DNA from: a phage
Sequence record: PZ738962.1
Strand: one strand, 5' to 3'
Length of the DNA stretch: 64,000 nt
Shown here: one piece after another, positions 1 to 64,000 of the stretch
Layout of the letters: every line of letters starts with the position of its first letter
How positions within the stretch are numbered: the stretch's first letter is position 1
Program-made: the position numbers and the translations under genes
The notes under the pieces: generated by a model
What the model was told of the DNA's origin: nothing
The model's input: only the letters and a program-made list of their open reading frames with translations
Database searches by the model: none

Positions 1-40
1 TCAAGAGTCTGGCATTAAACTATATCATAAGGGTGCGCTA

Positions 41-1810
41 ATGATTGAACAATTAAACATCCACGAGATCCCACATGTTGACGGTGTACCAAGCGAAGGA
101 CAGCACCGTATTAACTGGATCAAGAATGGCGAATGTTTAAGCGCAGCAACGACACAGACTGGCAATGACGGGACGCTTAACCGCGCCCCGGTTGCAATTC
201 AAGAAAACGTTGCACGCGTAAACGAAAACGCAAAATCAACCGTCGCTAAAGTTAACGAGGTTGTAACGGCGGTTAACGATATTAAAACAACTTTAGGGGT
301 AATTTCTGACGGAAGTATCATTGATGTGGTTAACCAGACTGTCGCAAAAGTTGAATCCGTCGAAGATAACTTAGGAGAAACAGCAAGAACTCTACAAACA
401 ACGGTAGACGCTGTATCAGAACTTAACATCAAGATTGGTGATCGCCCCGCTGCCGATCCTAGCACAAGAACAATCTATGATGACATTTCTTTCATCAAAC
501 AAGAAATGGGTTCTTATCCTAACTTTAATATCAATGGTTCCCCTGATGCTGGCAGTTCCGGTTCTGGCATCAAATACCGAGTTATTCAGAATACCGCAGC
601 ATTAAATGACCACGGTCGCCGAATCATTCAGCTTGAAAACGACTGGCAAGATTCTGACGTAGGCGAGTTAACAAAACAAGTTAACAAAATGCGCAGTGAG
701 ATCGGCGACACGTCTCTTGCAACACAAGAAAATGTGTATGTTCGTCTCCGCACCAACGCAAGAAACATTGCTAACTTATCAAACGAAGTTCTAGAAGTCA
801 AGAAAGCAATTTTGTTTGATTCAATCCCTGATATCGGGACTAAAGTCACTACGCTGGAAACTAATTATGAACGTCTAAACAATGATGTTAATGGTGTAGA
901 TTCCGGTATTCGTCCTCGTCTTCTGGCTGTCGAGAATAAGATCGGAACGCCTCAATCGGCTGGAAGCATTGATTATCGATTAACCAACACAGAGCGAGAA
1001 TTTTTAGATCTTAAACAGGTTGTTGGTGTAAGCGGTGCTGACGGTTTGCGCGGTGAAGTTGTTCGACTTTCCAATGAGATTGGCACTGACAGCGATCGAC
1101 ATACTCTAGCCGGACGTATTAAAGTTGTAGAAAACACTCAGGGTCGGTTAGAAGCAAGCGTACAGGACATGGAACAGATTGTAGGTGATCGCGAATCAGG
1201 TTTGACCGCTGGCGTTATTAAACTATCAAGTGATATCTATGGCGATGATGGTTCAGAAGATCCATTTACTCAGAAAGGCGTGATTAAAATCGTCAAAGAG
1301 CTACAAACATCTAACGGAAACAAAGTAGATGATGTACCTGATGACGGTTTCCATTATCTGCGTAAGCGCGGAGAATGGGTGCAAGTTGCATATGCTGCTG
1401 GAGCATTTAAAAATACCGCAGATATTACGGTTGAACTGGACGAACAGGATGTTTATAAACCGATTCCGCTTAACGACATGGCGGAAGAAGTTAATGCGCG
1501 TCAAATGGTGAAAAGTGAATCTGTTATTACCGTTCAGGACAAAGGTTTATTCCGTTGTGTATTCCGTTGTGCTGTACAAGCTCAACATAATGCAACATTC
1601 ATTGTTGCGATTTTCAAAAATGGACAGATGATACATGAAGCGAAAAATGGTCATTACGGCACAGACGAATTGATCAGCTATTCTACCAGTGCTTTCCTAA
1701 ATATTGAAAAGGGCGATCAGATTAACATCCGTATTAAGGGTGTATCTGCCGAAGCAGTAGCACAGCCAGTACAAATTAAAGAGTTCCTCTTTGGGATTTC
1801 TCCGGTATAA
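41..1810 (+). CDS. wac: fibritin (whisker/neck fibre) with foldon-like motif and extra C-terminal domain
   Basis: 589 aa; N-terminus ...PHVDGVPSEGQHRINWIKNGE resembles T4 Wac N-terminus (recalled); foldon-like GFHYLRKRGEWV; about 140 aa follow the foldon; position upstream of gene 13. Confidence 0.7.
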   Translation: MIEQLNIHEIPHVDGVPSEGQHRINWIKNGECLSAATTQTGNDGTLNRAPVAIQENVARVNENAKSTVAKVNEVVTAVNDIKTTLGVISDGSIIDVVNQTVAKVESVEDNLGETARTLQTTVDAVSELNIKIGDRPAADPSTRTIYDDISFIKQEMGSYPNFNINGSPDAGSSGSGIKYRVIQNTAALNDHGRRIIQLENDWQDSDVGELTKQVNKMRSEIGDTSLATQENVYVRLRTNARNIANLSNEVLEVKKAILFDSIPDIGTKVTTLETNYERLNNDVNGVDSGIRPRLLAVENKIGTPQSAGSIDYRLTNTEREFLDLKQVVGVSGADGLRGEVVRLSNEIGTDSDRHTLAGRIKVVENTQGRLEASVQDMEQIVGDRESGLTAGVIKLSSDIYGDDGSEDPFTQKGVIKIVKELQTSNGNKVDDVPDDGFHYLRKRGEWVQVAYAAGAFKNTADITVELDEQDVYKPIPLNDMAEEVNARQMVKSESVITVQDKGLFRCVFRCAVQAQHNATFIVAIFKNGQMIHEAKNGHYGTDELISYSTSAFLNIEKGDQINIRIKGVSAEAVAQPVQIKEFLFGISPV

Positions 1811-1816
1811 GAAATT

Positions 1817-1840
1817 AAAGGGGCGTTAAGCCCCTTTTTC
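1817..1840 (+). terminator. GC hairpin (ggggc-gttaa-gcccc) plus T-run downstream of wac
   Basis: stem-loop followed by TTTTT read directly. Confidence 0.5.
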
Positions 1841-1856
1841 GTTTATAGGTGATATT

Positions 1857-2789
1857 ATGTCAGGATATGTAACCAATAACCCAAGAGAATTAAAAGACGC
1901 TATTCTGCGTCGTTTAGGCGCACCAGTAATTAACGTAGAAGTAACAGAAGACCAGATTTACGATTGTATTCAGAGAGCATTAGAACTCTATGGGGAATAT
2001 CATTTCGATGGTGTGAATAAAGGATATAAAGTATTTCGTGTTAGTGCAGAGCAAGCTCAACACGGGGTATTTGATTTGAGCGATTCTGGAGTATTCGCAG
2101 TAACTAAAATAATTCGAACAAACGTAGGTAGCGCGGCTACGATGGATGGTACTGCCGTTTATCCGTGGTTTACCGACTTTCTGTTGGGTTTAGCTGGTGT
2201 AAATGGCGGTTTAGGATCTGGCTGTAGTAAATTTTATGGTCCAAATGCAATGGGTGGTGATCTAGGATATTTCGAACAGCTTATGAGCTATCGAGCCACT
2301 ATGCAAAATATGCTTAATCCTCTTCCCGATTACTGGTATAACAGCGCAAACGGACAACTTAAGATTACAGGAAACTTCCGAGAAGGTGATCTCATTGTTG
2401 TTGAATTATATGTTAAAAGCTATGTAGACGTTCCTGATATGATCGGCGCGGTTGCTGGTTATGCTCATGCTGGAGGATGTTCTACCGCTGGCGGGATTAG
2501 CGCCGTTTATGATAATCCAACTGCTGGTTTAAGCGGGATTGTTGCTGGCATGGGACCAATCAGTGAGAACAAACAGGGCGCATATAATAACCGTTGGGTG
2601 AAAGATATGGCTACCGCCTTCACTAAGGAGGTTTGGGGGTCCATCATGGCTAAACATCAAGGTCTGCAATTACCCGGTGGTGTCACTGTTGATGGTATCC
2701 GAATCATTGAAGAAGCACGCGCCGACATTGAGAAATTGCGACAAGAACTAGAATTATTAGATCCTCCGTTCGGCATCCTCATGATTTGA
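1857..2789 (+). CDS. 13: neck protein gp13
   Basis: 310 aa; MSGY...[44 protein letters not shown] and C-terminal LLDPPFGIL match recalled T4 gp13. Confidence 0.85.
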
Positions 2790-2825
2790 TTTATTGGGGG
2801 ACTATTCCCCCATTTGGAGTAACAT

Positions 2826-3566
2826 ATGTTTAACAACACTCTTTTTGCTCGCCTTGAATCGCAAAAGGATTATGAGAATACACGACAAACAGAGATTCTC
2901 AATCCTTATGTTAACTTTCACAAATATACAAATACTCAGACGTTAGCCGACGTTATGGTCGCCGAAGCTATTCAGATGCGAGGTGTAGAATTATATTACA
3001 TCCCTCGTGAATTTGTCAAACCAGATATGATCTTTGGTGAGGATGTTCAAAGCAAATTTACTAAAGCATGGAAATTTGCGGCTTATATTAACTCATTTGA
3101 TGGGTATGAAGGAGCGGGTAATTTCTTCTCTAGTTTCGGGTATCAAGCTAATGATGAATTAACTTTTACGGTTAACCCCAACCTATTCAAGCATCAAGTA
3201 GATGATCAAGAGCCAAAATCAGGTGACTTAATTTATATTCCAATGAGTAATGATTTATTTGAAATTAATTACGTTGAGCCATATCAGCCGTTTTTTCAGG
3301 CTGGCAAAAATGCCATGCGTAAAATTATTGCAGAGAAATTCGTGTATAGCGGTGAGGAATTGCGACCAGAATTACAACGCAATGAGGGAATTAATGTTGA
3401 TGAGTTTGCGGATCTGGATCTTGCACCGATCACTAATCTGGACGGGTTAACAGATATCAACCTAGATCAGTACAAAGAAGATAAGCAATTCAGAAGCGAA
3501 GGACAAGATTTTATTGATCCGTTTGATCCTATTAATGGCAAGGGTTCACCTTTCGCCGATTTTTGA
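2826..3566 (+). CDS. 14: neck protein gp14
   Basis: 246 aa; synteny after gene 13; N-terminus LFARLE...NPYVN resembles T4 gp14. Confidence 0.7.
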
Positions 3567-3606
3567 TAAATACTTGTATTGATATAATATAAGGATCTAA
3601 TGACTT

Positions 3607-4362
3607 ATGAAAAACTATTATCTATACGAAATAAAGAACAATATAAATGGTAAGATATATGTTGGCATTCGTGGGTATGATGGTGACATAAGTCAAGATC
3701 CTTATATGGGTAGTGGATTGACTCTTAAGAGGTCTATTAAAAAGAACGGGATAGAAAACTTCACAAAAACAATTCTCAAAACGTTTGACTCATGGAAAGA
3801 GGCAAGGAAAGCAGAAAGAGAAATAGTTACAGAGGAATTTGTAAAAAGAGAAGATACCTATAATGTTTCGGTTGGTGGACAAGGTGGAAATACTCACGCT
3901 GGGATGAGCGAAGAACGAAGAAAACTTGCAAGCGAAAGACACGCAGAAGCAAACCGAAATAGAGTATGGAAGCAAGAATCTAGAGATAAGGTTAGCGCAA
4001 GATTCAAAGGTCATAAGCTATCACAGAAGCAGATAGACGCGCTAAAGAAGGCAAACACAGGAAGAAAGTTCACAGAAGAACACAAGTTCAAAATAGGTAA
4101 AACGTGGCGAGGAAAGAAACGACCAGATATAGGAGAGAAGGTTGCGGCAAAATTAACAGGGAGAAAACTACCCCCAGAACATGTGGCAGCAATAACGCAA
4201 AATACACCGAGAGGAAAACAACACTTTAGGGCAAAAAGATTCTTCATCGACGATATGGAATTTTATATTTTGAGTGACGCAGCTAAAATGTTTGGTATAA
4301 GTTATAAAACGGTTAAAGCTAGACTTCTCTCAGATAAGTTTCCTACATGGAGATATGAATAA
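3607..4362 (+). CDS. GIY-YIG homing endonuclease (Seg-like), free-standing between genes 14 and 15
   Basis: 251 aa; N-terminal YLYEIKNNINGKIYVGIRG (GIY...YIG-like); internal KFTEEHKFKIGKTWRGKKRP / KLTGRKLPPEHVAAIT repeat motifs; C-terminal helix-turn-helix-like tail; no T4 gene at this position. Confidence 0.65.
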   Translation: MKNYYLYEIKNNINGKIYVGIRGYDGDISQDPYMGSGLTLKRSIKKNGIENFTKTILKTFDSWKEARKAEREIVTEEFVKREDTYNVSVGGQGGNTHAGMSEERRKLASERHAEANRNRVWKQESRDKVSARFKGHKLSQKQIDALKKANTGRKFTEEHKFKIGKTWRGKKRPDIGEKVAAKLTGRKLPPEHVAAITQNTPRGKQHFRAKRFFIDDMEFYILSDAAKMFGISYKTVKARLLSDKFPTWRYE

Positions 4363-5196
4363 ATGTTTTCACATTTTTACAATTCGTCAATTAGACGGTA
4401 TATTGTATTGCTGGGTAATTTATTCTCCGGTGTACAAATTAAAAGGGTGCGTAGCGACGGTGAGCGTTTTATTAAAGTTCCTATCACCTACGCAAAGAAA
4501 GAAAAATTCATGATGAGTCTGGACAAATATAACAATATCTCAAGTGAGGAAGACGTAGCAAAGGTAGAAACTATTTTACCGCGTATGTGTCTTTCTTTGA
4601 TTGATATGACATACGCCCAGAACTTTAAAACCAATATTGCAAATAAGACAGTACCAAAATATACGGCTGATGGAATCAGGAGCGTAACACAATATAATCC
4701 TGTACCATATAAGTTTACTTTCGAGTTAGGGATTTATACGCGTAACGAAGATGATATGTTTCAAATAATTGAACAGATTCTTCCTTACTTCCAGCCTCAT
4801 TTTAACTGTAAGATTAAAGAACTACACGGTAATGATGTATGGATTGATCGAGATATTCAGGTCACAATTAGTTCTATTACTCCAGATGAACAGGTAGGCG
4901 AAGATAAGTTTTCTCGTCGTCGTCTTGAGTGGACCATTATGTTCGAATTTATCGGGTTTATATATCCTCCAGCTACCGACGTTAAGGGGGAAATCAGAAC
5001 GATTTATCTTGATTTTCATGCCAATTCTCGTGAATTGAATCCTAGCGGTAATTTTGAATCAGTGGATCACGAGGTCGTTAAACGTGACGTCGAGCAAGAA
5101 GATTGGGACGGAACTATCAAAGAATCATATTCTAGTGATATTCCAATACCAGTTGCACCGACTCCACCGGGTCCACGTATTGTAAGAGAATTTTAA
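4363..5196 (+). CDS. 15: tail sheath stabiliser / tail completion protein gp15
   Basis: 277 aa; MF.HFYNSS.RRY...VPITYAKKE.FMM...VAKVETILPR and DMFQIIEQILPYFQPHFN match recalled T4 gp15. Confidence 0.85.
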   Translation: MFSHFYNSSIRRYIVLLGNLFSGVQIKRVRSDGERFIKVPITYAKKEKFMMSLDKYNNISSEEDVAKVETILPRMCLSLIDMTYAQNFKTNIANKTVPKYTADGIRSVTQYNPVPYKFTFELGIYTRNEDDMFQIIEQILPYFQPHFNCKIKELHGNDVWIDRDIQVTISSITPDEQVGEDKFSRRRLEWTIMFEFIGFIYPPATDVKGEIRTIYLDFHANSRELNPSGNFESVDHEVVKRDVEQEDWDGTIKESYSSDIPIPVAPTPPGPRIVREF

Positions 5197-5209
5197 GAGG
5201 TATTTTATT

Positions 5210-8520
<3,311 letters not shown>

Positions 8521-8554
8521 ATACGATAATGCATAAAAAGATGAGGAAATTCTA

Positions 8555-10558
8555 ATGACTCTATTATCACCGGGTTTCGAAACGAAAGAAACTACTCTCT
8601 CCACTACCATTGTGCAATCTGCGACTGGTCGCGCTGCACTGGTAGGTAAATTCCAATGGGGTCCAGCTTTCCAGATTATTCAAGTAACTAATGAAGTTGA
8701 ATTAGTTAATAAATTTGGTCAGCCGGATAATAACACCGCAGACTATTTCATGAGCGGGGCTAACTTCCTCCAGTATGGCAATGACCTGCGTGTTGTTCGT
8801 GTATTGAATAAAGAAAAAGCGAAAAACGCAACTGCCCTAGCTGGTAACATCGAGTTTGAAATCACAAACGAAGGTTCAAACTATGAAGTAGGCGATACCA
8901 TCAAGATTAAACATAACCGTCAAGATATTGAAACGGCTGGTAAAGTAACTAAAGTTGATGGTGATGGTAAAGTTAAGGGCGTATTTATCCCAACTGGTAA
9001 AATTATCGCTCACGCTAAAGCAATCGGTGTATATCCAGAACTTGATGGCGGTTGGACGGCAGAGTTCACTTCTTCGTCAGGTAACGGTAGTGCGGCGCTG
9101 TCAGTAACTAAAATTGTTACTGATTCCGGTCTTCTGTTAACGGATCTGGAAACTTCCCGCGCCAATATCACAAATCAGACTTTCTTGACTAAACTCCAGA
9201 AGTATGATATGCCAGCGGTAAGCGCGATCTATGCTGGTGAGATTGGCAACTCGCTGGAAGTTGAAATTCTGGCACGTAGCGCGTTCAGTGGCGCGGTAGC
9301 ACCTGAATTAACTATATATCCGTTCGGCGGAACTCGTGCCGCAGCACGCAACCTGATTCCATATGCACCGCAGAATGATAATCAATATGCATTTATTGTT
9401 CGTCGCGATGGTGTTGTGGTAGAATCCTATGTACTGTCTACTCTGAAAGGGGATAAAGACGTATACGGCAATTCTATCTACATGGACGACTTCTTTGCTC
9501 GTGGTTCTAGCCAGTACATCTATGCAACCGCTCAAGGGTGGGTAGATGGTTTCAGTGGTATTATCTCTCTTGCTGGTGGTGTTTCTGCTAACGAAGCAAC
9601 GACTGCTGGTGTTGGTGCTGATCCGTTCATCGGTGCGATGATGCAAGGTTGGGATCTGTTTGCTGAACGAGAATCTATTCACGTAAACCTGTTGATCGCT
9701 GGTGCATGTGCTGGCGAAGGCGATGCGTTCTCTACCGTACAGAAACATGCTGTTTCCATCGGCGATGAGCGTCAGGATTGCTTAGTAATGGTTTCTCCGC
9801 CGCGTAGCACTGTTGTTAATATTCCGGTGACTACCGCAATTGATAACCTGATTGCATGGCGCGAAGGTTCAGGAAACTATAATGAAAACAACATGAACAT
9901 TAATACCACTTACGCGGTTATTGATGGTAACTACAAATATCAGTATGACAAATACAACGACGTAAACCGTTGGGTTCCGTTGGCTGCTGATATTGCTGGT
10001 TTGTGCGCTCGCACTGATGCTGTATCCCAGCCGTGGATGAGTCCGGCAGGTTATAACCGTGGACAGATCATGAACGTGGTTAAACTGGCAATTGAGCCTC
10101 GCAAGGCGCACCGCGATCGTCTGTATCAGGCCGCAATTAACCCGGTAATCGGTGCTGGTGGTGAAGGGTTTATCCTGATGGGTGATAAAACCGCTACGAC
10201 TGTTCCTAGCCCGTTTGACCGCATTAACGTTCGTCGTCTGTTTAACATGCTGAAAAAGAATATCGGCGATTCAAGCAAATACAAACTGTTTGAAAACAAT
10301 GATAACTTTACTCGCGCTTCCTTCCGTATGGAGGTTTCGCAATATCTCAGCACGATTCGCTCTCTGGGTGGCATTTATGACTTCCGAGTACAATGCGACA
10401 CCACGAATAACACGCCGGATGTAATTGATCGTAACGAATTTGTTGCTAGTATGTTCATCAAACCAGCAAAATCGATCAACTATATCATGCTCAATTTCAC
10501 TGCTGTTGCAACTGGTTCTGATTTTGACGAAATTATCGGTCCAGCTAACCAGGCATAA
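8555..10558 (+). CDS. 18: tail sheath protein gp18
   Basis: 667 aa; synteny and size (T4 gp18 about 659 aa). Confidence 0.85.
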   Translation: MTLLSPGFETKETTLSTTIVQSATGRAALVGKFQWGPAFQIIQVTNEVELVNKFGQPDNNTADYFMSGANFLQYGNDLRVVRVLNKEKAKNATALAGNIEFEITNEGSNYEVGDTIKIKHNRQDIETAGKVTKVDGDGKVKGVFIPTGKIIAHAKAIGVYPELDGGWTAEFTSSSGNGSAALSVTKIVTDSGLLLTDLETSRANITNQTFLTKLQKYDMPAVSAIYAGEIGNSLEVEILARSAFSGAVAPELTIYPFGGTRAAARNLIPYAPQNDNQYAFIVRRDGVVVESYVLSTLKGDKDVYGNSIYMDDFFARGSSQYIYATAQGWVDGFSGIISLAGGVSANEATTAGVGADPFIGAMMQGWDLFAERESIHVNLLIAGACAGEGDAFSTVQKHAVSIGDERQDCLVMVSPPRSTVVNIPVTTAIDNLIAWREGSGNYNENNMNINTTYAVIDGNYKYQYDKYNDVNRWVPLAADIAGLCARTDAVSQPWMSPAGYNRGQIMNVVKLAIEPRKAHRDRLYQAAINPVIGAGGEGFILMGDKTATTVPSPFDRINVRRLFNMLKKNIGDSSKYKLFENNDNFTRASFRMEVSQYLSTIRSLGGIYDFRVQCDTTNNTPDVIDRNEFVASMFIKPAKSINYIMLNFTAVATGSDFDEIIGPANQA

Positions 10559-10592
10559 TCAGTAAATTAGCATAGATTAAAAGTTAAATCAA

Positions 10593-10617
10593 GCGGGGAG
10601 AAAATCCCCGCTCTATT
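10593..10617 (+). terminator. hairpin gcgggga-gaaaa-tccccgc downstream of gene 18
   Basis: perfect 7 bp stem read directly; weak T-tract after. Confidence 0.4.
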
Positions 10618-10631
10618 AAGGAATATCAATT

Positions 10632-11126
10632 ATGGCACTCGATTTGAATGATATTACACGCGGTTTCGAGTCTGGCGATTTTGCTCGTCCTAACCTGTTT
10701 GAAGTTGAGATCCCGTATCTGGGGCAAAACTTTAAGCTGATGTGTAAGGCTGCGACTGTCCCGGCTGCTACCGTAGAAAAAATTGCTATAGGCTATCAAA
10801 ACCGTAAAATTAACATCGCTGGCGACCGTGTATACGACGACTGGACCATCACTGTATTCAACGATGACGCACACAAGATCCGTGATGCTATCGTTGCATG
10901 GAGCGATCAGACACACGGAACTGGTTCGGCGATCACGGGTGCAACTCCTGCACAATATAAGAAACAAGCTATTGTTCGTCAACTTAACCGTAACACCGAA
11001 TCAACTAGCGAAAAAACATTGTACGGTATTTTCCCGACCAACGTTGGTGAAGTAACCCTCGATTGGGAACAAAACAACGAAGTTGAAACGTTTGAAGTTA
11101 CTTTTGCTATCGATTGGGTAGAATAA
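10632..11126 (+). CDS. 19: tail tube protein gp19
   Basis: 164 aa; synteny and size. Confidence 0.8.
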   Translation: MALDLNDITRGFESGDFARPNLFEVEIPYLGQNFKLMCKAATVPAATVEKIAIGYQNRKINIAGDRVYDDWTITVFNDDAHKIRDAIVAWSDQTHGTGSAITGATPAQYKKQAIVRQLNRNTESTSEKTLYGIFPTNVGEVTLDWEQNNEVETFEVTFAIDWVE

Positions 11127-11138
11127 ATATATTATCAT

Positions 11139-11160
11139 GCGGGGAGAAGTTCCCCGCCTA
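11139..11160 (+). terminator. hairpin gcgggga-gaagt-tccccgc downstream of gene 19
   Basis: stem-loop read directly. Confidence 0.4.
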
Positions 11161-11184
11161 ATTTCTCCCAATTCGAGGTGAATA

Positions 11185-12750
11185 ATGTTTAGTAGATTAA
11201 AAATGCTTGCGCGTTGGGCTGATTTTGACAACGACAAATACGAAGAACAAATTAAAGATAAAGCAGAGTCTATCGCCGCACCTAAAAACAATGATGGTGC
11301 TACGGAAGTAGAAATTAATGATAATTTACCTGCTAGCGCGTGGAACTCTCTTACCCAGCAATTTTACAGCACCGACCAGAAAATCAGCACAACTAAGCAA
11401 TTAGTTAACACATATCGCGGTTTGATGAATAACCATGAAGTCGAAAACGCTGTACAAAATATCGTTAACGATGCGATTGTATTTGAAGAAGGTCATGAAG
11501 TTGTTTCATTAAATCTTGAGGCGACTGGCTTTAGTGAATCTGTAAAAGAGCGCATTCATGAAGAATTTAAAGATCTTTTAAACACTATCCAGTTTGATAG
11601 GCGCGGTCAGGATATGTTCCGTCGCTGGTATGTCGATTCTCGTATTTTCTTCCATAAAATCATCGGCAAAAATCCAAAAGATGGTATCGTAGAATTACGC
11701 CAGCTTGACCCACGTAATCTTGAATATGTTCGCGAGATCATTACAGAAGACACACCGGAAGGTAAAATTTATAAAGCAACGAAAGAATATTTCATTTACA
11801 CTGTAGGCAATAGCTCTTATTGCGCAGGTGGTCAAGTATTCTCTCCTAATAGTCGCGTTAAAATCCCGCGTAGTGCTATTACATACGCTCACAGCGGCTT
11901 GATGGATTGCGATGATAAATATATCATTGGTTATTTGCATCGGGCTGTTAAGCCAGCAAACCAGCTTAAATTGTTGGAAGACGCAATGGTCGTTTATCGT
12001 ATCACGCGTGCACCGGAACGCCGAGTGTTCTTTATTGATACCGGAAACATGAACAACCGCAAGGCTGCACAGCACATGAACTCAGTGGCACAGTCTTTTA
12101 AAAACCGCGTTGTTTATGATGCGTCGACTGGTAAACTTAAAAACCAGCAAGCAAATCTATCAATGACAGAGGACTACTGGTTACAGCGTCGAGATGGTAA
12201 AGCAATCACCGACGTTACTACTTTACCCGGTGCATCCGGTATGAGTGATATCGATGATATTCGCTACTTTAACCGTAAATTGTATGAAGCGTTGCGTGTA
12301 CCATTGTCACGCAGTAATCTCTCCGATGCTAATATGGTGATCGGTGGTGACGGTTCAGAAATTACTCGCGATGAGTTGGAATTTTCGAAATTCATTAGAA
12401 CTCTGCAATCACAGTTTTCGGAAGTATTGCGCGATCCTCTGAAATATAATCTGATTCTCAAAAATGTAATTACGGAAGACGATTGGGATCGTGAAATAAA
12501 TAATATCAAGGTGGTTTTCCATCGGGACTCTTATTATACAGAAGTTAAAGACGCGGAAATTTTAGAACGTCGAATCGGTCTAATCGAACGTATTACACCT
12601 TACATTGGTAAATATTTCTCTAACCAGACAGTGATGCGTGACATTCTGAAATATACCGATGACCAGATGGACACCGAGAAGAAACAGATCGAAGAAGAAG
12701 CGAACGATCCGCGCTTTAAACAAACTCCCGATGAAATAGAGGATTTTTAA
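11185..12750 (+). CDS. 20: portal vertex protein gp20
   Basis: 521 aa; FRRWYVDSRIFFHKII, IGYLHRAVKPANQLKLLEDA, MTEDYWLQRRDGKA match recalled T4 gp20. Confidence 0.9.
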   Translation: MFSRLKMLARWADFDNDKYEEQIKDKAESIAAPKNNDGATEVEINDNLPASAWNSLTQQFYSTDQKISTTKQLVNTYRGLMNNHEVENAVQNIVNDAIVFEEGHEVVSLNLEATGFSESVKERIHEEFKDLLNTIQFDRRGQDMFRRWYVDSRIFFHKIIGKNPKDGIVELRQLDPRNLEYVREIITEDTPEGKIYKATKEYFIYTVGNSSYCAGGQVFSPNSRVKIPRSAITYAHSGLMDCDDKYIIGYLHRAVKPANQLKLLEDAMVVYRITRAPERRVFFIDTGNMNNRKAAQHMNSVAQSFKNRVVYDASTGKLKNQQANLSMTEDYWLQRRDGKAITDVTTLPGASGMSDIDDIRYFNRKLYEALRVPLSRSNLSDANMVIGGDGSEITRDELEFSKFIRTLQSQFSEVLRDPLKYNLILKNVITEDDWDREINNIKVVFHRDSYYTEVKDAEILERRIGLIERITPYIGKYFSNQTVMRDILKYTDDQMDTEKKQIEEEANDPRFKQTPDEIEDF

Positions 12751-12990
12751 ATGAAACAATTTATCGAAGCAATTAAAACTCGCGATCTAACGCTGATCGA
12801 AAAAGAATTTGATAAGATCATGGAGGCTAAAAAAGCCCAGAGCATCGAATCTCAGCGTGTCGAAATCGCATCCAGTATCATGATCGAAGGTGAAGAAGAA
12901 AAAGACCGCGATGATGAAGATATGGAAGATGAGGACGACGAAGACGAAGATCACAAAGACGATAAAAAAGACAAAGAAGACGACGAATAA
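12751..12990 (+). CDS. 67: prohead core protein gp67
   Basis: 79 aa with highly acidic C-terminal tail; synteny. Confidence 0.6.
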   Translation: MKQFIEAIKTRDLTLIEKEFDKIMEAKKAQSIESQRVEIASSIMIEGEEEKDRDDEDMEDEDDEDEDHKDDKKDKEDDE

Positions 12991-13002
12991 TAGGAAGCCA
13001 AC

Positions 13003-13410
13003 ATGATTAAAGATTTTACTCCTAAAGCTGACTTAGAAACTTTTCTGCCGGAAGCACAGGAAAAATTGGACATGTTGGCTATGTTTGAGTCAGAAGAACT
13101 ATTGAAAATCGTTGAAGGTATCTCCGAGGATGAGCCGGAACTGGCGGTAGCAATGCTGTCTATCATCGACGGAATTACTGTAAATGAAGCAATGGTTAAA
13201 CATGTAAACGCACGCGGGGAAGTTGCACGTAAGAAAGATCGCAAAACCCGTGAGCGTAATGCTTACATGACTACTGGCCTAAGCAAAGCTAAACGCCGTC
13301 AAATTGCCCGTCGTGCTGCAAAAACCAAACGTGCAAATCCATCTATCGAGCGTCATGCGGAACGTAAGCGCAAAAAAGCAATGCGTAAACGTAAGGCGTT
13401 AGGATTATAA
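13003..13410 (+). CDS. 68: prohead core protein gp68
   Basis: 135 aa with basic C-terminus; synteny. Confidence 0.6.
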   Translation: MIKDFTPKADLETFLPEAQEKLDMLAMFESEELLKIVEGISEDEPELAVAMLSIIDGITVNEAMVKHVNARGEVARKKDRKTRERNAYMTTGLSKAKRRQIARRAAKTKRANPSIERHAERKRKKAMRKRKALGL

Positions 13411-13421
13411 CAGGAAACAAC

Positions 13422-14117
13422 ATGGAAAAGAACGAATTACTGATCGAACAATGGGGCGTTCCTTGTGCTCGCGGTAGTTCGTCATTGCTTGAATCATTTG
13501 ATGATAAGGCTACAGGAAATCTCTATATTCAAGGGATTTTCCTGCAAGCCGAAACGGTAAACCGCAATAAACGCTGGTATCCTCGCAGTGTTCTAGAAAA
13601 TGCGGTTACTAAATACATACATGAACAAGTTGAGACACATCAAGCTCTAGGCGAACTTAATCACCCAGCAAGAGCAATGCCAGATCCATCTAATGCTTGC
13701 ATCATAATTGAAAAATTATGGTGGGAAGGTAATAACGTGATGGGTAAAGCCCGTGTTATTGAAGGGGATAAAGGCGCAGGTGATAAACTTGCTGCACTGA
13801 TTCGCGCTGGCTGGATTCCTGGCGTTTCCTCCCGTGGGTTGGGTCGGTTGAAAGACTCTGGTCGCGGATACAATATTGTACAGGAAGGTTTTGTGTTGAC
13901 GGTTGGTGTTGATGTTGTATGGGGTCCGAGCGCACCAGATGCGTGGGTAACTCCGGTGGTTGAGTCAACGGATAGCGATTCTAGCGCGTCAGACGCACCA
14001 GAAATCGATAAAACCGAAAAAGTGACTAACCCTACAGCCTCACAACAAAACATCGTAGAATCGAATAATAGCGCGTTTATGGCGCTCGCAGAAGCGTTAT
14101 CTAAACGCTATAAATAA
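13422..14117 (+). CDS. 21: prohead core protease gp21
   Basis: 231 aa; synteny between 68 and 22. Confidence 0.7.
   Translation: MEKNELLIEQWGVPCARGSSSLLESFDDKATGNLYIQGIFLQAETVNRNKRWYPRSVLENAVTKYIHEQVETHQALGELNHPARAMPDPSNACIIIEKLWWEGNNVMGKARVIEGDKGAGDKLAALIRAGWIPGVSSRGLGRLKDSGRGYNIVQEGFVLTVGVDVVWGPSAPDAWVTPVVESTDSDSSASDAPEIDKTEKVTNPTASQQNIVESNNSAFMALAEALSKRYK
14109..14116 (+). promoter_or_regulatory. T4-type late promoter TATAAATA upstream of gene 22
   Basis: exact TATAAATA about 30 nt upstream of the gene 22 ATG. Confidence 0.5.
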
Positions 14118-14148
14118 TAACGTCGTTATCAACAAGAAGGTTATAACC

Positions 14149-14943
14149 ATGCTTAAAGAAATGCTGCTCGAAGAAGCAAAACAGATCACCGTAGACGTTG
14201 CTCTCGATGACCTGTTTGAATCCGTCGAACTGTCGCCGGAAGTAAAAGAAAATTTTGGTACTATCTACGCTCAGGCGGTAAAAGCTAATGCTGTTGCACT
14301 GGCAGAAAGCCACATTGAAAAAATCGCCGCTAAAGCCGATGAACTGGTAGAATCAAAGGTCGAAGAAGCACGCACCGAGATTGAAACCAAACTGTACGAA
14401 GATGCAGATAAATTCCTGAATCACTTAGGCGCTAAATGGCTGGCAGAAAATAAAGAAGCCGTCACCCGTAATATTAAAGCGGATCTGTGCGAATCCCTGA
14501 TTGGTTCTCTGAAAGATGTTTTCGTTACTCACAATGTTGTAGTACCGGAAGAATCTGTAGACGTTGTTGCTGAACTGGACGAAGCACTCAAAGAAGAAAA
14601 AGAAAAAACCTCCGAACTCTTTGATGCCAAACTGCAACTTGAAAGCGAAATTCGTGGCATGAAGCGCGAACAAGCGATCAATGAAAGCACTCGTGATCTT
14701 TCCGATACTCAGAAAGAAAAAGTAACCGCGCTGATTGAAGGTCTGGAATATAGCGAAACTTTCGATAAGAAATTAACTGCAATTGTCGAAATGGTTGCTA
14801 AGAAAGAAGACAAACCAGCGAAGATTGAAGAATCACTAAATACTGATGCCGACAAGCTGAATGTTATTGCAGAAGCTGTCGAAGAATCAGAGAAAAAGGC
14901 AACTGTAGATTCCGGCGTATCCCGCTACCTGAATTTCATCTAA
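14149..14943 (+). CDS. 22: prohead core scaffold protein gp22
   Basis: 264 aa, acidic coiled-coil composition; synteny. Confidence 0.75.
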   Translation: MLKEMLLEEAKQITVDVALDDLFESVELSPEVKENFGTIYAQAVKANAVALAESHIEKIAAKADELVESKVEEARTEIETKLYEDADKFLNHLGAKWLAENKEAVTRNIKADLCESLIGSLKDVFVTHNVVVPEESVDVVAELDEALKEEKEKTSELFDAKLQLESEIRGMKREQAINESTRDLSDTQKEKVTALIEGLEYSETFDKKLTAIVEMVAKKEDKPAKIEESLNTDADKLNVIAEAVEESEKKATVDSGVSRYLNFI

Positions 14944-14961
14944 TGTAATTCAAATCTACTT

Positions 14962-14969
14962 TATAAATA
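14962..14969 (+). promoter_or_regulatory. T4-type late promoter TATAAATA upstream of gene 23
   Basis: exact TATAAATA about 33 nt upstream of the gene 23 ATG. Confidence 0.6.
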
Positions 14970-15002
14970 CTTTAGGTTAACAACAAACAAGGTTTAAAGA
15001 AC

Positions 15003-16601
15003 ATGAAAACTACCAAAGAACTGATGGAAAAATGGTCCCCGCTGCTGGAGAACGAAAAACTGCCGGAAATCGCAACTGCGTCTAAGCAGAAACTGGTTGC
15101 TAAAATTCTGGAATCTCAGGAAGCGGATTTTGCTGTAGACCCGATCTATAAGGATGAAAAAGTTGTTGAAGCATTCGGTGGCTTTATCGCAGAAGCCGAA
15201 GTTGCTGGCGACCACGGTTATGACGCATCTCAGATCGCGGCTGGTCAGACTACTGGTGCAATCACTAACGTAGGTCCGGCTGTTATCGGTATGGTTCGCC
15301 GTGCTATTCCTAACCTGATCGCATTTGATATTTGTGGCGTTCAGCCGATGAGCACTCCGACTAGCCAGATCTTTGCAATCCGTTCTGTATACGGTCCAGA
15401 TCCGCTGGCAGGTGGCAATGCTCAGAATGTTCGTGAAGCATTCCATCCGATGTATGCGCCAGATGCTTTCCATAGCTCTCTTGCTGCTAAAGGTGCATCT
15501 GTAGGTTCTCCGAATGGGACTCCGTTTGCTAAACTAACTATCAATACTCAGATTGAAGCAGGTGATATTGTACACCACACCTTCGCAGAAACTGGCATTG
15601 CATATCTGCAAAACGTTACCGCTGGCGCAGTAACCCCGGCCAAATCTGGCAGCGAGTCCGAAGATGAAGTTGTCATGAAGCTGATGGAAGAAGGTAAACT
15701 GGCTGAAATCGCTTTCGGTATGGCGACTTCCATTGCCGAAATTCAGGAAGGCTTTAACGGTTCCAGCAATAACCCGTGGGCTGAAATGTCAATGCGTATT
15801 GACAAACAGGTTGTTGAAGCGAAATCTCGCCAACTGAAAGCCCGTTACTCTATCGAAGTTGCGCAGGATCTGCGTGCTGTACACGGTATGGATGCTGACG
15901 CTGAACTGAATGCTATCCTGGCTAACGAAGTTCTGCTGGAAATCAACCGTGAAATCGTTGACGTGATCAACTTTACCGCTCAGGTTGGTAAGACTGGTAT
16001 GACTCAGACCGTTGGTTCTAAAGCTGGTGTATTTGACCTGCAAGACCCGATCGATACTCGCGGTGCTCGTTGGGCTGGTGAATCCTTCAAATCTCTGATC
16101 TACCAGATCGACAAAGAAGCTGCTGAAATCGCTCGTCAGACTGGTCGCGGTGCTGGTAACTTTGTTATCGCTTCCCGTAACGTTGTAAACATTCTGGCTT
16201 CTGCTGATCAGGGTATCAGTCTTGCTATGCAGGGTGCTGCAAAAGGTCTGAATACCGACACCACTAAAGCTGTTTTCGCTGGTGTTCTGGCTGGTAAGTA
16301 CAAAGTGTTCATCGACCAGTATGCTCGTCAAGACTACTTCACCGTAGGTTACAAAGGCGACAACGAAATGGATGCTGGTATCTACTATGCTCCGTATGTT
16401 GCTCTGACTCCGCTGCGTGCAACTGATCCGCAGTCTTTCCACCCGGTTCTGGGCTTCAAGACTCGCTACGGCATCGGTATTAACCCGTTTGCAGACAGCA
16501 AATCCCAGGCACCGTCCGCTCGCATCACCTCCGGTATGTTGAGCAAAGACAGCGTAGGTAAAAACGCATACTTCCGTCGTGTATGGGTTAAAGGTTGCTA
16601 A
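15003..16601 (+). CDS. 23: major capsid protein gp23
   Basis: 532 aa; synteny; strongly biased codon usage typical of a highly expressed late gene. Confidence 0.9.
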   Translation: MKTTKELMEKWSPLLENEKLPEIATASKQKLVAKILESQEADFAVDPIYKDEKVVEAFGGFIAEAEVAGDHGYDASQIAAGQTTGAITNVGPAVIGMVRRAIPNLIAFDICGVQPMSTPTSQIFAIRSVYGPDPLAGGNAQNVREAFHPMYAPDAFHSSLAAKGASVGSPNGTPFAKLTINTQIEAGDIVHHTFAETGIAYLQNVTAGAVTPAKSGSESEDEVVMKLMEEGKLAEIAFGMATSIAEIQEGFNGSSNNPWAEMSMRIDKQVVEAKSRQLKARYSIEVAQDLRAVHGMDADAELNAILANEVLLEINREIVDVINFTAQVGKTGMTQTVGSKAGVFDLQDPIDTRGARWAGESFKSLIYQIDKEAAEIARQTGRGAGNFVIASRNVVNILASADQGISLAMQGAAKGLNTDTTKAVFAGVLAGKYKVFIDQYARQDYFTVGYKGDNEMDAGIYYAPYVALTPLRATDPQSFHPVLGFKTRYGIGINPFADSKSQAPSARITSGMLSKDSVGKNAYFRRVWVKGC

Positions 16602-16686
16602 TATAAGCCAATTCCTGAAAACTCCGGTCGGGTGCAATACCCGACTTATCATAAACCTTATGACAGTGTAAAGTGTTAATTCCAAA

Positions 16687-16715
16687 GGGAAGACTCGAAA
16701 GGGTCTTCCCTTTTT
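16687..16715 (+). terminator. rho-independent terminator after gene 23 (gggaagac-tcgaaa-gtcttccc-TTTTT)
   Basis: perfect 8 bp stem plus T5 read directly. Confidence 0.7.
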
Positions 16716-16731
16716 GCGTATTATAACCCGT

Positions 16732-16739
16732 TATAAATA
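16732..16739 (+). promoter_or_regulatory. TATAAATA late-promoter-like motif in the 23-24 spacer
   Basis: exact octamer just downstream of the gene 23 terminator. Confidence 0.35.
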
Positions 16740-17292
16740 AGGTTGCAAGCCTATATTCTATTGGGAGCGAAAATAGATACACACAACAAAGACAGGAAGA
16801 TGCAGAACATCGGTGGGTCGCGAGCCTAAATCCGGTGGCTATGATATGTGATTTCTTTTGATGCTGGATTTATTAAAACACAACAAACAATTCCACCAAT
16901 TTTCGTAGTAACTGCATGGCAAAGGGACCAATGAATGAAATGAGCGTTCATGTTGATATTGGGTCGGATAGATTTGGTAGATATACAGATCTGGTGTATG
17001 CCGACCTTGTTATGACATTCCAGTGTGACGCTAGCGGTAATTTTTGGTTTTGGTACGCTGTTCCCCGAATTAACCCAAAATTCTCCATAAGGAGGAATGC
17101 ATGAGTAAGAAAGAAAACAGCTATGTTATGACTCGTAAGGAATACAACGAATTGATGTTAGCATTAGCTTATGCAATTATTCGTTCTGATCATGCAATTA
17201 ATCTGGTAAACAAAGTTAACCGTAGCGTTGATAATGTTTCTAGGAAGAAGTAAGTTTATTTTTGGAATCCTTTGGATTCCTTTTTCTTTTTG

Positions 17293-17300
17293 TATAAATA
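17293..17300 (+). promoter_or_regulatory. T4-type late promoter TATAAATA upstream of gene 24
   Basis: exact TATAAATA about 38 nt upstream of ATG 17338. Confidence 0.55.
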
Positions 17301-17337
17301 TGATATATCCATTAAGGCAAATACAGGATTCATAAAC

Positions 17338-18579
17338 ATGACTCATATTTTTACTGAACTGTTGCGGGAATCTACTTCCTCAGTAGCTAACCAGACAGCG
17401 CGACCGCAACTATTATCATTAACTCGCGCGGTAAACAACCTGATTTTCTCTGATCTGGTAGCAATCCAGCCAACGGATCAACCAGTATCTGCATTGTACG
17501 GCCTACGTTATCTTAATCGTGATGGTCAGATGACTTTCCGAACTGCTGCGACCTACGGTGGCGCGGCTGGTGATCGCACAGAGATTGAAGAGTTTTCAAA
17601 AGAAAAATCTTATGACGAAGGCGCACTATTCAAATCAGGCGATGTTGTATACGAAGTTGTGACCGCTGGTACAGTCGGTGAAGATGCCGAAACTCCAGAA
17701 GCTGCAATCTTTAAAGGCGTAATGACAAACAAAATTCGTTTCTACAGCGATTGTGCATCGGTAGAATACTTTGAAGATAAAAACACCGAAATTTCGTCTA
17801 CCTCTATGCAGTTTGATAAATGGCAGGTTAATGTAGGTTCTCGTAAACTGAAAACCTCATTCACGACCGAATTGATGCAGGATCTTGAGGCAAGCCAAAT
17901 CAACTCTGAAAACTCTGTAATTGATCTTCTGGCTACTGTTGCTTCCGAAGAGATCAACAAAGATATTATTCAGAAGTTGATCACTGTATCATCTCGCTAT
18001 AAAATTAAAGGGATCACCCCTGATGGCGTACTTTCTCTCGTTAGCGTTCAGGATGCACCAACACAAGCGCGTGAACTTTACCGCTACGCGTGCGAAATGA
18101 GCAATCAAATGTTGCGTACTTCCTCCTTTGCTGGTACATACGTTTTGGCTTCTTCTCGCGTGGTTGGCCTCCTGCAATCTACCGGGTGGATGGAAGAAAC
18201 CGACAATGCTCTAAGCGAAGGTCGTCTACGTTGCGGTCTGGAAGTGTACGCAGACACGACAACACCTTTCGATTATATGCTCGTTGGTTGTAAGCACATG
18301 ATCGGTGATATGGAGAGTGTAGGTTCTCTGTTCTACTCCCCATATACAGAAGCCGACGGCGCTGGAGCGTATAAGAGCGTAATTGACCCTAATAGCTTCC
18401 AGCATCATGTAGCTATTATGAATCGTTATTCACTATCTGTCAACCCATACACATCAAAAGTTGATCAGGAAGAACACCAGGTCATCAAGGGTGACGATTG
18501 GGGTAAAATGGCTGGACGTTCAGAAATGTCCTACATTTTAGGAATCGAACTGCCACCGCTTGAGATTGACAACGCTTAA
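17338..18579 (+). CDS. 24: capsid vertex protein gp24
   Basis: ORF-track start 17272 is TTG; ATG at 17338 gives MTHIFTELLRES... collinear with recalled T4 gp24 (ELLREST..., RPxLxxLTRA, LEANG/LEASQ, NPYT). Confidence 0.85.
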   Translation: MTHIFTELLRESTSSVANQTARPQLLSLTRAVNNLIFSDLVAIQPTDQPVSALYGLRYLNRDGQMTFRTAATYGGAAGDRTEIEEFSKEKSYDEGALFKSGDVVYEVVTAGTVGEDAETPEAAIFKGVMTNKIRFYSDCASVEYFEDKNTEISSTSMQFDKWQVNVGSRKLKTSFTTELMQDLEASQINSENSVIDLLATVASEEINKDIIQKLITVSSRYKIKGITPDGVLSLVSVQDAPTQARELYRYACEMSNQMLRTSSFAGTYVLASSRVVGLLQSTGWMEETDNALSEGRLRCGLEVYADTTTPFDYMLVGCKHMIGDMESVGSLFYSPYTEADGAGAYKSVIDPNSFQHHVAIMNRYSLSVNPYTSKVDQEEHQVIKGDDWGKMAGRSEMSYILGIELPPLEIDNA

Positions 18580-19167
18580 CTAAATATCTAACCAAGACAA
18601 GTCAGATCCGCCCAAGATTTTTTCGACGGCGGATCTATTTTCTTGATGATATAAGTTAAAACATGGTATCCCATGTCTACGGGCAACATAAACAGCAATT
18701 CTAGTTCCTCCAGAAACGATTCCATTAACTTCTTTCGCCCAGAATATCACACAATCTACAGGATCATCAAGTGTCTCACCTAAGACTTGAGCAACATTTC
18801 TCGAAAACAGATTTTGCATGTATAACGGTATAGAACGAGGATTATCATAAACGTGTTCTAATTCATCCATCGCCAGATTTTTTTGTTCTAAGGTTTGCCA
18901 TGCAATCACATCATGACCGTTATGCTTGTGGTCATAAAACTTCCAATTTGGAATGAAAATTTTTCTATAATCTGGATCGTAATACTTCATGAAAGCATTG
19001 TCCATACCGTAAGCCCCTCCAGAATGCGCTACAACGCGATTTTCTGACAATACCCTCCCAATGGTACTAGCCATTATCAAAATGTCGCTAGGCGCTTTTC
19101 TAGAGCCGATTAAAGCACATCTACGAAGTGGTTTTACTCCAAATAGATCTTGTAACTGGTCAAACAT
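18580..19167 (-). CDS. DprA/Smf-like (SLOG-fold) protein
   Basis: 195 aa; ALIGSRKAPSD, HSGGAYGMD, SRNVAQVLG, GGTRIAVYVARRHGIPCFNL resemble the DprA Rossmann-like domain; good Shine-Dalgarno. Confidence 0.45.
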   Translation of the reverse strand: MFDQLQDLFGVKPLRRCALIGSRKAPSDILIMASTIGRVLSENRVVAHSGGAYGMDNAFMKYYDPDYRKIFIPNWKFYDHKHNGHDVIAWQTLEQKNLAMDELEHVYDNPRSIPLYMQNLFSRNVAQVLGETLDDPVDCVIFWAKEVNGIVSGGTRIAVYVARRHGIPCFNLYHQENRSAVEKILGGSDLSWLDI

Positions 19168-19320
19168 AATATTTCCTCCATAGAAAGCAATATCATACTA
19201 CAAGTTAATAACAAATACAAGTATCCGCGTAGCGGAAGCGAGCACAGCGAGCATTAAAAACACTTCCAGTAATTGATTAATAAATGTTCGAAACAAATTT
19301 TTATTATTCTATAAGATAAG

Positions 19321-19343
19321 TCTTCGTTTTGATCATAATTTAA
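19321..19343. repeat. direct repeat copy 1 (tcttcgttttgatcataatttaa) in the AT-rich intergenic region
   Basis: identical 23-mer recurs at 19469..19491. Confidence 0.5.
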
Positions 19344-19468
19344 ACATACATGTAAAACTACACAAAAGGATATCGCTTCGCGAACTCCTACGGAGTATAA
19401 CATTTGTGTTACAATATGTAGTGATTAATAATTAACCAAAGATACATTTTCTATGTTCTAAAGATCTT

Positions 19469-19491
19469 TCTTCGTTTTGATCATAATTTAA
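19469..19491. repeat. direct repeat copy 2 (tcttcgttttgatcataatttaa)
   Basis: identical to 19321..19343, 148 bp apart. Confidence 0.5.
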
Positions 19492-19544
19492 TCAAACAGT
19501 ATTAATATTGTGCATATGTAAACTAAAATTATGTTAATAATAGA

Positions 19545-19571
19545 TACAAAAAAGCCGCCCAGAAGGACGGC
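19545..19571 (-). terminator. rho-independent terminator (minus strand) after the 145 aa gene
   Basis: gccgcccagaaggacggc stem-loop followed by T-run on the minus strand. Confidence 0.6.
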
Positions 19572-19580
19572 TAATGTTAA

Positions 19581-20018
19581 TTATTTGTTGATAACGATCT
19601 GATTTCGGCGAATGGTAACATTACTCTTAGAGATGATCAGATCATCCGGCACTACGTTAGTTTTGTATGGTTGGAATCGAACAAGCATCTGATTGCGTTT
19701 AGACCCTTCCTTAATCTTGATTTCCATCTGGATATTGTTGCCTACGTGAGCAACCGCAATTTCACCTTTATTCTCATAGACCCACTTGCTGGTAACGTCT
19801 CCAGCAAAAGCCTTAATAACTTGCAATGCTTCGTCGTATGCGGTAGAGCTGTGAACTTTCAGAAGGCCAGCCGTAGCAAGACGGGAGCAGGTGATCGCCG
19901 GAGATTGCCAAACATCAACATTAATTTGCTCAATCAGAGTAACACCGCCCTGATCAACTGCTTTGAATGCTTCGAACATTGCCTTTTTCATTGCTACGTG
20001 GTTTTTACGGAATTTCAT
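19581..20018 (-). CDS. hypothetical protein
   Basis: 145 aa; ATG with GAGGTG Shine-Dalgarno. Confidence 0.45.
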   Translation of the reverse strand: MKFRKNHVAMKKAMFEAFKAVDQGGVTLIEQINVDVWQSPAITCSRLATAGLLKVHSSTAYDEALQVIKAFAGDVTSKWVYENKGEIAVAHVGNNIQMEIKIKEGSKRNQMLVRFQPYKTNVVPDDLIISKSNVTIRRNQIVINK

Positions 20019-20064
20019 AATTAGTCACCTCTATTGATTAGTTATTCAGAATATTAATTACAAA

Positions 20065-20340
20065 TCAGGACATTGCCCGTTTGAATGCGTCCATTATAAC
20101 AGTGTTATTTGGCTTGTCAACACGTTTTTGAACTTTATTTTTAAATTTTTTGTTGATGTGGTGTTTACGATAAACAACCTTTTCACGATTGGCGTAAGAC
20201 TCTCGTGCATCTTTTACCATCAACCATGCCTTAGCCGCATCTTGTCCGCTGATCCCGCCAATCTTCTTAGCAATATCAACAAAATTAAGACCGTGGTCTT
20301 CGCGTAGCATGTAAACCATTAACGCTGTTTTCTTGTCCAT
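20065..20340 (-). CDS. hypothetical protein, possible helix-turn-helix
   Basis: 91 aa; LNFVDIAKKIGGISGQDAAKAW looks like a helix-turn-helix. Confidence 0.35.
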   Translation of the reverse strand: MDKKTALMVYMLREDHGLNFVDIAKKIGGISGQDAAKAWLMVKDARESYANREKVVYRKHHINKKFKNKVQKRVDKPNNTVIMDAFKRAMS

Positions 20341-20537
20341 TACTTCGCCTCATTGACGATTAACAGGATAGTGATCAGTACCGGAAACTGGATCATGACA
20401 GTACCAAAAAACCGGATAAACGCATTTTCTGACTTCCACACATGACATGCGACTAGCTGATAGACCATTGTTGCAACCAAAGCCAGAAAATACATCTCGA
20501 TTGGTGCTTCTTTGATCAATCGTACAATCTCATTCAT
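20340..20537 (-). CDS. small membrane protein (two predicted transmembrane helices)
   Basis: 65 aa, hydrophobic segments; start overlaps stop of the downstream gene. Confidence 0.3.
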   Translation of the reverse strand: MNEIVRLIKEAPIEMYFLALVATMVYQLVACHVWKSENAFIRFFGTVMIQFPVLITILLIVNEAK

Positions 20538-20689
20538 ACTTCACCTCATACATTCATAAACACAACAACGAATAGGACAGTAACAGTTATTAAAGCCATT
20601 TTCAACCCCATATTCATAATATTTTCCTCATAAGGTAACGCCCTGTTGATGTGTGCCATTATAAGCCACTAAATCACACTGTCAAGCAC

Positions 20690-20721
20690 TAAAAACAAAA
20701 AAGCCACCCCGAAGGATGGCT
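20690..20721 (-). terminator. hairpin plus T-run (minus strand) downstream of hoc
   Basis: agccatccttcggggtggct then TTTTTTG on the minus strand. Confidence 0.45.
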
Positions 20722-20732
20722 GATAGATTTCA

Positions 20733-21947
20733 TTAAGCAGGATGCGTTTCACGAATGCGTAGAACTCGCTCTAACGTCTCTCGGTCCAGTTTATGTAACT
20801 TTTTGGACTGATACATGAAACCATTGCGAGATTCCATGCAAGTGCAATCACTATATTTTTCTTCCGCTGCCGCGATTGTCTCCAGATCTTTGGCGTACTT
20901 GCTGGTTGAATAAACTTCTCGGTTACGCCACTCTAACCCAGCCTCATTGAATTTAACAATCTCGTCAAATACCCACCATCCAATGTAGATAAATGAAGTT
21001 TTGCGCCACGGGATCGGGTGTACGTAACGAAACATTTTAACAACTTCCATTGAACATTTTCTACTTGTACTTGTTGCAACTTCTACTGTTTCATCTTCGA
21101 TCTGTTGATATAGTTTAGCAACACACCAGAATTTGGCTGTGTCATCGTAAGTAGCACTCTCTTTGAACAGATGACCGTCTGGCATGATAGAAAATCCTTC
21201 CTGTGCTTCGCCGACCTCACTACCGATCAGAGTCGGTGGCATTTGCCCTTCGCGCTGCAAATACCAGTTATATTTGATCGTCAAATTAGGCATACCGCTA
21301 GAATCGCCTACAATGTTCTCTGACACAACATAATTAAGTGATATCTCATTACCTAGTGCCACGGTCTTTGATTCCACCACATCCTGATCTACGTTCATTG
21401 TTGCCAGCATGATTTTAGTCGATGTGCTAGCGGCTGAATCTTCCGACTCACCCCACACTTTTACAGTATACACGCCGTTTTTATCTGCTGTAAATTCTTG
21501 GATCGTAATATCCTTTTTTGTGTCTATAACTTCTTCGCCCTTACTCCAACTATAATGTAGTTCATAGTTGTCTGATGGAGTCTTCCCACCCGAAAATTTT
21601 ACTGTTGCATGTAATTCTACGTTTGTTTGTGATGATACGTAGAAATGCTGCGGTTCGGTGATATTTACGATTAATTCAGCTTCTTCCATGAGGAAAACTT
21701 CAGATTCTACTGATGTCATCGTATCGGTATCCTGTACCGTTACTTTATAGCTACCCGCATTTTCACTTGTTGCGTCTGCTACAGTTAGCGTAGCTGTGCT
21801 ATTTTCATGCGGTTGGTCGTCTTTTGTCCATGTATATGTCAAATTGCTGGGTAATGGTTCGTCACCCGCTACAGTCGCCGTTAAGGTGAAACCATCTCCA
21901 GCAAGAAAACATCTTTTGTCAGATTTAATTGATACTGTGAAAGTCAT
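20733..21947 (-). CDS. hoc: Hoc-like outer capsid protein with Ig-like domains
   Basis: 404 aa; repeated beta-rich Ig-like segments (e.g. LTYTWTKDDQP...AGSYKVTV); position between 24 and uvsW as in T4. Confidence 0.65.
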   Translation of the reverse strand: MTFTVSIKSDKRCFLAGDGFTLTATVAGDEPLPSNLTYTWTKDDQPHENSTATLTVADATSENAGSYKVTVQDTDTMTSVESEVFLMEEAELIVNITEPQHFYVSSQTNVELHATVKFSGGKTPSDNYELHYSWSKGEEVIDTKKDITIQEFTADKNGVYTVKVWGESEDSAASTSTKIMLATMNVDQDVVESKTVALGNEISLNYVVSENIVGDSSGMPNLTIKYNWYLQREGQMPPTLIGSEVGEAQEGFSIMPDGHLFKESATYDDTAKFWCVAKLYQQIEDETVEVATSTSRKCSMEVVKMFRYVHPIPWRKTSFIYIGWWVFDEIVKFNEAGLEWRNREVYSTSKYAKDLETIAAAEEKYSDCTCMESRNGFMYQSKKLHKLDRETLERVLRIRETHPA

Positions 21948-22212
21948 ATAAAGCCACTCCCATAGAAAATCCGAATTTAATTAATTGAAATAGTTGATTG
22001 CCATCAACCAGATAACCATTGCGAGATTCCAATACATGAGTATTAGAATAGTGATGCAACGAGGCCGAAATAGTATCGATCTCGTCTGGGTATTTGTTCT
22101 GTTTGATGTAATACATTGATTTTGTTAGACATGTAGTATCCTCTTTTTAATTGCATAACGGAACTACAATTAAAATTATAACAAATATTTCACAACTTTT
22201 ATCACCCAAAAA

Positions 22213-22938
22213 TTACTTGAGTGTGTGGAATTGGCTGTGTTTAGTCTCTCGCACCTTGACAGACCCATCGCGTTTGATATAATAGATCAGCGACTTGAGG
22301 GTGTCGTGTACATACGCGTGCGGGAAACGCTCTGGATACTTCTTCCAATCTGGAGTATTAACGATCCAGTCGAAAATCCACCACGGACAGGAGTAGTAAC
22401 CACGACCGCCACCGATCAAGCAAATGGTCGGACGGAAGCCAGTAAGATCGCAAAATGAATCAGTGTCATGTGCTGGGGAACGATGCTCTGCTTCGTTAGA
22501 GAAAATGTTGGCTACCGGAGATTCCACTTTAACTTCCGGTGCTTCTTCAACATCTGACTTAACTTCTTCGACCACTGGTTCAACTGCCGGAGATTCTTCT
22601 TTTGTTTCTTCAATGACGATCTCAGGTTCTTTCATTGCTTCAACCAGAGACGGATCAACTTCGTCGAATACCACTTTATCATCTGCGGTGTCTGCTGCCA
22701 GAATAAGATCGTTAATACTGGTTCCTTCTGCCGGAGTTTCTTCTTCCATTTCGGAAGCCAGTTTAGTTAATTCTGTTTCTACGAACTCGATCATGTTCTC
22801 TAGCGAGAGCGTCTTTTTGACCTTTATATCAAATTGTTTTGCGTAGTCCGCTAATTCTGTTTTAGCGGCTTTCTGTGATTCTTTGTCGTCGGACGCCGCA
22901 ATAGCGCGGAGTTCTTCGAAATATTCTTTATCAAACAT
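22213..22938 (-). CDS. inh: Inh-like protein (assigned by position only)
   Basis: 241 aa, acidic central region; lies between hoc and uvsW as T4 inh does. Confidence 0.35.
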   Translation of the reverse strand: MFDKEYFEELRAIAASDDKESQKAAKTELADYAKQFDIKVKKTLSLENMIEFVETELTKLASEMEEETPAEGTSINDLILAADTADDKVVFDEVDPSLVEAMKEPEIVIEETKEESPAVEPVVEEVKSDVEEAPEVKVESPVANIFSNEAEHRSPAHDTDSFCDLTGFRPTICLIGGGRGYYSCPWWIFDWIVNTPDWKKYPERFPHAYVHDTLKSLIYYIKRDGSVKVRETKHSQFHTLK

Positions 22939-22964
22939 GTTATTCTCCTGATTGGGGGTGTTTG

Positions 22965-22972
22965 TATAAATA
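22965..22972 (+). promoter_or_regulatory. T4-type late promoter TATAAATA upstream of uvsW
   Basis: exact TATAAATA about 37 nt upstream of ATG 23009. Confidence 0.5.
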
Positions 22973-23008
22973 TTTGTATACTGTATTTATTGAGTGAGGC
23001 TATTCGCT

Positions 23009-24511
23009 ATGCAAGATATTAAAATTCACTTTCTGAACTACTCCCATGTTCAAATTGAATGTAGCGATTCAATTTTATTAGAAATGCGAGATTATTTTAG
23101 TTTTGAAGTCGAGGGAGCGCGATTTCAAAAAAGATTTAAGTATGGTGGATGGGATGGGCGTATTCGTCTTTTAGATTACAACGGAAAGCTGCCAATCGGC
23201 CTAACTAAAACCGTGGGAATCTTCGCTAAAAATATGGGCTATAGCGTATGGGTAGATCCTCGCTTATTCGAAAAAGAACAAGTTACAGAAGAAGAAATTA
23301 CAAAATGGTGTAATGACTTAGAATTATATTCCGGTGCTAACAGGATCACCCCGCATTGGTATCAATCAAAGGCCGTCTTTGAAGGTATTCATCATAAACG
23401 CCGTATGTTAGTTTTGCCTACGTCCGCTGGTAAATCTGCGATTGCTTGTATGTTGTCTCGTTGGTACTTAGAGAACTACGAAGGGAAAGTGTTGATCATC
23501 GTTCCTACCACGTCGCTAGTGCTGCAAATGCGTGATGACTTTGTTGATTATCGCCAGTTTCCTTATGAAGCAATTCATACTATCATGAGCGGTACTAGTA
23601 AACACGTAGGTGATCGCCTGATCGTTGTTAGTACGTGGCAATCTGCATGTAAACAACCTCGTGAGTGGTTCCAACAATTCGGGATGGTTATTGTTGACGA
23701 ATGTCATAAAGCCACTGCTAAAAACCTGCTAAACATCGTTACTGATATGGATCATTGCCAATTTAAGATCGGCATGACTGGTTCCCCTCGTGACGGGAAA
23801 GCTAACATGATGCAGTATGTCGGGCTTTTCGGTGATATTTCTAAGATCGTTAGCATTGACCGCCTGATGGAAGAAGGGCAGGTGACAAAACTGAAAATTA
23901 ACTGTCTTTTCCTTCGTTATACCGATGAGGAATGTAGCGCGGTTAAGGGGCGAGAATATGCGGAAGAGATCAAGTATATTACGTCTAACCCACGACGAAA
24001 TAAGTTTGCTTGTAATTTGGCGCTAAAACTCGCTAAGAAGGGCGAAAACGTATTCCTGATGTTCCGCAATACTAAGCACGGAAAACTTATGTATGACGCG
24101 TTACAGAAGGTACACGACAAGGTTTATTATATTGACGGTGGAGTTAAGACAGAAGAACGTGATGAATTTAAGAAAATGGCGGAGGGTGACACCGGGATCA
24201 TTTGTGTTGCGTCTTATGGTGTGTTCTCTACTGGTGTTTCAATTAAGAATTTGCACCATGTTATTTTCGGTCATCCAGTGAAGGAATCAACTATCGTTCG
24301 TCAGAGTATCGGTCGTGCATTGCGTAAACATGGTTCGAAAGACATTGCAACGGTTTGGGATCTTATAGATCATCTGGCGGTGAAGACAAAGAGCAAGAAT
24401 GCTAAGAAACAGTTTAGCCACCTTAATTATGCTCTTAAACATGCCCTTGAAAGAATAAAAATTTACAACACCGACCGATTTGAATATGTCACGAAAACCA
24501 TCGAGATTTAA
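23009..24511 (+). CDS. uvsW: UvsW DNA/RNA helicase (SF2)
   Basis: ORF-track start 22994 is GTG; ATG 23009 gives MQDIKIHF... as in T4 UvsW (MDIKVHF); Walker A LPTSAGKS, DECH box VIVDECHKA, KLKINCLFLRY. Confidence 0.9.
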   Translation: MQDIKIHFLNYSHVQIECSDSILLEMRDYFSFEVEGARFQKRFKYGGWDGRIRLLDYNGKLPIGLTKTVGIFAKNMGYSVWVDPRLFEKEQVTEEEITKWCNDLELYSGANRITPHWYQSKAVFEGIHHKRRMLVLPTSAGKSAIACMLSRWYLENYEGKVLIIVPTTSLVLQMRDDFVDYRQFPYEAIHTIMSGTSKHVGDRLIVVSTWQSACKQPREWFQQFGMVIVDECHKATAKNLLNIVTDMDHCQFKIGMTGSPRDGKANMMQYVGLFGDISKIVSIDRLMEEGQVTKLKINCLFLRYTDEECSAVKGREYAEEIKYITSNPRRNKFACNLALKLAKKGENVFLMFRNTKHGKLMYDALQKVHDKVYYIDGGVKTEERDEFKKMAEGDTGIICVASYGVFSTGVSIKNLHHVIFGHPVKESTIVRQSIGRALRKHGSKDIATVWDLIDHLAVKTKSKNAKKQFSHLNYALKHALERIKIYNTDRFEYVTKTIEI

Positions 24512-24516
24512 TAAAT

Positions 24517-24540
24517 AGGGGCTTTAATGCCCCTATATTC
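24517..24540 (+). terminator. hairpin ggggc-tttaat-gcccc after uvsW
   Basis: stem-loop read directly. Confidence 0.45.
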
Positions 24541-24554
24541 TACGGAGATTAAAA

Positions 24555-24791
24555 ATGATTAGCTTTAAACGTTTTTTGGTTGAGGCCGCTATTGACGGTT
24601 TCATGCGTAAGATTTATTCTTGTAATACTATCGAGGGATTAAATGAACTTGAGGCATATTATGAGAAGCGCAAGAAAGAAACAGAATTGAAACCTGCTGA
24701 TGATATTTCGATCCGTGATGCCATCGCTGGACGCCGTAAGCAACTGGAAGCGGACAACGAGCCGGAAGAGGAGCCGGAAGAGGATTTTTAA
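24555..24791 (+). CDS. uvsW.1: UvsW.1-like small acidic protein
   Basis: 78 aa; position immediately after uvsW. Confidence 0.5.
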   Translation: MISFKRFLVEAAIDGFMRKIYSCNTIEGLNELEAYYEKRKKETELKPADDISIRDAIAGRRKQLEADNEPEEEPEEDF

Positions 24792-24795
24792 GATA

Positions 24796-24829
24796 TAAAA
24801 AAGCCCCATCAATGATGGGGCAAAATAAA
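24796..24829. terminator. bidirectional terminator (A-run, gccccatc/gatggggc, A/T-run)
   Basis: hairpin flanked by A and T tracts between convergent genes. Confidence 0.6.
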
Positions 24830-25052
24830 CCAATTAAAATCGGTTATCAACAAATTACATTAACAGCATTGTTTGCTCTACGAGTTGTTCTTGTTCTTCG
24901 CCGTTCGCATCTTCACTAATCGAACGTTCTGTTACTAGCTGTAAGCAGTAGCCAGTGTGAACAACGCCGTTTTCTGTCTGGACGGATAACGCATCCTCGA
25001 CAGGTTGTTTACAACAAATACAGATTTTCATAAAAATTCCTCCTGCATGTAT

Positions 25053-25460
25053 TTAGCGACCAGATTCCAGCATACGCAATTCTATAGCATTCTTGATCGC
25101 AAAGCCACGAGATTTAACGATATCAAGTGCGCGACCAGCAAAATCCATTACCATCTGGTAATATGCAATTTTCGTATCAAGCGGTAAGATCTCGTCGTCT
25201 GCTGCCATGACAACTTTCAATTCTGATTTCTCATATTCAGCACGACACCAGTCATCACTACGGTTAGTGTAAAAATCAAGACGATTTTTCATAGCCTTTT
25301 TCTTTTTAGCCTCAAGAGCAATCGTCTCTCTTTTCGCCTCGCTGTAAATCCTTAACCACTTTGAGTATACTACCGGATTATTCAGCGCCTCCCATTGCAA
25401 CTTAGTCGCATCGATCTTCATGTCAGCTTCTAATTGTTCTTTCAAATCGTTTAGGTCCAT
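25053..25460 (-). CDS. uvsY: UvsY recombination mediator
   Basis: 135 aa; KLQWEALNNPVVYSKWL and IVKSRGFAIKNAIELR match recalled T4 UvsY. Confidence 0.85.
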   Translation of the reverse strand: MDLNDLKEQLEADMKIDATKLQWEALNNPVVYSKWLRIYSEAKRETIALEAKKKKAMKNRLDFYTNRSDDWCRAEYEKSELKVVMAADDEILPLDTKIAYYQMVMDFAGRALDIVKSRGFAIKNAIELRMLESGR

Positions 25461-25507
25461 AATATCCCCTTATTCACACTAAGACCTATATCATATCACA
25501 CACAAAA

Positions 25508-25894
25508 TCACTTTGCAAGTCTTATGCGTAGTTGTTCAAGATCATCTGGGTTATCTATTACTGAAAAGTAGATTGATACTATGATTGAGTTATCGTCGTA
25601 CTGCGGAGTTACTTCTACTGTCAGGTTTCGGACCCGTGGTTCATAGTTTCGGATCGCCTCATTGATGTTTTTTGATAAGGTATCCACTGTCAGTGGGTTC
25701 ATGTTCTCAAACAGTGATTTATTGAGATCGCATCCAAACAGTGGATCAAATGGACGAGACCCCTTGCGAGTAGTCACGATCAGTAGAATAGAATCCTTAA
25801 CCGCTTTAATCCCTATGTTCTTTTTAACGTCGTTATTCCACGATCTGGATATATTGAGATCCAAATCAGTATACATCTGATTAATAGTTGCCAT
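25508..25894 (-). CDS. 25: baseplate wedge protein gp25
   Basis: ORF-track start is TTG; ATG gives MATINQMYTDLD (T4 MANINKLYSDIDPEM); 128 aa. Confidence 0.8.
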   Translation of the reverse strand: MATINQMYTDLDLNISRSWNNDVKKNIGIKAVKDSILLIVTTRKGSRPFDPLFGCDLNKSLFENMNPLTVDTLSKNINEAIRNYEPRVRNLTVEVTPQYDDNSIIVSIYFSVIDNPDDLEQLRIRLAK

Positions 25895-25902
25895 GTTATA
25901 CC

Positions 25903-26532
25903 TCAAAGAATTTTAAGGAAACTGGATAGACCTGATAATGAATATACACCAGATTCCCCGCATTCGCACTTGATCGGTACTGCCAGCGTGATTTGATTTC
26001 TTGTTAGCTCGTCGATCACTTCTTCCACTTTATCCGTGGTAAGCATATCCAGCACGCGGTCAAAGTCCTGTGCGTTCAGGTCGTCTATATTGAATTGCTG
26101 ATCGCCGATCACGATATATTCGATACATGCAATTACCATCTGCATAATATCAACATCTTCTGTAAACTTAGGTTGACGAAACTTGATTTTTACTTGTCCT
26201 AAGTCTAGAATATATGGTTCAACTTCTGGTATCTGTGTGCGTGAAACATCAAGAGAGTATACTTTCTCTTTATTGCATACACCACACACCCAAGTAGCAT
26301 CAATTTTCATCTTATTGAGGCTGTGACACCATAAGAGAAGAAAAATATATTCTGCTTCGCATTTCTCTAGCTCTAATGCATTGATCCCCGTACATTCATG
26401 TATGATCTCTATAACAACCTCTGACAGCTTGCCAGTCTCTTTTGCTGCTACCAGTTTTTGAAATTCGCCGAAGGTGAAAGCACGGGCGTGTATCAACTTT
26501 TCGCCTAATTGGATCTTGAAAAAGTATTGCAT
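25903..26532 (-). CDS. 26: baseplate hub protein gp26
   Basis: 209 aa; synteny upstream of 25. Confidence 0.65.
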   Translation of the reverse strand: MQYFFKIQLGEKLIHARAFTFGEFQKLVAAKETGKLSEVVIEIIHECTGINALELEKCEAEYIFLLLWCHSLNKMKIDATWVCGVCNKEKVYSLDVSRTQIPEVEPYILDLGQVKIKFRQPKFTEDVDIMQMVIACIEYIVIGDQQFNIDDLNAQDFDRVLDMLTTDKVEEVIDELTRNQITLAVPIKCECGESGVYSLSGLSSFLKIL

Positions 26533-26574
26533 AATAAAACACCCTTTATAAACACATAGAATTATTTAGTATTT

Positions 26575-26582
26575 TATAAATA
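26575..26582 (+). promoter_or_regulatory. T4-type late promoter TATAAATA upstream of gene 51
   Basis: exact TATAAATA about 21 nt upstream of the gene 51 ATG. Confidence 0.5.
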
Positions 26583-26602
26583 CCCGAAAGGGGGATTATA
26601 CC

Positions 26603-27373
26603 ATGAATATTATCCGAATAAAACTACCGGAAGGTGTGCAGAGATTTAAACCATTCACGGTAAAAGATTATAGAGATTTCCTTCTGGTGTCAACTGAAAT
26701 TAAGATGAATCCAGAAGAAGAACAAACGATTCTTGATGAGCTATTAGAAGAAATATATCCAGACGTAGATCCGGCATTTCGTGAATATATTTTCCTGAAT
26801 GTCTTTACTAGTTCAATTGGTAAAACTAAGATACCGCTTTGTTTTACTTGCCCGACTTGCAACAAAGAAAGAAGAATGTTGCTTAACTTACAGGTTGAAG
26901 CACTAAAACCAATCGTTCTAGAGGCCGCAGGGCTTAAAATAACTTTCCGGTATGTTAAACCATCAACCGACTATGCAAAAACGTTTCTGGATGCGATAGA
27001 GCGTGTATCTGATGGTATTAATGACTATCTATGGACTGAATTGCCGGAAGAAGTTAGAGAACAGGTTATCGATTCAATCTCATTTTCTGAATTTGAAGAA
27101 GTTGTTAAGCAGATGCACACAATCAAGATCGAACAAAAGATATCTTGTTGTGAGAGTCATGACCTGAAATACATAGGTCTTCTTCCATTATTCAAATTGT
27201 TGTTGAATCCAGATGAGTTATTCATCTTTTATCGAATAAACCATCTATTGGCAAAATCAAATTATTCTATCAGTGATCTTATGGACATGTTGCCCGTCGA
27301 GAGAAACATTGCACTGACACTGGTCGAGAAAGACGTAAAAGAGGCAAACAATGCAAAGAACGGGGTTTCCTAA
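26603..27373 (+). CDS. 51: baseplate hub assembly protein gp51
   Basis: 256 aa; synteny. Confidence 0.65.
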   Translation: MNIIRIKLPEGVQRFKPFTVKDYRDFLLVSTEIKMNPEEEQTILDELLEEIYPDVDPAFREYIFLNVFTSSIGKTKIPLCFTCPTCNKERRMLLNLQVEALKPIVLEAAGLKITFRYVKPSTDYAKTFLDAIERVSDGINDYLWTELPEEVREQVIDSISFSEFEEVVKQMHTIKIEQKISCCESHDLKYIGLLPLFKLLLNPDELFIFYRINHLLAKSNYSISDLMDMLPVERNIALTLVEKDVKEANNAKNGVS

Positions 27374-28460
27374 TGTCTCAATAAAACTTTATCAGGATTA
27401 TGAGGCATTTCTAAATCATCGCTTTATAGAATTGGGTGCTACCTTTGTTACAATGACTCTGCGTGATTCGATTCGTGGGGTGAACGAAGGATTGTTGCAA
27501 TTCTATGATAATAAGGCGATGCATACAAAATTAAACGGGAGAGAGATCATTCAGATTTCGCTATCCACTGCTAATACAGATGAAGTGTTTAACCGAATCT
27601 ATGGGATCTCTCATAGTAATGTAACAATTGACCAAAAATCCGACAACATTTTAACATTCCAGTTAAAGAGCTATCACGAATCATTAAACCTTAAATTTTC
27701 TCGCTCATTGACAAATAACGCGGTTAATAACGTAACTAGCATGATTGATGCCATCTATAAGGAAGTTCCTTTATGGAAACCTACTATAAAGGGTGATAAC
27801 GTTGTTATTCCTCGTTGTCCGTGGGTTAGTACCATAAATGACTATATGGATTTTGTGAGGGCATACGGGCAAAGCGTAGAAACCGAGTCTTTCGTGTATT
27901 GCTGGGAAGATTTTGATGGTATAACGATCGCTGGACACGATACAATATTAAAAAATGAGCCAATACCAGCTATAATCTGTGAGCCTAGACTCATGGGGCA
28001 GTTTATTGATATGTCGCCTAATCTGATGGTTTTTAATTTCGAGTGGCAGACTAAGAGCAATGCTAAAGTTAAAAATTCATTTAGCAATGTGACATACACA
28101 ACTATTGATTTTGTTACTAAGCAGTATAATAAAATTATTGTTGGTAATGGGGATAACATTGCACACTTTGCTCATGGTGGCGCTTATGGCGATTTAACTT
28201 ATAAGAATGCGTTTTTGGAAGGTTCTAAACTTGCCACAATAGAACAATATGATTCATATGCTACCGCCGTGTGTCACGGTAATTTTTCGTTGCGCCCCGG
28301 TATGGTTATTCGATTCTTTGATGAGAAGCAACAAGCACGCAATGATTTTATTGTTGACGAAGTGGTGCATGAAATTAGCCGAGAGCAATCATTAACTCAC
28401 CTGTATATGATCGGTAACAGCGAAGAATTACAGGAAGTCAAATTTGAAGGTAAGATATAA
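27351..28460 (+). CDS. 27: baseplate hub protein gp27
   Basis: 369 aa; synteny. Confidence 0.7.
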   Translation: MQRTGFPNVSIKLYQDYEAFLNHRFIELGATFVTMTLRDSIRGVNEGLLQFYDNKAMHTKLNGREIIQISLSTANTDEVFNRIYGISHSNVTIDQKSDNILTFQLKSYHESLNLKFSRSLTNNAVNNVTSMIDAIYKEVPLWKPTIKGDNVVIPRCPWVSTINDYMDFVRAYGQSVETESFVYCWEDFDGITIAGHDTILKNEPIPAIICEPRLMGQFIDMSPNLMVFNFEWQTKSNAKVKNSFSNVTYTTIDFVTKQYNKIIVGNGDNIAHFAHGGAYGDLTYKNAFLEGSKLATIEQYDSYATAVCHGNFSLRPGMVIRFFDEKQQARNDFIVDEVVHEISREQSLTHLYMIGNSEELQEVKFEGKI

Positions 28461-28978
28461 TGACAGAAACTAAACCTATGTTAAAATTTGTTGTTCCTGT
28501 AAAAAAATTAGAGATAAACGGGAAACATATCAAGATCCCAAAAATGGGGATTAAGCAACATCGATTATTAAAAGATGTTCGTAGCTGTGATGAAACATTA
28601 AAGATTCTTCTTGATTCAATCTATCCTGGGTTAAACGCTGCCGAGTCTGAATTGGTTATGCTTAACCTTTGTGCGTTTAATGGTAAGTGTCAGGAAGAAA
28701 AAGATGGTCTTAAGCTGTCTGATGTGTATATTTGTACAGAGACTGAATTTACTTTAAATGGTAAAGTCTTTAAATTTAAAAATCCAATGTATACTTCTGA
28801 CCCCATTATCGATGACGCTGATTTCTTGAGTCATCATTATCACGATCCTAGTGTAGACTTCCATGATTTCCCAGCTTTTATTATGGATTGGGCTACAGGA
28901 TTAAGAAAAACTATTGCACTGGATACACCGGAAGGTACTATCTATGGTGGAATTAACATATTGGATCGCCTATCATGA
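28460..28978 (+). CDS. 28: baseplate hub protein gp28
   Basis: 172 aa; synteny. Confidence 0.6.
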   Translation: MTETKPMLKFVVPVKKLEINGKHIKIPKMGIKQHRLLKDVRSCDETLKILLDSIYPGLNAAESELVMLNLCAFNGKCQEEKDGLKLSDVYICTETEFTLNGKVFKFKNPMYTSDPIIDDADFLSHHYHDPSVDFHDFPAFIMDWATGLRKTIALDTPEGTIYGGINILDRLS

Positions 28979-30708
28979 ATGACGCATTAACATCATTTCG
29001 CGGGATGCGCAAGGAAGCGGAAGAAAACCCGATTGATAAACTGAACAAATTAGATAAACTTGATTCTATTGATAATTTGCAAGCCGCTACCGAATTGGTG
29101 GCGGAGACAGTGGAACAAAAATCTAATGAAGTTGTTGGTGCGGTAGAGGATAACACCGCAGCCAATGAATTGACGGCAGAGAATACCCAATCTACCGCTG
29201 GCAATACCCAAAAAACTTATGAAGAATTGCAAAAACTCAATAATTTCTCTTCTCAGATGAATGAGAAATTACGTGGTTTTGGTGTTATGATGGAACGTAG
29301 ATTTGGTGTTGTCAGTAAAATGGCTAGCGGTATTGGTGCGATTGAAGAAGCACTGAAAACCCAGGAACAACCGCAAACAATGCCATCACCTCAGCCAGTT
29401 TTGCCTACTGTACCGGAACAGCCTAATAATGACAACTATCAAGGTCTTCCAAAGAAAAAACCGGATGTTGAGGAACGGAAGAAAAAGAACGCCGCAGATA
29501 AGCGCAATGCGGATTCTATGGAAAATCTTCTTAAAGTTGTTCGTGGAGGATTTAAAGAAACCATAGGTATCTCTAATAAGGTCTTAGGGATGTTATTTAA
29601 GATCACCTTGACCGCTATGGCAGAAGCCGCAAAATGGGGCGCTATTTTGATGGGTATTGTTTTTGCCATTGATACCCTTATGATTCATTTCAGATATTGG
29701 AGTGATTTATTCGAAACAAAATTTGATGAATTTATGGATAAAGCCGGAGAATGGGCTGGACCAATTAGTGATATTCTAACAACTATTCGTCAAGTTCGAG
29801 ATTATTGGTCTAAAGGCGAATATGGAGAGTTAATTAAATCTCTTGTTATGGGTATTGGTGATGCATTCTATAAAACCTTTATCCAACTTGATCGAATTAT
29901 CACTACTGGTATTGCTAAAATTCTTCGCATGATCCCTGGTATGGGTGATTATGCCGATAAGTTAGAATATGGTGCTTTAAAATCTGCTGTCGCTCAAGGC
30001 TATACGCCAAATGAAAGAGAACTCGAATTAATGGATAAGGTCGAGTCTGAACACGAAGAGGACAAATACGGGGAGCGTACTGGTTGGACCGGAAAAGCCC
30101 GTGATATTGGTGAGGCTATCGGTGACTCCATTAAAGATAAAGTTAACGAGGGTCTTGTTAGTCTGGGCTGGAGAGATCAAAAGGATGTTGACGCAGAGAA
30201 GCGACAAGAAGAATTAAAACGCGGGGAATACAAGTCTGTTTCTGCTGAACAACGATCTGCTAGTCGTAAACTTAGAATTAAAAGCGAGGGCGCGATCAAT
30301 AATATTAATGAAGTTATGGAGAATTTGAGCGGTGACTATGACAAAGAAAGAATGGGAGAGTTGAAAAAGGATATTGATGTTTACCGTGAGCAAGTTCAAG
30401 ATCCTACATTAGTTGAAAGTGATCGTTCTCAGTTAGAGCGTCTTATTGAAAAATTTGATGAGATGTATGCTGATAAAACTAAGGGTGTGGTTCCAACTAA
30501 TCCTGTTCCTGCAACTGAAACGGAAACAGCAAAACAAGCGGAACGTACTGAACAAATGCAGAAACAAGCTGCAATCCAGCAACAAACGACAAATCAGACC
30601 TCAAACGTAAATAATACACAAATTGTAACAAACAATAGAACTATTAAACAGGGTGCACCAACAACTAGAATTGATGCTCCCGGTACAATTAATATGGGGA
30701 ACTTTTAA
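28975..30708 (+). CDS. 29: baseplate hub / tail length tape-measure protein gp29
   Basis: 577 aa; synteny. Confidence 0.7.
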   Translation: MNDALTSFRGMRKEAEENPIDKLNKLDKLDSIDNLQAATELVAETVEQKSNEVVGAVEDNTAANELTAENTQSTAGNTQKTYEELQKLNNFSSQMNEKLRGFGVMMERRFGVVSKMASGIGAIEEALKTQEQPQTMPSPQPVLPTVPEQPNNDNYQGLPKKKPDVEERKKKNAADKRNADSMENLLKVVRGGFKETIGISNKVLGMLFKITLTAMAEAAKWGAILMGIVFAIDTLMIHFRYWSDLFETKFDEFMDKAGEWAGPISDILTTIRQVRDYWSKGEYGELIKSLVMGIGDAFYKTFIQLDRIITTGIAKILRMIPGMGDYADKLEYGALKSAVAQGYTPNERELELMDKVESEHEEDKYGERTGWTGKARDIGEAIGDSIKDKVNEGLVSLGWRDQKDVDAEKRQEELKRGEYKSVSAEQRSASRKLRIKSEGAINNINEVMENLSGDYDKERMGELKKDIDVYREQVQDPTLVESDRSQLERLIEKFDEMYADKTKGVVPTNPVPATETETAKQAERTEQMQKQAAIQQQTTNQTSNVNNTQIVTNNRTIKQGAPTTRIDAPGTINMGNF

Positions 30709-31766
30709 TGAAAATTAGTGTTATCAATGATGCCGTTGATAGCTTTAAAGCGGGGGTTAAAACCTCCGCTGGTTTTACCTCAAAAAATAAAGGGAAAACA
30801 TTAACCGCTCAATTCCCCGCTGAACGTGCTAGCGGTAATGATGCTAGCGGTTATTATATCAACGACTTATATAATAATGGTCTGTTATTCACTGCATACG
30901 ATTATACATCTCGTACTACTGGTTCGTTGCGTGATTTCAGGAAAAAGAAAAATGTTGCTAGCGGTTTTGGTGGTAGCGTTAATATCGCTGGTTTTGATTT
31001 AAATTTGGGTGGGAGAAATGCTGCATTTGACCGAGAGGCAATTGCTAATATTCTTCTTCCTCGTAGTCAATCTGACGTTGACGCTGCTAGCCATAAGTTT
31101 AATGATGTTGGTGAATCTGTTATTTCTCGCGGTGGTGGTACTTTAGGCGGTGCTCTTTCTAATATGGCATCTACTGCCGTTTTTGGTGGTATCGAAAGTA
31201 TTACTGGTGGATACCTTGCCGATCACGGTGAACAGATTTATAATACTGCGCGAAGCATGTATGCTGGTGCTGACGCACGAACTAAAAACTACGTATGGCA
31301 TCTAACCCCACGTAGTATTGAAGACCTTCGCAATATTCTGATCATATACGAAACGTTTTTAGAGTTGTCTTATGGGTCTAGTGGTATTTCCAGCACCGCA
31401 AAAGAATTAAAAGCGGAAGTTGATGCGTGGTATAAAAATACACTATTGAGAAAATCCACCCCAGAGGAAGCGAAGAGAAATGATACTCTGTTTGAAGGGA
31501 TCACCGATTTTCTATCAAACGCAATTACTGTATCTAACCCGACAATATGGATGATCTCTAACTTCGGCAAGCGTACATCGTTTGAAGGGCGTAGCGATGC
31601 ATTTGGTCCCGCTCAGATCTCAAGTGTACGTCTGGACAAGTCGCCTGATGGTAAGTTTAATGGCCTTGCTATTTCTCCTAACTTGCCTAGTACATTTGTT
31701 CTGGAAGTATCATTTAGAGAGATCTTGACACTTTCCCGTGGTACTATATTTGGGAGTGCGGCATAA
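30708..31766 (+). CDS. 48: baseplate tail-tube cap protein gp48
   Basis: 352 aa; synteny. Confidence 0.7.
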   Translation: MKISVINDAVDSFKAGVKTSAGFTSKNKGKTLTAQFPAERASGNDASGYYINDLYNNGLLFTAYDYTSRTTGSLRDFRKKKNVASGFGGSVNIAGFDLNLGGRNAAFDREAIANILLPRSQSDVDAASHKFNDVGESVISRGGGTLGGALSNMASTAVFGGIESITGGYLADHGEQIYNTARSMYAGADARTKNYVWHLTPRSIEDLRNILIIYETFLELSYGSSGISSTAKELKAEVDAWYKNTLLRKSTPEEAKRNDTLFEGITDFLSNAITVSNPTIWMISNFGKRTSFEGRSDAFGPAQISSVRLDKSPDGKFNGLAISPNLPSTFVLEVSFREILTLSRGTIFGSAA

Positions 31767-32698
31767 TGTTTGATTTAAATGACTTTAACGAACAAGCCGC
31801 TAACCTTGACTTTCAGCGATCCAACTTATTCAGCGTGGCATTTGCCACCACTCCAAGTAATAAGACACAAGCGATCCTAGAAAGTATGGGCGGGGCGGTA
31901 TATGATATTATACCAAATGCATTAAATGACTATTTCGGGATTACTCGTGGTGATTATACTGACGCATTAACAAATCTTGCTGTACAGGGTGTTAGGCGTG
32001 CTGTTGATTCATCTGGTGTCAAAAAGTATCTTTTAGGTGCAATGTCATCCCGCGTAGTTCAATCTCTTCTGGGGCAATTTGATGTTGGTACATATGCGCT
32101 TGACTGGTTCAATATGGCATATAAGACAAGCGGTCTTCTGGTGTATGCTGTTAAGGTTCCAGAAAACAGATTGAATTATGAAATGGACCGTAACCACAAT
32201 GCGCCAAACATTCGAATTACCGGACGTGATTTTGATCCGCTTGTATTGAGCTTTAGAATGGACTCTAGCGCATCAAACTATAGAGCAATGCAGGATTGGG
32301 TTAACTCAGTAGAAGACCCCGTCACAGGGCTTCGTGCGCTTCCTGTTGACGTTGAAGCGGATATTCAGGTCAACTTACATAACCGAATGGGAGTCCCTCA
32401 CACGATCATGATGTTTAATGGTTGTGTTCCTGTCGGTGTGAGTGCACCGGAATTAACCTATGAAAACAACAACGAAATTACAACATTCGATGTTACTTTT
32501 GCGTATAGGACTATGCAAACTGGTGCTGTAGGAGAGCAAGCCGCGCGAGAATGGATTGAGGATAAGGCAATAAACGCAATAACAAACACTTTCGGCAATA
32601 ATTTACTTGATAGTGGGTTATCTGCTGCTGGTAATGCTTTATCGCGTCTAAATGGCGTTGGTGGACGTGTGGTGAATACTGTCACTAACTGGTTCTGA
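31766..32698 (+). CDS. 54: baseplate tail-tube initiator gp54
   Basis: 310 aa; synteny. Confidence 0.7.
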   Translation: MFDLNDFNEQAANLDFQRSNLFSVAFATTPSNKTQAILESMGGAVYDIIPNALNDYFGITRGDYTDALTNLAVQGVRRAVDSSGVKKYLLGAMSSRVVQSLLGQFDVGTYALDWFNMAYKTSGLLVYAVKVPENRLNYEMDRNHNAPNIRITGRDFDPLVLSFRMDSSASNYRAMQDWVNSVEDPVTGLRALPVDVEADIQVNLHNRMGVPHTIMMFNGCVPVGVSAPELTYENNNEITTFDVTFAYRTMQTGAVGEQAAREWIEDKAINAITNTFGNNLLDSGLSAAGNALSRLNGVGGRVVNTVTNWF

Positions 32699-32704
32699 TA
32701 AACG

Positions 32705-32734
32705 AAAGGCGGGGATTATCCCCGCCTTTTTATT
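32705..32734. terminator. bidirectional terminator ggcgggga-ttat-tccccgcc with flanking A/T runs
   Basis: perfect 8 bp stem plus T5; between convergent gene 54 and the minus-strand lipoprotein gene. Confidence 0.65.
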
Positions 32735-33215
32735 TTGCTAAATCATTGCAATATTTTAGTGCCTTAGTTTGAAATTCTGCGCTGTTAAGTTCTTCATAAC
32801 GGTCATAATCACCGTTTAATGCTGCCTTTCTTGCTTCTTGCTCTATCTGCATGTCAGACATGATAATACAGCGATCCCGCGCTTTCATCTTCTCAAGTTG
32901 TATAGACTCTTCTTTCTGCTTGCGCAATTCTTCTTGACGCTTCTTTTCTTCTTGTGCTTTCTCTTCCCGCGCTTCTTTGATTGCATCCTTGAACATCTGC
33001 GTTTGTGGTGCTAAACCAACTTTAACGCGATCCACGTCTCGACGTTCCATTTTAGAAATAAAGCATGATTCGATCTGATCATCACTTGCATATGCTGCTT
33101 TACATTCACGAAGCAAGAAAACCGGATCTGATTTAGCATTCATCATAGCTTCCATGTTGGCACAACCAGTAAGCATGAATGCAGCCGCAAGACCAATCAG
33201 TTTAATCATTTTCAT
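32730..33215 (-). CDS. putative lipoprotein
   Basis: 161 aa; signal peptide with lipobox LTGC; charged K/E-rich segment; start overlaps stop of the upstream ART gene (ATGA). Confidence 0.5.
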   Translation of the reverse strand: MKMIKLIGLAAAFMLTGCANMEAMMNAKSDPVFLLRECKAAYASDDQIESCFISKMERRDVDRVKVGLAPQTQMFKDAIKEAREEKAQEEKKRQEELRKQKEESIQLEKMKARDRCIIMSDMQIEQEARKAALNGDYDRYEELNSAEFQTKALKYCNDLAK

Positions 33216-34036
33216 TTAGTCACCTCACCGAAAATTGTAAATTGTCTACGATTCTCATCGCCGAAAGATTCTACTACGTCGTTTACCTTGACGCAAGTCC
33301 CTCGCGGTAAAATTACTTCACATTCGCAAGGGTTCCATGCAATTGACCCAACAACAAAACCTTTATGATCTTTTACGTCAATTACCCATGATACATTACA
33401 AGAATGTTGCATCTTTCCGGTCATTGATTCATATCGATTCTCACAATAAAGGCTAGTGCTGTTTGATAGCCATCCTCCAAAGATGATCGGTGTCATGCTG
33501 GTAGATACAAAGTTTTTAAAGGTAAACTCCTTATCTTCAATGATACGCTCTATTGTCTGAATGTCAAGATGTTGACCTCGATAAAGAGTACCGTTTAACT
33601 TTTCGGTTTTATCCATGACACAATCCATCAAATCAACAATCTCTGATATCTCATCGGTCATGTCTTCTTCCCCTAAGAGAGCACCATTTACCCATTCGTA
33701 TTGTTCAGACACATAATCACAGATTGCATTATATTCTGCTGGGGTTATGTTGTTATGTTTGTAATGTTTGAATACATTATCTCCAAAGTCTTCGGAGTGT
33801 ACTTCATACATCACATTAATGATTTTCTTGACAAATCCATAATCTTGTGTCTCGCGCTCAAGGAAGCGGATAACCTTCACATAATCATCAAAGTTAATCT
33901 GATCGCTGATCATCTCAGTGATCATGTAACCATTAATCCCCTCAATGTCATATGTTTCGATGTAATTATCCATACGTTCCATCATTGATTCGCGTGATTC
34001 TTCTGAAAGACGAAAATCCTGTAATTTCTTGAACAT
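33212..34036 (-). CDS. Alt-like ADP-ribosyltransferase paralog
   Basis: 274 aa; TLYRGQ...FTFKNFVSTSMTPIIFGGW...CECEVILPRG parallels Alt ILYRGM...FYFKNYVSTSLAPNIFGGW...ECEILLPRG (R-S-ExE motifs). Confidence 0.6.
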   Translation of the reverse strand: MFKKLQDFRLSEESRESMMERMDNYIETYDIEGINGYMITEMISDQINFDDYVKVIRFLERETQDYGFVKKIINVMYEVHSEDFGDNVFKHYKHNNITPAEYNAICDYVSEQYEWVNGALLGEEDMTDEISEIVDLMDCVMDKTEKLNGTLYRGQHLDIQTIERIIEDKEFTFKNFVSTSMTPIIFGGWLSNSTSLYCENRYESMTGKMQHSCNVSWVIDVKDHKGFVVGSIAWNPCECEVILPRGTCVKVNDVVESFGDENRRQFTIFGEVTK

Positions 34037-34049
34037 TTTAAACCTCCCA

Positions 34050-34090
34050 TATAACAGAAAACGGGGCTAGTATAAAACTAGTCCCCGTTT
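34050..34090 (-). terminator. long hairpin after alt (minus strand)
   Basis: acggggctagt...actagtccccgt stem followed by T-rich run on the minus strand. Confidence 0.5.
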
Positions 34091-34114
34091 GAGTCAACCA
34101 TTATTTCTTAAAAA

Positions 34115-36166
34115 TTACATTTTAAATTTATCTGGCATTGCGTCTACAGATACCAGATCAGCGATAAGCTGACGTAGAGTTGCCTTATCTGCTTTCTTAC
34201 GTTCGGTTTTAGCTTCGCTAATGAAGCTGGAGAAAGACAGGTCAGAAGCAGGTTTAATAACACCTTCACGGATGAATGCATCACCGTCCGCGATCATCTC
34301 GCCAGATTCTTGTAATGCTGCCAGTTCATTTTTGTTCATAATATGTGCCTCAATGTAATAAGTTTCTTGTGAATCCGTCGATGCCGTAGCACGAGTTACC
34401 GTATCAAAGGATAACACAACACCGCGAGGAAGTAAAATCTCGCATTCTTTGTAAGCAAATGCTTTGTTACCTACTGGCAATACAGGGATGTTTTCCGCGC
34501 CAGCAATGGAGAAAGCAACATTAGCGCCACCTTCACCGCGAGAGCCAGCCATAGAATCAACACCAGCAACGGCACTAGCCACGTTTGCATTCCAGCCGCC
34601 AAAAATGTTAGGTGCAAGGGAAGTGCTCACATAGTTTTTAAAGTAAAACGCTTTTTGCTTACGTGCAGTTTCCCACATTTGCGACCGGAAGTCCATACCA
34701 CGATACAGAATAGTACCCGGATCAAGTTTAACGCCATAGTTGGAGAAGGCATTATCCAGTGCATCGCACATCTTGACCAATTCTTCTGGATCTGCGATGC
34801 CTTCAAACTCTTCCAGCTTACGGTCGGTTAGGAAGTTGTTCATATTGATGTATGCTGCATCGGCATATTCGCTCAACACAAAACCTTCCGCGCCTGGCAG
34901 ATCAAGATCAATATCTGCCATCATTTCACCCATGTTGCTAGCAATTGCTTCAAACATACCGGACGCAACATTACGTAGGGCATCGGTTTTAATCTGGGTG
35001 ATATGACTACGCAGCATTTCAGCTTTTACATCTGCTGGCATAGACTGGTCTACTCGATCCATTGCCAGGACGGTGATCTTGTTTTCGAATACTTCCTCGC
35101 TCATGATTTCTTTTAAGCGTTTGACCGAGGCTGCGATAACTTCCGCAGACAATGGATCATATTGATCCTGAACTTTTACCAGTTCGCTTACTGCGTATTT
35201 TGCATCGGCTTCGCTTTCAAAAATAGTACGCATGAAACCATAGCGAGTGATAATATCACTTGTCCAGTCATTCAGAGAACGAGCGGTTGAACGTTCTAAG
35301 GCTTGACGGTCAATCAGAGTATTAAACTGTTTCTTAGGTTCTGCTTCGGTGATATCTTCTTCCGGTTTAAGATTAATTTTTTCTGGATGATTCACATAGT
35401 CGCTGTTATAGGTCGCTTGAGTTTTCAGCATTTCTTCTTTAGTCAAACGAGATTTAGCCGCTACGCGTTGTTCTGCTTCCGCGTTTCGTTCTTCTTCTGA
35501 CACAAGACTAGCCGCATATGCCTCATCTTTAGTCAGAGATTCACCAGTAGCCTTAGATACCCAGCGATCACCTAAATCACTTTCTACTTTAGTGAACAAG
35601 GATTCATCAAGTTTAATCCCTTTAATCTTATCAATCGCCATCCCGCGACGCTTGACAACAACTAAAGCGATCTTTTTGCTGGTCATTACTTCCTGCTGGA
35701 ATACTTCAAACTTCGGTGTACGACGCACCAAACGCTCTATAACGCGCTTAACCAGTTCGGTCTTACCTTTCATGCGGGATACGTTAAAACGGAACATAAC
35801 AGCGTCTAATTGCGCTTTACGGGCTGTTTCCATAACCACATCAAAAGCACTTGACATAACTGCAATCGGGTTATCGCCTAGACCATTTTTAAGCTGTACA
35901 ATACGACCGCTTTTGTTCATTTCGCACAGTACAACATGTGCGGTCTTGTCACCCATACGAATGATTTTAGGTGTTTTGTTGGTGAAGTTACAAAGACGGA
36001 CAATCACATCTTTATCGCGTGTCTGTACTGCAAAAAGTTGTTTAGGATTCTGCTTAGGCTTTAAGCACTGTATCGGAGCAATACTGCCAAAGTTTTCTTC
36101 CTCTTCCGTCAACAGCCATTTCTCGAAAGATTCAATCATTAGATCGTCGATTTCTAAGTTAAACAT
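34115..36166 (-). CDS. alt: Alt ADP-ribosyltransferase (injected internal head protein)
   Basis: 683 aa (T4 Alt about 682); C-terminal ART motifs YRG / STS / ECEILLPRG; position after gene 54. Confidence 0.8.
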   Translation of the reverse strand: MFNLEIDDLMIESFEKWLLTEEEENFGSIAPIQCLKPKQNPKQLFAVQTRDKDVIVRLCNFTNKTPKIIRMGDKTAHVVLCEMNKSGRIVQLKNGLGDNPIAVMSSAFDVVMETARKAQLDAVMFRFNVSRMKGKTELVKRVIERLVRRTPKFEVFQQEVMTSKKIALVVVKRRGMAIDKIKGIKLDESLFTKVESDLGDRWVSKATGESLTKDEAYAASLVSEEERNAEAEQRVAAKSRLTKEEMLKTQATYNSDYVNHPEKINLKPEEDITEAEPKKQFNTLIDRQALERSTARSLNDWTSDIITRYGFMRTIFESEADAKYAVSELVKVQDQYDPLSAEVIAASVKRLKEIMSEEVFENKITVLAMDRVDQSMPADVKAEMLRSHITQIKTDALRNVASGMFEAIASNMGEMMADIDLDLPGAEGFVLSEYADAAYINMNNFLTDRKLEEFEGIADPEELVKMCDALDNAFSNYGVKLDPGTILYRGMDFRSQMWETARKQKAFYFKNYVSTSLAPNIFGGWNANVASAVAGVDSMAGSRGEGGANVAFSIAGAENIPVLPVGNKAFAYKECEILLPRGVVLSFDTVTRATASTDSQETYYIEAHIMNKNELAALQESGEMIADGDAFIREGVIKPASDLSFSSFISEAKTERKKADKATLRQLIADLVSVDAMPDKFKM

Positions 36167-36204
36167 TTTATATCCTCTAGTTGATAACCTATAAACCTAT
36201 ATTT

Positions 36205-36228
36205 ATGAAAAAGGGGCTTAACGCCCCC
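36205..36228 (-). terminator. hairpin ggggc-ttaac-gcccc plus T-run (minus strand)
   Basis: read directly; downstream of the 70 aa gene. Confidence 0.45.
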
Positions 36229-36233
36229 ATTTA

Positions 36234-36446
36234 TTATAATGCACCATCGAGCAATTGCTCTAAGGTGTATCCTGAATAGTCTTTTTCAATCAGGATATAT
36301 TTTCCTACTCGTTTAATACAACCGCGCATTTCAACGTATTCTGCGTAGTTGATGGTACGAGTTGTTCCATCTTCCAGTAATGCAGTACCGATTTCGTTAA
36401 TGCGGTCATAAGTTACGTCGGTAATGATGATTTCGATGTTAGCCAT
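36234..36446 (-). CDS. hypothetical small protein
   Basis: 70 aa; ATG with Shine-Dalgarno; promoter cassette upstream. Confidence 0.4.
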   Translation of the reverse strand: MANIEIIITDVTYDRINEIGTALLEDGTTRTINYAEYVEMRGCIKRVGKYILIEKDYSGYTLEQLLDGAL

Positions 36447-36482
36447 TTGATACTCCTTAGTAGTTCGTTTCGGTATGGGTGT

Positions 36483-36511
36483 ATTATGATATACACCCTC
36501 TGTTATGTCAA
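36483..36511 (-). promoter_or_regulatory. sigma70-like early promoter (minus strand TTGACA-17-CATAAT)
   Basis: plus strand shows attatg...tgtcaa; sits about 37 nt upstream of the 70 aa gene start. Confidence 0.5.
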
Positions 36512-36517
36512 CAACTT

Positions 36518-36697
36518 TTAGAACATTTTTGAAATCAATTCTGCTTTGATTTCGCAGAGAACATCTAAAGATTTCTCGTCACCCGCTTTTGCTGCTTCTG
36601 CTTGCATTTTTGAAATGGCTTCAATGTCAGTGCAATTATAAGCCGCTTGAACTTTAGCGATTGCGATGATTGCCGATTCGATGGTTAAGTGTTTCAT
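36518..36697 (-). CDS. hypothetical small protein (59 aa, below ORF-track cutoff)
   Basis: hand-translated MKHLTIESAIIAIAKVQ...; ATG preceded by AGGAGAATCAAAC. Confidence 0.35.
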   Translation of the reverse strand: MKHLTIESAIIAIAKVQAAYNCTDIEAISKMQAEAAKAGDEKSLDVLCEIKAELISKMF

Positions 36698-36731
36698 GTT
36701 TGATTCTCCTAGTTCGTTTCGGTATGTGTGT

Positions 36732-36761
36732 ATTATAGGGGATCTCCGATCCCCCTGTCAA
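36732..36761 (-). promoter_or_regulatory. promoter-stem-loop cassette (TTGACA, palindromic GGGGGATCGGAGATCCCC spacer, TATAAT)
   Basis: consensus -35 and -10 hexamers on the minus strand with 18 nt palindromic spacer. Confidence 0.6.
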
Positions 36762-36768
36762 CAACTTT

Positions 36769-37287
36769 TTAGTTATTTTTTAATTGCTCATCTTGCAATA
36801 GGGCAATCACATGCTGGCGATGTTCTTCCGATTGAGGAACACCGAAAAAGTTTGTTTTGTAGAAATACTCTAATCGGTCTTCTCGTGTGCTCTCTTCCAT
36901 CATGATCGCGGGTAGTCCGAGATTTCGGAAACGTCGCTTTTCTGCTGACGTAAAATCACTGTAATACAACATAGAATCATCATTACCAGCAATGCTAAAC
37001 TCATCTTTCATAAAGGAGAATATTGCGTTTAAACGCTGTTTACCGTCCACGATTTCGATCTCATAGCGAGAGCCATCATCAATCTTAGCCATTGCGATAG
37101 CACCAACCGGAAAATCATTAATCAGGTTTTCGATAAACATACGTTTGTTTTCGGTGTCCCATACCAAAGGACGCTGATAATCTGGGTTCATGTTGATATA
37201 GCCATCTTCTAACCACGCCTCATAAACAGAGATGACAAAGTTTTTAGTATTGGTATAGTAACGGCGTTTAGGCGTTAAACGGTTCAT
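36769..37287 (-). CDS. DUF262 / ParB-Srx-like domain protein (stand-alone)
   Basis: ORF-track start is TTG; ATG at 37287 has AGGAGA Shine-Dalgarno and abuts the upstream stop; motifs NPDYQRPLVW and VDGKQRLNAI (DGQQR-like). Confidence 0.55.
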   Translation of the reverse strand: MNRLTPKRRYYTNTKNFVISVYEAWLEDGYINMNPDYQRPLVWDTENKRMFIENLINDFPVGAIAMAKIDDGSRYEIEIVDGKQRLNAIFSFMKDEFSIAGNDDSMLYYSDFTSAEKRRFRNLGLPAIMMEESTREDRLEYFYKTNFFGVPQSEEHRQHVIALLQDEQLKNN

Positions 37288-37288
37288 G

Positions 37289-37621
37289 TTATAGTCTCCT
37301 GAATGGATCATCACGTAAATCAATATCTTTTAAGAACTCATCCCATGAATGTCGGATATTGTTCTTAATTCTCCAGATAAGCGCAGGGATTGAACGCTCT
37401 CCCATCTGGAAGTATGGATCATATGATCCGTATGCCCAATATGCTACTACAATTCCACAATCAGCGCAATAATATTCTATTTCACTTGCTGGCGACCAAA
37501 GTCCATCAATATGATCAGTGATCTTGCTTTCGATGTTATGGCTATGACAATCAGGGCAACGGATGCAATGACCTTGTTTATCGTAATTTGACGTTAGCGA
37601 ATACTTAAACAATCTCATCAT
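37289..37621 (-). CDS. zinc-ribbon protein
   Basis: 110 aa; CIRCPDC...YYCADCG (two CxxC pairs); translationally coupled on both sides. Confidence 0.5.
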   Translation of the reverse strand: MMRLFKYSLTSNYDKQGHCIRCPDCHSHNIESKITDHIDGLWSPASEIEYYCADCGIVVAYWAYGSYDPYFQMGERSIPALIWRIKNNIRHSWDEFLKDIDLRDDPFRRL

Positions 37622-38334
37622 AGATCCTTATTTGCTTCAAATACTGCCTTTGCGAATCCTCGCGGGGTAAGTGACCTGATAGTCTTTGTTTTCGTTCCTT
37701 TCCCGCCTAGCTTAGAATGCTGTTTACTGTACCCTTTATTAATCTGCAACGGTTTCTTTTCTGGCATTATAAAGCCTTGTCCGGTCCATAAGCAAGTCTT
37801 TTTCGGGTACATATCACGGGCGGCGATATACTCAGGAAACGTAGGATGTTTATCATCTTCCGGCAAATAACCGCCATATTCCCACGGATGTAACATGTAA
37901 TCAGGCTTACGCCACATACTAGAGATAACGCTTACAGGATTCTCTATCATGTAGGGAACTCCTAGCCATTCACCCAAATAAGCGGTTATTTTAGCTGCCC
38001 GTACATCATGAACTTGAATCAATGGTCCTTGTTCTCGTTTCTTTCGTTCAAAGTGTGCAGCGCCACTAACAGCTAAATTGGTGCACGGTGGGAATGCAAA
38101 GATAATATCCGGTTTCCCCCATTCAAGGTCCATTGCTCTTTCTAGCCAGTTCAAATCAATCCATGTGTTTACATAGGTAATGTTTGGGTGTTCAAATCTG
38201 GTATTATACTTTTTGTATGTGCCGTGGTCGCCATCGTCAGCATTAAAGCAGATCACCTTATGACCTGCTTTAGCCCATTCTAGCCCCATTATCCCCGATC
38301 CGTCAAAGTTACAGAATATTAATTTTTGTTTCAT
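37618..38334 (-). CDS. minimal C5-cytosine-methyltransferase-like protein (no obvious target-recognition domain)
   Basis: 238 aa; motif I-like FCNFDGSGIMG, motif IV-like IIFAFPPCTNLAVSG (Pro-Cys), motif VI-like YMIENPVSV, motif IX-like RSLTPRGFAKAV; collinear with M.HhaI motif order (recalled). Confidence 0.45.
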   Translation of the reverse strand: MKQKLIFCNFDGSGIMGLEWAKAGHKVICFNADDGDHGTYKKYNTRFEHPNITYVNTWIDLNWLERAMDLEWGKPDIIFAFPPCTNLAVSGAAHFERKKREQGPLIQVHDVRAAKITAYLGEWLGVPYMIENPVSVISSMWRKPDYMLHPWEYGGYLPEDDKHPTFPEYIAARDMYPKKTCLWTGQGFIMPEKKPLQINKGYSKQHSKLGGKGTKTKTIRSLTPRGFAKAVFEANKDL

Positions 38335-38576
38335 ATACGCCCCTTTAATCCAACACAGATTTTAGAAGGTTCTTTGCCGTGCCACATTAAGTAAAGTCCG
38401 TTAATGCGGCCTTGTTTTGTATATGATTCTTTTCTGATCTTCTTATAGTGTCGTGCTTCCTCAACTGATTGTTTAGAATACCAATCATAAAGGAAGAGGC
38501 ACAAAGGCCAACCATTAGCGGCCTTAATGCAGTTATTAAGAAATTCCTTATTGCGTTTAATTAATTTTCTTTTCAC
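38331..38576 (-). CDS. hypothetical protein (GTG start overlapping upstream stop)
   Basis: 81 aa; 4 nt overlap (GTGA) with upstream gene. Confidence 0.35.
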   Translation of the reverse strand: MKRKLIKRNKEFLNNCIKAANGWPLCLFLYDWYSKQSVEEARHYKKIRKESYTKQGRINGLYLMWHGKEPSKICVGLKGRI

Positions 38577-38824
38577 GCTGCCCCCATTGGTTTGATAGTA
38601 ACAGAATCTAAAAGACCTTTGTTAGCCAGTTCGCGGCAAGTTTTCAGATCCGCAACTTCCCAGCCAGCCGCAATCAGGTTATCAATCAGGCTGTTAGCAA
38701 CTTCTTCGCTCATGAAAGAGCACTGTTTGCCGATGGTGTAGCGTACACGCTGTAATTTCAGTTTACGGAAGCCTTTAACGTTCAGGTCTTTAGCGATTTT
38801 CTTTGCGGTTTCGATGTTAGCCAT
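38573..38824 (-). CDS. hypothetical protein, first gene of the five-gene operon
   Basis: 83 aa; ATG with AGGAGAATCAAAC; promoter cassette about 40 nt upstream. Confidence 0.45.
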   Translation of the reverse strand: MANIETAKKIAKDLNVKGFRKLKLQRVRYTIGKQCSFMSEEVANSLIDNLIAAGWEVADLKTCRELANKGLLDSVTIKPMGAA

Positions 38825-38864
38825 TGTTTGATTCTCCTAAGTGGTATCTCGTCTTGATGGTTGT

Positions 38865-38893
38865 ATTGTAGGGGAGTTATCCTCCCCTGTCAA
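38865..38893 (-). promoter_or_regulatory. promoter-stem-loop cassette (TTGACA, GGGGAGGATAACTCCCC, TACAAT)
   Basis: palindromic 17 nt spacer between near-consensus hexamers. Confidence 0.55.
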
Positions 38894-38907
38894 CACTTTT
38901 TATAAAA

Positions 38908-39075
38908 TTATTTGTTAATTTCCGGTGCGTTGCTCGGATAGTAACCTTCTTTAACACCCAGATATTTTGCAACCATCCCTACAATCTTCTGTGCTACTAC
39001 AATGTCAAATTTCAGATAATCTTCGCCGTGGGTTTCAATGATATATGCTTCACATGCTGCTTTAGTCTCGAACAT
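38908..39075 (-). CDS. small protein (55 aa), paralog of 42193..42360
   Basis: hand-translated MFETKAACEAYIIETHGEDYLKFDIVVAQKIVGMVAKYLGVKEGYYPSNAPEINK. Confidence 0.4.
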   Translation of the reverse strand: MFETKAACEAYIIETHGEDYLKFDIVVAQKIVGMVAKYLGVKEGYYPSNAPEINK

Positions 39076-39108
39076 TTTGATTCTCCTATATCTCGTTGGT
39101 ATGTGTGC

Positions 39109-39137
39109 ATTATAGGGGATCTCCCGATCCCCGTCAA
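39109..39137 (-). promoter_or_regulatory. promoter-stem-loop cassette (TTGACG, GGGGATCGGGAGATCCCC, TATAAT)
   Basis: read directly. Confidence 0.55.
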
Positions 39138-39151
39138 CAACTTTTTTAAAA

Positions 39152-39433
39152 TTATTCGTGATTAGTTTCGATATTGTGCATTTTGCACCAGTTTAGCCAA
39201 TCACCCAGATCCTGATAGTTAATGCTTTTATCTGCTGCCATCGTTTTTGTCTTGATACCCATATGTGCGTTATGAGTAAGCATTTTTACAGTGAACTCAA
39301 TTTTATCACCTTTAGCTTTAACATCAACCAGTTTGGTCCACTGGCTACCAGCGCCGCGAATGTTCATACCAACGATGTTTCCGATGTATGCTTCTTTGTT
39401 TTTCAGGATTTCGGTTGCTTTGATGAATTTCAT
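39152..39433 (-). CDS. hypothetical protein
   Basis: 93 aa; Shine-Dalgarno plus ATG; cassette upstream. Confidence 0.45.
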   Translation of the reverse strand: MKFIKATEILKNKEAYIGNIVGMNIRGAGSQWTKLVDVKAKGDKIEFTVKMLTHNAHMGIKTKTMAADKSINYQDLGDWLNWCKMHNIETNHE

Positions 39434-39466
39434 TTTTGATTCTCCAGTTCGTTTCGGTATGGGTGT

Positions 39467-39495
39467 ATTATGCTATGTTCTTACTTTGGTGTCAA
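39467..39495 (-). promoter_or_regulatory. sigma70-like early promoter (TTGACA-17-CATAAT)
   Basis: read directly. Confidence 0.5.
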
Positions 39496-39503
39496 CAACT
39501 TTT

Positions 39504-39773
39504 TTAGATATTTTCAGAAATAAATTTTAAAACTTGACGTAAATGTTTCTCATCTTTGATAGTCGCCGGAAGTTCTTCTTTTACTTCCTGTGCAAGATAG
39601 ATATTTCCGTTCCAAGTGAAAGATCCGTCTTCGTTTACGCGATAGCTGAACATCCACTCGCAATCATTTTCGATTTCATATACACACAGAAGGGTGTAAT
39701 CGTTAAAGCTATTGATTTCAAGGTCGAAGCCGTGACGTTTTGCAAAGTTGGTAGTGGTTTTAGTCAGTGCCAT
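39504..39773 (-). CDS. hypothetical protein
   Basis: 89 aa. Confidence 0.45.
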   Translation of the reverse strand: MALTKTTTNFAKRHGFDLEINSFNDYTLLCVYEIENDCEWMFSYRVNEDGSFTWNGNIYLAQEVKEELPATIKDEKHLRQVLKFISENI

Positions 39774-39813
39774 TGTTTGATTCTCCTAAGTGGTATCTCG
39801 TTTCGATGGGTGT

Positions 39814-39842
39814 ATTATGCTATAGGCGTGATCTGGTGTCAA
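39814..39842 (-). promoter_or_regulatory. sigma70-like early promoter (TTGACA-17-CATAAT)
   Basis: read directly. Confidence 0.5.
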
Positions 39843-39863
39843 CAACTTTTTTTAATTTTTTGG

Positions 39864-39892
39864 AAATAAAAAAGCCGACACTAAGGTCGGCT
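39864..39892 (-). terminator. hairpin agccgac...gtcggct plus T-run (minus strand)
   Basis: read directly; downstream of 39900..40208. Confidence 0.5.
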
Positions 39893-39899
39893 AATAAAA

Positions 39900-40208
39900 T
39901 CATTTAGACAAGTAATCATTCTGTGCAATACGGTCGGCGTATGCTGGTGTTACGTCAATCGCAATCACTTTAACGCGTGCTTTCTTGCGACCTGGGTTTT
40001 CTCGTAACCAGTGCTCATGACCGTGAACATTTTTATACTTTGATGCTTCTTCAAATGTACGGATCGGACCTGGATAATCTGCGTAAAGGATCTCTAGGTC
40101 TTCGGTGATGTAAAAATATACATCATAATTACTGTTCTCTAGTTTAAGCAGAGACTTTCGGAACATTGGGAGATTTTCGCGGGTAAATTCAAAGATATTA
40201 TCTTTCAT
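39900..40208 (-). CDS. H-x-H-W family protein, member A
   Basis: 102 aa; YDVYFYITEDL...HGHEHW...KVIAIDV. Confidence 0.5.
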   Translation of the reverse strand: MKDNIFEFTRENLPMFRKSLLKLENSNYDVYFYITEDLEILYADYPGPIRTFEEASKYKNVHGHEHWLRENPGRKKARVKVIAIDVTPAYADRIAQNDYLSK

Positions 40209-40231
40209 AGTATTATCCTCAATAGTTTGAT

Positions 40232-40258
40232 GAAAAGGGGTGGGGCTTAACGCCCCGT
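40232..40258 (-). terminator. hairpin ggggc-ttaac-gcccc plus T-run (minus strand)
   Basis: read directly. Confidence 0.45.
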
Positions 40259-40261
40259 ATA

Positions 40262-40549
40262 TTAAAACAGTCCTTCCTGTACACCGTAGTAGAGTTCATC
40301 GCTGATAATTTCATTAATGCGACGGTGTGCATATTCCTGATTTGCGAAGTTATCAGCAAGTTCTACTTTAGTTTCTCCGTCATGAGTCCATTTAGTGATA
40401 ACTTTACCATCTGCAAATTTGAAGTTGAACTCTTTAGCTACTGCATCGCGTACCAGACGTGCGAACTTGTTATTACGGATTGCATTATCGGTTTCGTGTG
40501 CAGCGTGAGCGAATTTGTTAACTTTCAGAGTGATAGTAATGTATGCCAT
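40262..40549 (-). CDS. hypothetical protein (paralog of 43575..43886)
   Basis: 95 aa; shares VR.A.AKEFN.K motif with 43575..43886. Confidence 0.45.
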   Translation of the reverse strand: MAYITITLKVNKFAHAAHETDNAIRNNKFARLVRDAVAKEFNFKFADGKVITKWTHDGETKVELADNFANQEYAHRRINEIISDELYYGVQEGLF

Positions 40550-40595
40550 AATTTGATTCTCCTAGTTAGAAAGTGTATCTCGTTTCGATGGGTGT

Positions 40596-40624
40596 ATTAT
40601 GCTATACACCCGATCTTATGTCAA
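40596..40624 (-). promoter_or_regulatory. sigma70-like early promoter (TTGACA-17-CATAAT)
   Basis: read directly. Confidence 0.5.
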
Positions 40625-40630
40625 CACTTT

Positions 40631-40909
40631 TTATAAAATAATTTTTTGATATTTTTCTATGATGTTTGTGTAGGTCACGTCAACCGCTAGCACCGTTGCT
40701 TCGAATCCACCGTTTAGCCAATGGCTATGATCATGATCGTGAAAGAAACCAAGACCAGTACGAAGACCTTCTTTATATTCGGCGCGTACATTTAGATCAT
40801 CATCGATAAACAGATAAAACCATGAATTTTTACTAGGATTGATGATACAACCTTTCAGATTAGGGAGAATATCACGACTAAGAATAAACTTATCACCTAC
40901 TTTGAACAT
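40631..40909 (-). CDS. H-x-H-W family protein, member B
   Basis: start moved to ATG at 40909 (GAGGA Shine-Dalgarno); WFYLFIDDDL...HDHSHW...TVLAVDV. Confidence 0.5.
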   Translation of the reverse strand: MFKVGDKFILSRDILPNLKGCIINPSKNSWFYLFIDDDLNVRAEYKEGLRTGLGFFHDHDHSHWLNGGFEATVLAVDVTYTNIIEKYQKIIL

Positions 40910-40913
40910 AATA

Positions 40914-41234
40914 TTAGTCCTCATTTATAAGGTCAAACCAATTGTTTTTCGCATAATGCTTAATGCGTGCTTGATCTGCTTCCGCTGGTGATAGATTCCA
41001 TGCAACCACTACAACTTCTGACGCATCGTCATCCGTTTCTGATACCCAATGATTGTGATTCATACAGTTATTTGCGATCGAGTGAGCAAATGATTTCATC
41101 ACTGGAGACGTATAATCATAGTAACGGATTTTCAGATTTTCATCAACGTACAAATAGATCGTATAAGGTTTATATTCAGTAACCAGTAACAGACAGTTAC
41201 GCAATTCTGGGAAAATCTTTTTAGTTAATTTCAT
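40914..41234 (-). CDS. H-x-H-W family protein, member C
   Basis: start moved to ATG at 41234 (GAGGA Shine-Dalgarno, directly after upstream stop); YTIYLYVDENL...MNHNHW...VVVAWN. Confidence 0.45.
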   Translation of the reverse strand: MKLTKKIFPELRNCLLLVTEYKPYTIYLYVDENLKIRYYDYTSPVMKSFAHSIANNCMNHNHWVSETDDDASEVVVVAWNLSPAEADQARIKHYAKNNWFDLINED

Positions 41235-41235
41235 T

Positions 41236-41454
41236 TTATAATCCTCGGTCGCGGCTATAGTACACGGTACGCCATACAATTTCATGTTTCGTGTCGCTCC
41301 AGCACACGATCTCATTTACTCTTAAATCTTTGTTATCAACAAAAGATGAACATTGTGACGCTTCTTTCATCATTTTATCTGCTGTTTTCTCATCAAATAC
41401 AGCACAGATTTCTTTATACACTCGATAATCTTTGAATTGACTCTGAATACCCAT
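41236..41454 (-). CDS. hypothetical small protein (paralog of 41414..41671)
   Basis: 72 aa; shares F.EKMM..AS.C.SF with the next gene. Confidence 0.4.
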   Translation of the reverse strand: MGIQSQFKDYRVYKEICAVFDEKTADKMMKEASQCSSFVDNKDLRVNEIVCWSDTKHEIVWRTVYYSRDRGL

Positions 41455-41671
41455 AATTCACACCATTCCAACCAATTGTTTTTGAGAAAACGTTTATCCA
41501 CTGTTGAGTGTAACATGTTTCTTTCCATGATACAATACGAGTAGAATAATGGTTTTTGTTTCCAGAAAAGGACGGGCATTTTGATGCATCTTCCATCATC
41601 TTTTCGGCGAACTCTGGTGCGTATACTCGCAGGATCTGTTGATATGCTTTGTATTCTTTAAATTTGCTCAT
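41414..41671 (-). CDS. hypothetical small protein (paralog of 41236..41454)
   Basis: start moved to ATG 41671 (AAGGT Shine-Dalgarno). Confidence 0.4.
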   Translation of the reverse strand: MSKFKEYKAYQQILRVYAPEFAEKMMEDASKCPSFSGNKNHYSTRIVSWKETCYTQQWINVFSKTIGWNGVNYGYSESIQRLSSV

Positions 41672-41936
41672 AATCATTCACTACCTTATCAGCTTCTTTT
41701 GTTGTTTTTACATCAACTGCGATAACTCGTAAAGGTTCGTCATGGTTCCACCAGTGGTCATGAATATCAGCTTGTGATTTATCACCAAAGGAATCACGAA
41801 TATCATTTTTACATTTATAGCTAATGTGACCTTCATAGTCAACATAAAGGTAATTATCGAAAATCGGCGTTTTTAAGATCATACCGAAAAATCTTTCTTT
41901 GTGTGTCTTATCCAGCGTTGCAGTAATTCGCATCAT
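41658..41936 (-). CDS. H-x-H-W family protein, member D
   Basis: 92 aa; NYLYVDYEG...IHDHWW...RVIAVDV. Confidence 0.5.
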   Translation of the reverse strand: MMRITATLDKTHKERFFGMILKTPIFDNYLYVDYEGHISYKCKNDIRDSFGDKSQADIHDHWWNHDEPLRVIAVDVKTTKEADKVVNDYEQI

Positions 41937-41948
41937 AATATATTCCTC

Positions 41949-42128
41949 TTAGAAAGGGATGGTCATTTCTTGAGCTTGTACATTCTCGTTAGGATTAAAC
42001 TTCATCCAGCCGATATTGTCTACCAGCATATGCACATTTTTATCATATCCTACGTGAGTAGTCAACACTAAATGTGCTTTATCTTCAATGATGAGTTCCA
42101 TGTACTTCTGAACTTCGATAGCTTTCAT
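41949..42128 (-). CDS. hypothetical small protein (59 aa, below ORF-track cutoff)
   Basis: hand-translated MKAIEVQKYMELIIEDKAHLVL...; Shine-Dalgarno plus ATG; cassette upstream. Confidence 0.3.
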   Translation of the reverse strand: MKAIEVQKYMELIIEDKAHLVLTTHVGYDKNVHMLVDNIGWMKFNPNENVQAQEMTIPF

Positions 42129-42160
42129 TTTGATTCTCCGTTTGTTGTCTTGATGGGAGT

Positions 42161-42189
42161 ATCTTACTACTCCCTTTAATCATTGTCAA
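42161..42189 (-). promoter_or_regulatory. promoter-stem-loop cassette (TTGACA, palindromic GGGAGTAGTA spacer, TAAGAT)
   Basis: read directly; same cassette type as 51787, 52294. Confidence 0.45.
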
Positions 42190-42192
42190 CTA

Positions 42193-42360
42193 TTATTTGT
42201 TAATTTCTGGTGCGTTGCTCGGATAGTAACCTTCTTTAACACCCAGATATTTTGCGACCATTCCGGTGATCTTCTGTGCTACTACGATATCGAATTTCAG
42301 GTAATCTTCACCGTGGTTTGCTACAATGTATGCTTCGCATTCTGCTTTAGTCTGGAACAT
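42193..42360 (-). CDS. small protein (55 aa), paralog of 38908..39075
   Basis: ORF-track start 42447 runs through the promoter; ATG 42360 gives MFQTKAECEAYIVANHGEDYLKFDIVVAQK... Confidence 0.4.
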   Translation of the reverse strand: MFQTKAECEAYIVANHGEDYLKFDIVVAQKITGMVAKYLGVKEGYYPSNAPEINK

Positions 42361-42394
42361 TTTTGATTCTCCTATATCTCGTTGGTATGTGTGC

Positions 42395-42423
42395 ATTATA
42401 GGGGATCGGTGATCCCCTGTCAA
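42395..42423 (-). promoter_or_regulatory. promoter-stem-loop cassette (TTGACA, GGGGATCACCGATCCCC, TATAAT)
   Basis: perfect consensus hexamers, 17 nt palindromic spacer. Confidence 0.6.
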
Positions 42424-42430
42424 CAACTTT

Positions 42431-42739
42431 TTATTCTTCATCTTCATTTTTATCTTTATATGCGTACTTCATAAATTTGTCTGCTACTTTGTCCGCGTTT
42501 TCAGGTTCGACGTCTGACGCTAGGACAACAGCTAGTTCGGTTTTGTCGTTTCCATCATACCAATGATTATGAGTGTCGTTTTCTTCGATATAAAACGAAT
42601 CATTTGGAGTTGTGCGACAATATACGTCTAAATTCCCGTCGATATAAAAGATCCAATCCGAATACAAAATGATTGCTTTAGCCAGATTTTTATTGTCTCT
42701 TACAAAAGGTTCCGCGACAAATAGCTTAGTATGTTCCAT
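42431..42739 (-). CDS. H-x-H-W family protein, member E
   Basis: start moved to ATG 42739 (GAGGA Shine-Dalgarno); WIFYIDGNL...DTHNHW...LAVVLASDV. Confidence 0.5.
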   Translation of the reverse strand: MEHTKLFVAEPFVRDNKNLAKAIILYSDWIFYIDGNLDVYCRTTPNDSFYIEENDTHNHWYDGNDKTELAVVLASDVEPENADKVADKFMKYAYKDKNEDEE

Positions 42740-42755
42740 AGTATTTTCCTCAAAA

Positions 42756-42947
42756 TTATACAGCTTCGTAAACTTCCCAATGTCCAACACCAGCACGCTT
42801 AACGAAAAGGTTTTCTTTGATGTTATTCATAAACGTCTGGATGGATTTAATGCGGTTTGAAGGTTTCCAGTCTTCGTTGGCATTGCGTCGATACATCATA
42901 ACATTACCAGTTCGCTTATATTCAGCAACCATTTTAAGACCACACAT
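42756..42947 (-). CDS. hypothetical small protein
   Basis: 63 aa; GAGGA Shine-Dalgarno. Confidence 0.4.
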   Translation of the reverse strand: MCGLKMVAEYKRTGNVMMYRRNANEDWKPSNRIKSIQTFMNNIKENLFVKRAGVGHWEVYEAV

Positions 42948-43003
42948 AATATTATCCTCAATTTGTGGGAGAGTATTACCCTCCCGATTATTGTTATACT
43001 ACA

Positions 43004-43306
43004 TTACGCAAAATGGCGTGTCAATGCTTCTTTTGCTGTTCCGCTAAGATTCTCGATCTCTCCTGGCATAACATCAACCGCAAGAACTTCTACAACATCC
43101 TCTGATCCTAACCAGTGAGTATGACCTTTGTAGAACTTGATATCCCATTTATCGCTATCGCTAGCCCACCACACATCACCGTCGATAAAGTTGATGTAAA
43201 GCACACTACGCCACATTGAATTAATTACTTTCAATACTGCGCCTTTCATCTCTTCCACGGTGTGGTCTTCCATTTTGAAGACCTCGCCTACCTTAACTTT
43301 TGCCAT
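43004..43306 (-). CDS. H-x-H-W family protein, member F
   Basis: 100 aa; LYINFIDGDVW...KGHTHW...EVLAVDV. Confidence 0.5.
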   Translation of the reverse strand: MAKVKVGEVFKMEDHTVEEMKGAVLKVINSMWRSVLYINFIDGDVWWASDSDKWDIKFYKGHTHWLGSEDVVEVLAVDVMPGEIENLSGTAKEALTRHFA

Positions 43307-43323
43307 TTAGTCACCTCTCTTTA

Positions 43324-43503
43324 TTACATAACAATCACGCCCGCCGTTGAAAGTTGATGTTTCAACTGAGCATTTTCTGCTACCGTCAAATCAATGATTT
43401 CTTGTGACGCTGCAATCATATAGCCATTGGTGATATTGTTTTGCATCAGTTCAATGGTTTCTTCGTTGTAGCGGATTTTAGCGATGATTTCGTTGAAGTT
43501 CAT
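43324..43503 (-). CDS. hypothetical small protein (59 aa)
   Basis: ORF-track start runs into the promoter; ATG 43503 with AGGAGAATCAATT. Confidence 0.35.
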   Translation of the reverse strand: MNFNEIIAKIRYNEETIELMQNNITNGYMIAASQEIIDLTVAENAQLKHQLSTAGVIVM

Positions 43504-43537
43504 AATTGATTCTCCTAGTTCGTTTCGGTATGTGTGT

Positions 43538-43566
43538 AGTATAGGGGATCGGTGATCCCCTGTCAA
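43538..43566 (-). promoter_or_regulatory. promoter-stem-loop cassette (TTGACA, GGGGATCACCGATCCCC, TATACT)
   Basis: read directly. Confidence 0.55.
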
Positions 43567-43574
43567 CAACTTTT

Positions 43575-43886
43575 TTAAAGTTTTTCCATGATAACGGTCA
43601 TAATTACATCTTCTGCGCGAGCGGTCAGATTATCAGCGTCAGCATGTGGGCGGCTGGTTGTTACAGAGATAACACCGTTGCGCACTGGTTTGATGTTGAT
43701 ATCAAGATGATCCGCGAAACGTTCGCCAGTTACAGAATGAATTTTGGTGTTAAATTCTTTTGCCAGTGCCTTGCGAACTTCACGAATCAGGGTAGCGTTT
43801 TTCAGTTGGTTCTCCGCGCTCATGGTCTTCTGGGTGTTCATGGTTCCGTCGAAGTCAATCATTGGCAGCGTTACGATGTATTTCAT
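43575..43886 (-). CDS. hypothetical protein (paralog of 40262..40549)
   Basis: start moved to ATG 43886 (MKYIVTLPM...); shares KEFN.K motif. Confidence 0.45.
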   Translation of the reverse strand: MKYIVTLPMIDFDGTMNTQKTMSAENQLKNATLIREVRKALAKEFNTKIHSVTGERFADHLDINIKPVRNGVISVTTSRPHADADNLTARAEDVIMTVIMEKL

Positions 43887-43931
43887 TTTTGATTCTCCGT
43901 TTAAGAAAGTGTGTTTCGTTTTGATGTGTGT

Positions 43932-43960
43932 AGTATAGGGGATCACCGATCCCCTGTCAA
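43932..43960 (-). promoter_or_regulatory. promoter-stem-loop cassette (TTGACA, GGGGATCGGTGATCCCC, TATACT)
   Basis: read directly. Confidence 0.55.
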
Positions 43961-43972
43961 CAACTTTTTGAA

Positions 43973-44449
43973 TTATTTTTCTTGATGCTCGCGATCGTAC
44001 TTTTCGAAATAAAATTCTACTGGCTGGTCGTGGATTGACAGCAAGCCAAAGCGTTTAGCCGCTCGCAATCCCATATTGCGCTGAATGTACTTCTGGAAGT
44101 TCTCGCGTATACACTTACGCCAGTATTCTAAGCCCATACAGCTTTTATAAAGATTGCATTGCACACACGCCGGATTCATGTTATCAAGTATATCATGCTC
44201 CGGTTTATGCATTCCTACAACCTTATATTTCCATGATCCATCATCATTACGGGCAATTCGTCCATTTTCATCATAGACTACCTTTGAGCGTCGCAATACT
44301 GGTTTGATGTGGTCCGCGTGCCAGCGATCCCCTAGTTCCTCGCCACAATAGGCACAACGTCCACCATATTTCATTTTCAGGATCTGGCGTTGCTCTTTCT
44401 TTGACAATTTTTTAGGTTTAGGGGCTTTCGCCCCTTCATTATCACACAT
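43973..44449 (-). CDS. HNH homing endonuclease (Mob-like), free-standing upstream of ligase
   Basis: 158 aa; CAYCG...HADHIKP...N...CVQCN (HNH with zinc-binding Cys pairs); stop overlaps ligase start region. Confidence 0.65.
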   Translation of the reverse strand: MCDNEGAKAPKPKKLSKKEQRQILKMKYGGRCAYCGEELGDRWHADHIKPVLRRSKVVYDENGRIARNDDGSWKYKVVGMHKPEHDILDNMNPACVQCNLYKSCMGLEYWRKCIRENFQKYIQRNMGLRAAKRFGLLSIHDQPVEFYFEKYDREHQEK

Positions 44450-45938
44450 CGAATACCTCTTTTACTGTATTTGCAGTGGTCTTGTCGTAGCGAATACGTT
44501 TGATGATTGGGAGAAATAAAGAGAACTCCGGTTCATCTTCTTTACGTGATTTGCTGCGGATATACCCGTTGCATGTCATCTCAATGACTTTTCCAATCAG
44601 GTTATGACGGTCAGCCCATAACATTTCTCGGTCGAGTTCATTTCGACGATCGAACGGAATTACACGTTCGATACCATCATCACCTTTTTCGGTTGTAGTG
44701 TCGGTTAATCCCGATCCGGTGTTAGTCATCATTCGTCCGCACGCACTACGGACAGTAAAACCGCCTACCTTATTGGGGTCTTTACTATGCGGATATACAT
44801 CAACAATTTCCGCGTCGAAGTCAATCACTTCTTTAAATTTAACCTGATCTTTACTACGGCGATCTTCAAATACACCATGTAAATTTTTAAGGATAATACC
44901 TTCTAAGCCCATGTTGACATAACGATGATATACTTCGCGAGCTTCATCGATATTGTTAACTACAGTGTTTTCGATGATCTGAACACGAGGATCGTTAAGT
45001 TCTTCAACAATCTGTTTTAGTTCTTCGAATCGATCTTTATATTGCTTCGTTGCTTTCTCGTTTCCGTAATACACATCACGGTCGATAACATCCCAGACAG
45101 TGTAAACAATACATTGGGCTTCTTCTTTTGGAATAGTTCCTTTAAGTGATTTGTTGAGGATACCATTTCCGGTCTGACGATCTGCAACAACGGATTCTTT
45201 CACTGCTTCCGCTACTGGCGTTAATGGCATTTCCTCTTCTTCAAATATCCATGACAGAGTACCATCATAAACGCTTTCAACGAAGTTCTGCGCTGGTGTT
45301 TGAGAAAGGGTAGGCATATATACCAATTCGCCATCTAGAACAATTCCACGGCCTCGTAGACGCTCTAAAACCGCAAACAAATCATCAAGCCCTTGATAGG
45401 TATTACCTGAGCGGGTATAGATTGCTAATGTTTCCCCGTCAATATCAGCCATACCACGAGCGCCATCGCTTTTAAGTTGTGCATACGCCGGATACTTGAT
45501 ATTAGCAATCGTCTTATCAGAACATGACGATGCAAGGTGGCACGGTTGCTGGGGGATCAGTTTCTTCCATACCTTGTTTGCAGTGGTAGCGGAACAGCCG
45601 CATTCCAGATCACGATTCAGGACCATCATTGCAACTTTAGCATCATCCTCTGACAAGCAAGTCAGAGTATCGGTAACTAGTTGTAATGCTGCATTACCAG
45701 TTACTTGACGCGTGGCAAGTTTATTTTTAAAGACCTGTAATGCACCGGATAAAGACAATACAGACGAATAGCGAGACGGTTTATCGTATTTCTTTACGCC
45801 AAACGTAACCTGTTTGCAATATGCCAGATAAAAGCATTCTTTCAGCGTTTCATTGCTTGCTGATTCTTTCAGAATCTTTTCTTTCAGCGATGTTTTGTCT
45901 GTTGCTGCAAGCTGATTAATGATATTAAGAATTGACAT
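44442..45938 (-). CDS. 30: ATP-dependent DNA ligase gp30
   Basis: ORF-track start is GTG; ATG 45938 with GAGGTG Shine-Dalgarno; adenylation motif AQLKSDGAR (KxDG); collinear with recalled T4 ligase. Confidence 0.9.
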   Translation of the reverse strand: MSILNIINQLAATDKTSLKEKILKESASNETLKECFYLAYCKQVTFGVKKYDKPSRYSSVLSLSGALQVFKNKLATRQVTGNAALQLVTDTLTCLSEDDAKVAMMVLNRDLECGCSATTANKVWKKLIPQQPCHLASSCSDKTIANIKYPAYAQLKSDGARGMADIDGETLAIYTRSGNTYQGLDDLFAVLERLRGRGIVLDGELVYMPTLSQTPAQNFVESVYDGTLSWIFEEEEMPLTPVAEAVKESVVADRQTGNGILNKSLKGTIPKEEAQCIVYTVWDVIDRDVYYGNEKATKQYKDRFEELKQIVEELNDPRVQIIENTVVNNIDEAREVYHRYVNMGLEGIILKNLHGVFEDRRSKDQVKFKEVIDFDAEIVDVYPHSKDPNKVGGFTVRSACGRMMTNTGSGLTDTTTEKGDDGIERVIPFDRRNELDREMLWADRHNLIGKVIEMTCNGYIRSKSRKEDEPEFSLFLPIIKRIRYDKTTANTVKEVFDV

Positions 45939-46404
45939 TTTCACCTCGTTTTGTTAAACGTTCACGAATATCATTGAGGATACTACAAAATTCCGATTCA
46001 GTCAATATAGTCTTTAACGGATCAGTTCCACCTATACTATGACGTAATTTCTTATTTCCGGTAGCGAGTAATGCTTTACAAAATTCTGGGTTATTCCGTG
46101 CCATCGTAACAAATGCCAGATGTACCAGTCTGTAATAATGCTCACTCATTCGATGAATCGGGCGACCCTGAAAATATAACATGTGATTCTCAATCTTTTC
46201 AGTTCTTCCGGTTCTTTTTGCTTTGCCACCGTGCATCAAAAAGATTTCTCTTTGTCTCTGAGGGTTCTTAAATCTTAGCCCCTGTAAAAATCCTTCTGTG
46301 CTGTTAATATCGCAGCCAAATAAACGGAATGGTCTTTTATTGAAATTACTCAATTCACCCGATGGATAGGGTCCACCCGCATAGATATCAATTTCAGAAG
46401 TCAT
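45925..46404 (-). CDS. NADAR (YbiA-like) domain protein
   Basis: 159 aa; YAGGPYPSGELSNF...STEGFLQGLRF...EFCKALLATGNKKL parallels E. coli YbiA FYS..FSNFA...TSEHYFQAQKF...ELRALLLATAP (recalled). Confidence 0.55.
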   Translation of the reverse strand: MTSEIDIYAGGPYPSGELSNFNKRPFRLFGCDINSTEGFLQGLRFKNPQRQREIFLMHGGKAKRTGRTEKIENHMLYFQGRPIHRMSEHYYRLVHLAFVTMARNNPEFCKALLATGNKKLRHSIGGTDPLKTILTESEFCSILNDIRERLTKRGENVNS

Positions 46405-46558
46405 TGAAACTAATCTCGCTAATCAGAGAGAACGGATCATAATCGTCATTAGGAATATCGATAGTAATCGAATGAGGATTTACCCATACACCAAACTGGT
46501 CTTCTTCGGTGAATACTTCGGTATGGATTTCGTGGATGTTTACATTCATAGTTTTCAT
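46394..46558 (-). CDS. hypothetical small protein
   Basis: ORF-track start is TTG; ATG at 46558 with AAGGA. Confidence 0.3.
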   Translation of the reverse strand: MKTMNVNIHEIHTEVFTEEDQFGVWVNPHSITIDIPNDDYDPFSLISEISFNDF

Positions 46559-46599
46559 AATAAATTCCTTAATAATCAATAACTTACAAAATCATATAG

Positions 46600-46628
46600 C
46601 CAAAATATAGGCGGGATTATTTCCCGCC
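46600..46628 (-). terminator. hairpin ggcggga-ttattt-tcccgcc downstream of gene 31 (minus strand)
   Basis: read directly. Confidence 0.45.
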
Positions 46629-46639
46629 GTTTAAAATCA

Positions 46640-46963
46640 TTAACCGTAAACTACCACAATATTCTGTTTGTGCGTTACAGTCCATTTCAGGTCGATCTCT
46701 TCTTCCTTCTTAACGCCGTTAATAACGTCTGGATGAGGAACTTTATTCATCTTGCCATGTGGCAGTAGAACAGTTTTACCCAGCAATTCTTTATCTACCG
46801 TCTCGCCAATATCAATAATCTTACCTACCAGCGGAATCTCGCCCATAGTGCGCTTTTGCTCAATAATGATCCCCATAGAGCTTTTTACTTCTGTCCCTGC
46901 GCTTTCTGCTTTAGCTTCAATGATCACATAGTCACCAAGCGCTTTAGGAGTTTTAACGGTCAT
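46640..46963 (-). CDS. 31: GroES-like co-chaperonin gp31
   Basis: 107 aa; GroES-like beta-rich sequence with mobile-loop-like Gly-rich segment; position after ligase. Confidence 0.7.
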   Translation of the reverse strand: MTVKTPKALGDYVIIEAKAESAGTEVKSSMGIIIEQKRTMGEIPLVGKIIDIGETVDKELLGKTVLLPHGKMNKVPHPDVINGVKKEEEIDLKWTVTHKQNIVVVYG

Positions 46964-47004
46964 AATTTTATTACCTCTTCAAATCAATACAGTTTAATGA
47001 TGAA

Positions 47005-47319
47005 TTATTTATAAATTTCGACGATCTGCGCTGGAGTCAGCCCGTCTACATTAATCAGACTATCAAGCCCAAAACTACGGAAACCTTCAACTGCAATTTC
47101 ATATACTGGCAAAGATGTTTCTGATTCTTTACGCGGTTTTTCAACATTCGGAACTAACCACTTTTCGTATGTTTCAAACGGCATCAGTGCCGGATCTCGC
47201 GTGGCGATCATCTCACGGACAGTACCATCTTTCTTAGTAAACTGAAAAGAGTGAGTACCGACCGAAAACATTTTCTTTAGTGCTTCACGAAGTGCGATAT
47301 TATCAACTTGTTCAGTCAT
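47005..47319 (-). CDS. hypothetical protein
   Basis: ORF-track start is TTG; ATG at 47319. Confidence 0.4.
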   Translation of the reverse strand: MTEQVDNIALREALKKMFSVGTHSFQFTKKDGTVREMIATRDPALMPFETYEKWLVPNVEKPRKESETSLPVYEIAVEGFRSFGLDSLINVDGLTPAQIVEIYK

Positions 47320-47818
47320 TATCAATACCCTTCAAATCAGTCAATAATGCTTTTGGAATACGCGTGATTGTAATATCTGCATTATTCAGAATATCAGCCC
47401 AATCACGCCCACCATTTCGATCATATGTGTCGCAATAGTATAGATGTTTAATACCACTGTTTGCAATTGCTTTAGCGCAATCTGGACACGGTGAAGCAGT
47501 ACACCACATACTAGCGCCTTCAATCGATACACCGCTACGGGCAGCAAACAAAATAGCATTTAATTCAGCATGAATCTCGTTTTTCTGTGACCATGCACTA
47601 TGCTCTGGTCGTTTTTCTGGGATCATTTTGCCGTCATCATCCAGCCAACCGTTTTTATGTGCATGACAGCTACAATTTACTTGCCCTGCTGGAGTTCCGT
47701 TAAATCCAGTAGAAATGATTCGCCCGTCTTTTTCGATCAGTGCGCCTACCTTCCACGAAACGCATTTAGAGTTCTTTGCGATTAGATAGGCGATCTGCAT
47801 GTAAGTTTGTGACAACAT
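47312..47818 (-). CDS. cd: dCMP deaminase
   Basis: 168 aa; zinc-binding HAE (EIHAELNA) and PCxxC (SPCPDCAKAI) motifs. Confidence 0.8.
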   Translation of the reverse strand: MLSQTYMQIAYLIAKNSKCVSWKVGALIEKDGRIISTGFNGTPAGQVNCSCHAHKNGWLDDDGKMIPEKRPEHSAWSQKNEIHAELNAILFAARSGVSIEGASMWCTASPCPDCAKAIANSGIKHLYYCDTYDRNGGRDWADILNNADITITRIPKALLTDLKGIDND

Positions 47819-47839
47819 AATATAATCCTCACATATTAA

Positions 47840-48043
47840 TTAACCGTATACGCGAAAGTATTCTACTGATCCGTCGCTATACTGTTTTACATTGAATGTA
47901 TTCACGCCATGATCATTGCTCATAATGACATACACACTGCGACGCTCATCACTAAACGGGTTAACTGGTGCTGGTTCAATTTCAACATTAAAACCACGTT
48001 TAGCAAGTGCTTCGCCTAATTTCTTGAGTTTATCGGTAAACAT
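47840..48043 (-). CDS. hypothetical small protein
   Basis: 67 aa. Confidence 0.35.
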   Translation of the reverse strand: MFTDKLKKLGEALAKRGFNVEIEPAPVNPFSDERRSVYVIMSNDHGVNTFNVKQYSDGSVEYFRVYG

Positions 48044-48921
48044 TAAAAGTCTCCGTAGTTAACCTGAAAACATTCTACACCAATTGAGCGATACATGTCA
48101 ACCACTTGATCACGGTCATCTACCGCCAAAACAACATGATAACGCGGTGCAATTTCAGAGAAGAAGATCTCTTTCTTCACTTCATGATCAGGACGACGAT
48201 CATTAGTTTCACGTTGAAAGTGATCACTCGGTTCAATACCCTGTTCACGCAACCATTGCAGAGTATCTTCTTCGCAAACATCCTCACGCCCTGAGCATGT
48301 AATGATACGATAACCATTATCACGATACAGTTTAAGCATTTCGACCACTTGCGGACGAGGTTTATCTTCTTTGACCTTTGTCCAGTCAAACGGATGACGA
48401 CCGCCCTTATCCGCTAATGTCCCATCAATATCAAAGATCACTGCCTTTGGCAGCATGGTATTCGGTTTGTATACTTCTTGACCCATATATTCCTGCATCA
48501 GATAAAATTGGTTGCGCAAATGAGAAAGTGGAATTGCTTTCTCACCGCGATAGAAATTACGTTTCTTTAGTGTCTCAAATGATTCATTGAACACTTGTTC
48601 AGTATACACCGCGTTAAATTCTTTTGCAAGTTCTTTGTAGAATACACGATGTTTTTCTTTCAGGTTGGTATCGGAGATAATGATACTCAATCCGCGTGAT
48701 AGAGTCTCACGAGCAATCATTCTCTGAATAGACTCTACCAGCTTTTCTTTTTCCTTAGTATACTTGTATTTCAAATGTGAGTCAACACCAAACAACATAA
48801 GACGAAGATCATCACGATTCACATTACGATAATTACTAAACCGTTTACATGTTTCCATCGCCCATGTAGTTTTACCGGACCCAGAACAACCAACGGTTAA
48901 AATCACTTCACATTTCGGCAT
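48043..48921 (-). CDS. pseT: polynucleotide 5'-kinase / 3'-phosphatase
   Basis: ORF-track start is GTG; ATG 48921 with AGGAGA; Walker A GCSGSGKTTWA; phosphatase motif VIFDIDGTL; C-terminal QVNYGDF as in T4. Confidence 0.85.
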   Translation of the reverse strand: MPKCEVILTVGCSGSGKTTWAMETCKRFSNYRNVNRDDLRLMLFGVDSHLKYKYTKEKEKLVESIQRMIARETLSRGLSIIISDTNLKEKHRVFYKELAKEFNAVYTEQVFNESFETLKKRNFYRGEKAIPLSHLRNQFYLMQEYMGQEVYKPNTMLPKAVIFDIDGTLADKGGRHPFDWTKVKEDKPRPQVVEMLKLYRDNGYRIITCSGREDVCEEDTLQWLREQGIEPSDHFQRETNDRRPDHEVKKEIFFSEIAPRYHVVLAVDDRDQVVDMYRSIGVECFQVNYGDF

Positions 48922-49373
48922 TATTTCTCCTTCGGTTTGCACCGTTCCTCATTAAGTTCTTTTCGATAATAACACATGATCAACTTACTTTCAAGTGTAT
49001 ATCTCTTAATATCCGCAAGCCAGACTCTGAATTTTTGGGAGTCCTCCCACGACATAGAAACTCTAGGTTTACCGTCTATTGTATCCACTTTCAGGTCAAT
49101 GTCAACTTTTTCTATTGGTGCTGGTAGTGGTGGATGTAATTTCGGTTCCTGTGAATAATGGTCCATTGTACACGAAGAAAGCGCAAATACAATAGGCAAA
49201 GCGAAGACATGGATTATGGAGGTCTGAAAATTCTTATGTGCTTTCTTAAACATCCAGTGTATCACGAAAATTGAAAACACCATCAGGATAATAATGCTTG
49301 CACCTATCCACAGATAATCAACCAGATTAAAATTGCTTATCTGCTCTTGTGTAGGCAATATTTCTATGCTCAT
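48921..49373 (-). CDS. membrane protein
   Basis: 150 aa; N-terminal transmembrane helix; stop overlaps pseT start (ATGA). Confidence 0.4.
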   Translation of the reverse strand: MSIEILPTQEQISNFNLVDYLWIGASIIILMVFSIFVIHWMFKKAHKNFQTSIIHVFALPIVFALSSCTMDHYSQEPKLHPPLPAPIEKVDIDLKVDTIDGKPRVSMSWEDSQKFRVWLADIKRYTLESKLIMCYYRKELNEERCKPKEK

Positions 49374-49693
49374 TTAGTAGCCTCCTTTAATTCTTCGGTA
49401 AACTCCTTAAATGAGTCATTAAGCTGTTTCTCTACCAACTTGGGTTTTTGTGCTACTACATAGCCTCGTGTAGCGTCTTTCATTGCTTTGTTTTGTTCTT
49501 CCGCAAACTTAGTTCTTATTCCGTACATCTCCTTTTGTAGTGAGTCTACGACCTTCATCTTTTCATCGGTCTTTTTCTTATACTCTGTAAATTCCTGATT
49601 CAGTCGATCTACCTCCTTTTTATTTTCCCACCACATATTACCACCTACCCCTAGCAACACAGAGATGATAACAATGTATATCAGCTTTGACAT
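49370..49693 (-). CDS. small membrane-anchored protein
   Basis: ORF-track start is TTG; ATG 49693 gives MSKLIYIVIISVLLGVGG... Confidence 0.35.
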   Translation of the reverse strand: MSKLIYIVIISVLLGVGGNMWWENKKEVDRLNQEFTEYKKKTDEKMKVVDSLQKEMYGIRTKFAEEQNKAMKDATRGYVVAQKPKLVEKQLNDSFKEFTEELKEATK

Positions 49694-49702
49694 ATTACCC
49701 CC

Positions 49703-49731
49703 AACGACAAAAGGCGGGGAACTAGCCCCGC
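49703..49731 (-). terminator. hairpin gcgggg-aactag-ccccgc downstream of rnlA (minus strand)
   Basis: read directly. Confidence 0.45.
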
Positions 49732-49737
49732 TTATTA

Positions 49738-50907
49738 TTACCAATCAATCTTATCCGCCGGAATAAGTTTCTTATAATTCCGTAGATAGTAAGTTTTCAT
49801 TGAATCCAGAATACGGTCATAATCAAGACCATCAAATGCAATCATCAGACACATGAAAATATATGCTTGTGCATCACCATGTTTACGTGATTCGATAGTC
49901 GCATTTGATGCATATGTCTTTCTGTCTTCTCCCGCGTGTGCGTTATAAAATTCTGTTGCTGTCGTGAAGGCATTGCGAAGAATAGACCTGAATGCTTCCT
50001 CGAATAGCTCGATTCGTTCCAGTGCTTCCGGTTCGCCTTCATATGCAGCACGCAAATCATCGGTTTCGCTTTCTACGACATAGTAGATCAGGTTATTAGG
50101 AAACATCGATGTGTTTTTAATGTTATGCACACCAATATACCATTCACTCTTCACTTTGAACATTTGACCGTCTTTAGTGCGTGCAACAATTCCTTCGATA
50201 CCTTCTGCGGTCCGAACTTCATCAAGAATATTGCTAAAACGCGCTGAATCAACCTGTAACGCATTTACCAGATGAGGACGTAGGATTGCGTCAGAAAATA
50301 GCATTTGATGCGGTACGTACTCTCCTGTGACGTTATGGCGTACATTCAGAAGTGTTAGCGACGGTTCAGAATATTCTACAACAATTCGGTTGCTGGGTGC
50401 TGTATATTCAAAGTTGAAAGTATAATCAGACCCAATATCAGCAATCTTAGCGCGTAGATCCGCATACTTCTCTGAATACAGAAGACCGTTTGCTCTCTCT
50501 GCCTGGCTTGAGTACAAGGCCGCTTTAGACTTCAACTGAACATAGCCGTTATCAATGTAGGTGCTTACTAGACTACCGTCCATTTTGTCCATGACCATTT
50601 CCACATCTTCCGGCTTAAAGCGAGCGCGATCATTCTCGCCTAAATTAAAAAACTTCTCCATAGGACGAGATGCAATGCGGACCGGACGACCTTTATCGTC
50701 AATTTCAAACATGATCCCGCGACACTCTAACGCATCTGGTTTATTCCACATTTCCGGTTTGCTCAAGTACAGATAACTAAAAATGCGCATACGGGTTTGC
50801 ATCGCCGTAATTTCATCTTTGTAATAGAACGTATCAGATCCGTCACATAGTGCCATCAGATTTTTGAACAATGCTAAAACTTTTTTGTTGTTTTCTTTTG
50901 TTGACAT
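49738..50907 (-). CDS. rnlA: RNA ligase 1
   Basis: 389 aa; ALECRGIMFEIDDKGRPVRIASRPMEKFFNL and KxDG motif MDKMDGSLVSTY match recalled T4 RnlA. Confidence 0.85.
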   Translation of the reverse strand: MSTKENNKKVLALFKNLMALCDGSDTFYYKDEITAMQTRMRIFSYLYLSKPEMWNKPDALECRGIMFEIDDKGRPVRIASRPMEKFFNLGENDRARFKPEDVEMVMDKMDGSLVSTYIDNGYVQLKSKAALYSSQAERANGLLYSEKYADLRAKIADIGSDYTFNFEYTAPSNRIVVEYSEPSLTLLNVRHNVTGEYVPHQMLFSDAILRPHLVNALQVDSARFSNILDEVRTAEGIEGIVARTKDGQMFKVKSEWYIGVHNIKNTSMFPNNLIYYVVESETDDLRAAYEGEPEALERIELFEEAFRSILRNAFTTATEFYNAHAGEDRKTYASNATIESRKHGDAQAYIFMCLMIAFDGLDYDRILDSMKTYYLRNYKKLIPADKIDW

Positions 50908-51304
50908 AATTTGTGTTCCATTCTGGTTTAAATTTGGTGATCAAAACAGGTTCTTCGATATCGGCAGTGCTTATAATATCCTTACCCGTTGGATTCTCGA
51001 TGTACAACTCAAAGCACTGTCGGTAATAGAATGTTACTGTCTTACCTTCCTCTAGCGCCTTATGAATATTCTTACTCTTGCGAGTATCCGCTGTTGGTGT
51101 TTGTCTGTTAATGCTAGTCCGGTAATAATTGATCCGCTTTCTGAGATTGACAGTCTGACCAATGTATACCAGTTCATCATCAACAACAATAGCGTAAAGA
51201 ACATTTAAACGGTTCTTCTGAGGCGGCAGAATCACATCACCATCTTTACACTCTAAACATGAATATTTAACGAATCCATAGTTTTCTATTAGCTCATTAA
51301 TCAT
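50843..51304 (-). CDS. denA: endonuclease II (GIY-YIG family)
   Basis: 153 aa; NVLYAIVVDDELVYIGQTVNLRKRINYYRTSINR nearly identical in pattern to recalled T4 EndoII. Confidence 0.85.
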   Translation of the reverse strand: MINELIENYGFVKYSCLECKDGDVILPPQKNRLNVLYAIVVDDELVYIGQTVNLRKRINYYRTSINRQTPTADTRKSKNIHKALEEGKTVTFYYRQCFELYIENPTGKDIISTADIEEPVLITKFKPEWNTNYVNKRKQQKSFSIVQKSDGTM

Positions 51305-51321
51305 TATCCTTTCCTCACGTC

Positions 51322-51348
51322 ACAACAAAGGCGGGATTTCTCCCGCCC
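51322..51348 (-). terminator. hairpin ggcggga-tttc-tcccgcc (minus strand)
   Basis: read directly. Confidence 0.45.
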
Positions 51349-51354
51349 ACCTTA

Positions 51355-51753
51355 TTAACTTTCCAGAATATCGCGAGCTTCGTTACGCTCCTTGATGATT
51401 TTCAGGACAAATTCCAGTTTTTCTTTGTTCAGCGTTCCATTTTCCATTGCTTCTTCGACGGTAAACACTCCGCCACCTTGCCCGTATACAGTGACAGTGA
51501 TTTCACCTAACATCGTGGTATGAAAACCGCCAATTTTCGGTGATTCGAAAGAAACAATTACCTCGCGAACAGTATTACCGTCGTTGATTTCTGAGAGGGT
51601 AATGTCGTTTTTGTAGGCGGTTGCTTTAACCATACGGATCAGCATAGTCTGATCTGGGGAGATGGTCATTTTGTCCATTGCATGTTGCAATGCAGCGTAA
51701 CCGAAAACTTTAACGAAGTCCAGAACGTCTTTGCGAGTTTGAAATTTAATCAT
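51355..51753 (-). CDS. hypothetical protein
   Basis: 132 aa; cassette promoter upstream. Confidence 0.4.
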   Translation of the reverse strand: MIKFQTRKDVLDFVKVFGYAALQHAMDKMTISPDQTMLIRMVKATAYKNDITLSEINDGNTVREVIVSFESPKIGGFHTTMLGEITVTVYGQGGGVFTVEEAMENGTLNKEKLEFVLKIIKERNEARDILES

Positions 51754-51786
51754 CTTGATACTCCTTAGTTGTTTTGGTATGGGAGT

Positions 51787-51815
51787 ATCTTACTACTCCC
51801 GTGATATGCTGTCAA
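51787..51815 (-). promoter_or_regulatory. promoter-stem-loop cassette (TTGACA, palindromic GGGAGTAGTA spacer, TAAGAT)
   Basis: read directly. Confidence 0.45.
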
Positions 51816-51824
51816 CTGCTTTTT

Positions 51825-51974
51825 TTATGCAACCGCAAACATCAACATTTGAACATTCTTGGCTGTCTGGCTTTCAAAGTTCTGACATTCTTTGATAATG
51901 TCCTCTACTTTCTCGCCGGAGATCTCCGCGTAAGTTTCGATTGCCATTTTCAGTACCGCGTCAAAGTTGTTCAT
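51825..51974 (-). CDS. hypothetical small protein (49 aa)
   Basis: hand-translated MNNFDAVLKMAIETYAEISGEKVEDIIKECQNF...; AGGAGAATCAA Shine-Dalgarno. Confidence 0.3.
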   Translation of the reverse strand: MNNFDAVLKMAIETYAEISGEKVEDIIKECQNFESQTAKNVQMLMFAVA

Positions 51975-52012
51975 TTGATTCTCCTTAAAGTGTATTTCGT
52001 TTCGATGGGGGT

Positions 52013-52041
52013 ATATTACTACCCCCGTTTCATGCTGTCAA
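52013..52041 (-). promoter_or_regulatory. promoter-stem-loop cassette (TTGACA, palindromic GGGGGTAGTA spacer, TAATAT)
   Basis: read directly. Confidence 0.45.
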
Positions 52042-52260
52042 CTACTTTTTAATGACAAGTTCGAATTTTGCTACCTTGCGTCCTCGTTTATTGAAAGCAA
52101 CCCACGGACGGTTTTCAATGTAGAACAATTCTTCGCCAATAATGAATACTGGCTGATTGTAAAGGCGACCCATCAGGTCACGCTGGCGAATGGTAGTAGA
52201 TTCGTATACTTCTCCTACTACAAAGTGTTTGCTGATAGAGTCGGTGCAAGTAAATTTCAT
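52042..52260 (-). CDS. hypothetical small protein
   Basis: 72 aa. Confidence 0.35.
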   Translation of the reverse strand: MKFTCTDSISKHFVVGEVYESTTIRQRDLMGRLYNQPVFIIGEELFYIENRPWVAFNKRGRKVAKFELVIKK

Positions 52261-52293
52261 TTTGATTCTCCTTTGTTTCGTTTCGATGGGAGT

Positions 52294-52322
52294 ATCTTAC
52301 TACCCCCGTTATTCAGTGTCAA
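52294..52322 (-). promoter_or_regulatory. promoter-stem-loop cassette (TTGACA ... TAAGAT)
   Basis: read directly. Confidence 0.45.
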
Positions 52323-52329
52323 CTACTTT

Positions 52330-52548
52330 TTACTTGTTGTATTCATTCCACCACTGGGTGAGCTTATCAATTATTTTTGTGTTTCTATCCAACTTCTCCC
52401 ACCGTTTTCTAGGGTTTATCAACCGGAATAGGTAAGGTGTACTTGTTAAGTGAACTCGGTCAATGTAGTGATTGATGTACTGCTTTTCAATTCTAAGTTT
52501 CATCTTTTTACGATGAAAATGTGCAATGACTTGTTCTTCTGTTTCCAT
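52330..52548 (-). CDS. hypothetical small protein
   Basis: 72 aa. Confidence 0.35.
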   Translation of the reverse strand: METEEQVIAHFHRKKMKLRIEKQYINHYIDRVHLTSTPYLFRLINPRKRWEKLDRNTKIIDKLTQWWNEYNK

Positions 52549-52572
52549 ATGTTCCTCCGTTTCGATGTGCGT

Positions 52573-52601
52573 ATTATGCTATGGCAAGATCAGATTGTCA
52601 A
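52573..52601 (-). promoter_or_regulatory. sigma70-like early promoter (TTGACA-17-CATAAT)
   Basis: read directly. Confidence 0.5.
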
Positions 52602-52648
52602 CACCCAATAACAAAAAAGTCGCCACTATGGGCGACTTTGAACAAACA

Positions 52649-53125
52649 TTAATCATGACCGTGATTTGCAATATCCGCTCGCGTCTTATCTTTGTGATTT
52701 CCTACGTCAAAGACACGATAACCATTTTCACGCAAAACTTTAATCACTTCTGGGTTATCCTCAAAGACTCCGACAACTTCATCTTTATCAAAGGATTTAA
52801 TTACCTCTAATTTGATGTGATAGTCTTTACGGGAATCGGTACGGCCTCTCATAAAGATTTTATCAAAACACACCCAGTTAGAAATTAACCAATCAATTGT
52901 TTCCATGTAAGCATGTGAACTTCGTCCGGTGAGGATGTAAATCAAATGCCCGTTGTCGGAAAGAGCATTAATAACACGAATTACATCGTAAATGGGGGAA
53001 TCTCCCCCACATGCTTTGTTATATTCGATCCATGACTCGACTTTATCAAGATTTTCGGTTGGCATCTTTGCTAGTCGATGTGTTGGATCTGTGATCGTAA
53101 AATCTAAATCGACAAAATATATCAT
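52649..53125 (-). CDS. HAD-superfamily phosphatase-like protein
   Basis: 158 aa; N-terminal VDLDFTIT (DxDxT motif I); start overlaps nrdB stop. Confidence 0.45.
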   Translation of the reverse strand: MIYFVDLDFTITDPTHRLAKMPTENLDKVESWIEYNKACGGDSPIYDVIRVINALSDNGHLIYILTGRSSHAYMETIDWLISNWVCFDKIFMRGRTDSRKDYHIKLEVIKSFDKDEVVGVFEDNPEVIKVLRENGYRVFDVGNHKDKTRADIANHGHD

Positions 53126-54282
53126 AGATATTTCCCGAATCGGTTGTAGTCGTCATCTGTTAAATCGGTATTAACCTGAGATACCAGATACATAATCTCT
53201 ACTTCCTGCGCTGCATTCTGTACTTCGTCAGAGTTCAACCATTTACGCATCCACGGTAACGGATGACGACGAACACTAAACGGGCTTTTCAGTCCGGCAG
53301 CACGCATACGGGAATCTGCCAGGTATTCTACATAGGTTTTCAGAATTTCCGGTGACAGGTTAGGAATTGCCCCCATTGCGAATAGGTGGTCTACCCATTC
53401 TTTTTCTTGCTCGACAACATCCAGAAAGATTTTCGTTGCTTCGCCTTCAAGTTCTTCCGCAATCTGTTTCCACTCATCACCATCAACCCCCGTTTGCCAT
53501 TGACGAATAATGTATTGTGTTCCTTTTAAGTGAAGTTGTTCATCACGCGCAATAAATTTCATGATCTTCGCGTTACCTTCCAGTAAACCACGTTCGGCAA
53601 AGCTGAAAGTACATGCAAAGGACACATAAAAACGGATTGCTTCCAGTGCATTTACGCAGTGTGCACACAGATAAATCGAAGCCATCAGATCTCGTTTTGT
53701 ATCTTCAAAAAATCTTCTTGCATCATCTAATGCTGTCTGGTCGTCTCGTTCTTCCCAATAGCGGAGATCTTCTTTTGCATTCTCATACTTACGAATCCAA
53801 TAAAGAACATCATCATAATATTTCCCGATAGATTCCGCTCGCTTCATGATAGCAGGGTTATCGATGATCTGGTCGAACTCACTAGCCGGATCAATGAAAC
53901 AGTTACGCATAATGTGTGTATAGCTTCGGCTATGAATCGTTTCGCTGAATGTCCATGTTTGCAACCATGTATCGAGAGTTGGATCAGATACAATTGGACC
54001 AAATGCTGCGGACGGTGCGCGACCTTGAATAGAATCAAGTAATGTCTGATACTTCAAGTTTTCAGTAAAGAAACGCTTTTCAACGTCACCCATATTAAGA
54101 TATTGAATGCGGTCGGTTGCAAGTGAAATTTCTTCTGGACGCCAGAAAAATGACAATTGCTTTTCGATCAGTTCTTCAAATACTTGATGACGCTGAATAT
54201 CATAGCGAGCGATACCCAACCCACTACCCAGAAACATCGGTTCGTTCATAATATCAACATGTTCGCGGTTAAATACGCTCAT
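53122..54282 (-). CDS. nrdB: ribonucleotide reductase small (beta) subunit
   Basis: 386 aa; ferritin-like diiron / tyrosyl-radical protein; uninterrupted ORF. Confidence 0.9.
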   Translation of the reverse strand: MSVFNREHVDIMNEPMFLGSGLGIARYDIQRHQVFEELIEKQLSFFWRPEEISLATDRIQYLNMGDVEKRFFTENLKYQTLLDSIQGRAPSAAFGPIVSDPTLDTWLQTWTFSETIHSRSYTHIMRNCFIDPASEFDQIIDNPAIMKRAESIGKYYDDVLYWIRKYENAKEDLRYWEERDDQTALDDARRFFEDTKRDLMASIYLCAHCVNALEAIRFYVSFACTFSFAERGLLEGNAKIMKFIARDEQLHLKGTQYIIRQWQTGVDGDEWKQIAEELEGEATKIFLDVVEQEKEWVDHLFAMGAIPNLSPEILKTYVEYLADSRMRAAGLKSPFSVRRHPLPWMRKWLNSDEVQNAAQEVEIMYLVSQVNTDLTDDDYNRFGKYL

Positions 54283-54297
54283 TAATTCACCTCACTA

Positions 54298-54465
54298 TCA
54301 CTTTTTAACACAAAAGAACTTAGTATTTCTGTTTATTTCGCTATCCTGCTGCAATTCCTGCACAGCTTCAAAACAATTTTGATATGATGAAAACTCTACG
54401 CTGGTAACAGTTCCTTTATTATATACTCCTACGCTAACGGAAAGCAATAACCATAATGTAGCCAT
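54298..54465 (-). CDS. small hydrophobic-N-terminus protein (55 aa), tandem paralog
   Basis: hand-translated MATLWLLLSVSVGVYNKGT...; ATG overlaps upstream stop (TAATG). Confidence 0.35.
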   Translation of the reverse strand: MATLWLLLSVSVGVYNKGTVTSVEFSSYQNCFEAVQELQQDSEINRNTKFFCVKK

Positions 54466-54638
54466 TAGTTCACCTTTTGTTTTTCAACGCAATATAGATT
54501 CATAAAGCGTTTATTGTCTTCGCGGATAATCTCGCGAGCTTTAACGCAATCCTGCTTTGTTGCAAATTCAATGCTTGACATATTTCCGTAATTATACATT
54601 GAATTGCTGATTGCAATCAATAACCATACAGTAGCCAT
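54465..54638 (-). CDS. small hydrophobic-N-terminus protein (57 aa), tandem paralog
   Basis: hand-translated MATVWLLIAISNSMYNYGN...; TAATG overlap on both sides. Confidence 0.35.
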   Translation of the reverse strand: MATVWLLIAISNSMYNYGNMSSIEFATKQDCVKAREIIREDNKRFMNLYCVEKQKVN

Positions 54639-54640
54639 TA

Positions 54641-54806
54641 TCCGACAACCTCAAAACATTTATCATCAGGAAGAATCGCCCATTCTACACCATATTCATC
54701 CTCGACGTAGTAGCAAGTCCCATCATGTCGAGCATCATATTCATCACCAACAACAAAGCTATCAGCTAGTTCAAAAATCTACAGCAACACATTTTAATTT
54801 GGTCAT
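54641..54806 (-). pseudogene. small gene interrupted by a frameshift in an A5/T5 run
   Basis: ATG 54806 with GAGGA Shine-Dalgarno reads MTKLKCVAVDF then stop; the adjacent frame is open to 54641. Confidence 0.3.
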
Positions 54807-54837
54807 AATAAAATCCTCACTTGTTTTTGATGGTTGT

Positions 54838-54866
54838 ATTATAGCGGGGAGAAATCCCCGCGTCAA
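54838..54866 (-). promoter_or_regulatory. promoter-stem-loop cassette (TTGACG, CGGGGATTTCTCCCCGC, TATAAT)
   Basis: read directly. Confidence 0.5.
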
Positions 54867-54874
54867 CACTTATT

Positions 54875-57118
54875 TTACAGCTTGCAAGATGAGCACTCGC
54901 TAGCGTCTTCCGTACCATCTGCACCGTCGCGAACGTTCGCATAATACAGGGTTTTCAGACCGTAATATTGAGCAAACAACATATCATCTAATACATCAGC
55001 AATATCGACTTTACCAGTCTTATAAGTGCTTGGATCATAGGATGTATTGGAACTAATCGCCTGATCCACAAACTTCTGCATGATTGCTGCCAGTGTCAGA
55101 TAAGGCTTGTTACCTTTCTTGATCAGTGTCCAAAGCAGGTCAATAACATCAGCATTATTCTCTACGTTCGGAATAACCTGATTAAATTGTCCTTCTTTCG
55201 ATCCTTTAACCGATACAATCCCGCGAGGCGGTTCAATACCGTTTGTGCTGTTAGATACCTGAGAAGACGACTCACAAGGCATCAGCGCCGACAGTGTACT
55301 GTTACGAATGCCATATTTTTTCAGGTCTTCGCGCAGTTCTTCCCAATCCATCTCATACACCGGATCAACCAGTTCATCTACTGTCTTTTTGTACCAGTCG
55401 ATAGGCAGTTCACCGCGACCATAACGTGTTTCATGCATCAGTTCGCAAGCACCCTTCTCTTTAGCCAGTTGCACACTAGCCTTAATCAGAGCATATTGCA
55501 AGCGTTCAAACGTTTTATGCGTAAACTCGCTAGCGTCTTCATATGTGAAGAAATTATCTGCTAGATATGATGCAAAGTTAGTCACACCAACACCCAGAGA
55601 GCGACGTTTTTTGGCTGTCAGAGCTTGTTCTACAGGATAATCCTGATAATCTAACAGGTTGTCCAGTGCACGCACCATAACCATAGCAATGCGTTCTACT
55701 TCTTCCATATTTTCGATATCAAAGTTTCCTAAAACATATGCTGCCAAAGTACATAGGCTGATCTCTGAATCATCACGACCCATCGGTTTTGTAGGCAGAG
55801 CAATTTCACAACACAGGTTAGATTGTTTAATCGGTGCTACATTACGAATAAACGCCCCGTGATTGTTCATGTTGTCTGTGAACGTTGGGTAGATTCGACC
55901 AGTGTTAAAACGTTCAATTGCCACCGCTAAAAACAGGTCTTCGGCTTTAACACGAGTTTTACGAACACTCGGATCTTTTTCCAGTTTTTCGTAAAGCTGG
56001 CGGAAACCTTCCTCATCTCGGAAGTACAGATCCCACAACAAGCCACCCGCAACATCTGGACTAAACAGAGTAATGTAATCCCGTTTAAGGAATCGCTCTA
56101 CCATCAGGTTATTAATCTGTACGCCGTAGTCAAGATGACGAATGCGGTTATCTTCCACGCCCTTATTGTTCTTTAACACAATCAGACTTTCAAACTCTAA
56201 ATGCCACATTGGGTAATAGAGTGTCGCTGCCCCGCCACGAATACCGCCTTGTGAGCATGACTTAACGGCAGTCTGAAAATGTTTCCAGAATGGGATAACG
56301 CCAGTATGACGAACTTCACCATGCCCGATCTTAGATCCTTCCGCGCGAATCATACCAGCATTGATACCGATACCAGCACGCTTGCTAATATACTTGATGA
56401 TTGCATTTGCTGTTTCGTTGATGCCCTGCAATGAGTCATCACTTTCAATCACCACACACGAACTAAATTGGCGTGTTGGGGTACGCACACCTGCCATAAT
56501 CGGAGTAGGCAGAGAGATTTGCTTATTCGCAACAGCATTATAAAAATCAATCACATGTTCAAGTCGATTTTCTGTCTCTTCTTGATGCAAGCACATACCG
56601 ATCAGCATATACGCAAATTGCGGTGTTTCGATGATTTTCTTAGTGCTGCGATCCTGAACAAGATATTTCTCTTTTAACTGCATCGCACCAGCATAGGTCA
56701 TTTTAAAATCAAGTTTATGGTCGATGAATTTCTCCAGATATTCCACTTCTTCACGGGAATATTTTTGCAGAATTTCGCGATCATATTTTCCGGTTGCAAT
56801 ATTACGCTCAATATGGCTATAAAAATCAATAGGTTGGAATTGACCGTATACTGATTTGCGAAGCGCGAACATTGCAAGGTTACTTGCTACATATTGATAA
56901 TCGGGTGTTTCGACAGTAATGTTATCTGCTGCGACCTTAATCAATACTTTCTGGATATCATTGGTAGACATACCTTCTGTCAGAAGTGGTTCAACCATAT
57001 CAAACAATTCATATGGATCAACGTTATGACCTTCGGCTGCCGCTTCCAGAATTTTCATTACTTTTTCTTTTTCAAACGGAACAGTCAGACCGGAAGACTT
57101 AACAACATTTTTAATCAT
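54875..57118 (-). CDS. nrdA: ribonucleotide reductase large (alpha) subunit
   Basis: 747 aa; class Ia motifs including NLCCEIALP; uninterrupted ORF. Confidence 0.9.
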   Translation of the reverse strand: MIKNVVKSSGLTVPFEKEKVMKILEAAAEGHNVDPYELFDMVEPLLTEGMSTNDIQKVLIKVAADNITVETPDYQYVASNLAMFALRKSVYGQFQPIDFYSHIERNIATGKYDREILQKYSREEVEYLEKFIDHKLDFKMTYAGAMQLKEKYLVQDRSTKKIIETPQFAYMLIGMCLHQEETENRLEHVIDFYNAVANKQISLPTPIMAGVRTPTRQFSSCVVIESDDSLQGINETANAIIKYISKRAGIGINAGMIRAEGSKIGHGEVRHTGVIPFWKHFQTAVKSCSQGGIRGGAATLYYPMWHLEFESLIVLKNNKGVEDNRIRHLDYGVQINNLMVERFLKRDYITLFSPDVAGGLLWDLYFRDEEGFRQLYEKLEKDPSVRKTRVKAEDLFLAVAIERFNTGRIYPTFTDNMNNHGAFIRNVAPIKQSNLCCEIALPTKPMGRDDSEISLCTLAAYVLGNFDIENMEEVERIAMVMVRALDNLLDYQDYPVEQALTAKKRRSLGVGVTNFASYLADNFFTYEDASEFTHKTFERLQYALIKASVQLAKEKGACELMHETRYGRGELPIDWYKKTVDELVDPVYEMDWEELREDLKKYGIRNSTLSALMPCESSSQVSNSTNGIEPPRGIVSVKGSKEGQFNQVIPNVENNADVIDLLWTLIKKGNKPYLTLAAIMQKFVDQAISSNTSYDPSTYKTGKVDIADVLDDMLFAQYYGLKTLYYANVRDGADGTEDASECSSCKL

Positions 57119-57187
57119 ATTACCTCACTTCATATTTTAGCAGGAACAAGTTTATCCTCCATATTGGGGGCTTTCGCCCCCCTTTGT

Positions 57188-58420
57188 TTATACTGCCATT
57201 TGAGCGGTGATTGCTGGATGGCTTTGATAGTTGTGAATTTTAAAGTCTTTCGGAGTCTTTGTCAATACCTCATCTAAAGATTTAAATTCCGGCAACTCAA
57301 TCGTTGGTTTATCAAACGGAACACGGCTTAACTGTTCCATAACTTGATCAAAATGGTTTTTGTAAATGTGAGTATCTCCACCAGAGAAAATCAGTTCTCC
57401 TACCTCAAGATCACACATTTTCGCTATGATGTGAGTTAACAGCGCATAGCTGGCGACGTTAAAGGGCAAGCCTAAAAAGCTGTCTACGCTTCGCTGAAAC
57501 CACATACAAGACAGTTTACCTTCATTGACGTAGAATTGCACGAAAGGATGACATACACCTAATACAGCATTATGTGTTCCTTGTACGTTCCATGAGTCAA
57601 TGATGATACGTCGATCCGTTGGATTGTTTTTAATTTGTTCAATCACGTTTTGTAACTGGTCTTCCCAAATCTTCGGTCGATAGACATATTCTTCATCGTC
57701 TTTAGTGCTCGATGTGTCTACGTCCATACTAGCAAAGATCGTGGTATCTGGCGCTAAAATATCCCCGCCCAGATAATCACTATCAAGCAGATAACCGAAA
57801 TAACCATCATCTACCCATTCCTGGAATCCCCACAAGCAATATGCATCATTAACAAAATTAGATTGAGTCTTCCAGTGGTCTGCTACTAAGAATTGATTAT
57901 ATTCAGAATCAAACTCTTCATAACGCATACCACGCCAGATAGCACATAAACGGTCTTCTGTTTCATTGGTTGGCGTAAAGTCTTCTACCCACGGGTGCTT
58001 AAATGTATGTGCATATTTGCTCTTAACGCGCTTAATTTTGATTTCACCGTGTGGATGAATCGGTTTGCGTCGCCATGCCATACCATACATATTGCCGACA
58101 TTATAACCATTGAATCGCAAAGGATTCTTTTCTTTCATATCAAGACAGTTGCCGCGCCAAATGTCGAAGGCTTCTTCGTCAAACTTACCGCGTGTAATTT
58201 CCTGTAAGCGACGGCGGTCAAGTGATCCCTCCATAAACCATAGCAATTCGCCAATTACAGAGGCTGTAGCCATCTTTTTAGTGGTCAGTAATGGGAAACC
58301 CTTGCTTAAATCAATTCGCATCTCTGCGCCGAATTTAGATAGCGTACCTACCCCAGTTCGGTCTTCACGAGGCCATCCATTATCAAGAACATCACGCAAT
58401 AGTTTCAAATATTCTTTCAT
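57188..58420 (-). CDS. td: thymidylate synthase with a large internal insertion
   Basis: 410 aa; FPLLTTKK, YGMAWRR, DRRIII, active-site LGVCHPFVQFYV, C-terminal HPAITAQMAV; about 125-130 aa inserted between YG..WR and DRRII relative to T4 Td (286 aa). Confidence 0.8.
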   Translation of the reverse strand: MKEYLKLLRDVLDNGWPREDRTGVGTLSKFGAEMRIDLSKGFPLLTTKKMATASVIGELLWFMEGSLDRRRLQEITRGKFDEEAFDIWRGNCLDMKEKNPLRFNGYNVGNMYGMAWRRKPIHPHGEIKIKRVKSKYAHTFKHPWVEDFTPTNETEDRLCAIWRGMRYEEFDSEYNQFLVADHWKTQSNFVNDAYCLWGFQEWVDDGYFGYLLDSDYLGGDILAPDTTIFASMDVDTSSTKDDEEYVYRPKIWEDQLQNVIEQIKNNPTDRRIIIDSWNVQGTHNAVLGVCHPFVQFYVNEGKLSCMWFQRSVDSFLGLPFNVASYALLTHIIAKMCDLEVGELIFSGGDTHIYKNHFDQVMEQLSRVPFDKPTIELPEFKSLDEVLTKTPKDFKIHNYQSHPAITAQMAV

Positions 58421-58688
58421 CCCACATCACCTTTTTCTTATTGATTGCTTTCTTACGCAGTTTTGCTACTGTCTCGTCAATATCGATAAAGACAACGCCA
58501 CGGTCGAATATAGTAGCAGGTCTTGATATATCGCTATTTTCTTGCACAGGAAGCCATGATGCGCTCGCTTCATCATAGAGATATTGTAAACCGTAATAAT
58601 CTACGGCTACTGCGTAGTTTTCACTGGTAGCCGTCCATAATTGAATAATACCGACTTTCATTATTGTTCCCGTCCGCAATGTAAACAC
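58392..58688 (-). CDS. hypothetical small protein
   Basis: ORF-track start is GTG; alternative ATG at 58661. Confidence 0.3.
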   Translation of the reverse strand: MFTLRTGTIMKVGIIQLWTATSENYAVAVDYYGLQYLYDEASASWLPVQENSDISRPATIFDRGVVFIDIDETVAKLRKKAINKKKVMWDERIFETIA

Positions 58689-58754
58689 CGACTACCAGCA
58701 AACATCAAAGATTCACCACAATGTTTGCACTCATAATCTGTCAGAATTTTCATG

Positions 58755-59324
58755 TTACGCCTTCTTACGTTCTAAAATTTGTTCGCTGATCAGGTAATCA
58801 TCAAGGAAGTAATTATGTTCTTCTTTTGTTGCAAAGTCAAAATATAATTCCTGAATCATTTCCTTAGAGATACCAACATCATATTCAAATGGATCGTTGA
58901 CCCCTGAACGTTGAACATACGTTAACACAATACGGTCCGCAAAGTCAACCGCTTTTTCAATCAGGGAAGGTCCGCCGATAACACTTACCAAACTTTGCGT
59001 TTTCTCCAGGACTTTTAACAGATCCTTTAATTCAATTCCAGTATACACATTAGGCTGGTCGCCGTTTTTTGCTTTCGGTGTCGGCTTGCTGGCATCGGTA
59101 CTAATAACCACATTAAGACGACCTTCCAGTGCTTTAGGCAGACTTTCAAAGGTATTACGTCCCATTACAACCGCCGCAAGATCAACATCTCCCATAGTGC
59201 GCATTTTAAAGTTTTCCATGTCCTTTTTGATTGGACGTCCCCACGGTAAACCGCCTTTAAAACCAAAAGCCCAATTTTCATCTGACATTTTAGTGTCACC
59301 AATCGCAAATACACATTGAATCAT
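58755..59324 (-). CDS. frd: dihydrofolate reductase
   Basis: 189 aa; N-terminal IQCVFAIG...GGLPWG... DHFR-like; position next to td. Confidence 0.75.
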   Translation of the reverse strand: MIQCVFAIGDTKMSDENWAFGFKGGLPWGRPIKKDMENFKMRTMGDVDLAAVVMGRNTFESLPKALEGRLNVVISTDASKPTPKAKNGDQPNVYTGIELKDLLKVLEKTQSLVSVIGGPSLIEKAVDFADRIVLTYVQRSGVNDPFEYDVGISKEMIQELYFDFATKEEHNYFLDDYLISEQILERKKA

Positions 59325-59339
59325 AATATAAATCTCCCA

Positions 59340-59669
59340 TCAAATCAGTTTGAAATAGTTTTCGTTTACATTTTCTTCTGTGATTGCTGTCTTAAATTCT
59401 TGACCGTTATCCTGTGTGATGAAATAACGGTCAGAATAATCACGAAAACGTTTTAAGTGAGATACCCCAACATTAACACCATTTTCCCAAAAACGAAAGG
59501 TAATCATTTTTGGTTCATATCGATAGTCGCTTGTTAACACAGTACCATCACCGCGACGGGCTTCATAAACCGTAATACATTCACGATTAGCGGCTTTTAG
59601 GCATTCTTCAATAGTGCCGCACGAGATAATACTTACTTTTTCATCTACGATTTGTTCTACAGTCCACAT
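59340..59669 (-). CDS. hypothetical protein
   Basis: 109 aa. Confidence 0.4.
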   Translation of the reverse strand: MWTVEQIVDEKVSIISCGTIEECLKAANRECITVYEARRGDGTVLTSDYRYEPKMITFRFWENGVNVGVSHLKRFRDYSDRYFITQDNGQEFKTAITEENVNENYFKLI

Positions 59670-59700
59670 AATATAATCCTCTCTTTGTTTCGATGTTTGT

Positions 59701-59728
59701 ATTATACATCATCTGTGTTCGGCGTCAA
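59701..59728 (-). promoter_or_regulatory. sigma70-like early promoter (TTGACG-16-TATAAT)
   Basis: read directly. Confidence 0.45.
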
Positions 59729-60054
59729 CCTTTTTGTTCCATGAAAAGCGGTGCTGTTTCTTCTTTCAGTTTAATAACTAGCGCGGAAACTTCATCAAGA
59801 AAATCTTTTTCCATATGAGCAAGCATTGATTTAGAATCTTTGATGACTTTCAAAGAATATTCACTTAGATTTCCTTTTCCTAACAATAATGCAGGATACA
59901 CACTATGTGGGATCTCTATTTCATGATATTCGCTCATAGTATAATATTTGTGAATTTTTAAATCTATATTTCTTCGTTGTACGTCCACATCAGCAATGAC
60001 ATACAGAAGTTCGATTTTATCACTTTTCTGGGAAAGGGTAGCATTCAAAAACAT
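59725..60054 (-). CDS. hypothetical protein
   Basis: 109 aa. Confidence 0.4.
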   Translation of the reverse strand: MFLNATLSQKSDKIELLYVIADVDVQRRNIDLKIHKYYTMSEYHEIEIPHSVYPALLLGKGNLSEYSLKVIKDSKSMLAHMEKDFLDEVSALVIKLKEETAPLFMEQKG

Positions 60055-60083
60055 TGTTAATCCTCCGTTGTTTCGATATGTGC

Positions 60084-60111
60084 ATTATACACTATTGCGT
60101 TACGCTGTCAA
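60084..60111 (-). promoter_or_regulatory. sigma70-like early promoter (TTGACA-16-TATAAT)
   Basis: read directly. Confidence 0.45.
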
Positions 60112-61098
60112 CTCTTTTTCAAAAGTTTTTACGATATACATGATAGTGCTCAATTCAGACGGCGCTACTGTTTCGGTCCAGCCATCCGGCATATCTTCTT
60201 TTGAGATATAGGAAGTTTTACCTTTCATCGCTTCCTTGATCTTGTTCTCTAATTCTAAGATCTTTTGACCGTCTTGTAAAGTCAATTCATAAAAGATCTC
60301 GTGGTCGAATTTAGATTTCGCTGATTGAGCTTTTATTCTATCCTTTGTGGTTCTATTTGTTATACCAAATTTAACACCAAAAAATAAACCATTATTCAAC
60401 AATTTTTGGACATAAAAAGTTCCTTGTCTTGACGGAACGTAACCATATTTCGCACATTTACTACATCTATTACCACTTTCGAATCCAGTTATTGTTGGCG
60501 TAAACTTGTGTCCGTTGCAGCATTGTAGATTTAATTTTGTTTTATTTCCTACCCAATCACCAATAAACCCACTAAACTTTATATTTTCTTTACCAAATAT
60601 TGGCTTTAATCTTTGTAAATAATCTTCTTTTGTTATTGACTTTAATTCTTTAAGTTTATCGGCTTTACATTCGGGGCAACGACAACCGCTATTAAATGTA
60701 TCAATAGTTGGTGTAAACTTATGTCCCTTGTTACATTGTAGATTAAGTCTTGTTAGTTTTCCCTTCCATTCACCAATAAATCCATTGAATGTTATATTTT
60801 CCCTGTAAAATATTGGCTTGAATCTTTGCAAATAATCTTCTTTTGTTATTTTTGTGTATGCACATTTAGGACAGCGTCGACCACTATTAAAACTGTCGAT
60901 TCTTGGGGTGAATGTGTGTCCGTTGGTGCACTGTAGATGTAATTTTGTTCTATTCCCCCTCCACTCACCAATAAACCCGTTAAATATTATACCTTCCGAT
61001 AGACAAACTTCCATGATATTTGACTGATAATCTCCCGGTAATTTTGTTCTCCCGGATTTATAAACTAGTTCAATCTCATGCGCTTGACGTACTAACAT
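60100..61098 (-). CDS. protein with three tandem zinc-ribbon-like repeats and a C-terminal GIY-YIG-like (T5orf172-type) domain
   Basis: start moved to ATG 61098 (GGAGGA Shine-Dalgarno); three repeats F(N/S)GFIG.W.G..T.L.LQC..GH.FTP.I..F.SG.RC..C; C-terminal GTFYVQ...GVKFGITNRTTKDRIKAQ. Confidence 0.5.
   Translation of the reverse strand: MLVRQAHEIELVYKSGRTKLPGDYQSNIMEVCLSEGIIFNGFIGEWRGNRTKLHLQCTNGHTFTPRIDSFNSGRRCPKCAYTKITKEDYLQRFKPIFYRENITFNGFIGEWKGKLTRLNLQCNKGHKFTPTIDTFNSGCRCPECKADKLKELKSITKEDYLQRLKPIFGKENIKFSGFIGDWVGNKTKLNLQCCNGHKFTPTITGFESGNRCSKCAKYGYVPSRQGTFYVQKLLNNGLFFGVKFGITNRTTKDRIKAQSAKSKFDHEIFYELTLQDGQKILELENKIKEAMKGKTSYISKEDMPDGWTETVAPSELSTIMYIVKTFEKELTA
60442..60990 (-). repeat. 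three tandem direct repeats of about 190-210 bp within the coding sequence
   Basis: near-identical DNA blocks (e.g. ccaataaa...ttatattttc...aatattggctt...aatctttg.aaataatcttcttttgttat) seen three times. Confidence 0.55.
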
Positions 61099-61129
61099 AT
61101 TTTTTATCCTCCATTGTTTCGATGTGTGC

Positions 61130-61157
61130 ATTATACATTACCACATAAGCATGTCAA
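61130..61157 (-). promoter_or_regulatory. sigma70-like early promoter (TTGACA-16-TATAAT)
   Basis: read directly; -10 overlaps the ORF-track start of the downstream ORF. Confidence 0.45.
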
Positions 61158-61218
61158 CATCTTTTCATAAATTTTTAGGCAATAAAAAAGCCTCCCCGAA
61201 GGAAGGCTTTAAAATTCA

Positions 61219-62187
61219 TTACATCCCTAACAGAGCGTCAAGATCATCCAGATCAGAAGCGGAGGAAGTACCGCCACCCAGGTCCAGAGATGCCATCAGG
61301 TCATCAGCGGAAGAATCTAACGCCGTGCTAGCTGCGTTAATACCAACTACAGTGCTAGCTGCGGTCATACCAGAATCGAATGCATTCATCTGTGCGTCAA
61401 AATCGTCAAGCTGGCTGTTAATCGCTGCCGCAGCACTGGAAGCCGCAGCACCAGCTACCATAGAAACGCCCATAGTTTTCTTAAATTTGGTTTCCAGTTC
61501 ATCGAACGGTTTAAACTGGCTAGGCGCTACAATCTCACTCAGATCAACCATGTTTTCCATCAGATATTTCTGATATGCTTCGTCTTCAATTTTCGGAAGC
61601 TGTGATTGCTGCATGAAACGAGAATCATCATAGTTCTGGTGTTTATCAACCTTCTTAGCTTTCAGGAGGAAGTTAGCACCAGAGAACACACAAGTTACAT
61701 CTACCGGAACTTCGCCCATATCGGTATTCACGTTCACCATTGCAACGATCTTATCATAAATTTTCTGACCGAAGCGGAATTTGAATACCTTACCTTCATT
61801 TTCTGGTGCTTGAGGATCTTTCAGTACCAGAATGTTTGCGTAGTAAGACGCTTTACGCTTAATCAGTTGCCATTCGGTTTTATCGGTATTGTACAAGTCT
61901 TTTTCGTTAATATATTTGCACACAGGGCAAGAATCAAAATCACCGTGGGTGCTGGAGCAGTTTTCCCAATACCATTTGCCATTAACTTTGAAGGAATGGT
62001 TTACCAGTTTCACAATCGGCAGACCGTCTTCTGTCTTAGACGGCAGGAAGCGAATCAGGGCTTCACCGTTACCTGCTGCATCAGTCTTAATCTTCCACTC
62101 TTTCGGATCTTCTTTGGAGAAACCGTTGCCACCTTTCAGTGCGGCCAGTTGAGCTTGCAGTTTGGAAGAATCTTGGCGTTTAAACAT
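61219..62187 (-). CDS. 32: single-stranded DNA-binding protein gp32
   Basis: ORF-track start is GTG; ATG gives MFKRQDSS...; FLPSK...VNH.FK.NGKWY.E.CSSTHGD.DSCPVC, acidic C-terminal SDLDDLD match recalled T4 gp32. Confidence 0.9.
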
Positions 62188-62223
62188 ATTCACTATTCCT
62201 TCTTTTGATTAATTTACTAGACT

Positions 62224-62251
62224 ATTATACAGATTTAAATTTACTTGTCAA
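62224..62251 (-). promoter_or_regulatory. sigma70-like promoter upstream of gene 32 (TTGACA-16-TATAAT)
   Basis: read directly. Confidence 0.45.
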
Positions 62252-62928
62252 CTATTTGTTTCGGCTTTTAATTGAGATATTTCTTTACACTCTTTAACTA
62301 CTTTAACAAATAATGCTCTTGCTTTTGCGGCGTCAATAACAAGTAGTTTCTTGTACGCCTTCATTTTAACACTATAAGTTTGCCAAATCAAGTCTTTGGC
62401 TACCTTGTCGTGTTCGTCGATTATATTTAGAAAGCTATCTAACAACATAAACGACTCAAACGATATAATCCGATTTTGCAGTAGTTTAAAGATACCGCTA
62501 GTTTCGGTTGCGGGATTATATGTAATTAGCTCTTTAAGAGTAACCCCGCGTTTCTCTGAGAAGTATACAAGACTTTTAATGTCATCGTCAAATCGTGTTG
62601 CCGCATCAGTGATTTTACCGATGTACTCCATGTAAAACCCGTATGCGTCAACATCGGTGATTTCACCTACCCATGCATCGGTATTAGCTACCAGATTGCT
62701 TAGGAATAGGAAGTATAATTCTCTTAGATTGTACTTTTCCGCTAATTTTGCGAAATAATACTTATCTCTGCGTTTATTGAATGCGGCATCAGACAACCGC
62801 ATCCTCCAATTGTATTTTACGCAATCATAACGCCCGTTCATGTGAGCTTTCATCATGCAATATAACATATACACAGATTTAGCATTAATTCGCATATCTG
62901 GATCTGGAGGAAGACGGTTTCTGATCAT
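62248..62928 (-). CDS. 59: gp59 helicase loader
   Basis: 226 aa; KSVYMLYCMMKAHMNGRYD.VKYNW.MR.SDAA..KRRDKY.F.KL.EKY and IFKLLQ..IISFE.F.LLDSFLNIID.HD match recalled T4 gp59. Confidence 0.85.
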   Translation of the reverse strand: MIRNRLPPDPDMRINAKSVYMLYCMMKAHMNGRYDCVKYNWRMRLSDAAFNKRRDKYYFAKLAEKYNLRELYFLFLSNLVANTDAWVGEITDVDAYGFYMEYIGKITDAATRFDDDIKSLVYFSEKRGVTLKELITYNPATETSGIFKLLQNRIISFESFMLLDSFLNIIDEHDKVAKDLIWQTYSVKMKAYKKLLVIDAAKARALFVKVVKECKEISQLKAETNS

Positions 62929-62937
62929 ACATACCCC

Positions 62938-63207
62938 TTAAATATCGAGAGTGTTGGTCGGTTCGTCGATCACTCCCTTCCTGAGCGTTCTATTTACTAT
63001 ACATTCTTGTGTGATCTTGTCAATAATGGACACCGGAATATATTTCTGATAGTGACCATATTCTATAGAGTTTTCCTCTACAAACTGAGTTGTCGCTTCA
63101 AGATAAGTCAATCCCTCTTCAACAACCAGTTTTTCGATTGCAAGACCGTTTGCTGTTTTATTCGCGGCTTTTACCGCATGTTCATTAAGCATTGAACACC
63201 CGATCAT
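62938..63207 (-). CDS. 33: late transcription co-activator gp33
   Basis: 89 aa; IEKLVVEEGLTYLEATTQFVEENSI...NTLDI parallels T4 gp33 IEKMVEEFGMSYLEATTAFLEENSI...NTLDF. Confidence 0.65.
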   Translation of the reverse strand: MIGCSMLNEHAVKAANKTANGLAIEKLVVEEGLTYLEATTQFVEENSIEYGHYQKYIPVSIIDKITQECIVNRTLRKGVIDEPTNTLDI

Positions 63208-63460
63208 AGAGTTCTACTGCTTCATCGCGTTCTGCTTCGAAGGTTTCGCGCTGTTGCTGGTGATACAGTTTAAACAGAATGCCCCACATTTTACCATCTA
63301 CGCCTAATTCTTCTTTAGCACGCTGTTTGATCTCTTTGATCTTATCGCCATATGCTTCTTGAATGGTTTTCTGATCGCTGGCTTCTTTAATCAGTTGTGC
63401 CAGGGTATTTCCGTGCACTGCTTCGTCAAATACTACTTTTTCTTTTTTCTGTTCAGTCAT
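63185..63460 (-). CDS. dsbA: DsbA-like double-stranded DNA-binding protein (by position)
   Basis: 91 aa; position upstream of 33 as in T4. Confidence 0.45.
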   Translation of the reverse strand: MTEQKKEKVVFDEAVHGNTLAQLIKEASDQKTIQEAYGDKIKEIKQRAKEELGVDGKMWGILFKLYHQQQRETFEAERDEAVELYDRVFNA

Positions 63461-63464
63461 AATA

Positions 63465-64000
63465 TTAACCCTCTTTCGTCATTAATTGAAAACCACGTTC
63501 AGCTTTTGAAATTTCGCTAGGACTTAAATCGTCACCAACATATTCTAGCATCATTTCTCGGATAATGTCAAGTGCTTTTTCATCACCTGATTTTAACTCG
63601 AACTCAAGTTCATAGTGAGCCTCTCCCATTCTTTCGCCGACTTTGCAATAATAGAAAGTGTCTTTGCACATTTCCACTATAGCACCCTCAAGGTCAAGTG
63701 TCAATGACTTACGGTATGTCATTACTTGCAATAAAGGAACGATAAGGTCGGAGTTTACGCCTAGACTATCAACATAATGATAGAAATCATCCATTGTTGA
63801 AAAAGTAATTTCTTCTCGGTTGAAGAGTCCAGATTCACTATCACCTATTTTGACCATGATCAATGATCTATTAACGTCAAGTCGAGCATAAATTCCTTTT
63901 CGACGCAGTGCATGATCTTCGGTATCATAATAAAATTCGTGTTTTAGAGTGTTAGCACGATCTACTAGATTGTATCCGTCATACATTGCTACCCACAAAT
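63465..64000 (-). CDS. hypothetical protein, probably truncated by the window end
   Basis: ORF-track start at 63998 is TTG and the frame stays open to the window edge. Confidence 0.35.
   Translation of the reverse strand, partial: LWVAMYDGYNLVDRANTLKHEFYYDTEDHALRRKGIYARLDVNRSLIMVKIGDSESGLFNREEITFSTMDDFYHYVDSLGVNSDLIVPLLQVMTYRKSLTLDLEGAIVEMCKDTFYYCKVGERMGEAHYELEFELKSGDEKALDIIREMMLEYVGDDLSPSEISKAERGFQLMTKEG

Follow-up and report, generated by a model that had tools for sequence, protein, structure and literature searches.

The window, a 64,000-nucleotide stretch of phage DNA (PZ738962.1), was found to carry 20 near-consensus sigma70 promoters in the 36.4-62.3 kb interval of its minus strand, of which 19 constitute one dispersed repeat family of 70-100 bp. 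These promoter-plus-hairpin cassettes are real but not new, being already known; they are very probably the published promoter-early stem-loops (PeSLs) of RB49/phi1-type (Krischvirus) T4-like phages. To the overall explanation, in which promoter and stem-loop are combined with exchange between the copies, we assign a probability of about 0.9.

Identity of the window and its cassettes

PeSLs were described in the coliphages phi1 and RB49, which contain 52 and 51 copies, respectively, and were first defined in the hyperplastic region that comprises ORF185-ORF212 and nrd/td (Arbiol, Comeau, Kutateladze, Adamia, Krisch 2010, Genome Biol Evol 2:140; PMC2839356). The genus of the window is Krischvirus, as reflected by 95-98% identity to FL37, kvi, phi1, RB49 and relatives. 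The window region is collinear with phi1 ORF185-ORF247, and the cassette region is orthologous to the hyperplastic ORF185-ORF212 of phi1 plus the nrd/td/frd cluster. RB49 PeSL206/205, PeSL211/210, PeSL192/191 and PeSL195/194 correspond nearly base for base to cassettes 42423, 43960, 39137 and 39842, where cassettes are named by the first base of the -35 element. The initial annotation had been correct in likening them to the mobile regulatory cassettes described for T4-type phages of the RB49 kind. A DNA methyltransferase gene is present in the region, and an Alt ADP-ribosyltransferase gene (34115-36166) adjoins it.

Promoter count and repeat family

About twenty promoter cassettes, each in front of a minus-strand gene, had been proposed, and 20 were counted within 36483-62251. 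All of them are intergenic, in gaps of 45-126 bp, and in 20 of 20 the ATG of a minus-strand gene with a GGAG-type Shine-Dalgarno sequence is located 24-46 nt past the -10 element. The hexamers match the consensus at 10 or more of 12 positions in all 20 cassettes, at 11 or more in 16 and at all 12 in five, with spacers of 16-18 nt. Exact TTGACA-N15-19-TATAAT occurred 10 times in the window, nine times on the minus strand, versus 0.16 expected. Matches at 11 or more of 12 positions between 36001 and 62300 numbered 19 on the minus strand, compared to 0.42 ± 0.64 expected from 200 first-order Markov simulations, and zero on the plus strand. Lowering the threshold to at least 9 of 12 abolished the enrichment (56 versus 47), so that only top-tier matches stand out. 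The motif GGAG[A/T]ATCAA was found 14 times, on the minus strand only, versus 0.16 expected. Across the 20 cassettes, the 30 nt upstream had a mean AT content of 74%, versus 60% for the region. The stop codon of the upstream gene precedes the -35 element by 0-14 nt in 14 of the 20 cassettes and by 47-61 nt, beyond a terminator hairpin, in three; in the remaining three, upstream gene and -35 have 4-12 nt in common.

Self-BLAST between cassettes yielded alignments of 45-119 bp, most of them 70-100 bp, with 71-94% identity (85-91% for the closest pairs), and an nhmmer cassette profile recovered 19 copies, all on the minus strand, with E values from 1e-9 to 1e-19. The similarity between copies spans the leader and the upstream tract as well. 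Promoter 20 (62185..62271, minus strand; -35 at 62251, TTGACA-16-TATAAT), located upstream of gene 32 (ATG 62187), has only the hexamers in common with the family and was missed by the profile. It is what would be expected of ordinary strong early promoters without a role in recombination, whose similarity would reflect convergent selection for strong ribosome binding sites and consensus sigma70 elements; convergence is expected of functional elements such as the hexamers and the Shine-Dalgarno sequence. We consider this explanation highly improbable for the cassettes, given that the 75-91% identity extends over 70-100 bp and takes in both leader and upstream tract.

Early promoters of T4 have near-consensus -35 and -10 elements and an A-rich UP-like upstream tract and are read by host E-sigma70; the cassettes of the window resemble them in the hexamers and the A-rich upstream tract. 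In T4, early promoters do not as a rule have a hairpin fused into them, and they are not known to form such a uniform 70-100 bp repeat family, including leader and ribosome binding site.

The proposed duplication of small genes was confirmed by a 55-aa pair (38908-39075 and 42193-42360) with 89% identity. There are several weaker paralogue groups, and genes 40262 and 43575 share one PHROG. Nine small downstream proteins were scanned and matched only PHROGs of unknown function.

Hairpin positions

The claim that the spacer is itself an inverted repeat in roughly half of the cassettes was overstated, the hairpin being wholly within the spacer in 7 of 20 (35%). GGGGATC...GATCCCC is present in five copies (0 expected), accounting for five of these seven. 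Cassette 2 (36695..36781; -35 at 36761, ATG 36697; this and all following cassettes and promoters are on the minus strand) consists of TTGACA, GGGGGATCGGAGATCCCC and TATAAT, the 18-nt spacer holding the hairpin; its gene and one cassette are missing from RB49sp, PHB13 and phiS. Cassette 3 (38822..38913; -35 at 38893, ATG 38824) has the spacer hairpin GGGGAGGATAACTCCCC and the -10 element TACAAT. Cassette 4 (39073..39157; -35 at 39137, ATG 39075; TTGACG, GGGATCGGGAGATCCCC, TATAAT) matches RB49 PeSL192/191. It is flanked by the homologues of ORF191 and ORF193, an interval that in RB49 contains ORF192 with PeSL193/192 and PeSL192/191 on its two sides. TTGACA and GGGGATCACCGATCCCC are shared by cassette 9 (42358..42443; -35 at 42423, ATG 42360), the PeSL206/205 orthologue, and cassette 10 (43501..43586; -35 at 43566, ATG 43503), with TATAAT and TATACT following, respectively. 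Cassette 11 (43884..43980; -35 at 43960, ATG 43886; TTGACA, GGGGATCGGTGATCCCC, TATACT) is the PeSL211/210 orthologue and lies upstream of the homologue of the mini-circle gene ORF210. Cassette 16 (54804..54886; -35 at 54866, ATG 54806) reads TTGACG, CGGGGATTTCTCCCCG C, TATAAT; the ORF233 homologue downstream of it is frameshifted.

Six of the 20 cassettes have a hairpin that overlaps the -10 element, which forms the loop. In cassette 1 (36444..36531; -35 at 36511-36506, 17-nt spacer, -10 CATAAT at 36488-36483) the stem is GGGTGTAT/ATACACCC, followed by the leader, GGAGTATCAA and ATG 36446 of a 70-aa ORFan; the same stem surrounds CATAAT in cassette 7 (40547..40644; -35 at 40624, ATG 40549). 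GGGAGTA/TACTCCC surrounds TAAGAT in cassette 8 (42126..42209; -35 at 42189, ATG 42128) and in cassette 12 (51751..51835; -35 at 51815, ATG 51753), the latter with GGAGTATCAA. The stem is GGGGGTA/TACCCCC around TAATAT in cassette 13 (51972..52061; -35 at 52041, ATG 51974), whose 49-aa gene is missing from SFHK24 and phiS, and GGGGGTA/TACTCCC, with one G.U pair, around TAAGAT in cassette 14 (52258..52342; -35 at 52322, ATG 52260).

A classical hairpin with a T-run precedes the -35 element in three of the 20. It is AGCCGAC..GTCGGC plus T6 (39892-39873) in cassette 6 (39771..39892; -35 at 39842, TTGACA-17-CATAAT, ATG 39773), AAAGTCGCC..GGCGACTTT plus a T-run (52639-52616) in cassette 15 (52546..52639; -35 at 52601, TTGACA-17-CATAAT, ATG 52548) and AAAGCCTTCC..GGAGGCTTT plus a T-run (61210-61187) in cassette 19 (61096..61210; -35 at 61157, TTGACA-16-TATAAT, ATG 61098). 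In RB49 and W115, cassette 6 is present in two copies with an additional gene (ORF195/196) between them, ELT4 has another gene between cassettes 14 and 15, and gene 60100-61098 of cassette 19 is missing or swapped in relatives.

Four of the 20 cassettes are without a hairpin; therefore, the hairpin is needed neither for the promoter nor for recombination. It is absent from cassette 5 (39431..39515; -35 at 39495, TTGACA-17-CATAAT, ATG 39433) and cassette 17 (59667..59748; -35 at 59728, TTGACG-16-TATAAT, ATG 59669), and cassette 18 (60052..60131; -35 at 60111, TTGACA-16-TATAAT, ATG 60054), whose gene 59725-60054 is missing from Phi1, ELT4, W115 and phiS, has no strong one. Two more promoters lie outside the initially annotated span. 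That at 34034..34117 (TTGACT-17-TATACT; ATG 34036 of an ADP-ribosyltransferase gene) has a 13-pair hairpin with one internal bulge, part of the -10 in the loop and a dG of -18.9, and is identical in 10 of 10 relatives; that at 20615..20740 (ATG 20617) combines a terminator hairpin and T-run with TTGACA-16-TATAAT.

Selection on the hairpins

The hairpins of the cassettes have a dG of -11 to -14 kcal/mol with z from -2.7 to -5 and were kept without exception in about 70 orthologue variants. Stems were swapped in a compensatory manner, from GGGTGTAT/ATACACCC to GGGGATAT/ATATCCCC (cassette 7 in Phi1, RB49sp, kvi and SFHK24) and from GGGGATC/GATCCCC to GGGGAG/CTCCCC, and any pair within a predicted stem that is not Watson-Crick is G.U on the sense strand. 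The compensatory changes indicate that base pairing is under selection.

The GGGGATC-N3-GATCCCC spacers could also be read as operator sites to which a dimeric protein binds or, with two GATC each, as Dam-methylation-sensitive switches, so that palindromes rather than RNA hairpins would shut off or tune the early promoters. The same perfect palindrome does occur in five copies exactly between -35 and -10, where operators are classically placed, the window has more GATC sites than expected (366 versus 268), and the methyltransferase gene of the region would fit. We nevertheless regard this possibility as improbable: the stems vary by cassette (GGGGATC, GGGGAG, CGGGGA, GGGTGTAT, GGGAGTA, GGGGGTA), the hairpin changes its position (spacer, over the -10, upstream), and compensatory substitutions, loop flips and G.U pairs keep the pairing and not the sequence, which argues for selection on structure. 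A terminator effect in a plasmid reporter was, moreover, published for one such stem-loop, the spacer-type PeSL211/210, the sole stem-loop assayed (PMC2839356).

Spacer-type hairpins are followed by TATAAT and those overlapping the -10 by ATCGAAACG, in both cases with no U-run; neither type is a canonical intrinsic terminator. PeSLs occur in hyperplastic regions, for the most part in front of ORFans, and the copies are conserved over roughly 100 bp. Their stem-loop is stable and often of the polyG...polyC kind; five positions of it relative to the promoter were distinguished, the spacer and -10-overlapping ones being the commonest, and promoter activity of PeSL206/205 was demonstrated by lacZ fusion (about 13,000 Miller units) (PMC2839356).

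Exchange between cassettes

Comparison of the window with 10 relatives revealed 18 indel events with a size of 100 bp or more. Of the 36 endpoints, 22 fell into cassettes, which cover 7.3% of the interval (binomial 1.5e-16), confirming the predicted enrichment of cassettes at gene-content breakpoints. This statistic is inflated because viable indels must be between genes and most gaps of more than 50 bp are cassettes. Were the cassettes ordinary promoters, indels would cluster there only because cassettes fill the intergenic gaps; nearly all long gaps are indeed cassettes, so viable indels tend to end in them. Junction overlaps and chimeric cassettes are the stronger argument, and they leave this account of the indels with very little credibility. 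Both ends were in cassettes in 9 of the 18 events, and for the seven of these with extra DNA in the window, the relative retains 35-91 bp of shared cassette sequence as an overlap at the junction. Chimeric cassettes were seen directly, with the crossover between -10 and ATG in the identical leader. In addition, the leader of cassette 4 (39137) has been converted to the 42423 type in the window specifically, which shows ongoing exchange, and homing-endonuclease insertions in the same genomes fall elsewhere (46986 and 54276). The suggested role of the cassettes in gene shuffling and modular recombination is supported by the endpoints, the junction overlaps and the chimeric cassettes together.

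Five to seven of the 18 events were not cassette-to-cassette exchanges. They comprised three homing-endonuclease insertions in relatives (46986/47012, 54276/54281 and 62192/62259, the last within promoter 20, which is replaced there in kvi and ELT4), an in-operon gene swap (38325-38572), an insertion at 57135 and events in which the body of gene 60100-61098 was swapped and no more than one end was in a cassette.

It is conceivable, if unlikely, that the hairpins themselves start recombination by cruciform extrusion or replication stalling, with T4 endonuclease VII-type cutting or template switching creating hot spots beyond plain homology. The whole hairpin core of cassette 16 (54866) is inverted relative to all relatives from which this locus could be recovered (9 of 9), and the loops at 42423 (ACC in the window, GGT in RB49) and 43960 show ACC/GGT flips; both observations count for this possibility because they are typical of hairpin-mediated template switching. 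However, the 42423 and 43960 flips could be conversions from another copy, the hairpin-free cassettes 59728 and 60111 are equally involved in indels, and the crossovers resolved here are in the identical leader and not in the hairpin. Published mini-circle junctions likewise mapped between -10 and ATG, and one RB49 mini-circle crossover, which would favour initiation by the hairpin, mapped to the hairpin loop (PMC2839356).

Comparison with known systems

The cassettes share with the phi1/RB49 PeSLs the architecture (AT-rich tract, sigma70 promoter, stem-loop in the spacer, at the -10 or upstream, Shine-Dalgarno sequence, ATG), as well as their region of the genome, their ORFan genes and their association with indels. 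Differences are at the strain level only: compared to RB49, the window is without ORF192, ORF195/196 and ORF211, its set of cassette-flanked genes is a mix of its own, and the 54866 hairpin inversion and 39137 leader conversion are specific to it. The PeSL concept was extended to other T4-likes (Comeau, Arbiol, Krisch 2014; PMC4122927). The PeSL-like motifs of T4/PST and KVP40/nt-1 follow the same concept of composite promoter/terminator exchange points in hyperplastic regions, but have other sequences in other genera, whereas the copies in the window belong to the RB49/phi1 sequence family.

Integron attC cassettes offer an analogy only, as small genes bounded by structured imperfect palindromes, for which small-circle excision and reinsertion are proposed. 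Unlike integrons, the window appears to have no integrase or attI, each cassette has its own promoter, and the exchange looks like general homologous recombination that uses about 20-100 bp of identity, not like a site-specific reaction on folded single strands. The annotations of the orthologous regions in the phi1, kvi, Makalu, ELT4, SFHK24, PHB13, W115 and phiS records contain no integrase, and a scan of 19 window proteins against Pfam or PHROGs matched none. Integrase-dependent recombination of the attC type found no support in these records and proteins, the junctions showing extended homology instead.

Proposed mechanism

In the PeSL explanation, each intergenic cassette of ~70 bp has an A-rich UP-like tract overlapping the end of the preceding gene, continues with the near-consensus -35 and -10 elements and a short A/C-rich leader, and has a strong Shine-Dalgarno sequence (GGAGAATCAA) before the ATG of a small early gene. 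Judging from the sequence, host RNA polymerase would fire these promoters right after infection. The GC-rich hairpin is located about 10-40 nt past the previous stop codon, upstream of the predicted transcription start of its own cassette, and would therefore enter RNA only by read-through from upstream, at the 3' end of such transcripts. There it may attenuate or terminate transcription or protect the 3' end, by which each small gene would be insulated as its own unit. Since all copies point the same way and have 75-91% identity over stretches of 70-100 bp, the phage's own homologous recombination machinery could exchange between them; this would delete, duplicate, insert or swap the intervening genes and leave a functional chimeric cassette.

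For phi1/RB49 PeSLs, mini-circles arising from exchange between neighbouring copies were detected by inverse PCR for ORF192 and ORF210 (PMC2839356). The natural variants compared here show, as read from their gene content and junctions, gene exchange between cassettes. SFHK24 is without exactly the ORF210 homologue, via exchange between cassettes 43566 and 43960, which is the reciprocal product that a mini-circle exchange would leave.

Promoter Cassettes of the Window Belong to the PeSL Family

The stretch from 36000 to 48000 was 97.7% identical to the Krischvirus genome FL37, 96.9% to kvi, 95.5% to phi1 and about 96% to RB49-species genomes, and the region was collinear with phi1 ORF185-ORF247, comprising alt, an ORFan run, DNA ligase, cd, pseT, nrdB, nrdA, td, frd, gene 32 and gene 59. 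This is the same hyperplastic region with promoter-early stem-loops (PeSLs) as that treated by Arbiol et al. 2010 (PMC2839356). In that study, 52 PeSLs were counted in phi1 and 51 in RB49, each with an AT-rich tract upstream, a Shine-Dalgarno sequence and ATG at the 3' end, and a hairpin in one of five positions, most commonly between -35 and -10 or overlapping -10. By lacZ reporters, PeSL206/205 (named after the flanking ORFs) was shown to act as a promoter and the PeSL211/210 stem-loop to have a terminator effect, and inverse PCR revealed mini-circles around ORF192 and ORF210 with crossovers between -10 and ATG (PMC2839356). The concept was widened to other T4-like phages by Comeau et al. 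2014 (PMC4122927).

Intergenic regions of the RB49 reference aligned nearly base for base with cassettes of the window, which are denoted here by the first base of the -35 hexamer on the minus strand: PeSL206/205 with 42423, PeSL211/210 with 43960, PeSL192/191 with 39137 and PeSL195/194 with 39842. The initial annotation had likened the cassettes to mobile regulatory elements of RB49-like phages, and this interpretation was supported, as they belong to a described and partly tested family in its original region. We conclude that the cassettes of the window are already known, and that ten newer genomes independently back the 2010 model without adding another type of element. When IMG/VR was scanned with the ORF193 homologue, ECD7 was the one locus returned, and the relatives were therefore drawn from GenBank phage records (phi1, an RB49-species genome (RB49sp), FL37, kvi, Makalu, ELT4, SFHK24, PHB13, W115 and phiS). 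At gathering thresholds, no Rfam family was found in 33000-64000; a tRNA search revealed none and a tandem-repeat search none of relevance.

Promoter Count and Cassette Layout

A pattern search for TTGACA-N15-19-TATAAT revealed 10 occurrences in the whole window against 0.16 expected, nine of them on the minus strand. Two-hexamer matches of at least 11/12 in 36001-62300 amounted to 19 on the minus and 0 on the plus strand (simulations, 0.42 ± 0.64). With a promoter scan tool at a threshold of at least 9/12, no enrichment was found (56 versus 47); since only the top tier is enriched, this total is unfit as support. Site listing within the span for which about twenty sigma70-like cassettes had been proposed yielded exactly 20, all on the minus strand, at 36511, 36761, 38893, 39137, 39495, 39842, 40624, 42189, 42423, 43566, 43960, 51815, 52041, 52322, 52601, 54866, 59728, 60111, 61157 and 62251, with three additional promoters beyond that span at 34097, 20685 and 20120.

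The intergenic gap around each of the 20 cassettes measured 45-126 bp, with the preceding stop codon 0-14 nt 5' of -35 in 14 of them, and the distance from -10 to ATG was 24-46 nt. AT content in the 30 nt upstream was 74% versus 60% region-wide, and the motif GGAG[A/T]ATCAA occurred 14 times, on the minus strand only (0.16 expected). Self-BLAST identified the cassettes as repeats of 45-119 bp, mostly 70-100 bp at 75-91% identity. A profile constructed from 19 cassettes recovered those same 19 (E 1e-9 to 1e-19) with no other convincing match; unlike the pairwise BLAST matches, this recovery is circular by construction. The promoter at 62251 has the hexamers alone in common with the family.

Genes around the Cassettes

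The duplication of small genes, also noted initially, was confirmed by the segments 38907-39146 and 42192-42432 (gene plus cassette), which are 88.8% identical and encode 55-aa proteins of 89% identity. Weaker paralogue groups comprise 39900/40914 with 40631, 41658 and 43004; 41236/41414; 54298/54465; and 40262 with 43575, which share one PHROG. All nine small proteins scanned against PHROGs fell into families of unknown function.

Among the ORFans lies a minus-strand operon (36769-38334) with genes for a GmrSD_N (DUF262) domain protein (36769-37287), for a zinc-ribbon protein and for a DNA methyltransferase (37618-38334); the methyltransferase gave no Pfam match and takes its name from the phi1 annotation. 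In phiS, 38331-38576 is occupied by a different gene. A run of five T, against four in phi1 (GTAGATTTTTGAAC versus GTAGATTTTGAAC), shifts the reading frame of the phi1 ORF233 homologue at 54638-54806 (minus strand); the gene is a pseudogene, or the run reflects a sequencing error in the homopolymer. The gene at 60100-61098 (minus strand) encodes a 332-aa protein that matches the PHROG 'endonuclease' and contains three CapR-homology/treble-clef repeats (DNA repeats at 60491-60997); phi1, Makalu, ELT4 and phiS have different sequence in place of its N-terminal part, and the gene is wholly missing from kvi, the RB49-species genome, SFHK24 and PHB13. The nrdA-td intergenic region (57135-57182) contains the hairpin GGGGGCTTTCGCCCCC and no cassette promoter, with an extra 303-nt gene in Makalu and SFHK24. 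Near hoc, 22097-22103 is an indel hot spot, where phi1 and Makalu are approximately 70 bp longer and other sequence occupies 2.4 kb in SFHK24.

Hairpin Classes and Conservation

Each cassette was folded from -35 through 12 nt beyond -10. A spacer-internal hairpin was found in seven (36761, 38893, 39137, 42423, 43566, 43960 and 54866; dG -12.8 to -14.2), five of these being of the GGGGATC...GATCCCC type, while in six (36511, 40624, 42189, 51815, 52041 and 52322) the -10 hexamer forms the loop. Three (39842, 52601 and 61157) have a classical hairpin with a T-run 5' of -35, and four (39495, 59728, 60111 and 62251) have none. Palindromic spacers are thus present as originally described, but in 35% of the cassettes and not in roughly half; any promoter-core hairpin occurs in 65%. 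GATC is over-represented in the whole window (366 versus 268 ± 15 in dinucleotide-preserving shuffles), and the spacer palindromes supply just 10 of the 366 sites.

Because the hairpin register varies among cassettes, orthologues of the hairpin-bearing cassettes were compared one cassette at a time, and the hairpin was kept in all of approximately 70 variants from the 10 relatives (dG -7.3 to -18.6). Compensatory stem changes were evident at 40624 (GGGTGTAT/ATACACCC versus GGGGATAT/ATATCCCC) and 43566 (GGGGATC/GATCCCC versus GGGGAG/CTCCCC), as well as among the stems of the -10-overlapping class (GGGAGTA/TACTCCC, GGGGGTA/TACCCCC and GGGAGTAT/ATACTCCC). That the GATC palindromes serve as operators or as a Dam switch is unlikely, since the stems covary and vary in both sequence and position. 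The only non-Watson-Crick pairs within predicted stems were G.U on the sense strand, which would be weakly consistent with selection at the RNA level. As the hairpin always lies 5' of the predicted start of its own cassette, only read-through transcripts from the gene before it could include it. A U-run is absent after both spacer-type and -10-overlapping hairpins, so that for these two types the label of terminator depends on the one reporter test that has been published.

Recombination at Cassettes

In BLAST chains of the window versus the 10 relatives, indels and replacements of at least 100 bp within 36000-62300 amounted to 18 distinct events. The breakpoint enrichment proposed as a check on the cassettes was found: the cassettes make up 7.3% of the interval and contained 22 of the 36 endpoints (binomial P = 1.5e-16, overstated because viable indels must be intergenic and most long intergenic gaps here are cassettes), and two further endpoints lay less than 20 bp outside. 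The argument for recombination is therefore carried by junction overlaps and chimeric cassettes.

Both endpoints fell in cassettes in nine of the 18 events. An extra gene is present in the window at 36487/36699 (versus RB49sp, PHB13 and phiS), 59735/60058 (versus phi1, ELT4, W115 and phiS) and 60131/61099 (versus RB49sp, kvi and SFHK24), both of the latter genes at 59709/61104 (versus PHB13), five genes at 42432/43884 (versus phiS) and the ORF210 homologue at 43592/43915 (versus SFHK24). ORF211 is present in FL37 and PHB13 at 43980/43989, a gene is replaced in ELT4 at 52331/52559, and in kvi and ELT4 a homing-endonuclease insertion within 62192/62259 (genes 32/59) replaces the promoter at 62251. 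Two more events are cassette-to-cassette in substance, with one endpoint each just beyond the interval: 39795/39891, where RB49sp and W115 have ORF195/196 and the overlap in the window is 97 bp, and 51824/51963, where SFHK24 and phiS lack a 49-aa gene. Not cassette-bounded were the homing-endonuclease insertions in relatives at 46986/47012 (in gene 31.1) and 54276/54281 (between nrdB and ORF231). The homing/HNH endonuclease genes at these two points and at 62192/62259 measure 620-710 bp; homing endonucleases account for three indels, not for the cassette-bounded ones. An in-operon gene swap (38325-38572) and a 311-bp insertion (57135-57167) were not bounded by two cassettes, and body swaps of the gene at 60100-61098 had no more than one end within a cassette.

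Where extra DNA is in the window, the flanking alignments of the relative overlap by 35-91 bp, which places the junction within shared cassette sequence. Before the gene at 36446, RB49sp has a chimera of the 36761-type upstream tract, spacer hairpin and -10 with the 36511-type leader, implying a crossover in the identical leader between -10 and ATG, in agreement with the published mini-circle junctions (PMC2839356). SFHK24 lacks exactly the ORF210 homologue (window 43575-43886; SFHK24 locus about 25505-25579) through exchange between both flanking cassettes; this deletion is the genomic product expected of the published ORF210 mini-circle excision. Given the extended homology and chimeric junctions, an explanation by convergent strong promoters and nothing more fails. 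A MITE or transposon was likewise rejected: no transposase is listed in the annotated relatives, copies are co-oriented with genes, and homology, not new duplication, is seen at the junctions.

Hairpin Inversion and Leader Conversion

At 54838-54866 (cassette 16), the core CGGGGATTTCTCCCCG reads exactly as the reverse complement of CGGGGAGAAATCCCCG, the sequence at this locus in all nine relatives for which the locus was recovered. The loop within the palindrome has been inverted in the window alone, a difference that amounts to four simultaneous base changes. Similar ACC/GGT loop flips were found at 42423 (versus RB49) and 43960 (versus ELT4). The leader of 39137 (39076-39108), ACCAACGAGATATAGGAG, equals that of 42423. 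In its place all 10 relatives carry ACCGAAACGAAATAGGAG, so that a gene conversion specific to the window appears to have occurred between members of the duplicated pair 38907-39146/42192-42432.

The inverted 54866 core and both loop flips are what hairpin-initiated recombination may leave behind, but the resolved crossovers lie in the leader and cassettes without a hairpin take part equally. That the promoter hairpins, besides being RNA terminators, are active elements at the DNA level, forming in replication or under supercoiling, undergoing template-switch inversion and seeding cassette exchanges, is improbable; if true, PeSLs with a hairpin would by their nature recombine more readily than homology alone predicts.

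For the window, the outcome is chiefly annotation, with 20 predicted early transcription units identified, and the cassettes predict sites of gene gain and loss among Krischvirus therapy phages. PeSLs are regulatory DNA doubling as portable homology by which lytic phages shuffle genes, and they account for much of the variation in gene content across T4-like hyperplastic regions.

Follow-up and report, generated by a model that had tools for sequence, protein, structure and literature searches.

The third gene of the operon described here encodes a protein of 238 amino acids, a member of a large family of compact cytosine-C5 DNA methyltransferases of phages, in which one protein has been tested experimentally. 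The operon occupies positions 36769 to 38824, on the minus strand, of a phage sequence of 64,000 nucleotides (record PZ738962.1), which we call the window; checking the ORF calls in the window yields five close-packed genes in one early operon. The main outcome of our analysis is a correction: far from standing alone, the methyltransferase comes from a family that is among the most common of all phage methyltransferases, with a tested homologue. We consider it probable that the locus is an early unit bounded by PeSL cassettes, in which a self-sufficient compact C5-methyltransferase sits next to zinc-ribbon and DUF262 genes that are separate accessory genes.

The window belongs to a Krischvirus of the RB49/GEC-3S type: it shares 97-99% identity with Krischvirus genomes, in which the gene calls are the same. 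Krischviruses are RB49-like, T4-type coliphages with, as reported, unmodified cytosine. All five minus-strand genes are present where they had been placed (Table 1), and every peptide motif initially quoted can be found in the program translations. The five open reading frames are real genes, since all five proteins match PHROG families (the range of E-values is quoted as 5e-59 to 5e-34, and the methyltransferase matches phrog_757 with E 1.5e-89), the same five gene calls are annotated in RB49 and GEC-3S, and near-identical copies exist: a search that left out the 81-aa protein found copies 95-100% identical in 57 phage records for each of the other four, those of the methyltransferase at no less than 95% identity being in 56 of these 57 records. 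The operon is located in a hyperplastic accessory region, upstream of alt.

Table 1. Genes of the operon and the two promoter cassettes that flank it.
Feature	Coordinates	Strand	Remarks
PeSL-type early sigma-70 promoter	38865..38893	-	-35 TTGACA 38893-38888, -10 TACAAT 38870-38865
Gene 1, 83-aa ORFan	38573..38824	-	strong AGGAG ribosome-binding site
Gene 2, 81-aa basic protein	38331..38576	-	GTG start, GTGA overlap with upstream stop
Gene 3, 238-aa compact Dcm-like C5-cytosine DNA methyltransferase	37618..38334	-	phrog_757, conserved motifs
Gene 4, 110-aa (probably 109-aa) four-cysteine zinc-ribbon protein	37289..37621	-	phrog_2993
Gene 5, 172-aa stand-alone ParB-DUF262 protein	36769..37287	-	PF03235; own ribosome-binding site
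Next PeSL cassette	36732..36761	-	12/12 matches; directly after last gene

The stops and starts of consecutive genes were initially said to overlap throughout the operon. They do at three of the four junctions (GTGA, ATGA and ATGA); the exception is the junction between the zinc-ribbon and DUF262 genes, which reads TAA-C-ATG, the DUF262 gene having an AGGAG ribosome-binding site to itself. In RB49 the zinc-ribbon gene has ATA instead of its first ATG, so that the true start is probably the second ATG, at position 37618, which would give a protein of 109 amino acids and an overlap of one nucleotide, TGATG.

The promoter of the operon is near-consensus sigma-70 and lies exactly where it had been predicted: a sequence scan gives 11 of 12 hexamer matches and a spacer of 17 nucleotides, which is the hairpin GGGGAG-gataa-CTCCCC. 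Inside the operon there is no promoter or terminator comparable to it, and the single transcription unit first proposed is supported. The next cassette closes the operon and drives a downstream gene of 59 amino acids; in phage SAP, it stands twice in tandem, a 79-bp duplication relative to TB34. Between 36.4 and 39.9 kb there are six such cassettes, which match the hexamers at 11 or 12 of 12 positions, and their alignment reveals shared flanks over about 90 nucleotides. All the traits of promoter-early stem-loop (PeSL) cassettes are there: a strong sigma-70 promoter, an AT-rich upstream tract, a G/C-rich stem-loop, and repetition between the ORFans of a hyperplastic region. In RB49 and phi1, PeSLs are strong promoters joined to terminator stem-loops, functional as both, and they shuffle ORFans (PMC2839356).

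The family of the 238-aa protein, its invariant motifs and its predicted fold all agree with the C5-methyltransferase first proposed on the basis of a few motifs. Profile support is divided: to the phrog_757 match one must oppose PF00145, whose Pfam score of 14.4 bits is below the gathering cut-off of 22 (E 0.026) and whose match covers residues 10-100 alone, and a search of NCBIfam in which no model matched. Sequence and profile searches of solved structures yielded nothing significant. The family has 7305 homologues, the 120 closest listed being 219-259 amino acids long, and matches in a representative library are mostly of 210-260 amino acids, the exceptions being fragments or fusions. One fused member is joined to a Dam-type DNA methyltransferase and one to HNH_2; the extensions of the other eight contain no Pfam domain. 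At least one homologue is present in 1525 phage records, about 3% of sequenced phages. Sister genomes already annotate the homologue as Dcm or DNA methyltransferase.

Motif I for SAM binding, F10-x-G12-S13-G14 (FxGxG), sits after strand 1 of the predicted model; next come the catalytic dyad P83-C84 (motif IV), motif VI E131-N132-P133, R142, K178-K179 and a C-terminal RSLTPRGF helix. Among 43 sequences of the family, F10/G12/S13/G14, P82/P83/C84, E131/N132/P133, K178 and R220 are invariant, and R142 is kept in at least 90%. At position 86, where Asp is found in at least 90% of the family, the Krischvirus protein carries Asn. The proteins of the window phage, TB34, SAP and RB49, the four from Krischvirus that were compared, differ at only 3-4 positions.

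The predicted model has the catalytic-domain fold of C5-cytosine DNA methyltransferases, and its closest structural matches are DNMT3A/B: DNA enzymes, not RNA enzymes. The initial annotation had found no room for a target-recognition domain (TRD) in the protein. In fact, about 78 residues (143-219), including K178-K179, occupy this position, between the motif VI/VIII region and a C-terminal IX/X-like helix; they are not variable but strongly conserved, among the most conserved of the family. DNMT3A and DNMT3B also have very small TRDs. Such a conserved putative mini-TRD suggests a single motif common to the whole family.

The tested homologue is K42 Dcm, from a KarlJaspers-like phage of the Drexlerviridae, which triggers retron Ec86/Eco1 and raised 5mC in msDNA as seen by LC-MS (bioRxiv 10.1101/2023.08.16.553469). 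The same study reports that K42 Dcm is active when expressed alone in E. coli, and that the quadruple mutant C82A, E128A, K175A, K176A produced neither a 5mC rise nor retron triggering. Its CCWGG specificity was an assumption of the authors, and a dcm+ host left the retron untriggered: the phage enzyme may thus differ from the host Dcm. BL21(DE3) natively carries retron Ec86, according to the same source. Krischviruses are propagated on E. coli B, which would be unexpected if the 238-aa enzyme triggers this retron as K42 Dcm does. The annotation of the orthologues of SECphi27 and FritzSarasin Bas04 reads 'Dcm-like C5 cytosine methyltransferase'; that of SECphi27 is 55% identical to the 238-aa protein over the full length (E 4e-91), and shares with K42 Dcm its 711-bp gene length and its numbering, C82/E128/K175/K176.

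Because the methylation-sensitive enzymes HpaII and NheI cut the DNA of RB49, a phage with the complete set of five genes, and HPLC/MS of TB34, 98% identical in the operon region, detected no modified nucleosides, methylation in Krischvirus, if any, would have to be sparse and site-specific. The window contains 20 CCWGG sites in 64 kb: if all were methylated, only about 0.15% of its cytosines would be 5mC, an amount that would escape the published RB49 and TB34 assays. Krischviruses serve as 'unmodified DNA' controls, yet encode an intact C5-methyltransferase.

These 20 sites compare with 50 ± 6 in shuffled sequences, or 72 under a Markov model, a depletion of about 2.5-3.6-fold. As a clue to the specificity of the enzyme this depletion is uninformative, dozens of other palindromes also being short of expectation (GAATTC, for example, has no occurrence versus 21.5 expected). 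Since CCWGG and many other palindromes are depleted, the phage relies largely on site avoidance; a role of the methyltransferase against restriction in the window phage is plausible. We also considered the operon as the source of the hmC/glucosyl-hmC reported in SAP, though not in TB34, and rejected it: the five proteins are identical in both phages, and the sole substantial difference in the 8.4 kb compared is the 79-bp duplication of the promoter cassette.

We now turn to the four other proteins. The 83-aa protein (phrog_14908, E 5e-59) is confined, within the phage collection searched, to 57 records of Krischvirus type, and has a weak PADLOC match to positions 722-785 of the RT_UG35 profile (E 2.6e-5). 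The gene for the 81-aa protein (phrog_7065, E 6e-38) is cleanly missing from a metagenomic Krischvirus contig, L106, that keeps the four other genes: it is apparently dispensable. The zinc-ribbon protein matches phrog_2993 with E 5e-34; its match to Zn_Ribbon_TF in Pfam, with E 5.6e-4, is below threshold. An alignment with homologues from Nonagvirus, Felixounavirus, Acinetobacter and Klebsiella phages bears out the CxxC...CxxC ribbon, with four invariant cysteines (C22, C25, C52 and C55), W62-A63-Y64-G65 and P69 invariant as well, and a conserved motif WAYGSYDP. The possibility that this ribbon is an HNH nuclease, forming with the DUF262 protein a split GmrS/GmrD pair, was discarded: the candidate HNH-type Asp-His, D36-H37, varies among homologues, and no HNH profile matches.

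The DUF262 domain announced in the 172-aa protein is indeed there, with PF03235 matched at E 3.2e-20 (73.5 bits for a cut-off of 33.2). Its three motifs, Y37-Q38-R39..W43, D81-G82-K83-Q84-R85 and N146..G149-V-P-Q-S-E-E-H156, are strictly invariant across the family of short proteins. The best matches in the PADLOC defence database are NsnA (E 6e-21) and PD-T4-2_A (E 4e-12). A profile of the family matches the PDB structures 9jfl, 7p9k (BrxU) and 6jiv (SspE); the protein alone, compared with the sequences of solved structures, gives nothing significant, and its AF2 model, of only moderate confidence (pLDDT 70), has weak matches, all of ParB/Noc/KorB/BrxU type and none with E < 0.01. The protein ends after a bare ParB-DUF262 domain, with neither a DNA-binding nor a nuclease part. 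DUF262 had been presented as a module for nicking: within GmrSD and SspE, however, it is the NTPase or sensor, and the DNA is cut by DUF1524 (PMC12065111). The operon lacks DUF1524, and none of its five proteins matches a nuclease family in the Pfam, NCBIfam and PADLOC profiles. Since the three nucleotide-binding motifs are kept and the DNA-binding and nuclease domains are absent, the 172-aa protein is most likely a nucleotide-gated switch or a partner protein, and not a nuclease. Stand-alone ParB-DUF262 proteins are widespread in phages, with a weak tendency to adjoin DNA methyltransferases.

Do the five genes form a system, for modification or against restriction, as first suggested? A word-index search returned a single relative of the zinc-ribbon protein and seven of the DUF262 protein; tblastn against phage records revealed their real spread. 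The methyltransferase, the zinc ribbon and DUF262 have separate distributions among phages, and are together only in Krischvirus: zinc-ribbon homologues, for instance, are found in Nonagvirus and Felixounavirus with no methyltransferase at all. Homologues of the zinc-ribbon, DUF262, 83-aa and 81-aa proteins are present in none of 79 methyltransferase loci outside Krischvirus (within 6 kb on either side, where the contig allows), and a Dcm-like or zinc-ribbon homologue in none of 53 DUF262 loci outside Krischvirus. Nor do the neighbours of the bare DUF262 genes in RB43, L086 and L088 contain the CxxC pairs of an upstream zinc-ribbon partner. The idea of a system fails because the partner genes never co-occur in these loci outside Krischvirus, and the five genes look like a genus-specific mix of independent accessory genes, rather than a conserved modification system.

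Assuming nevertheless that the genes work together, the methyltransferase would be the core of a coordinated DNA-modification module, loaded, targeted or activated on DNA by the ParB-like DUF262 protein and perhaps the zinc ribbon, which would then control where or when the Krischvirus enzyme methylates; ParB_N-methyltransferase fusions and the ParB proteins by which phage thymine dioxygenases are activated would be comparable cases. Every Krischvirus-type record examined (57 per gene) has the three genes in one operon, with translational or close coupling, and a short ParB protein with no DNA-binding domain is the activator of its partner, a phage 5mYOX enzyme (PMC13229309). Elsewhere, DUF262-only genes have suggestive neighbours: one overlaps the gene of an SPPY protein in L088 (PF01555 with E 1.2e-3, below threshold); in Erwinia phage Hena1 an NPPY methyltransferase lies two genes upstream; in L157 the overlap is with a PF01555 methylase (E 9.5e-20), and a ParB_N-methylase fusion comes next; and in L129 the neighbour is DUF4942 plus an MTS domain. 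A crude motif scan detects amino-methyltransferase-like ORFs in 5 of 55 DUF262 loci, versus 1 of 79 control loci. One might go further and conjecture, by analogy with the ParB partners of phage thymine dioxygenases, that bare ParB-DUF262 is a recurrent accessory subunit, a nucleotide-gated loader or activator of unrelated phage DNA methyltransferases, of C5 type here and N6/N4 type elsewhere. However, the five loci amount to only about three independent lineages, most DUF262-only loci (RB43, KP15, P22-like, K139-like, phiM7) have no methyltransferase nearby, the 79 methyltransferase loci outside Krischvirus have no DUF262 or zinc-ribbon gene, and K42 Dcm was active by itself in E. coli. We regard the module as unlikely, and find the recurrent subunit no easier to believe.

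The DUF262 protein could also be a decoy against host defences, mimicking the sensor or dimerisation domain of GmrSD/BrxU, Menshen NsnA, PD-T4-2 or SspE and thereby poisoning these systems, in an anti-defence island where each gene is directed at a different host system. Its top defence matches are as this would predict, it lacks the ParBDB and nuclease parts always present in those proteins (PMC12065111), its gene is early and lies in the hyperplastic region beside alt, and the adjoining methyltransferase is itself a plausible anti-restriction gene. Against this, invariant nucleotide-binding motifs suggest that the protein has kept an enzymatic or nucleotide-gated function and is not a simple mimic, and GmrSD-type enzymes should be no threat to DNA reported as unmodified; we hold a decoy to be quite unlikely. 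It is harder still to believe that the methyltransferase homologue leaves DNA unmethylated in the window phage, being inactive or having RNA, a nucleotide or a small molecule as substrate. The results on TB34 and RB49 DNA, the Pfam score and Asn86 in place of a near-invariant Asp all point that way, but no residue for catalysis or SAM binding is lost or variable, the Krischvirus proteins hardly differ from one another, the structural matches are DNA enzymes, the class of orthologues at 55% identity methylates DNA, and 5mC as sparse as estimated above would slip past the published assays.

We thus return to the probable reading, that of a self-sufficient methyltransferase among separate accessory genes. 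The host sigma-70 RNA polymerase would start at the upstream promoter and transcribe the five genes, and ribosomes would move across the first four through their stop/start overlaps. The 238-aa protein would carry out SAM-dependent C5 methylation, with Cys84 as nucleophile, assisted by Glu131 and Arg142, and with the short conserved basic region around residues 143-219, containing Lys178-Lys179, standing in for a large TRD. Since its gene is early, phage DNA would be methylated as it replicates, at a short and infrequent motif, presumably CCWGG-like, and progeny would be protected from restriction enzymes of matching specificity, such as those of EcoRII type. The zinc-ribbon and ParB-DUF262 genes would have been recruited to the cassette by PeSL-mediated shuffling.

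Several known systems can be compared with this locus. The flanking promoters have the architecture published for the PeSL cassettes of RB49/phi1, from the same phage group (PMC2839356, PMC4122927), with no material difference except that one cassette here drives five ORFs instead of a single ORFan. The N-terminal DUF262 of GmrSD/BrxU and SspE, a ParB/Srx-like NTPase with QRxxxW, DGxQR and a third motif, is present in the 172-aa protein, but neither the ParBDB middle domain nor the DUF1524/HNH nuclease is, in keeping with its size (BrxU, 7p9k, has 587 amino acids, and SspE, 6jiv, 771); no GmrD-like nuclease partner adjoins its gene, the neighbouring zinc ribbon not being HNH. The profiles of Menshen NsnA and PD-T4-2 protein A have 360-385 positions, of which the ParB-DUF262 part alone is matched, and NsnB/NsnC-like or PD-T4-2_B-like genes are absent from the operon. 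The ParB activators of phage thymine dioxygenases (PMC13229309) and the ParB_N-N6_N4 methyltransferase fusions are, as here, short nucleotide-binding proteins of the ParB superfamily without a DNA-binding domain, beside a phage DNA-modifying enzyme; they differ in having PF02195, a C-terminal dimerisation domain and a demonstrated functional link, whereas the 172-aa protein has PF03235.

The canonical C5-cytosine DNA methyltransferases (PF00145: M.HhaI, M.HaeIII, E. coli Dcm, and the catalytic domain of DNMT3A/3B) are 12-16% identical to the 238-aa protein, which is about 90 amino acids shorter than M.HhaI and, in place of their variable TRD, has a short basic segment conserved across its family. 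K42 Dcm comes from another phage family and gene neighbourhood, and has Asp where Krischvirus has Asn86, but it belongs to the same compact family (236 amino acids versus 238), its C82/E128/K175/K176 correspond to C84/E131/K178/K179 here, and the predicted fold of both is DNMT3A-like.

The window comes from a Krischvirus (RB49/GEC-3S/JSE group of T4-type coliphages), and its segment 36600-39000 is 97-99% identical to 56 phage records. The five minus-strand reading frames of the initial annotation are all found in the window: they code, in order, for proteins of 83, 81, 238 (methyltransferase), 110 (zinc ribbon) and 172 (DUF262) amino acids, correspond to GEC-3S BN201_0192-0196 and RB49 ORF187c-190c, and all match PHROG families. 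Stop-to-start overlaps had been described throughout: three junctions agree (GTGA, ATGA, ATGA), but the last reads TAA-C-ATG, and the DUF262 gene after it has its own AGGAG ribosome-binding site. In RB49 the zinc-ribbon gene has ATA for its first ATG, so the true start is probably the second ATG, giving a TGATG overlap.

The promoter cassette placed in front of the operon is borne out. The cassettes of this region are the published promoter-early stem-loop (PeSL) elements of RB49/phi1, which combine strong early promoters with terminator stem-loops and through which ORFans are shuffled in hyperplastic regions (PMC2839356). Each of six cassettes is followed by a conserved leader (ACACCCATACCGAAACGA...AGGAGAATCAAA) that reaches the start codon; the G/C-rich spacer hairpin occurs in only three of the six.

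Features of the operon region, in window positions unless a comparison locus is named
Feature	Position	Strand	Remarks
Operon promoter	38893-38865	-	score 11/12 (hexamers); G/C hairpin in spacer
Second PeSL, closing the operon	36761-36732	-	score 12/12
PeSL array	36400-39900	-	six near-identical promoter cassettes in 3.5 kb
SAP PeSL duplication	36687-36775		L005 (SAP) 3095-3211 vs L002 (TB34)
81-aa gene gap	38334-38559		L106 (IMGVR_UViG_3300045988_033703) 4794-4970

Against the 238-aa protein, the Pfam C5-methylase model stays under threshold (E 0.026) and NCBIfam models give no match; its full-length match is to PHROG 757 ('DNA methyltransferase'; E 1.5e-89). A metagenome-scale search yields 7305 family members. 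About 900 clusters at 50% identity match with E <= 1e-10. The best 120 of the 7305 are 219-259 aa long, with 55-64% identity outside Krischvirus. Homologues occur in 1525 of 50,697 phage records, including T1-like Drexlerviridae, Dhillonvirus, Jersey-like phages, Vequintavirinae, myoviruses of about 150 kb (e.g. Schickermooser) and Klebsiella siphophages of about 48-51 kb (e.g. KP36). In a 43-member alignment, F10/G12/S13/G14, P82/P83/C84, E131/N132/P133, K178 and R220-S-L are invariant, and R142 and T223/P224 are kept in at least 90% of the sequences. One homologue forms a fusion with a DNA methyltransferase of the Dam class.

The family includes a tested protein, the Dcm of K42, a Drexlerviridae phage 95% identical to KarlJaspers Bas06. 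K42 mutants that escape retron Ec86 all map within or just upstream of the 711-bp dcm, whose expression alone triggers the retron and raises 5mC in msDNA, as measured by LC-MS; the mutant C82A/E128A/K175A/K176A does neither, and the authors remarked on a DNMT3A-like predicted fold (bioRxiv 10.1101/2023.08.16.553469). The SECphi27 orthologue, from Drexlerviridae as well and likewise exactly 711 bp long, has the same C82, E128, K175 and K176, which are C84, E131, K178 and K179 in the window protein; the two proteins are 55% identical over their full length (E 4e-91). The 238-aa protein thus belongs to a family of DNA C5-methyltransferases that has experimental support.

The protein had been thought to have no room for a target-recognition domain; however, the stretch between the motif VI/VIII region and the C-terminal helix is some 78 residues long (143-219). 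Few parts of the family are better conserved, and the target-recognition domain is the variable part in ordinary methyltransferase families: conservation at this place suggests a single specificity common to the family. The K42 study assumed CCWGG, with the motif unmapped; defence was lost when CCTGG was mutated in the msDNA stem, and a dcm+ host gave no retron trigger (bioRxiv 10.1101/2023.08.16.553469). With an unmapped motif and a silent dcm+ host, CCWGG is a candidate specificity.

How much methylation could be expected? HpaII and NheI cut the DNA of RB49 (PMC4041780), which has all five genes, and modified nucleosides are undetectable by HPLC/MS in TB34 (PMC13390438), 98% identical to the window at the operon. 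These data exclude dense or non-specific methylation and are compatible with methylation that is sparse and tied to specific sites: if all 20 CCWGG sites of the 64 kb were modified, this would affect only about 0.15% of cytosines. Observed and expected palindrome counts in the window are 0 vs 21.5 for GAATTC, 22 vs 66 for GGCC and 20 vs 72 for CCWGG; GATC and CCGG show no depletion there. Avoidance this sweeping makes the lack of sites one of the phage's main means against restriction. GAATTC, TCCGGA, AAGCTT, GGATCC, ACCGGT, CCGCGG and CAGCTG are each absent from the 64 kb, with 10-22 expected.

Phage SAP is reported to contain hmC and glucosyl-hmC, and TB34 to be unmodified (PMC13390438). The operon is ruled out as the source of this puzzle, since all five proteins are identical in both phages. 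The two are 99.96% identical; over the 8.4 kb compared, the only substantial difference is a 79-bp tandem PeSL duplication in SAP, directly downstream of the DUF262 gene, the rest being five single gaps.

We now turn to the proposal that the five genes form a DNA-modification or anti-restriction system. Iterated profiles of the four remaining proteins were run against all reading frames of 80 viral loci, each reaching up to +/-6 kb around a homologue of the methyltransferase: no partner homologue appeared outside the Krischvirus locus. Conversely, among 55 viral loci with a short DUF262 gene, a Dcm-like or zinc-ribbon gene occurs only in two Krischvirus contigs. Co-occurrence is thus confined to Krischvirus in both directions, and tblastn matches, by record sizes and taxa, concur with separate distributions. 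All this argues against a system: the five are independent accessory genes brought together in this genus only, and a PeSL-rich hyperplastic region is where such an assembly would be expected.

Homologues of the 110-aa protein occur in Nonagvirus, Felixounavirus, and Acinetobacter and Klebsiella phages and have its WAYGSYDP motif and all four of its cysteines, which are invariant; an HNH nuclease was considered and rejected, the candidate Asp-His not being conserved among homologues. The 83-aa gene is found only in 57 Krischvirus-type records of the phage collection. RT_UG35 is a defence-related reverse transcriptase profile; this gene (38573-38824, minus strand) matches positions 722-785 of its 938 in PADLOC (E 2.6e-5). 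One Krischvirus contig from a metagenome is missing the 81-aa gene, with near-exact limits, and retains the other four.

The DUF262 signature of the 172-aa protein is confirmed by PF03235 (GmrSD_N/DUF262; E 3e-20, well over threshold). Its nearest defence profiles are Menshen NsnA and PD-T4-2 protein A, and the family profile reaches the solved structures of DndI, BrxU and SspE. Relatives of 160-180 aa share invariant YQRxxVW, DGKQR and NxxGVPQSxEH; in RB49 ORF187c (L089 3042-3560), Ser replaces Pro151 of the third motif (GVPQS), a residue that is invariant elsewhere. A 178-aa DUF262-only protein of Vibrio phage VPUSM 8 (K139-like; L105 2839-3375) is encoded directly 3' of the replication-initiation (rep) gene of this P2-like vibriophage: temperate phages, too, have bare DUF262 modules, here in a replication context.

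In a few lineages, short DUF262 genes adjoin unrelated DNA methyltransferases. One overlaps the gene of an SPPY protein with a weak PF01555 match (L088), one lies two genes downstream of an NPPY enzyme in Erwinia phage Hena1, and one neighbours a protein with DUF4942 and MTS domains (L129). At L157 (6001-8847) the gene overlaps the start of a PF01555 methylase gene, followed by a ParB_N-PF01555 fusion; this single locus has two ParB-superfamily modules beside two methylases. In a crude motif scan, methyltransferase-like reading frames occur in 5 of 55 DUF262 loci vs 1 of 79 control loci, and the majority of DUF262-only loci have no methyltransferase nearby. ParB-methyltransferase fusions are known. 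ParB proteins also activate phage thymine dioxygenases (PMC13229309). Given these precedents, a functional tie between DUF262 and methyltransferases is conceivable but improbable.

The observation and domain calls of the initial annotation stand; the system, the lack of room for a target-recognition domain and the DUF262 nicking module do not. The methyltransferase adds a member to a family already known and annotated. In defence proteins the DUF262 domain is always joined by ParBDB, which binds DNA, and in most cases by a nuclease as well (PMC12065111). Unlike them, the 172-aa protein has neither; the nuclease part that nicking would call for is absent. K42 Dcm, for its part, is active by itself.

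Follow-up and report, generated by a model that had tools for sequence, protein, structure and literature searches.

The phage and the hyperplastic region

Two blocks about 3.3 kb apart in a 64,000-nucleotide stretch of phage DNA (PZ738962.1, hereafter the window) resemble each other closely, and each carries a gene for 55 amino acids together with its promoter. The locus raises the question of how a small gene and its promoter came to be present twice and what has kept the copies alike. An earlier note, made from the sequence, read the blocks as a recent segmental duplication within a hotspot of duplication.

The source of the window is a Krischvirus, an RB49/Phi1-like T4-type coliphage. The part between 36.2 and 44.4 kb is hyperplastic region HPR3 (ORF185-ORF212), flanked by alt and the DNA ligase gene (gene 30); it is 94-98% identical to other Krischvirus genomes, and its gene content matches ORF185-212 of Phi1 gene by gene. 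HPR3 of RB49/Phi1 is the locus where Arbiol, Comeau, Kutateladze, Adamia and Krisch (2010; PMC2839356) defined PeSLs, cassettes of a sigma70 promoter, a stem-loop and a Shine-Dalgarno sequence (SD) that mediate gene shuffling and were treated again by Comeau et al. (2014; PMC4122927). As these cassettes of the RB49/Phi1-type variable region are well described, the duplicated blocks are largely explained already. Our base-by-base comparison covered 16 of 59 related genomes, while matches to the coding sequence came from 63 records, 59 of which are Krischvirus.

The search with nhmmer gave 11 cassettes in 7.5 kb. Sites with at least 11 of 12 matches to the sigma70 consensus numbered ten between 36.0 and 44.5 kb, where 0.5 would be expected, and every one is on the - strand. 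By definition a PeSL has an AT-rich tract 5' of its -35 box, usually with the upstream gene's stop codon; in the alignment of the 11 cassettes, TAAAAAAGTTG directly precedes TTGACA. Stem-loops of -12 to -19 kcal/mol are present in nine of the 11; the stem lies in the spacer in six, as GGGG(A)TC-loop-GA(T)CCCC, and over the -10 box in three, and two cassettes have no stem. The element GGAGAATCAAA(N)ATG occurs in all 11, and all lie between alt and gene 30. The features that define a PeSL (sigma70 consensus, AT-rich tract, stem-loop, SD with ATG and hyperplastic location) are thus found here. Moreover, when the window is compared with eight related genomes, every breakpoint falls at a PeSL. A search of 36.0-44.5 kb against Rfam was negative.

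All cassettes and genes described below are on the - strand. Outside the two blocks, cassettes are predicted promoters of ORF185 (36445..36536) and ORF186 (36696..36783), of ORF193 (39432..39523) and ORF194 (39775..39868), both without a stem-loop, and of ORF198 (40551..40644), ORF209 (43503..43594) and ORF210 (43885..43981). The last corresponds to PeSL211/210 of Phi1/RB49, whose stem-loop acted as a transcription terminator in a lacZ test; in the same kind of test PeSL206/205 was an active promoter of about 13,000 Miller units (PMC2839356). Promoter and terminator activity of the PeSLs of the window is predicted from these orthologous cassettes.

Two copies of a small gene and its cassette

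The blocks at 38908-39140 and 42193-42425 agree in 207 of 235 alignment columns (88%). Calling them near-identical was overstated, although the similarity is far above chance: the local alignment score was 345, compared with 24.8±2.2 and a maximum of 31 in 100 shuffles. Each block holds the expected 55-aa gene, copy 1 at 38908..39075 (MFETKAACEAY...; ortholog of RB49/Phi1 ORF191) and copy 2 at 42193..42360 (MFQTKAECEAY...; ortholog of ORF205), and both belong to phrog_8009. The proteins are 89% identical (E 2e-32), and that of copy 2 is 100% identical in most Krischviruses. The mechanical open reading frame of copy 2 extends to 84 aa, and the shorter start is favoured because of its GGAGAATCAAAAATG ribosome site.

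A matching cassette does lie 5' of each gene, with 11 (copy 1) and 12 (copy 2) of 12 matches to TTGACA-N17-TATAAT, so a small gene with its promoter cassette is indeed present twice. The PeSL 5' of ORF191 (39076..39150; nhmmer E 7e-22) consists of an A-tract, TTGACG, a 17-nt spacer with GGGGATC-GGGA-GATCCCC (stem-loop of -13.9 kcal/mol), TATAAT, a leader and GGAGAATCAAAATG, and that 5' of ORF205 (42361..42436; nhmmer E 1e-20), equivalent to PeSL206/205, of TTGACA, GGGGATC-ACC-GATCCCC, TATAAT, a leader and an SD. The repeat unit of about 235-245 nt thus comprises an A-rich tract in which the upstream gene ends, a consensus sigma70 early promoter with a G4/C4 stem-loop as its 17-nt spacer, a conserved leader with a strong SD, and the 55-aa gene. 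Homology between the units starts in the A-tract and stops at the stop codon, where the next PeSL starts: copy 1 is bounded by the ORF190 promoter (38825..38907) and copy 2 by the ORF204 promoter (42129..42192), whose stem-loop overlaps the -10 box, and these two downstream PeSLs are of different types. By analogy, both 55-aa genes would be transcribed by the host RNA polymerase immediately after infection.

The homolog search with the 55-aa protein returned only five clusters, all near-identical or truncated; the family also occurs, with its own promoter, in unrelated Salmonella and Escherichia siphoviruses. Among 20 small ORFs scanned with Pfam none exceeded the cut-off, matches in PHROGs were to families of 'unknown function' only, and for the duplicated genes neither curated families nor solved folds (Pfam, PDB folds) matched significantly. 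For the 55-aa protein, AlphaFold gave a model too weak to support a fold search (pLDDT 66). The products of ORF191 and ORF205 would be small two-helix proteins with a conserved C-terminal tail, and their function is probably host-directed.

Age and origin of the pair

The duplication is not recent: 52 of the 59 Krischvirus records, among them RB49, Phi1, GEC-3S and JSE, carry the pair, and synonymous divergence is high, with dS of 0.60 over the whole gene (1.18 for nt 1-102, 0.16 for nt 103-165). The comparison of copy number across relatives, which the earlier note had suggested, showed that the pair is not confined to one lineage. The dN/dS ratio of 0.09 indicates that both copies are kept under strong purifying selection.

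The pair consists of old, actively recombining cassettes of a PeSL and a small gene. We are confident that the blocks are, more precisely, ancient paralogous 'PeSL + ORFan' cassettes which were later selected, converted and used as repeats for deletion. They would have arisen by copying long ago through homologous exchange between PeSLs; for the time since then, comparison of the genomes shows purifying selection on both copies, repeated short-tract gene conversion and deletion of the block between the repeats. For the region as a whole, the label 'hotspot of duplication' catches its richness in paralogs, but 'hotspot of homologous exchange' among PeSL cassettes fits it better. Such exchange yields indels, replacement of alleles, conversion and, occasionally, duplication, as already published for HPR3 (PMC2839356).

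The likeliest route of copying, to which we give about an even chance, is that an excised PeSL mini-circle was re-inserted into another PeSL. A mini-circle with ORF191-194 has been sequenced in RB49/Phi1, and one of about 400 bp with the ORFan ORF210 has been shown by experiment (PMC2839356). Excision is thus shown in the published work, whereas re-insertion is only proposed (PMC2839356, PMC4122927). Alternatively, unequal crossover between flanking PeSLs might have produced a tandem pair into which about 3.3 kb was inserted stepwise. This is a real possibility, if short of even odds: recombination of the T4 type acts on short homologies (PMC2839356), five more PeSLs lie in the interval, which is very variable in its own right, and the pair is old enough for many events. 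It nevertheless needs several extra insertions where re-insertion of a mini-circle needs one step, and none of the 63 records with a match to the coding sequence (59 from Krischvirus) shows adjacent tandem copies.

We consider it unlikely that the copies are xenologs, that is, homologous cassettes acquired independently from other phages at different PeSLs and later partly homogenised. The occurrence of the family with its own promoter in unrelated siphoviruses would fit such a history, as would the exchangeability of PeSL cassettes between phages (PMC2839356), the saturation of the 5' synonymous sites and the different leader types upstream of the two copies in Phi1/RB49. However, each copy has its closest relative in the other (87-89% aa identity versus 66-70% for Skatevirus), they have the same length and the same stop context, and no donor lineage with either type alone was found outside Krischvirus.

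Gene conversion between the copies

The divergence of the two copies is strongly uneven along the gene, as 19 of their 21 differences lie within the first 99 nt (P=0.002). In 14+15 sequences of the two loci, fixed differences between the loci are found only at nt 33-41 and 93-96, and minority alleles match the other locus in contiguous runs. Alleles of the other locus occur at nt 7-24 in PTE-Eco09, at nt 57-75 in Brandy and PTE-Eco09, and at nt 108-120 in the window, kaaroe, Sf20 and kvi. Mosaic tracts, polymorphisms common to both loci and uneven divergence, the marks of gene conversion, are thus all present, and repeated interlocus conversion appears to have homogenised the gene's 3' third and, in the window, the PeSL leader. 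That the 3' third is so alike, and in the window the cassette too, is accordingly due to conversion and not to youth. The ORF191 PeSL of Phi1, RB49 and GEC-3S has a generic leader, so the homology of the upstream cassettes in the window is partly secondary.

Selection on the nucleotides themselves, through an RNA or DNA signal embedded in the 3' third, is a highly improbable substitute for conversion. It could account for a dS of just 0.16 in nt 103-165, next to the following promoter. Yet this third varies in concert, with polymorphisms that are common to both loci and differ between genomes, and conversion tracts are seen in the 5' and middle parts as well. The Skatevirus homolog, moreover, retains KEGYYPSNA with different nucleotides (68% nt identity), the search of Rfam was negative, and the PeSLs downstream of the two copies differ in type.

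A recent, lineage-specific segmental duplication, in which 88% identity would mean little elapsed time, fits the high likeness of the blocks in the window, non-coding cassette included, but is scarcely credible given the spread of both copies through the genus, the high and strongly uneven divergence, which is not low at synonymous sites along the whole unit, and the lower likeness of the cassettes in Phi1, RB49 and GEC-3S.

Loss of the interval between the repeats

A single copy is present in seven of the 59 Krischvirus records, a state that comparison of the sequences attributes to deletions bounded by PeSLs. Cognac and FL04 lack a segment of about 3.3 kb between the repeats (39145..42430), consisting of ORF193-ORF204 and one repeat unit; their gene order is ORF190-[55 aa]-ORF206, with the loss of 12 genes and one 55-aa copy. 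The crossover points differ between the two phages, and both are inside a PeSL. The repeats offer enough homology for such an event, since they contain two perfect matches of 47 nt each and recombination of the T4 type requires less than 50 bp (PMC2839356). The two copies thus serve as the direct repeats between which the 12-gene block, with one 55-aa copy, is deleted.

Taken further, ORF191 and ORF205 might be the footprint of mini-circle re-insertion within the same genome, in which the 235-nt repeat serves as a 'handle' for reversible excision or loss of a 12-gene early module as a circle of about 3.3 kb, and the conversion-resistant codons 11-14 and 31-32 mark sub-functionalised versions of a host-targeting mini-protein. 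We offer this fuller picture tentatively and regard it as doubtful.

Comparison with known systems

The PeSL + ORFan cassettes of RB49/Phi1 share genus, locus (HPR3, ORF185-212) and cassette anatomy with those of the window (PMC2839356, PMC4122927), and PeSL206/205, PeSL211/210 and the mini-circles of ORF191-194 and ORF210 are orthologous features (PMC2839356). Paralogy of ORF191 and ORF205, conversion between cassettes and deletion between duplicated ones are mentioned in neither publication (PMC2839356, PMC4122927) and extend a known system only slightly.

Morons (Hendrix et al. 2000, summarised in PMC2839356) are likewise single accessory genes with their own promoter and terminator; their insertion is attributed to illegitimate recombination, often in antisense, and without conserved flanking linkers (PMC2839356), whereas in PeSL units the regulatory cassette is itself the substrate of recombination and all units are co-oriented. 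Integrons also contain an array of small, promoter-served, excisable and circle-forming cassettes. Unlike them, the PeSL array has neither integrase nor attC/attI; every cassette brings a promoter of its own, and cassettes are exchanged through general homologous recombination (PMC2839356). Non-allelic homologous recombination and interlocus conversion between dispersed paralogs (e.g., PMC10503786) likewise leave mosaic tracts, polymorphisms common to the loci and islands of fixed divergence, and remove the interval between direct repeats; the present case differs in its unit of 235 nt, its lytic phage genome and the mere 3.3 kb between copies.

The result matters mainly as a clean negative, in that striking repeats turned out to be published PeSL cassettes at their defining locus. 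What is added is that one cassette is present twice, that its copies are apparently kept alike by conversion, and that two natural isolates, Cognac and FL04, show the predicted repeat-mediated loss of 12 genes. The pair and the deletions offer ready-made cases on which both halves of the PeSL shuffling model, insertion and deletion, can be tested, and a very conserved 55-aa early protein in two copies is a candidate for functional study.

Other paralogs in the region

Paralogs are abundant here, as had been claimed. The six-member family was recovered, with an invariant H-x-H-W and pairwise z of 2-20; it comprises ORF197 (39900..40208), ORF199 (40631..40909), ORF200 (40914..41234), ORF203 (41658..41936), ORF206 (42431..42739) and ORF208 (43004..43306), and has no known fold relative. 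An older and larger block duplication, of ORF210..205 against ORF198..191 with the common order phrog_7474, H-x-H-W, 55 aa, was considered and rejected because ORF197 is closest to ORF200 and not to ORF206 or ORF208. The 59-aa ORFs 186, 204 and 209 show no detectable relationship.

The proposed pairing of ORF198 (40262..40549; 95 aa) with ORF210 (43575..43886; 103 aa, with PeSLs on both sides) holds weakly: both belong to phrog_7474 and a Smith-Waterman alignment matches them over 24 aa at z=6.5 (reached by 0 of 2000 shuffles), but there is no BLASTP match at E<=1, which suggests remote relatives only. An extra ORF of 312 nt beside ORF191 in JSE was examined as a transposed ORF210 and rejected; it is an unrelated signal-peptide ORFan. 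The other proposed pair is well founded. ORF201 (41236..41454; 72 aa) and ORF202 (41414..41671; 85 aa), both of phrog_8471, are tandem paralogs with 40% identity over 63 aa (E 8e-13), and the 3' end of ORF202 overlaps the start of ORF201 by 41 nt.

Locus and PeSL cassettes

The region 36400-44000 is 94-98% identical to about forty complete Krischvirus genomes (RB49, Phi1, GEC-3S, JSE, kvi, Delraymugoa and others), and its gene order is that of Phi1 ORF185-ORF212, a stretch flanked by alt (ADP-ribosyltransferase) and gene 30 (DNA ligase). The two copies are orthologous to ORF191 (38908-39075, copy 1) and ORF205 (42193-42360, copy 2), and their locus is hyperplastic region 3, where the promoter-early stem-loops (PeSLs) were first defined (Arbiol et al. 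2010, PMC2839356). A PeSL is a composite element of about 100 bp that combines an AT-rich tract with a consensus sigma70 promoter, a stem-loop rich in G/C, and the Shine-Dalgarno sequence and start codon (ATG) that serve the ORFan downstream; each genome has about 52, clustered in the hyperplastic regions (PMC2839356). In that study PeSL206/205, whose counterpart in the window is the cassette 42361-42436, was cloned and measured at about 13,000 Miller units, the stem-loop of PeSL211/210 (counterpart 43885-43981) was a transcription terminator comparable to rrnB T1, and mini-circles from PeSL x PeSL recombination were sequenced, one with ORF191-194 and another with ORF210 alone (PMC2839356). 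Promoter strength, termination and mini-circle formation, including that of ORF191, are carried over from these experiments on orthologous cassettes and would hold for the window by analogy. Literature and databases already cover the type of element, its locus and even the ORF191 and ORF205 genes themselves. Neither PeSL paper (PMC2839356; Comeau et al. 2014, PMC4122927) mentions paralogs, gene conversion or gene duplication, so the ORF191/ORF205 paralogy, their concerted evolution and the deletions in phages Cognac and FL04 are modest additions and not a new system.

The cassettes have the minus-strand layout TAAAAAAGTTG-TTGACA-N17-TATAAT-ACACNCAT(A)CCGAAACGA...-GGAGAATCAAA-ATG. Between 36.0 and 44.5 kb, ten sites agree with the sigma70 consensus at 11 or all of its 12 positions (0.5 expected under a first-order Markov model), all on the minus strand and immediately 5' of an ORF. 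A profile derived from the cassettes found 11 of them in 36.4-44.0 kb and nine weaker matches in the rest of the window, all on the minus strand: four at 51.7-52.6 kb and one each near 54.8, 59.7, 60.1, 61.1 and 20.1 kb. The four lie in a second PeSL cluster (51755-52605), spaced 220-290 nt apart, each serving an ORF of 49-72 aa. The hairpin GGGG(A)TC-N3-5-GA(T)CCCC, which fills the promoter spacer exactly, occurs in six of the 11 cassettes; in three others a hairpin lies over the -10 box, and two have none; energies range from -12 to -19 kcal/mol, and the subclasses are those of the PeSL paper (PMC2839356). No Rfam family matched in 36.0-44.5 kb. Two canonical intrinsic terminators with a GC stem and T-run are present on the minus strand, at 39873-39892 after ORF197 and 36212-36228 after ORF185; unlike them, the PeSL stem-loops have no T-runs.

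The duplicated unit

The earlier note had called the blocks 38908-39140 and 42193-42425 near-identical. Their similarity is real and clearly above background, with a best local score in the surrounding kilobase of 345 against 24.8±2.2 after shuffling, but 207 identities in 235 columns (88%) make that wording an overstatement. Each block does contain, as proposed, one 55-codon ORF of 168 nt on the minus strand (MFETKAACEAY... at 38908-39075 and MFQTKAECEAY... at 42193-42360), and the cassette 5' of both is indeed the same element of about 75 nt. The two proteins are 89% identical (E 2e-32), and all genes around both blocks are on the minus strand.

The boundaries of the unit were established by an alignment of both copies, flanking sequence included, from the window and seven further genomes: homology begins in the A-tract just 5' of the -35 box and stops at the stop codon, which abuts a different PeSL in each copy, the ORF190 promoter past copy 1 and the ORF204 promoter past copy 2. 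Because homology runs from the A-tract to the stop codon and next PeSL, the unit (244 nt and 234 nt) corresponds to one PeSL-to-PeSL period. Its content is what would be expected for a single-gene PeSL mini-circle.

Age, selection and gene conversion

A search with the coding sequence matched 63 records (59 Krischvirus and four distant Salmonella phages) at 115 places. The duplication had been described as recent; this did not hold, as two copies are present in 52 of the 59 Krischvirus records and dS between the window copies is 0.60. The copies differ at 21 nucleotides and six amino acids (dN 0.055, dN/dS 0.09), and 45 of 71 phage records carry ORF205 with 100% protein identity. The sharing of two copies, together with dS and dN/dS, establishes at the sequence level that the pair is old and that strong purifying selection acts on both members. 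While the ORF205 protein (42193-42360) is invariant across most Krischviruses, alleles of its neighbours ORF206 (42431-42739), ORF203 (41658-41936) and ORF201 (41236-41454) share just 57-70% identity, a pattern that indicates replacement of alleles around a frozen gene.

Divergence between the copies is uneven: 19 of the 21 differences fall within the first 99 nt (P=0.002), and dS is 1.18 for nt 1-102 and 0.16 for nt 103-165. When 14 ORF191-locus sequences were compared with 15 ORF205-locus sequences, fixed differences were found only at nt 33, 36, 39, 41 and 93-96, with none 3' of nt 96. Outside these sites, a minority allele at either locus nearly always equals the allele of the other, in contiguous runs and in particular genomes. 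These runs mark conversion tracts between the loci: at the ORF191 locus, nt 7-24 in PTE-Eco09 and nt 108-120 in the window, kaaroe, Sf20 and kvi; at the ORF205 locus, nt 57-75 in Brandy and PTE-Eco09. Conservation of the 3' third purely through selection is unlikely, given that the Skatevirus homolog retains the amino acids KEGYYPSNA at just 68% nucleotide identity. The leader of the window ORF191 cassette, CCAACGAGATATAGGAG, is of the ORF205 type, and that of Phi1, RB49, GEC-3S and FL04 is the generic CCGAAACGAA; some of the cassette similarity is therefore secondary conversion in this lineage.

Deletions at PeSLs and origin of the pair

Cognac and FL04 carry a single 55-aa gene between ORF190 and ORF206, and lack the sequence corresponding to window 39145-42430 (12 genes, ORF193-ORF204, plus one repeat unit). 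The Cognac junction is of the ORF205 type (RB49 allele) up to and including the spacer stem-loop, then of the ORF191 type from the leader on; in FL04 the switch is already at the A-tract/-35. These junctions establish deletion between the two repeats. Since the crossover points differ, at least one deletion, and probably two independent ones, occurred in two-copy ancestors by recombination inside the duplicated unit. Between the repeats there are two perfect matches of 47 nt, a length near the <50-bp homology that is described as sufficient for T4 recombination (PMC2839356). Other single-copy genomes lost ORF191 through PeSL x PeSL deletion, at 38912/39076 in Brandy and JK32 and at 36487/39076 in MIZ4. 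All indels in window 36000-45000 relative to eight related phages have their breakpoints at PeSLs, e.g., 36487/36710, 38912/39076, 36487/39076, 42432/43506 and 43592/43915. The slot beside ORF191 (~39150) is empty in the window and Phi1; RB49 has a signal-peptide ORF of 158 aa there, and JSE an unrelated one of 103 aa.

The duplication itself may have arisen by PeSL-mediated exchange. We favour re-insertion of a mini-circle, to which we give about an even chance, over unequal crossover with later insertions, a somewhat less probable route, and over independent capture of two related cassettes, which is improbable.

The 55-aa protein

The 55-aa protein matched no Pfam family, and its only PHROG is phrog_8009, annotated as of unknown function. 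Beyond Krischvirus, a small number of siphoviruses of Salmonella and Escherichia have homologs, with identities of 66-70% in Skatevirus SeSz-2 and Pu29 and 44% in Sasha and PDP46. The SeSz-2 gene (3985-4210) has its own sigma70-type promoter (TTGAC-N17-TAGAAT) and an ATCGAAA-type leader. Skatevirus phages are unrelated 45-kb Salmonella siphoviruses, and the presence of a homolog with its own promoter and leader suggests that the promoter and gene move as a module between phage families. The structure model, which is weak (pLDDT 66), points to two helices, at residues 5-16 and 18-39, and a disordered, invariant tail GYYPSNAPEINK; the conserved tail is KEGYYPSNAPEINK. Judging by promoter and location only, the product could be an immediate-early, host-directed mini-protein.

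Other paralogs

Two further paralog pairs had been proposed in the region. ORF201 (41236-41454) and ORF202 (41414-41671) do form a genuine tandem pair (40% identity, E 8e-13), and both belong to phrog_8471. ORF202 has 85 aa in the window and RB49, with a 41-nt overlap with the ORF201 start, and 69 aa without overlap in Phi1 and GEC-3S; its tail resembles an extension by stop loss or frameshift, because the family profile spans residues 1-69 only. For ORF198 (40262-40549) and ORF210 (43575-43886), the proposed paralogy is weak: they share phrog_7474 and a 24-residue match (z=6.5, 0 of 2000 shuffles), with no BLASTP match at E<=1, and with so short a match and one PHROG in common they are ancient relatives at best. 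The six-member family of the earlier note was recovered as proteins of about 100 aa that share an invariant H-x-H-W and also a V-x-A motif, and its profile finds just 17 representatives among 1.84 billion proteins.

Elsewhere in the window, a short ADP-ribosyltransferase gene (33212-34036) beside alt (34115-36166) is paralogous to the catalytic C-terminal part of Alt, with 37% identity across 109 aa. Next to gene 32, a 343-aa ORF (60100-61131, minus strand) contains three internal Cys-rich repeats of about 63 aa with the pattern F-x-G-F-I-G-E-W...C-x-x-G-H...C-P-x-C, followed by a different C-terminal domain. Small tandem paralogs with 37% identity are present at 54301-54483 and 54468-54650.

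Follow-up and report, generated by a model that had tools for sequence, protein, structure and literature searches.

Organization of the gene 30 locus

The window analyzed here is a 64,000-nucleotide stretch of phage DNA (PZ738962.1) that belongs to a Krischvirus, i.e., an RB49-like T4-type coliphage. A gene for a predicted HNH endonuclease lies next to gene 30, which encodes the ATP-dependent DNA ligase (Table 1). Over 3 kb around the HNH gene, identity to phages kaaroe and PTE-Eco09 is 99.4-99.6%; to the RB49-type records listed, which were drawn from 60 matching records, it is 96.6-99.6%. A preliminary description of this DNA, made from the sequence alone, had noted a 158-aa ORF beside a DNA ligase gene. 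The ORF list bears out this ORF with its ATG start, and profile matches identify the neighbor as gene 30. The preliminary description had also placed the HNH gene upstream of gene 30, with its stop codon overlapping the start of the ligase. The arrangement is the reverse. Both genes read on the minus strand, which puts the HNH gene immediately downstream (3') of gene 30, and it is the HNH start codon that overlaps the ligase stop codon (ATGTGTGA). In other words, gene 30 is the upstream cistron of the pair, running from 45944 or 45938 to 44442, and the HNH gene follows from 44449 to 43973. The two values for the ligase start correspond to a GTG in the mechanically called ORF (45944) and an ATG annotated in relatives (45938).

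Table 1. Features of the ligase-HNH locus, the predicted HNH protein, and the adjoining hyperplastic region in the window.
Feature	Position	Strand	Details
Gene 30, ATP-dependent DNA ligase	44442..45944	-	500-aa ORF; PF01068 at 2.8e-22; phrog_114 at 1.4e-141
Predicted HNH endonuclease gene	43973..44449	-	158-aa ATG ORF; ortholog, by sequence, of RB49 ORF212 / RB49p212
Stop/start overlap ATGTGTGA	44442..44449	-	8-nt overlap; HNH ATG 44449-44447, ligase TGA 44444-44442
Shine-Dalgarno-like AAGAGG	44456..44461	-	6 nt upstream of the HNH ATG, within the ligase 3' coding end
Hairpin GGGGC-GAAA-GCCCC	44421..44434	-	HNH codons 6-10; in both MFE and centroid RNA folds
PeSL-type element TTGACA-GGGGATCGGTGATCCCC-TATACT	43932..43960	-	12 nt after the HNH stop codon; promoter scan 11/12; folded stem-loop
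Second PeSL copy	43538..43566	-	
Third PeSL copy	42395..42423	-	
First ORF after the HNH gene	43575..43946	-	phrog_7474
Paralog-like small ORF	43004..43306	-	
Paralog-like small ORF	42431..42739	-	
Paralog-like small ORF	41658..41936	-	
Paralog-like small ORF	40914..41237	-	
Zinc site of the HNH protein	residues C32, C35, C95, C98		predicted
Catalytic residues of the HNH protein	residues D46-H47, N90, N99		predicted
C-terminal helical segment of the HNH protein	about residues 107-156		predicted

The minus strand at the junction reads ...AAGAGGTATTCG ATG TGT GA..., and the identical 8-nt overlap is annotated in RB49, ELT3, kaaroe, Makalu_002, SSG23, Phi1, G2494, Cognac, and UPWr_E1. A Shine-Dalgarno-like sequence precedes the HNH start codon, and the Makalu_002 record has a ribosome_binding_site feature at the corresponding position. 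The ATGTGTGA junction suggests that translation of the HNH gene is coupled to that of the ligase. Scans of the sequence immediately ahead of the HNH gene detected neither a T4 late promoter (TATAAATA) nor a strong sigma-70 promoter. The HNH gene is the last gene of a conserved cd-31-30.3-30 block and lies directly before a hyperplastic region. Gene overlaps are common across this operon; for example, 30.3 and 30 overlap too.

A hairpin was found within the HNH coding sequence, 13 nt past the start codon, with no U-tract after it. The hairpin falls in a short N-terminal insertion (DNEGAKAP) that is missing from the shorter N-terminus of a 70%-identical lineage represented by contig L011. In T4, the hairpins at the 5' coding ends of the endonuclease genes mobE and segF are known terminators. 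The location of the mobE and segF hairpins in the 5' coding regions has been described together with the finding that seven free-standing endonuclease genes of T4 have no promoter of their own and are read as cassettes from upstream transcripts (PMC2988022).

The hyperplastic region after the HNH gene

The start of the hyperplastic small-ORF region is marked by a PeSL-type element just past the HNH stop codon. A PeSL (promoter-early stem-loop) is an early promoter with a stem-loop between its -35 and -10 boxes (PMC2839356). Arbiol et al. reported that PeSL, as repeated cassettes, mediate the shuffling of ORFs in phi1 and RB49 (PMC2839356). Three PeSL copies are present in the window, as opposed to 0 expected. 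Their consensus of ~29 nt is TTGACA-GGGGATC(NNN)GATCCCC-TATA(C/A)T, in which a GC stem-loop contains two GATC sites. RB49 encodes a Dam methyltransferase (dam, positions 15923-16735 of record L109), which would act on the GATC sites of the PeSL stems.

Indels between relatives are bounded by PeSL repeats. For example, the first ORF after the HNH gene is present in the window, kaaroe, and RB49, and absent from ELT3. In RB49-type phages, the HNH stop codon is directly followed by ORF211, an ORF of 114 aa whose N-terminus is hydrophobic and which the window lacks; the coordinates for these two observations are 43575-43946 on the minus strand of the window and 3109-3453 in record L001. ORF211 is a homolog of ORF1 of a Vibrio fischeri superintegron (PMC2839356). 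Further into the hyperplastic region, four tandem small ORFs appear paralog-like. They are only 23-27% identical to each other and share an invariant H-x-H-W followed by V-x-A (mostly V-x-A-x-D-V).

Sequence motifs and predicted structure of the HNH protein

The 158-aa ORF matches the Pfam HNH profile PF01844 with 27 bits (E 5e-6; gathering score 21.4) and the PHROG 2118 family 'HNH endonuclease' at 7e-55. These profile matches agree with the preliminary description, which had read an HNH nuclease from a CxxC...HxDH...N...CxxCN motif. The motif itself also held up. A total of 179 database homologs were found at E<=1e-5, and in an alignment of 70 homologs C32-x-x-C35, H44-A-D46-H47, N90, and C95-x-x-C98-N99 are all invariant. 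Hallmarks of the HNH / His-Me finger superfamily are thus present in the form of the profile match, a D-H dyad with a structural Asn and a metal-binding Asn/His, two CxxC pairs, and a beta-beta-alpha-metal fold. As far as can be predicted from its sequence, the ORF is an intact small His-Me-finger (HNH) nuclease gene with a complete D-H...N...N set and a CxxC...CxxC zinc site.

An AlphaFold model of the protein was obtained with high confidence (pLDDT 93.4, pTM 0.82). In the model, the beta-beta-alpha-metal core is supplemented by an additional beta-hairpin at about residues 54-81 and by C-terminal helices spanning residues 107-156. The helices contain residues conserved across the 70 homologs (W110, R111, F146, F148, and E149). 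No second domain was detected in Pfam or NCBIfam searches, and the model is likewise a compact HNH core plus the C-terminal helices. A sequence search with the HNH protein gave no significant PDB match. Structural neighbors of the model were Cas9 HNH domains (7.7-6.9; figures as listed), McrA (6.5), the Gme HNH nicking endonuclease (6.2), the HNH protein of phage GVE2 (6.1), the HNH effectors PtuB, retron, and Cap5 (about 5-6), and T4 endonuclease VII (4.1). Foldseek gave the same structural picture, weakly, with generic HNH domains as its PDB matches.

Gme HNH and GVE2 HNH are nicking enzymes according to the titles of their structure entries (PMC3592412, PMC3765158). The window protein differs from these two proteins (4H9D and 5H0O) and from the phage Gamma HNH protein in two respects. 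First, it has the extra beta-hairpin insertion and a conserved C-terminal helical segment that ends in F-x-F-E. Second, those phage enzymes adjoin cos sites and terminase, whereas the window gene and its family do not. A defense role of the kind played by the PtuB, retron, and Cap5 HNH effectors was considered and rejected. The best PADLOC match was sub-threshold (E 4.6e-4, 18 bits), TIGR02646 scored 16.5 bits against a cut-off of 52, and the gene has no partner genes and resides in a lytic phage. The cleavage activity and specificity of the HNH protein are putative.

Earlier annotation of the gene in RB49-type phages

By sequence, the HNH gene is the ortholog of RB49 ORF212 (RB49p212, NP_891783.1), which is annotated as 'HNH endonuclease' in RefSeq. 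Nolan et al. in 2006 placed RB49ORF212c under 'putative mobile DNA elements' (PMC1524935, Table 3). Likewise, Petrov et al. in 2010 counted 'other HNH' putative homing endonuclease genes, one in RB49, one in phi-1, and two in JSE (PMC2993671, Table 5). The gene is therefore already known, both from its RefSeq annotation and from counts of putative homing genes since 2006-2010. No experimental work on RB49 ORF212 or its orthologs was found in the literature.

RB49 ORF212 and its orthologs in phi1, JSE, GEC-3S, ECD7, and other Krischviruses are the same gene as that in the window. Protein identity is 97.5-100%, the gene occupies the same place after gene 30 with the same 8-nt overlap, and nothing material is different. 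The RB49-type alleles encode 157 aa, their last seven residues are slightly different, and the extra membrane-protein gene ORF211 comes next, which is missing here. Because many BLAST alignments end 16 nt early, the 3' end of the HNH gene was suspected of containing a recombination junction. This possibility was rejected, as the RB49-type C-terminus is homologous and diverged (EREN-KE vs DREHQEK) and the ORF211 insertion starts past the stop codon.

RB49 has a second, unrelated endonuclease gene of the AP2-HNH type, ORF040 (positions 2381-2935 of L109), which adjoins gene 47. According to the literature, ORF040 is unique to RB49, i.e., sporadic. A relation of the window gene to ORF040 was rejected, as no similarity was found between them.

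Fixation and constraint of the HNH gene in Krischvirus

Is the HNH gene a mobile element at present? The preliminary description regarded it as a free-standing homing endonuclease that targets a conserved essential gene. Part of this claim stands: the gene encodes a predicted HNH nuclease, is non-intronic, and abuts a conserved essential gene. What is lacking is a patchy distribution among close relatives, by which a homing element would be recognized in a population. HNH DNA was found in 59 phage records at 96-100% identity, and in all of them, which are full Krischvirus records, it lies directly after the ligase gene (59/59). Searching with the ligase and the junction together recovered those 59 records again and, in addition, a 1.5-kb RB49 fragment whose end lies within the ligase. 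A comparison of ligase loci in related phages, which had been suggested earlier as a check of the homing claim, hence revealed a fixed gene, and the presence in some close relatives and absence from others that is expected of the T4 mob/seg type was not seen.

Metagenomic data agree with the isolate genomes. Two IMG/VR Krischvirus contigs carry the HNH gene. A degenerate-codon scan found the ligase C-terminus in 3 JGI/ENA metagenome contigs, and the HNH gene comes next in 3/3. The gene is also present in two Logan/ENA contigs, L108 and L027, the latter with the first 75 codons only. No Krischvirus genome or empty site without the HNH gene was found in the phage collection, in IMG/VR, or among metagenome contigs that include the ligase 3' end.

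A divergent lineage was recovered in two short Logan contigs (L011 and L012; SRR8048111 and SRR8048117). In this lineage, the C-terminal half of the ligase is 71% identical and the HNH protein 70% identical to those of the window. The HNH gene of L011 begins on the ligase stop codon, with TAATG as the overlap instead. The nonsynonymous divergence of the two genes is the same (dN 0.23 and 0.22), and synonymous sites are saturated in both (pS 0.86 and 0.69). Within the genus, dN/dS was calculated from 12 Krischvirus copies and was 0.023 for HNH, 0.037 for the ligase, 0.041 for 30.3, and 0.042 for gp31. In the same 12 copies, 34 polymorphic HNH codons are synonymous-only and 6 change the amino acid. 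Co-divergence with the ligase, together with the low dN/dS, indicates long vertical inheritance of the HNH gene under a constraint as strong as that on its essential neighbors. In the more distant T4-type phages of Aeromonas, with ligases that are 41-44% identical, the ligase gene is not followed by an HNH gene. The insertion is therefore peculiar to the clade of the window phage.

No lesions were found among the translated copies from the 59 isolate genomes, all of which give full-length matches. Three metagenomic copies deviate. In L108 (P0002; Logan ERR14656784, a 26.5-kb Krischvirus contig), a clean TGG->TAG change at positions 3328-3330 creates an amber codon at W110, and the remaining frame is conserved. 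This codon may reflect either a natural knockout or an error in sequencing. If it is real, the HNH gene can be dispensed with, at least for short periods. In a metagenome contig (L110/P0005), single bases are missing at three places within homopolymer runs, for which sequencing errors are the simplest explanation. In L027 (P0004; ENA ERZ16268176 scaffold_8678, 8.7-kb), the HNH frame at 5226-5504 is identical for 75 codons and then gives way to unrelated GC-richer sequence. L027 is probably an assembly chimera, not a natural fusion.

How well does homing account for these observations? According to this explanation, the protein is a still-functional free-standing homing endonuclease that cuts the gene 30 region of relatives without the gene and is copied there by recombinational repair, and the sampled population has already been swept. 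Several features speak in its favor. The gene is free-standing, has an HNH domain, and sits between conserved essential gene 30 and a PeSL-bounded variable region. In the literature it has been grouped with putative mobile elements or homing endonuclease genes (PMC1524935, PMC2993671). Its promoter-less, presumably co-transcribed arrangement matches that of several T4 mob/seg genes (PMC2988022), and it has a 5' coding hairpin, as do mobE and segF. The likeness is closest to T4 mobA-E, which are also of the HNH family, free-standing, located beside a conserved gene, and promoter-less on an upstream operon, with a 5' hairpin in mobE. Unlike mobA-E, however, the window gene is non-sporadic, has co-diverged with its neighbor since ancient times, shows very low dN/dS, and has no extra DNA-binding module detected.

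The same differences bear on homing in general. Since no allele without the HNH gene is known, there is no homing target to point to; the gene occurs in 59/59 genomes and in all metagenomic copies. In the homing cycle, an endonuclease gene that is purely selfish should decay once it is fixed, but the HNH gene has a dN/dS of 0.023 and has co-diverged with the ligase down to 70% identity with saturated synonymous sites. NUMOD, AP2, or another DNA-binding extension suited to a long target site was not detected in the protein. Furthermore, its structural neighbors are Cas9, McrA, and nickase-type HNH proteins, with no characterized homing HNH endonuclease among the matches listed. Homing in its active form is thus considered unlikely. 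The 'homing endonuclease' label is plausible by analogy, but the distribution and evolution of the gene do not support it. The population feature that defines a homing element was looked for and does not appear in the compared sequences.

Relatives of the HNH gene in other phages

The nearest phage homologs outside Krischvirus are <50% identical. Farther afield, at 39-50% identity, the relatives are small HNH genes that temperate phages of proteobacteria carry at scattered sites in their early recombination, replication, and integrase regions. For example, the P22-like phage g341c has a homolog in the ea region between recombination genes and int, an Acinetobacter prophage-like phage has one between a helicase and a repair gene, and phage Sasha has one between a methylase and a ParB-like gene. 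In lambdoid early-left operons, HNH genes occur sporadically near int or within Rec modules and may be mobile (PMC12315714). The lambdoid/P22-like early-left HNH genes (e.g. g341c gp24) are sequence homologs of the window gene at 38-45% identity. They are early-expressed among recombination, replication, and integration genes. They differ in being sporadic and carried by temperate phages, whereas the window gene is fixed, coupled to the ligase, and carried by a virulent T4-type phage.

A case of particular relevance to mobility is Morganella phage vB_Mm5, also a T4-type phage. Its 49%-identical homolog (positions 3980-4408 of L004) follows a vs.6/grcA-like gene and is not near a ligase gene. 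DNA alignments with related Morganella and Proteus phages end at about the start codon of this homolog. The vB_Mm5 gene looks like a sporadic insertion, which suggests that the HNH family can move. The presence of a family member where related phages stop aligning is also a point in favor of homing. A 516-bp ORF beside the vB_Mm5 homolog is annotated 'terminase large subunit' and is far too short for that name.

A scan of IMG/VR identified >545 relatives of the HNH protein. The best 80 of these >545 loci were surveyed for the largest ORF within 3.2 kb on either side, which yielded 156 ORFs. Integrases were the largest downstream ORF at 23 of 76 loci. Other largest neighbors, on either side, include RdgC, DnaB, lambda O/P, NinG, RecT, and ParB-HTH proteins. 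Neither a terminase nor a ligase was present among the 156 ORFs. These surroundings accord with those reported for the HNH genes of lambdoid early-left operons (PMC12315714).

These neighborhoods bear on two other proposals. One is a non-homing role in either packaging, as a terminase cofactor of the HK97 gp74 type, or junction resolution, as an enzyme of the T4 endonuclease VII type. Hints in this direction are that the homolog in phage Bas79 lies two ORFs upstream of the large terminase gene, that the protein has weak PHROG matches to 'endonuclease VII' families (1.3e-9 and 6.3e-7), and that its 158 aa come close to the 157 aa of gp49. T4-type phages, however, package by the headful mechanism with the gp17 nuclease and are not known to need an HNH cofactor. 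The HNH gene adjoins the ligase gene, and terminase is found in 0/156 neighboring ORFs of the best 80 loci; the family is therefore not of the terminase-associated packaging type. A replacement for endonuclease VII, or a gp49 ortholog, was rejected because RB49 has its own gene 49 (RB49p061), the sequences are essentially unrelated, and the structural similarity is poor (4.1). The packaging and endonuclease VII roles are largely refuted and must be regarded as highly improbable.

The other proposal is that the HNH protein is a partner of the ligase. According to this 'nick and seal' model, nicks or breaks made by the HNH enzyme are resealed by the ligase, e.g., in the control of replication or recombination, and translational coupling ensures that the two are made together. 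The overlapping stop and start codons are consistent with it, as is the location of a Shine-Dalgarno sequence within the ligase gene. So are the maintenance of the pair across ~70%-identical lineages in which both proteins have diverged equally, and the equally strong constraint on both. However, adjacency is limited to this clade, with ligase in 0/156 of the largest neighboring ORFs of the best 80 loci. The vB_Mm5 homolog is elsewhere, the Aeromonas T4-type phages have no such gene after their ligase, and overlapping genes such as 30.3 and 30 are common in the operon. The adjacency appears from these comparisons to be a peculiarity of the Krischvirus-type clade and not a family-wide partnership. 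A dedicated ligase partner is accordingly a quite improbable explanation.

A probable resident nuclease kept by selection

The explanation that best accommodates the evidence, with a probability of roughly 0.55, is that the HNH gene is an anciently acquired resident nuclease gene that is kept by selection and is not currently spreading. The gene would have been acquired once, long ago, from the pool of small HNH genes in temperate phages. It would have landed at the border between gene 30 and the hyperplastic region shuffled by PeSL elements. Since then it may have been a resident early gene that is transcribed with gene 30 and translated by coupling to the ligase. Continuing selfish spread into empty sites would not be needed to explain its retention.

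What would such a nuclease do? In the predicted active site, the general base would be His47, and one divalent metal would be bound by Asn99 together with Asp46. Because Gme HNH and GVE2 HNH are nicking enzymes, the window protein may, by analogy, most likely nick or cut duplex DNA at short and frequent sites. Selection has persisted until synonymous sites became saturated, which implies that the phage benefits from the gene. The enzyme might damage host DNA or that of co-infecting relatives, or it might supply recombinogenic nicks for recombination-dependent replication.

A related reading is that the gene is a domesticated former mobile HNH endonuclease, long kept for an advantage to the phage, either as a weapon against co-infecting relatives or host DNA or as a nick-and-seal partner of the ligase in recombination-dependent replication. 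This history is rather improbable in that specific form. A homing endonuclease gene that is selected because it excludes relatives without the gene is compatible with both fixation and purifying selection.

The importance of a resident nuclease gene at this locus beyond correct annotation is small, as the gene is an ordinary and already annotated one. The useful addition is a correction of the label. The HNH gene is fixed, strongly constrained, and co-inherited with the ligase, and it does not behave as a sporadic mobile element; motif and position therefore do not by themselves warrant the name 'homing endonuclease'. If the gene were shown to benefit the phage, it would neatly illustrate a resident or domesticated HNH nuclease, in a phage genus that is both well sampled and in therapeutic use.
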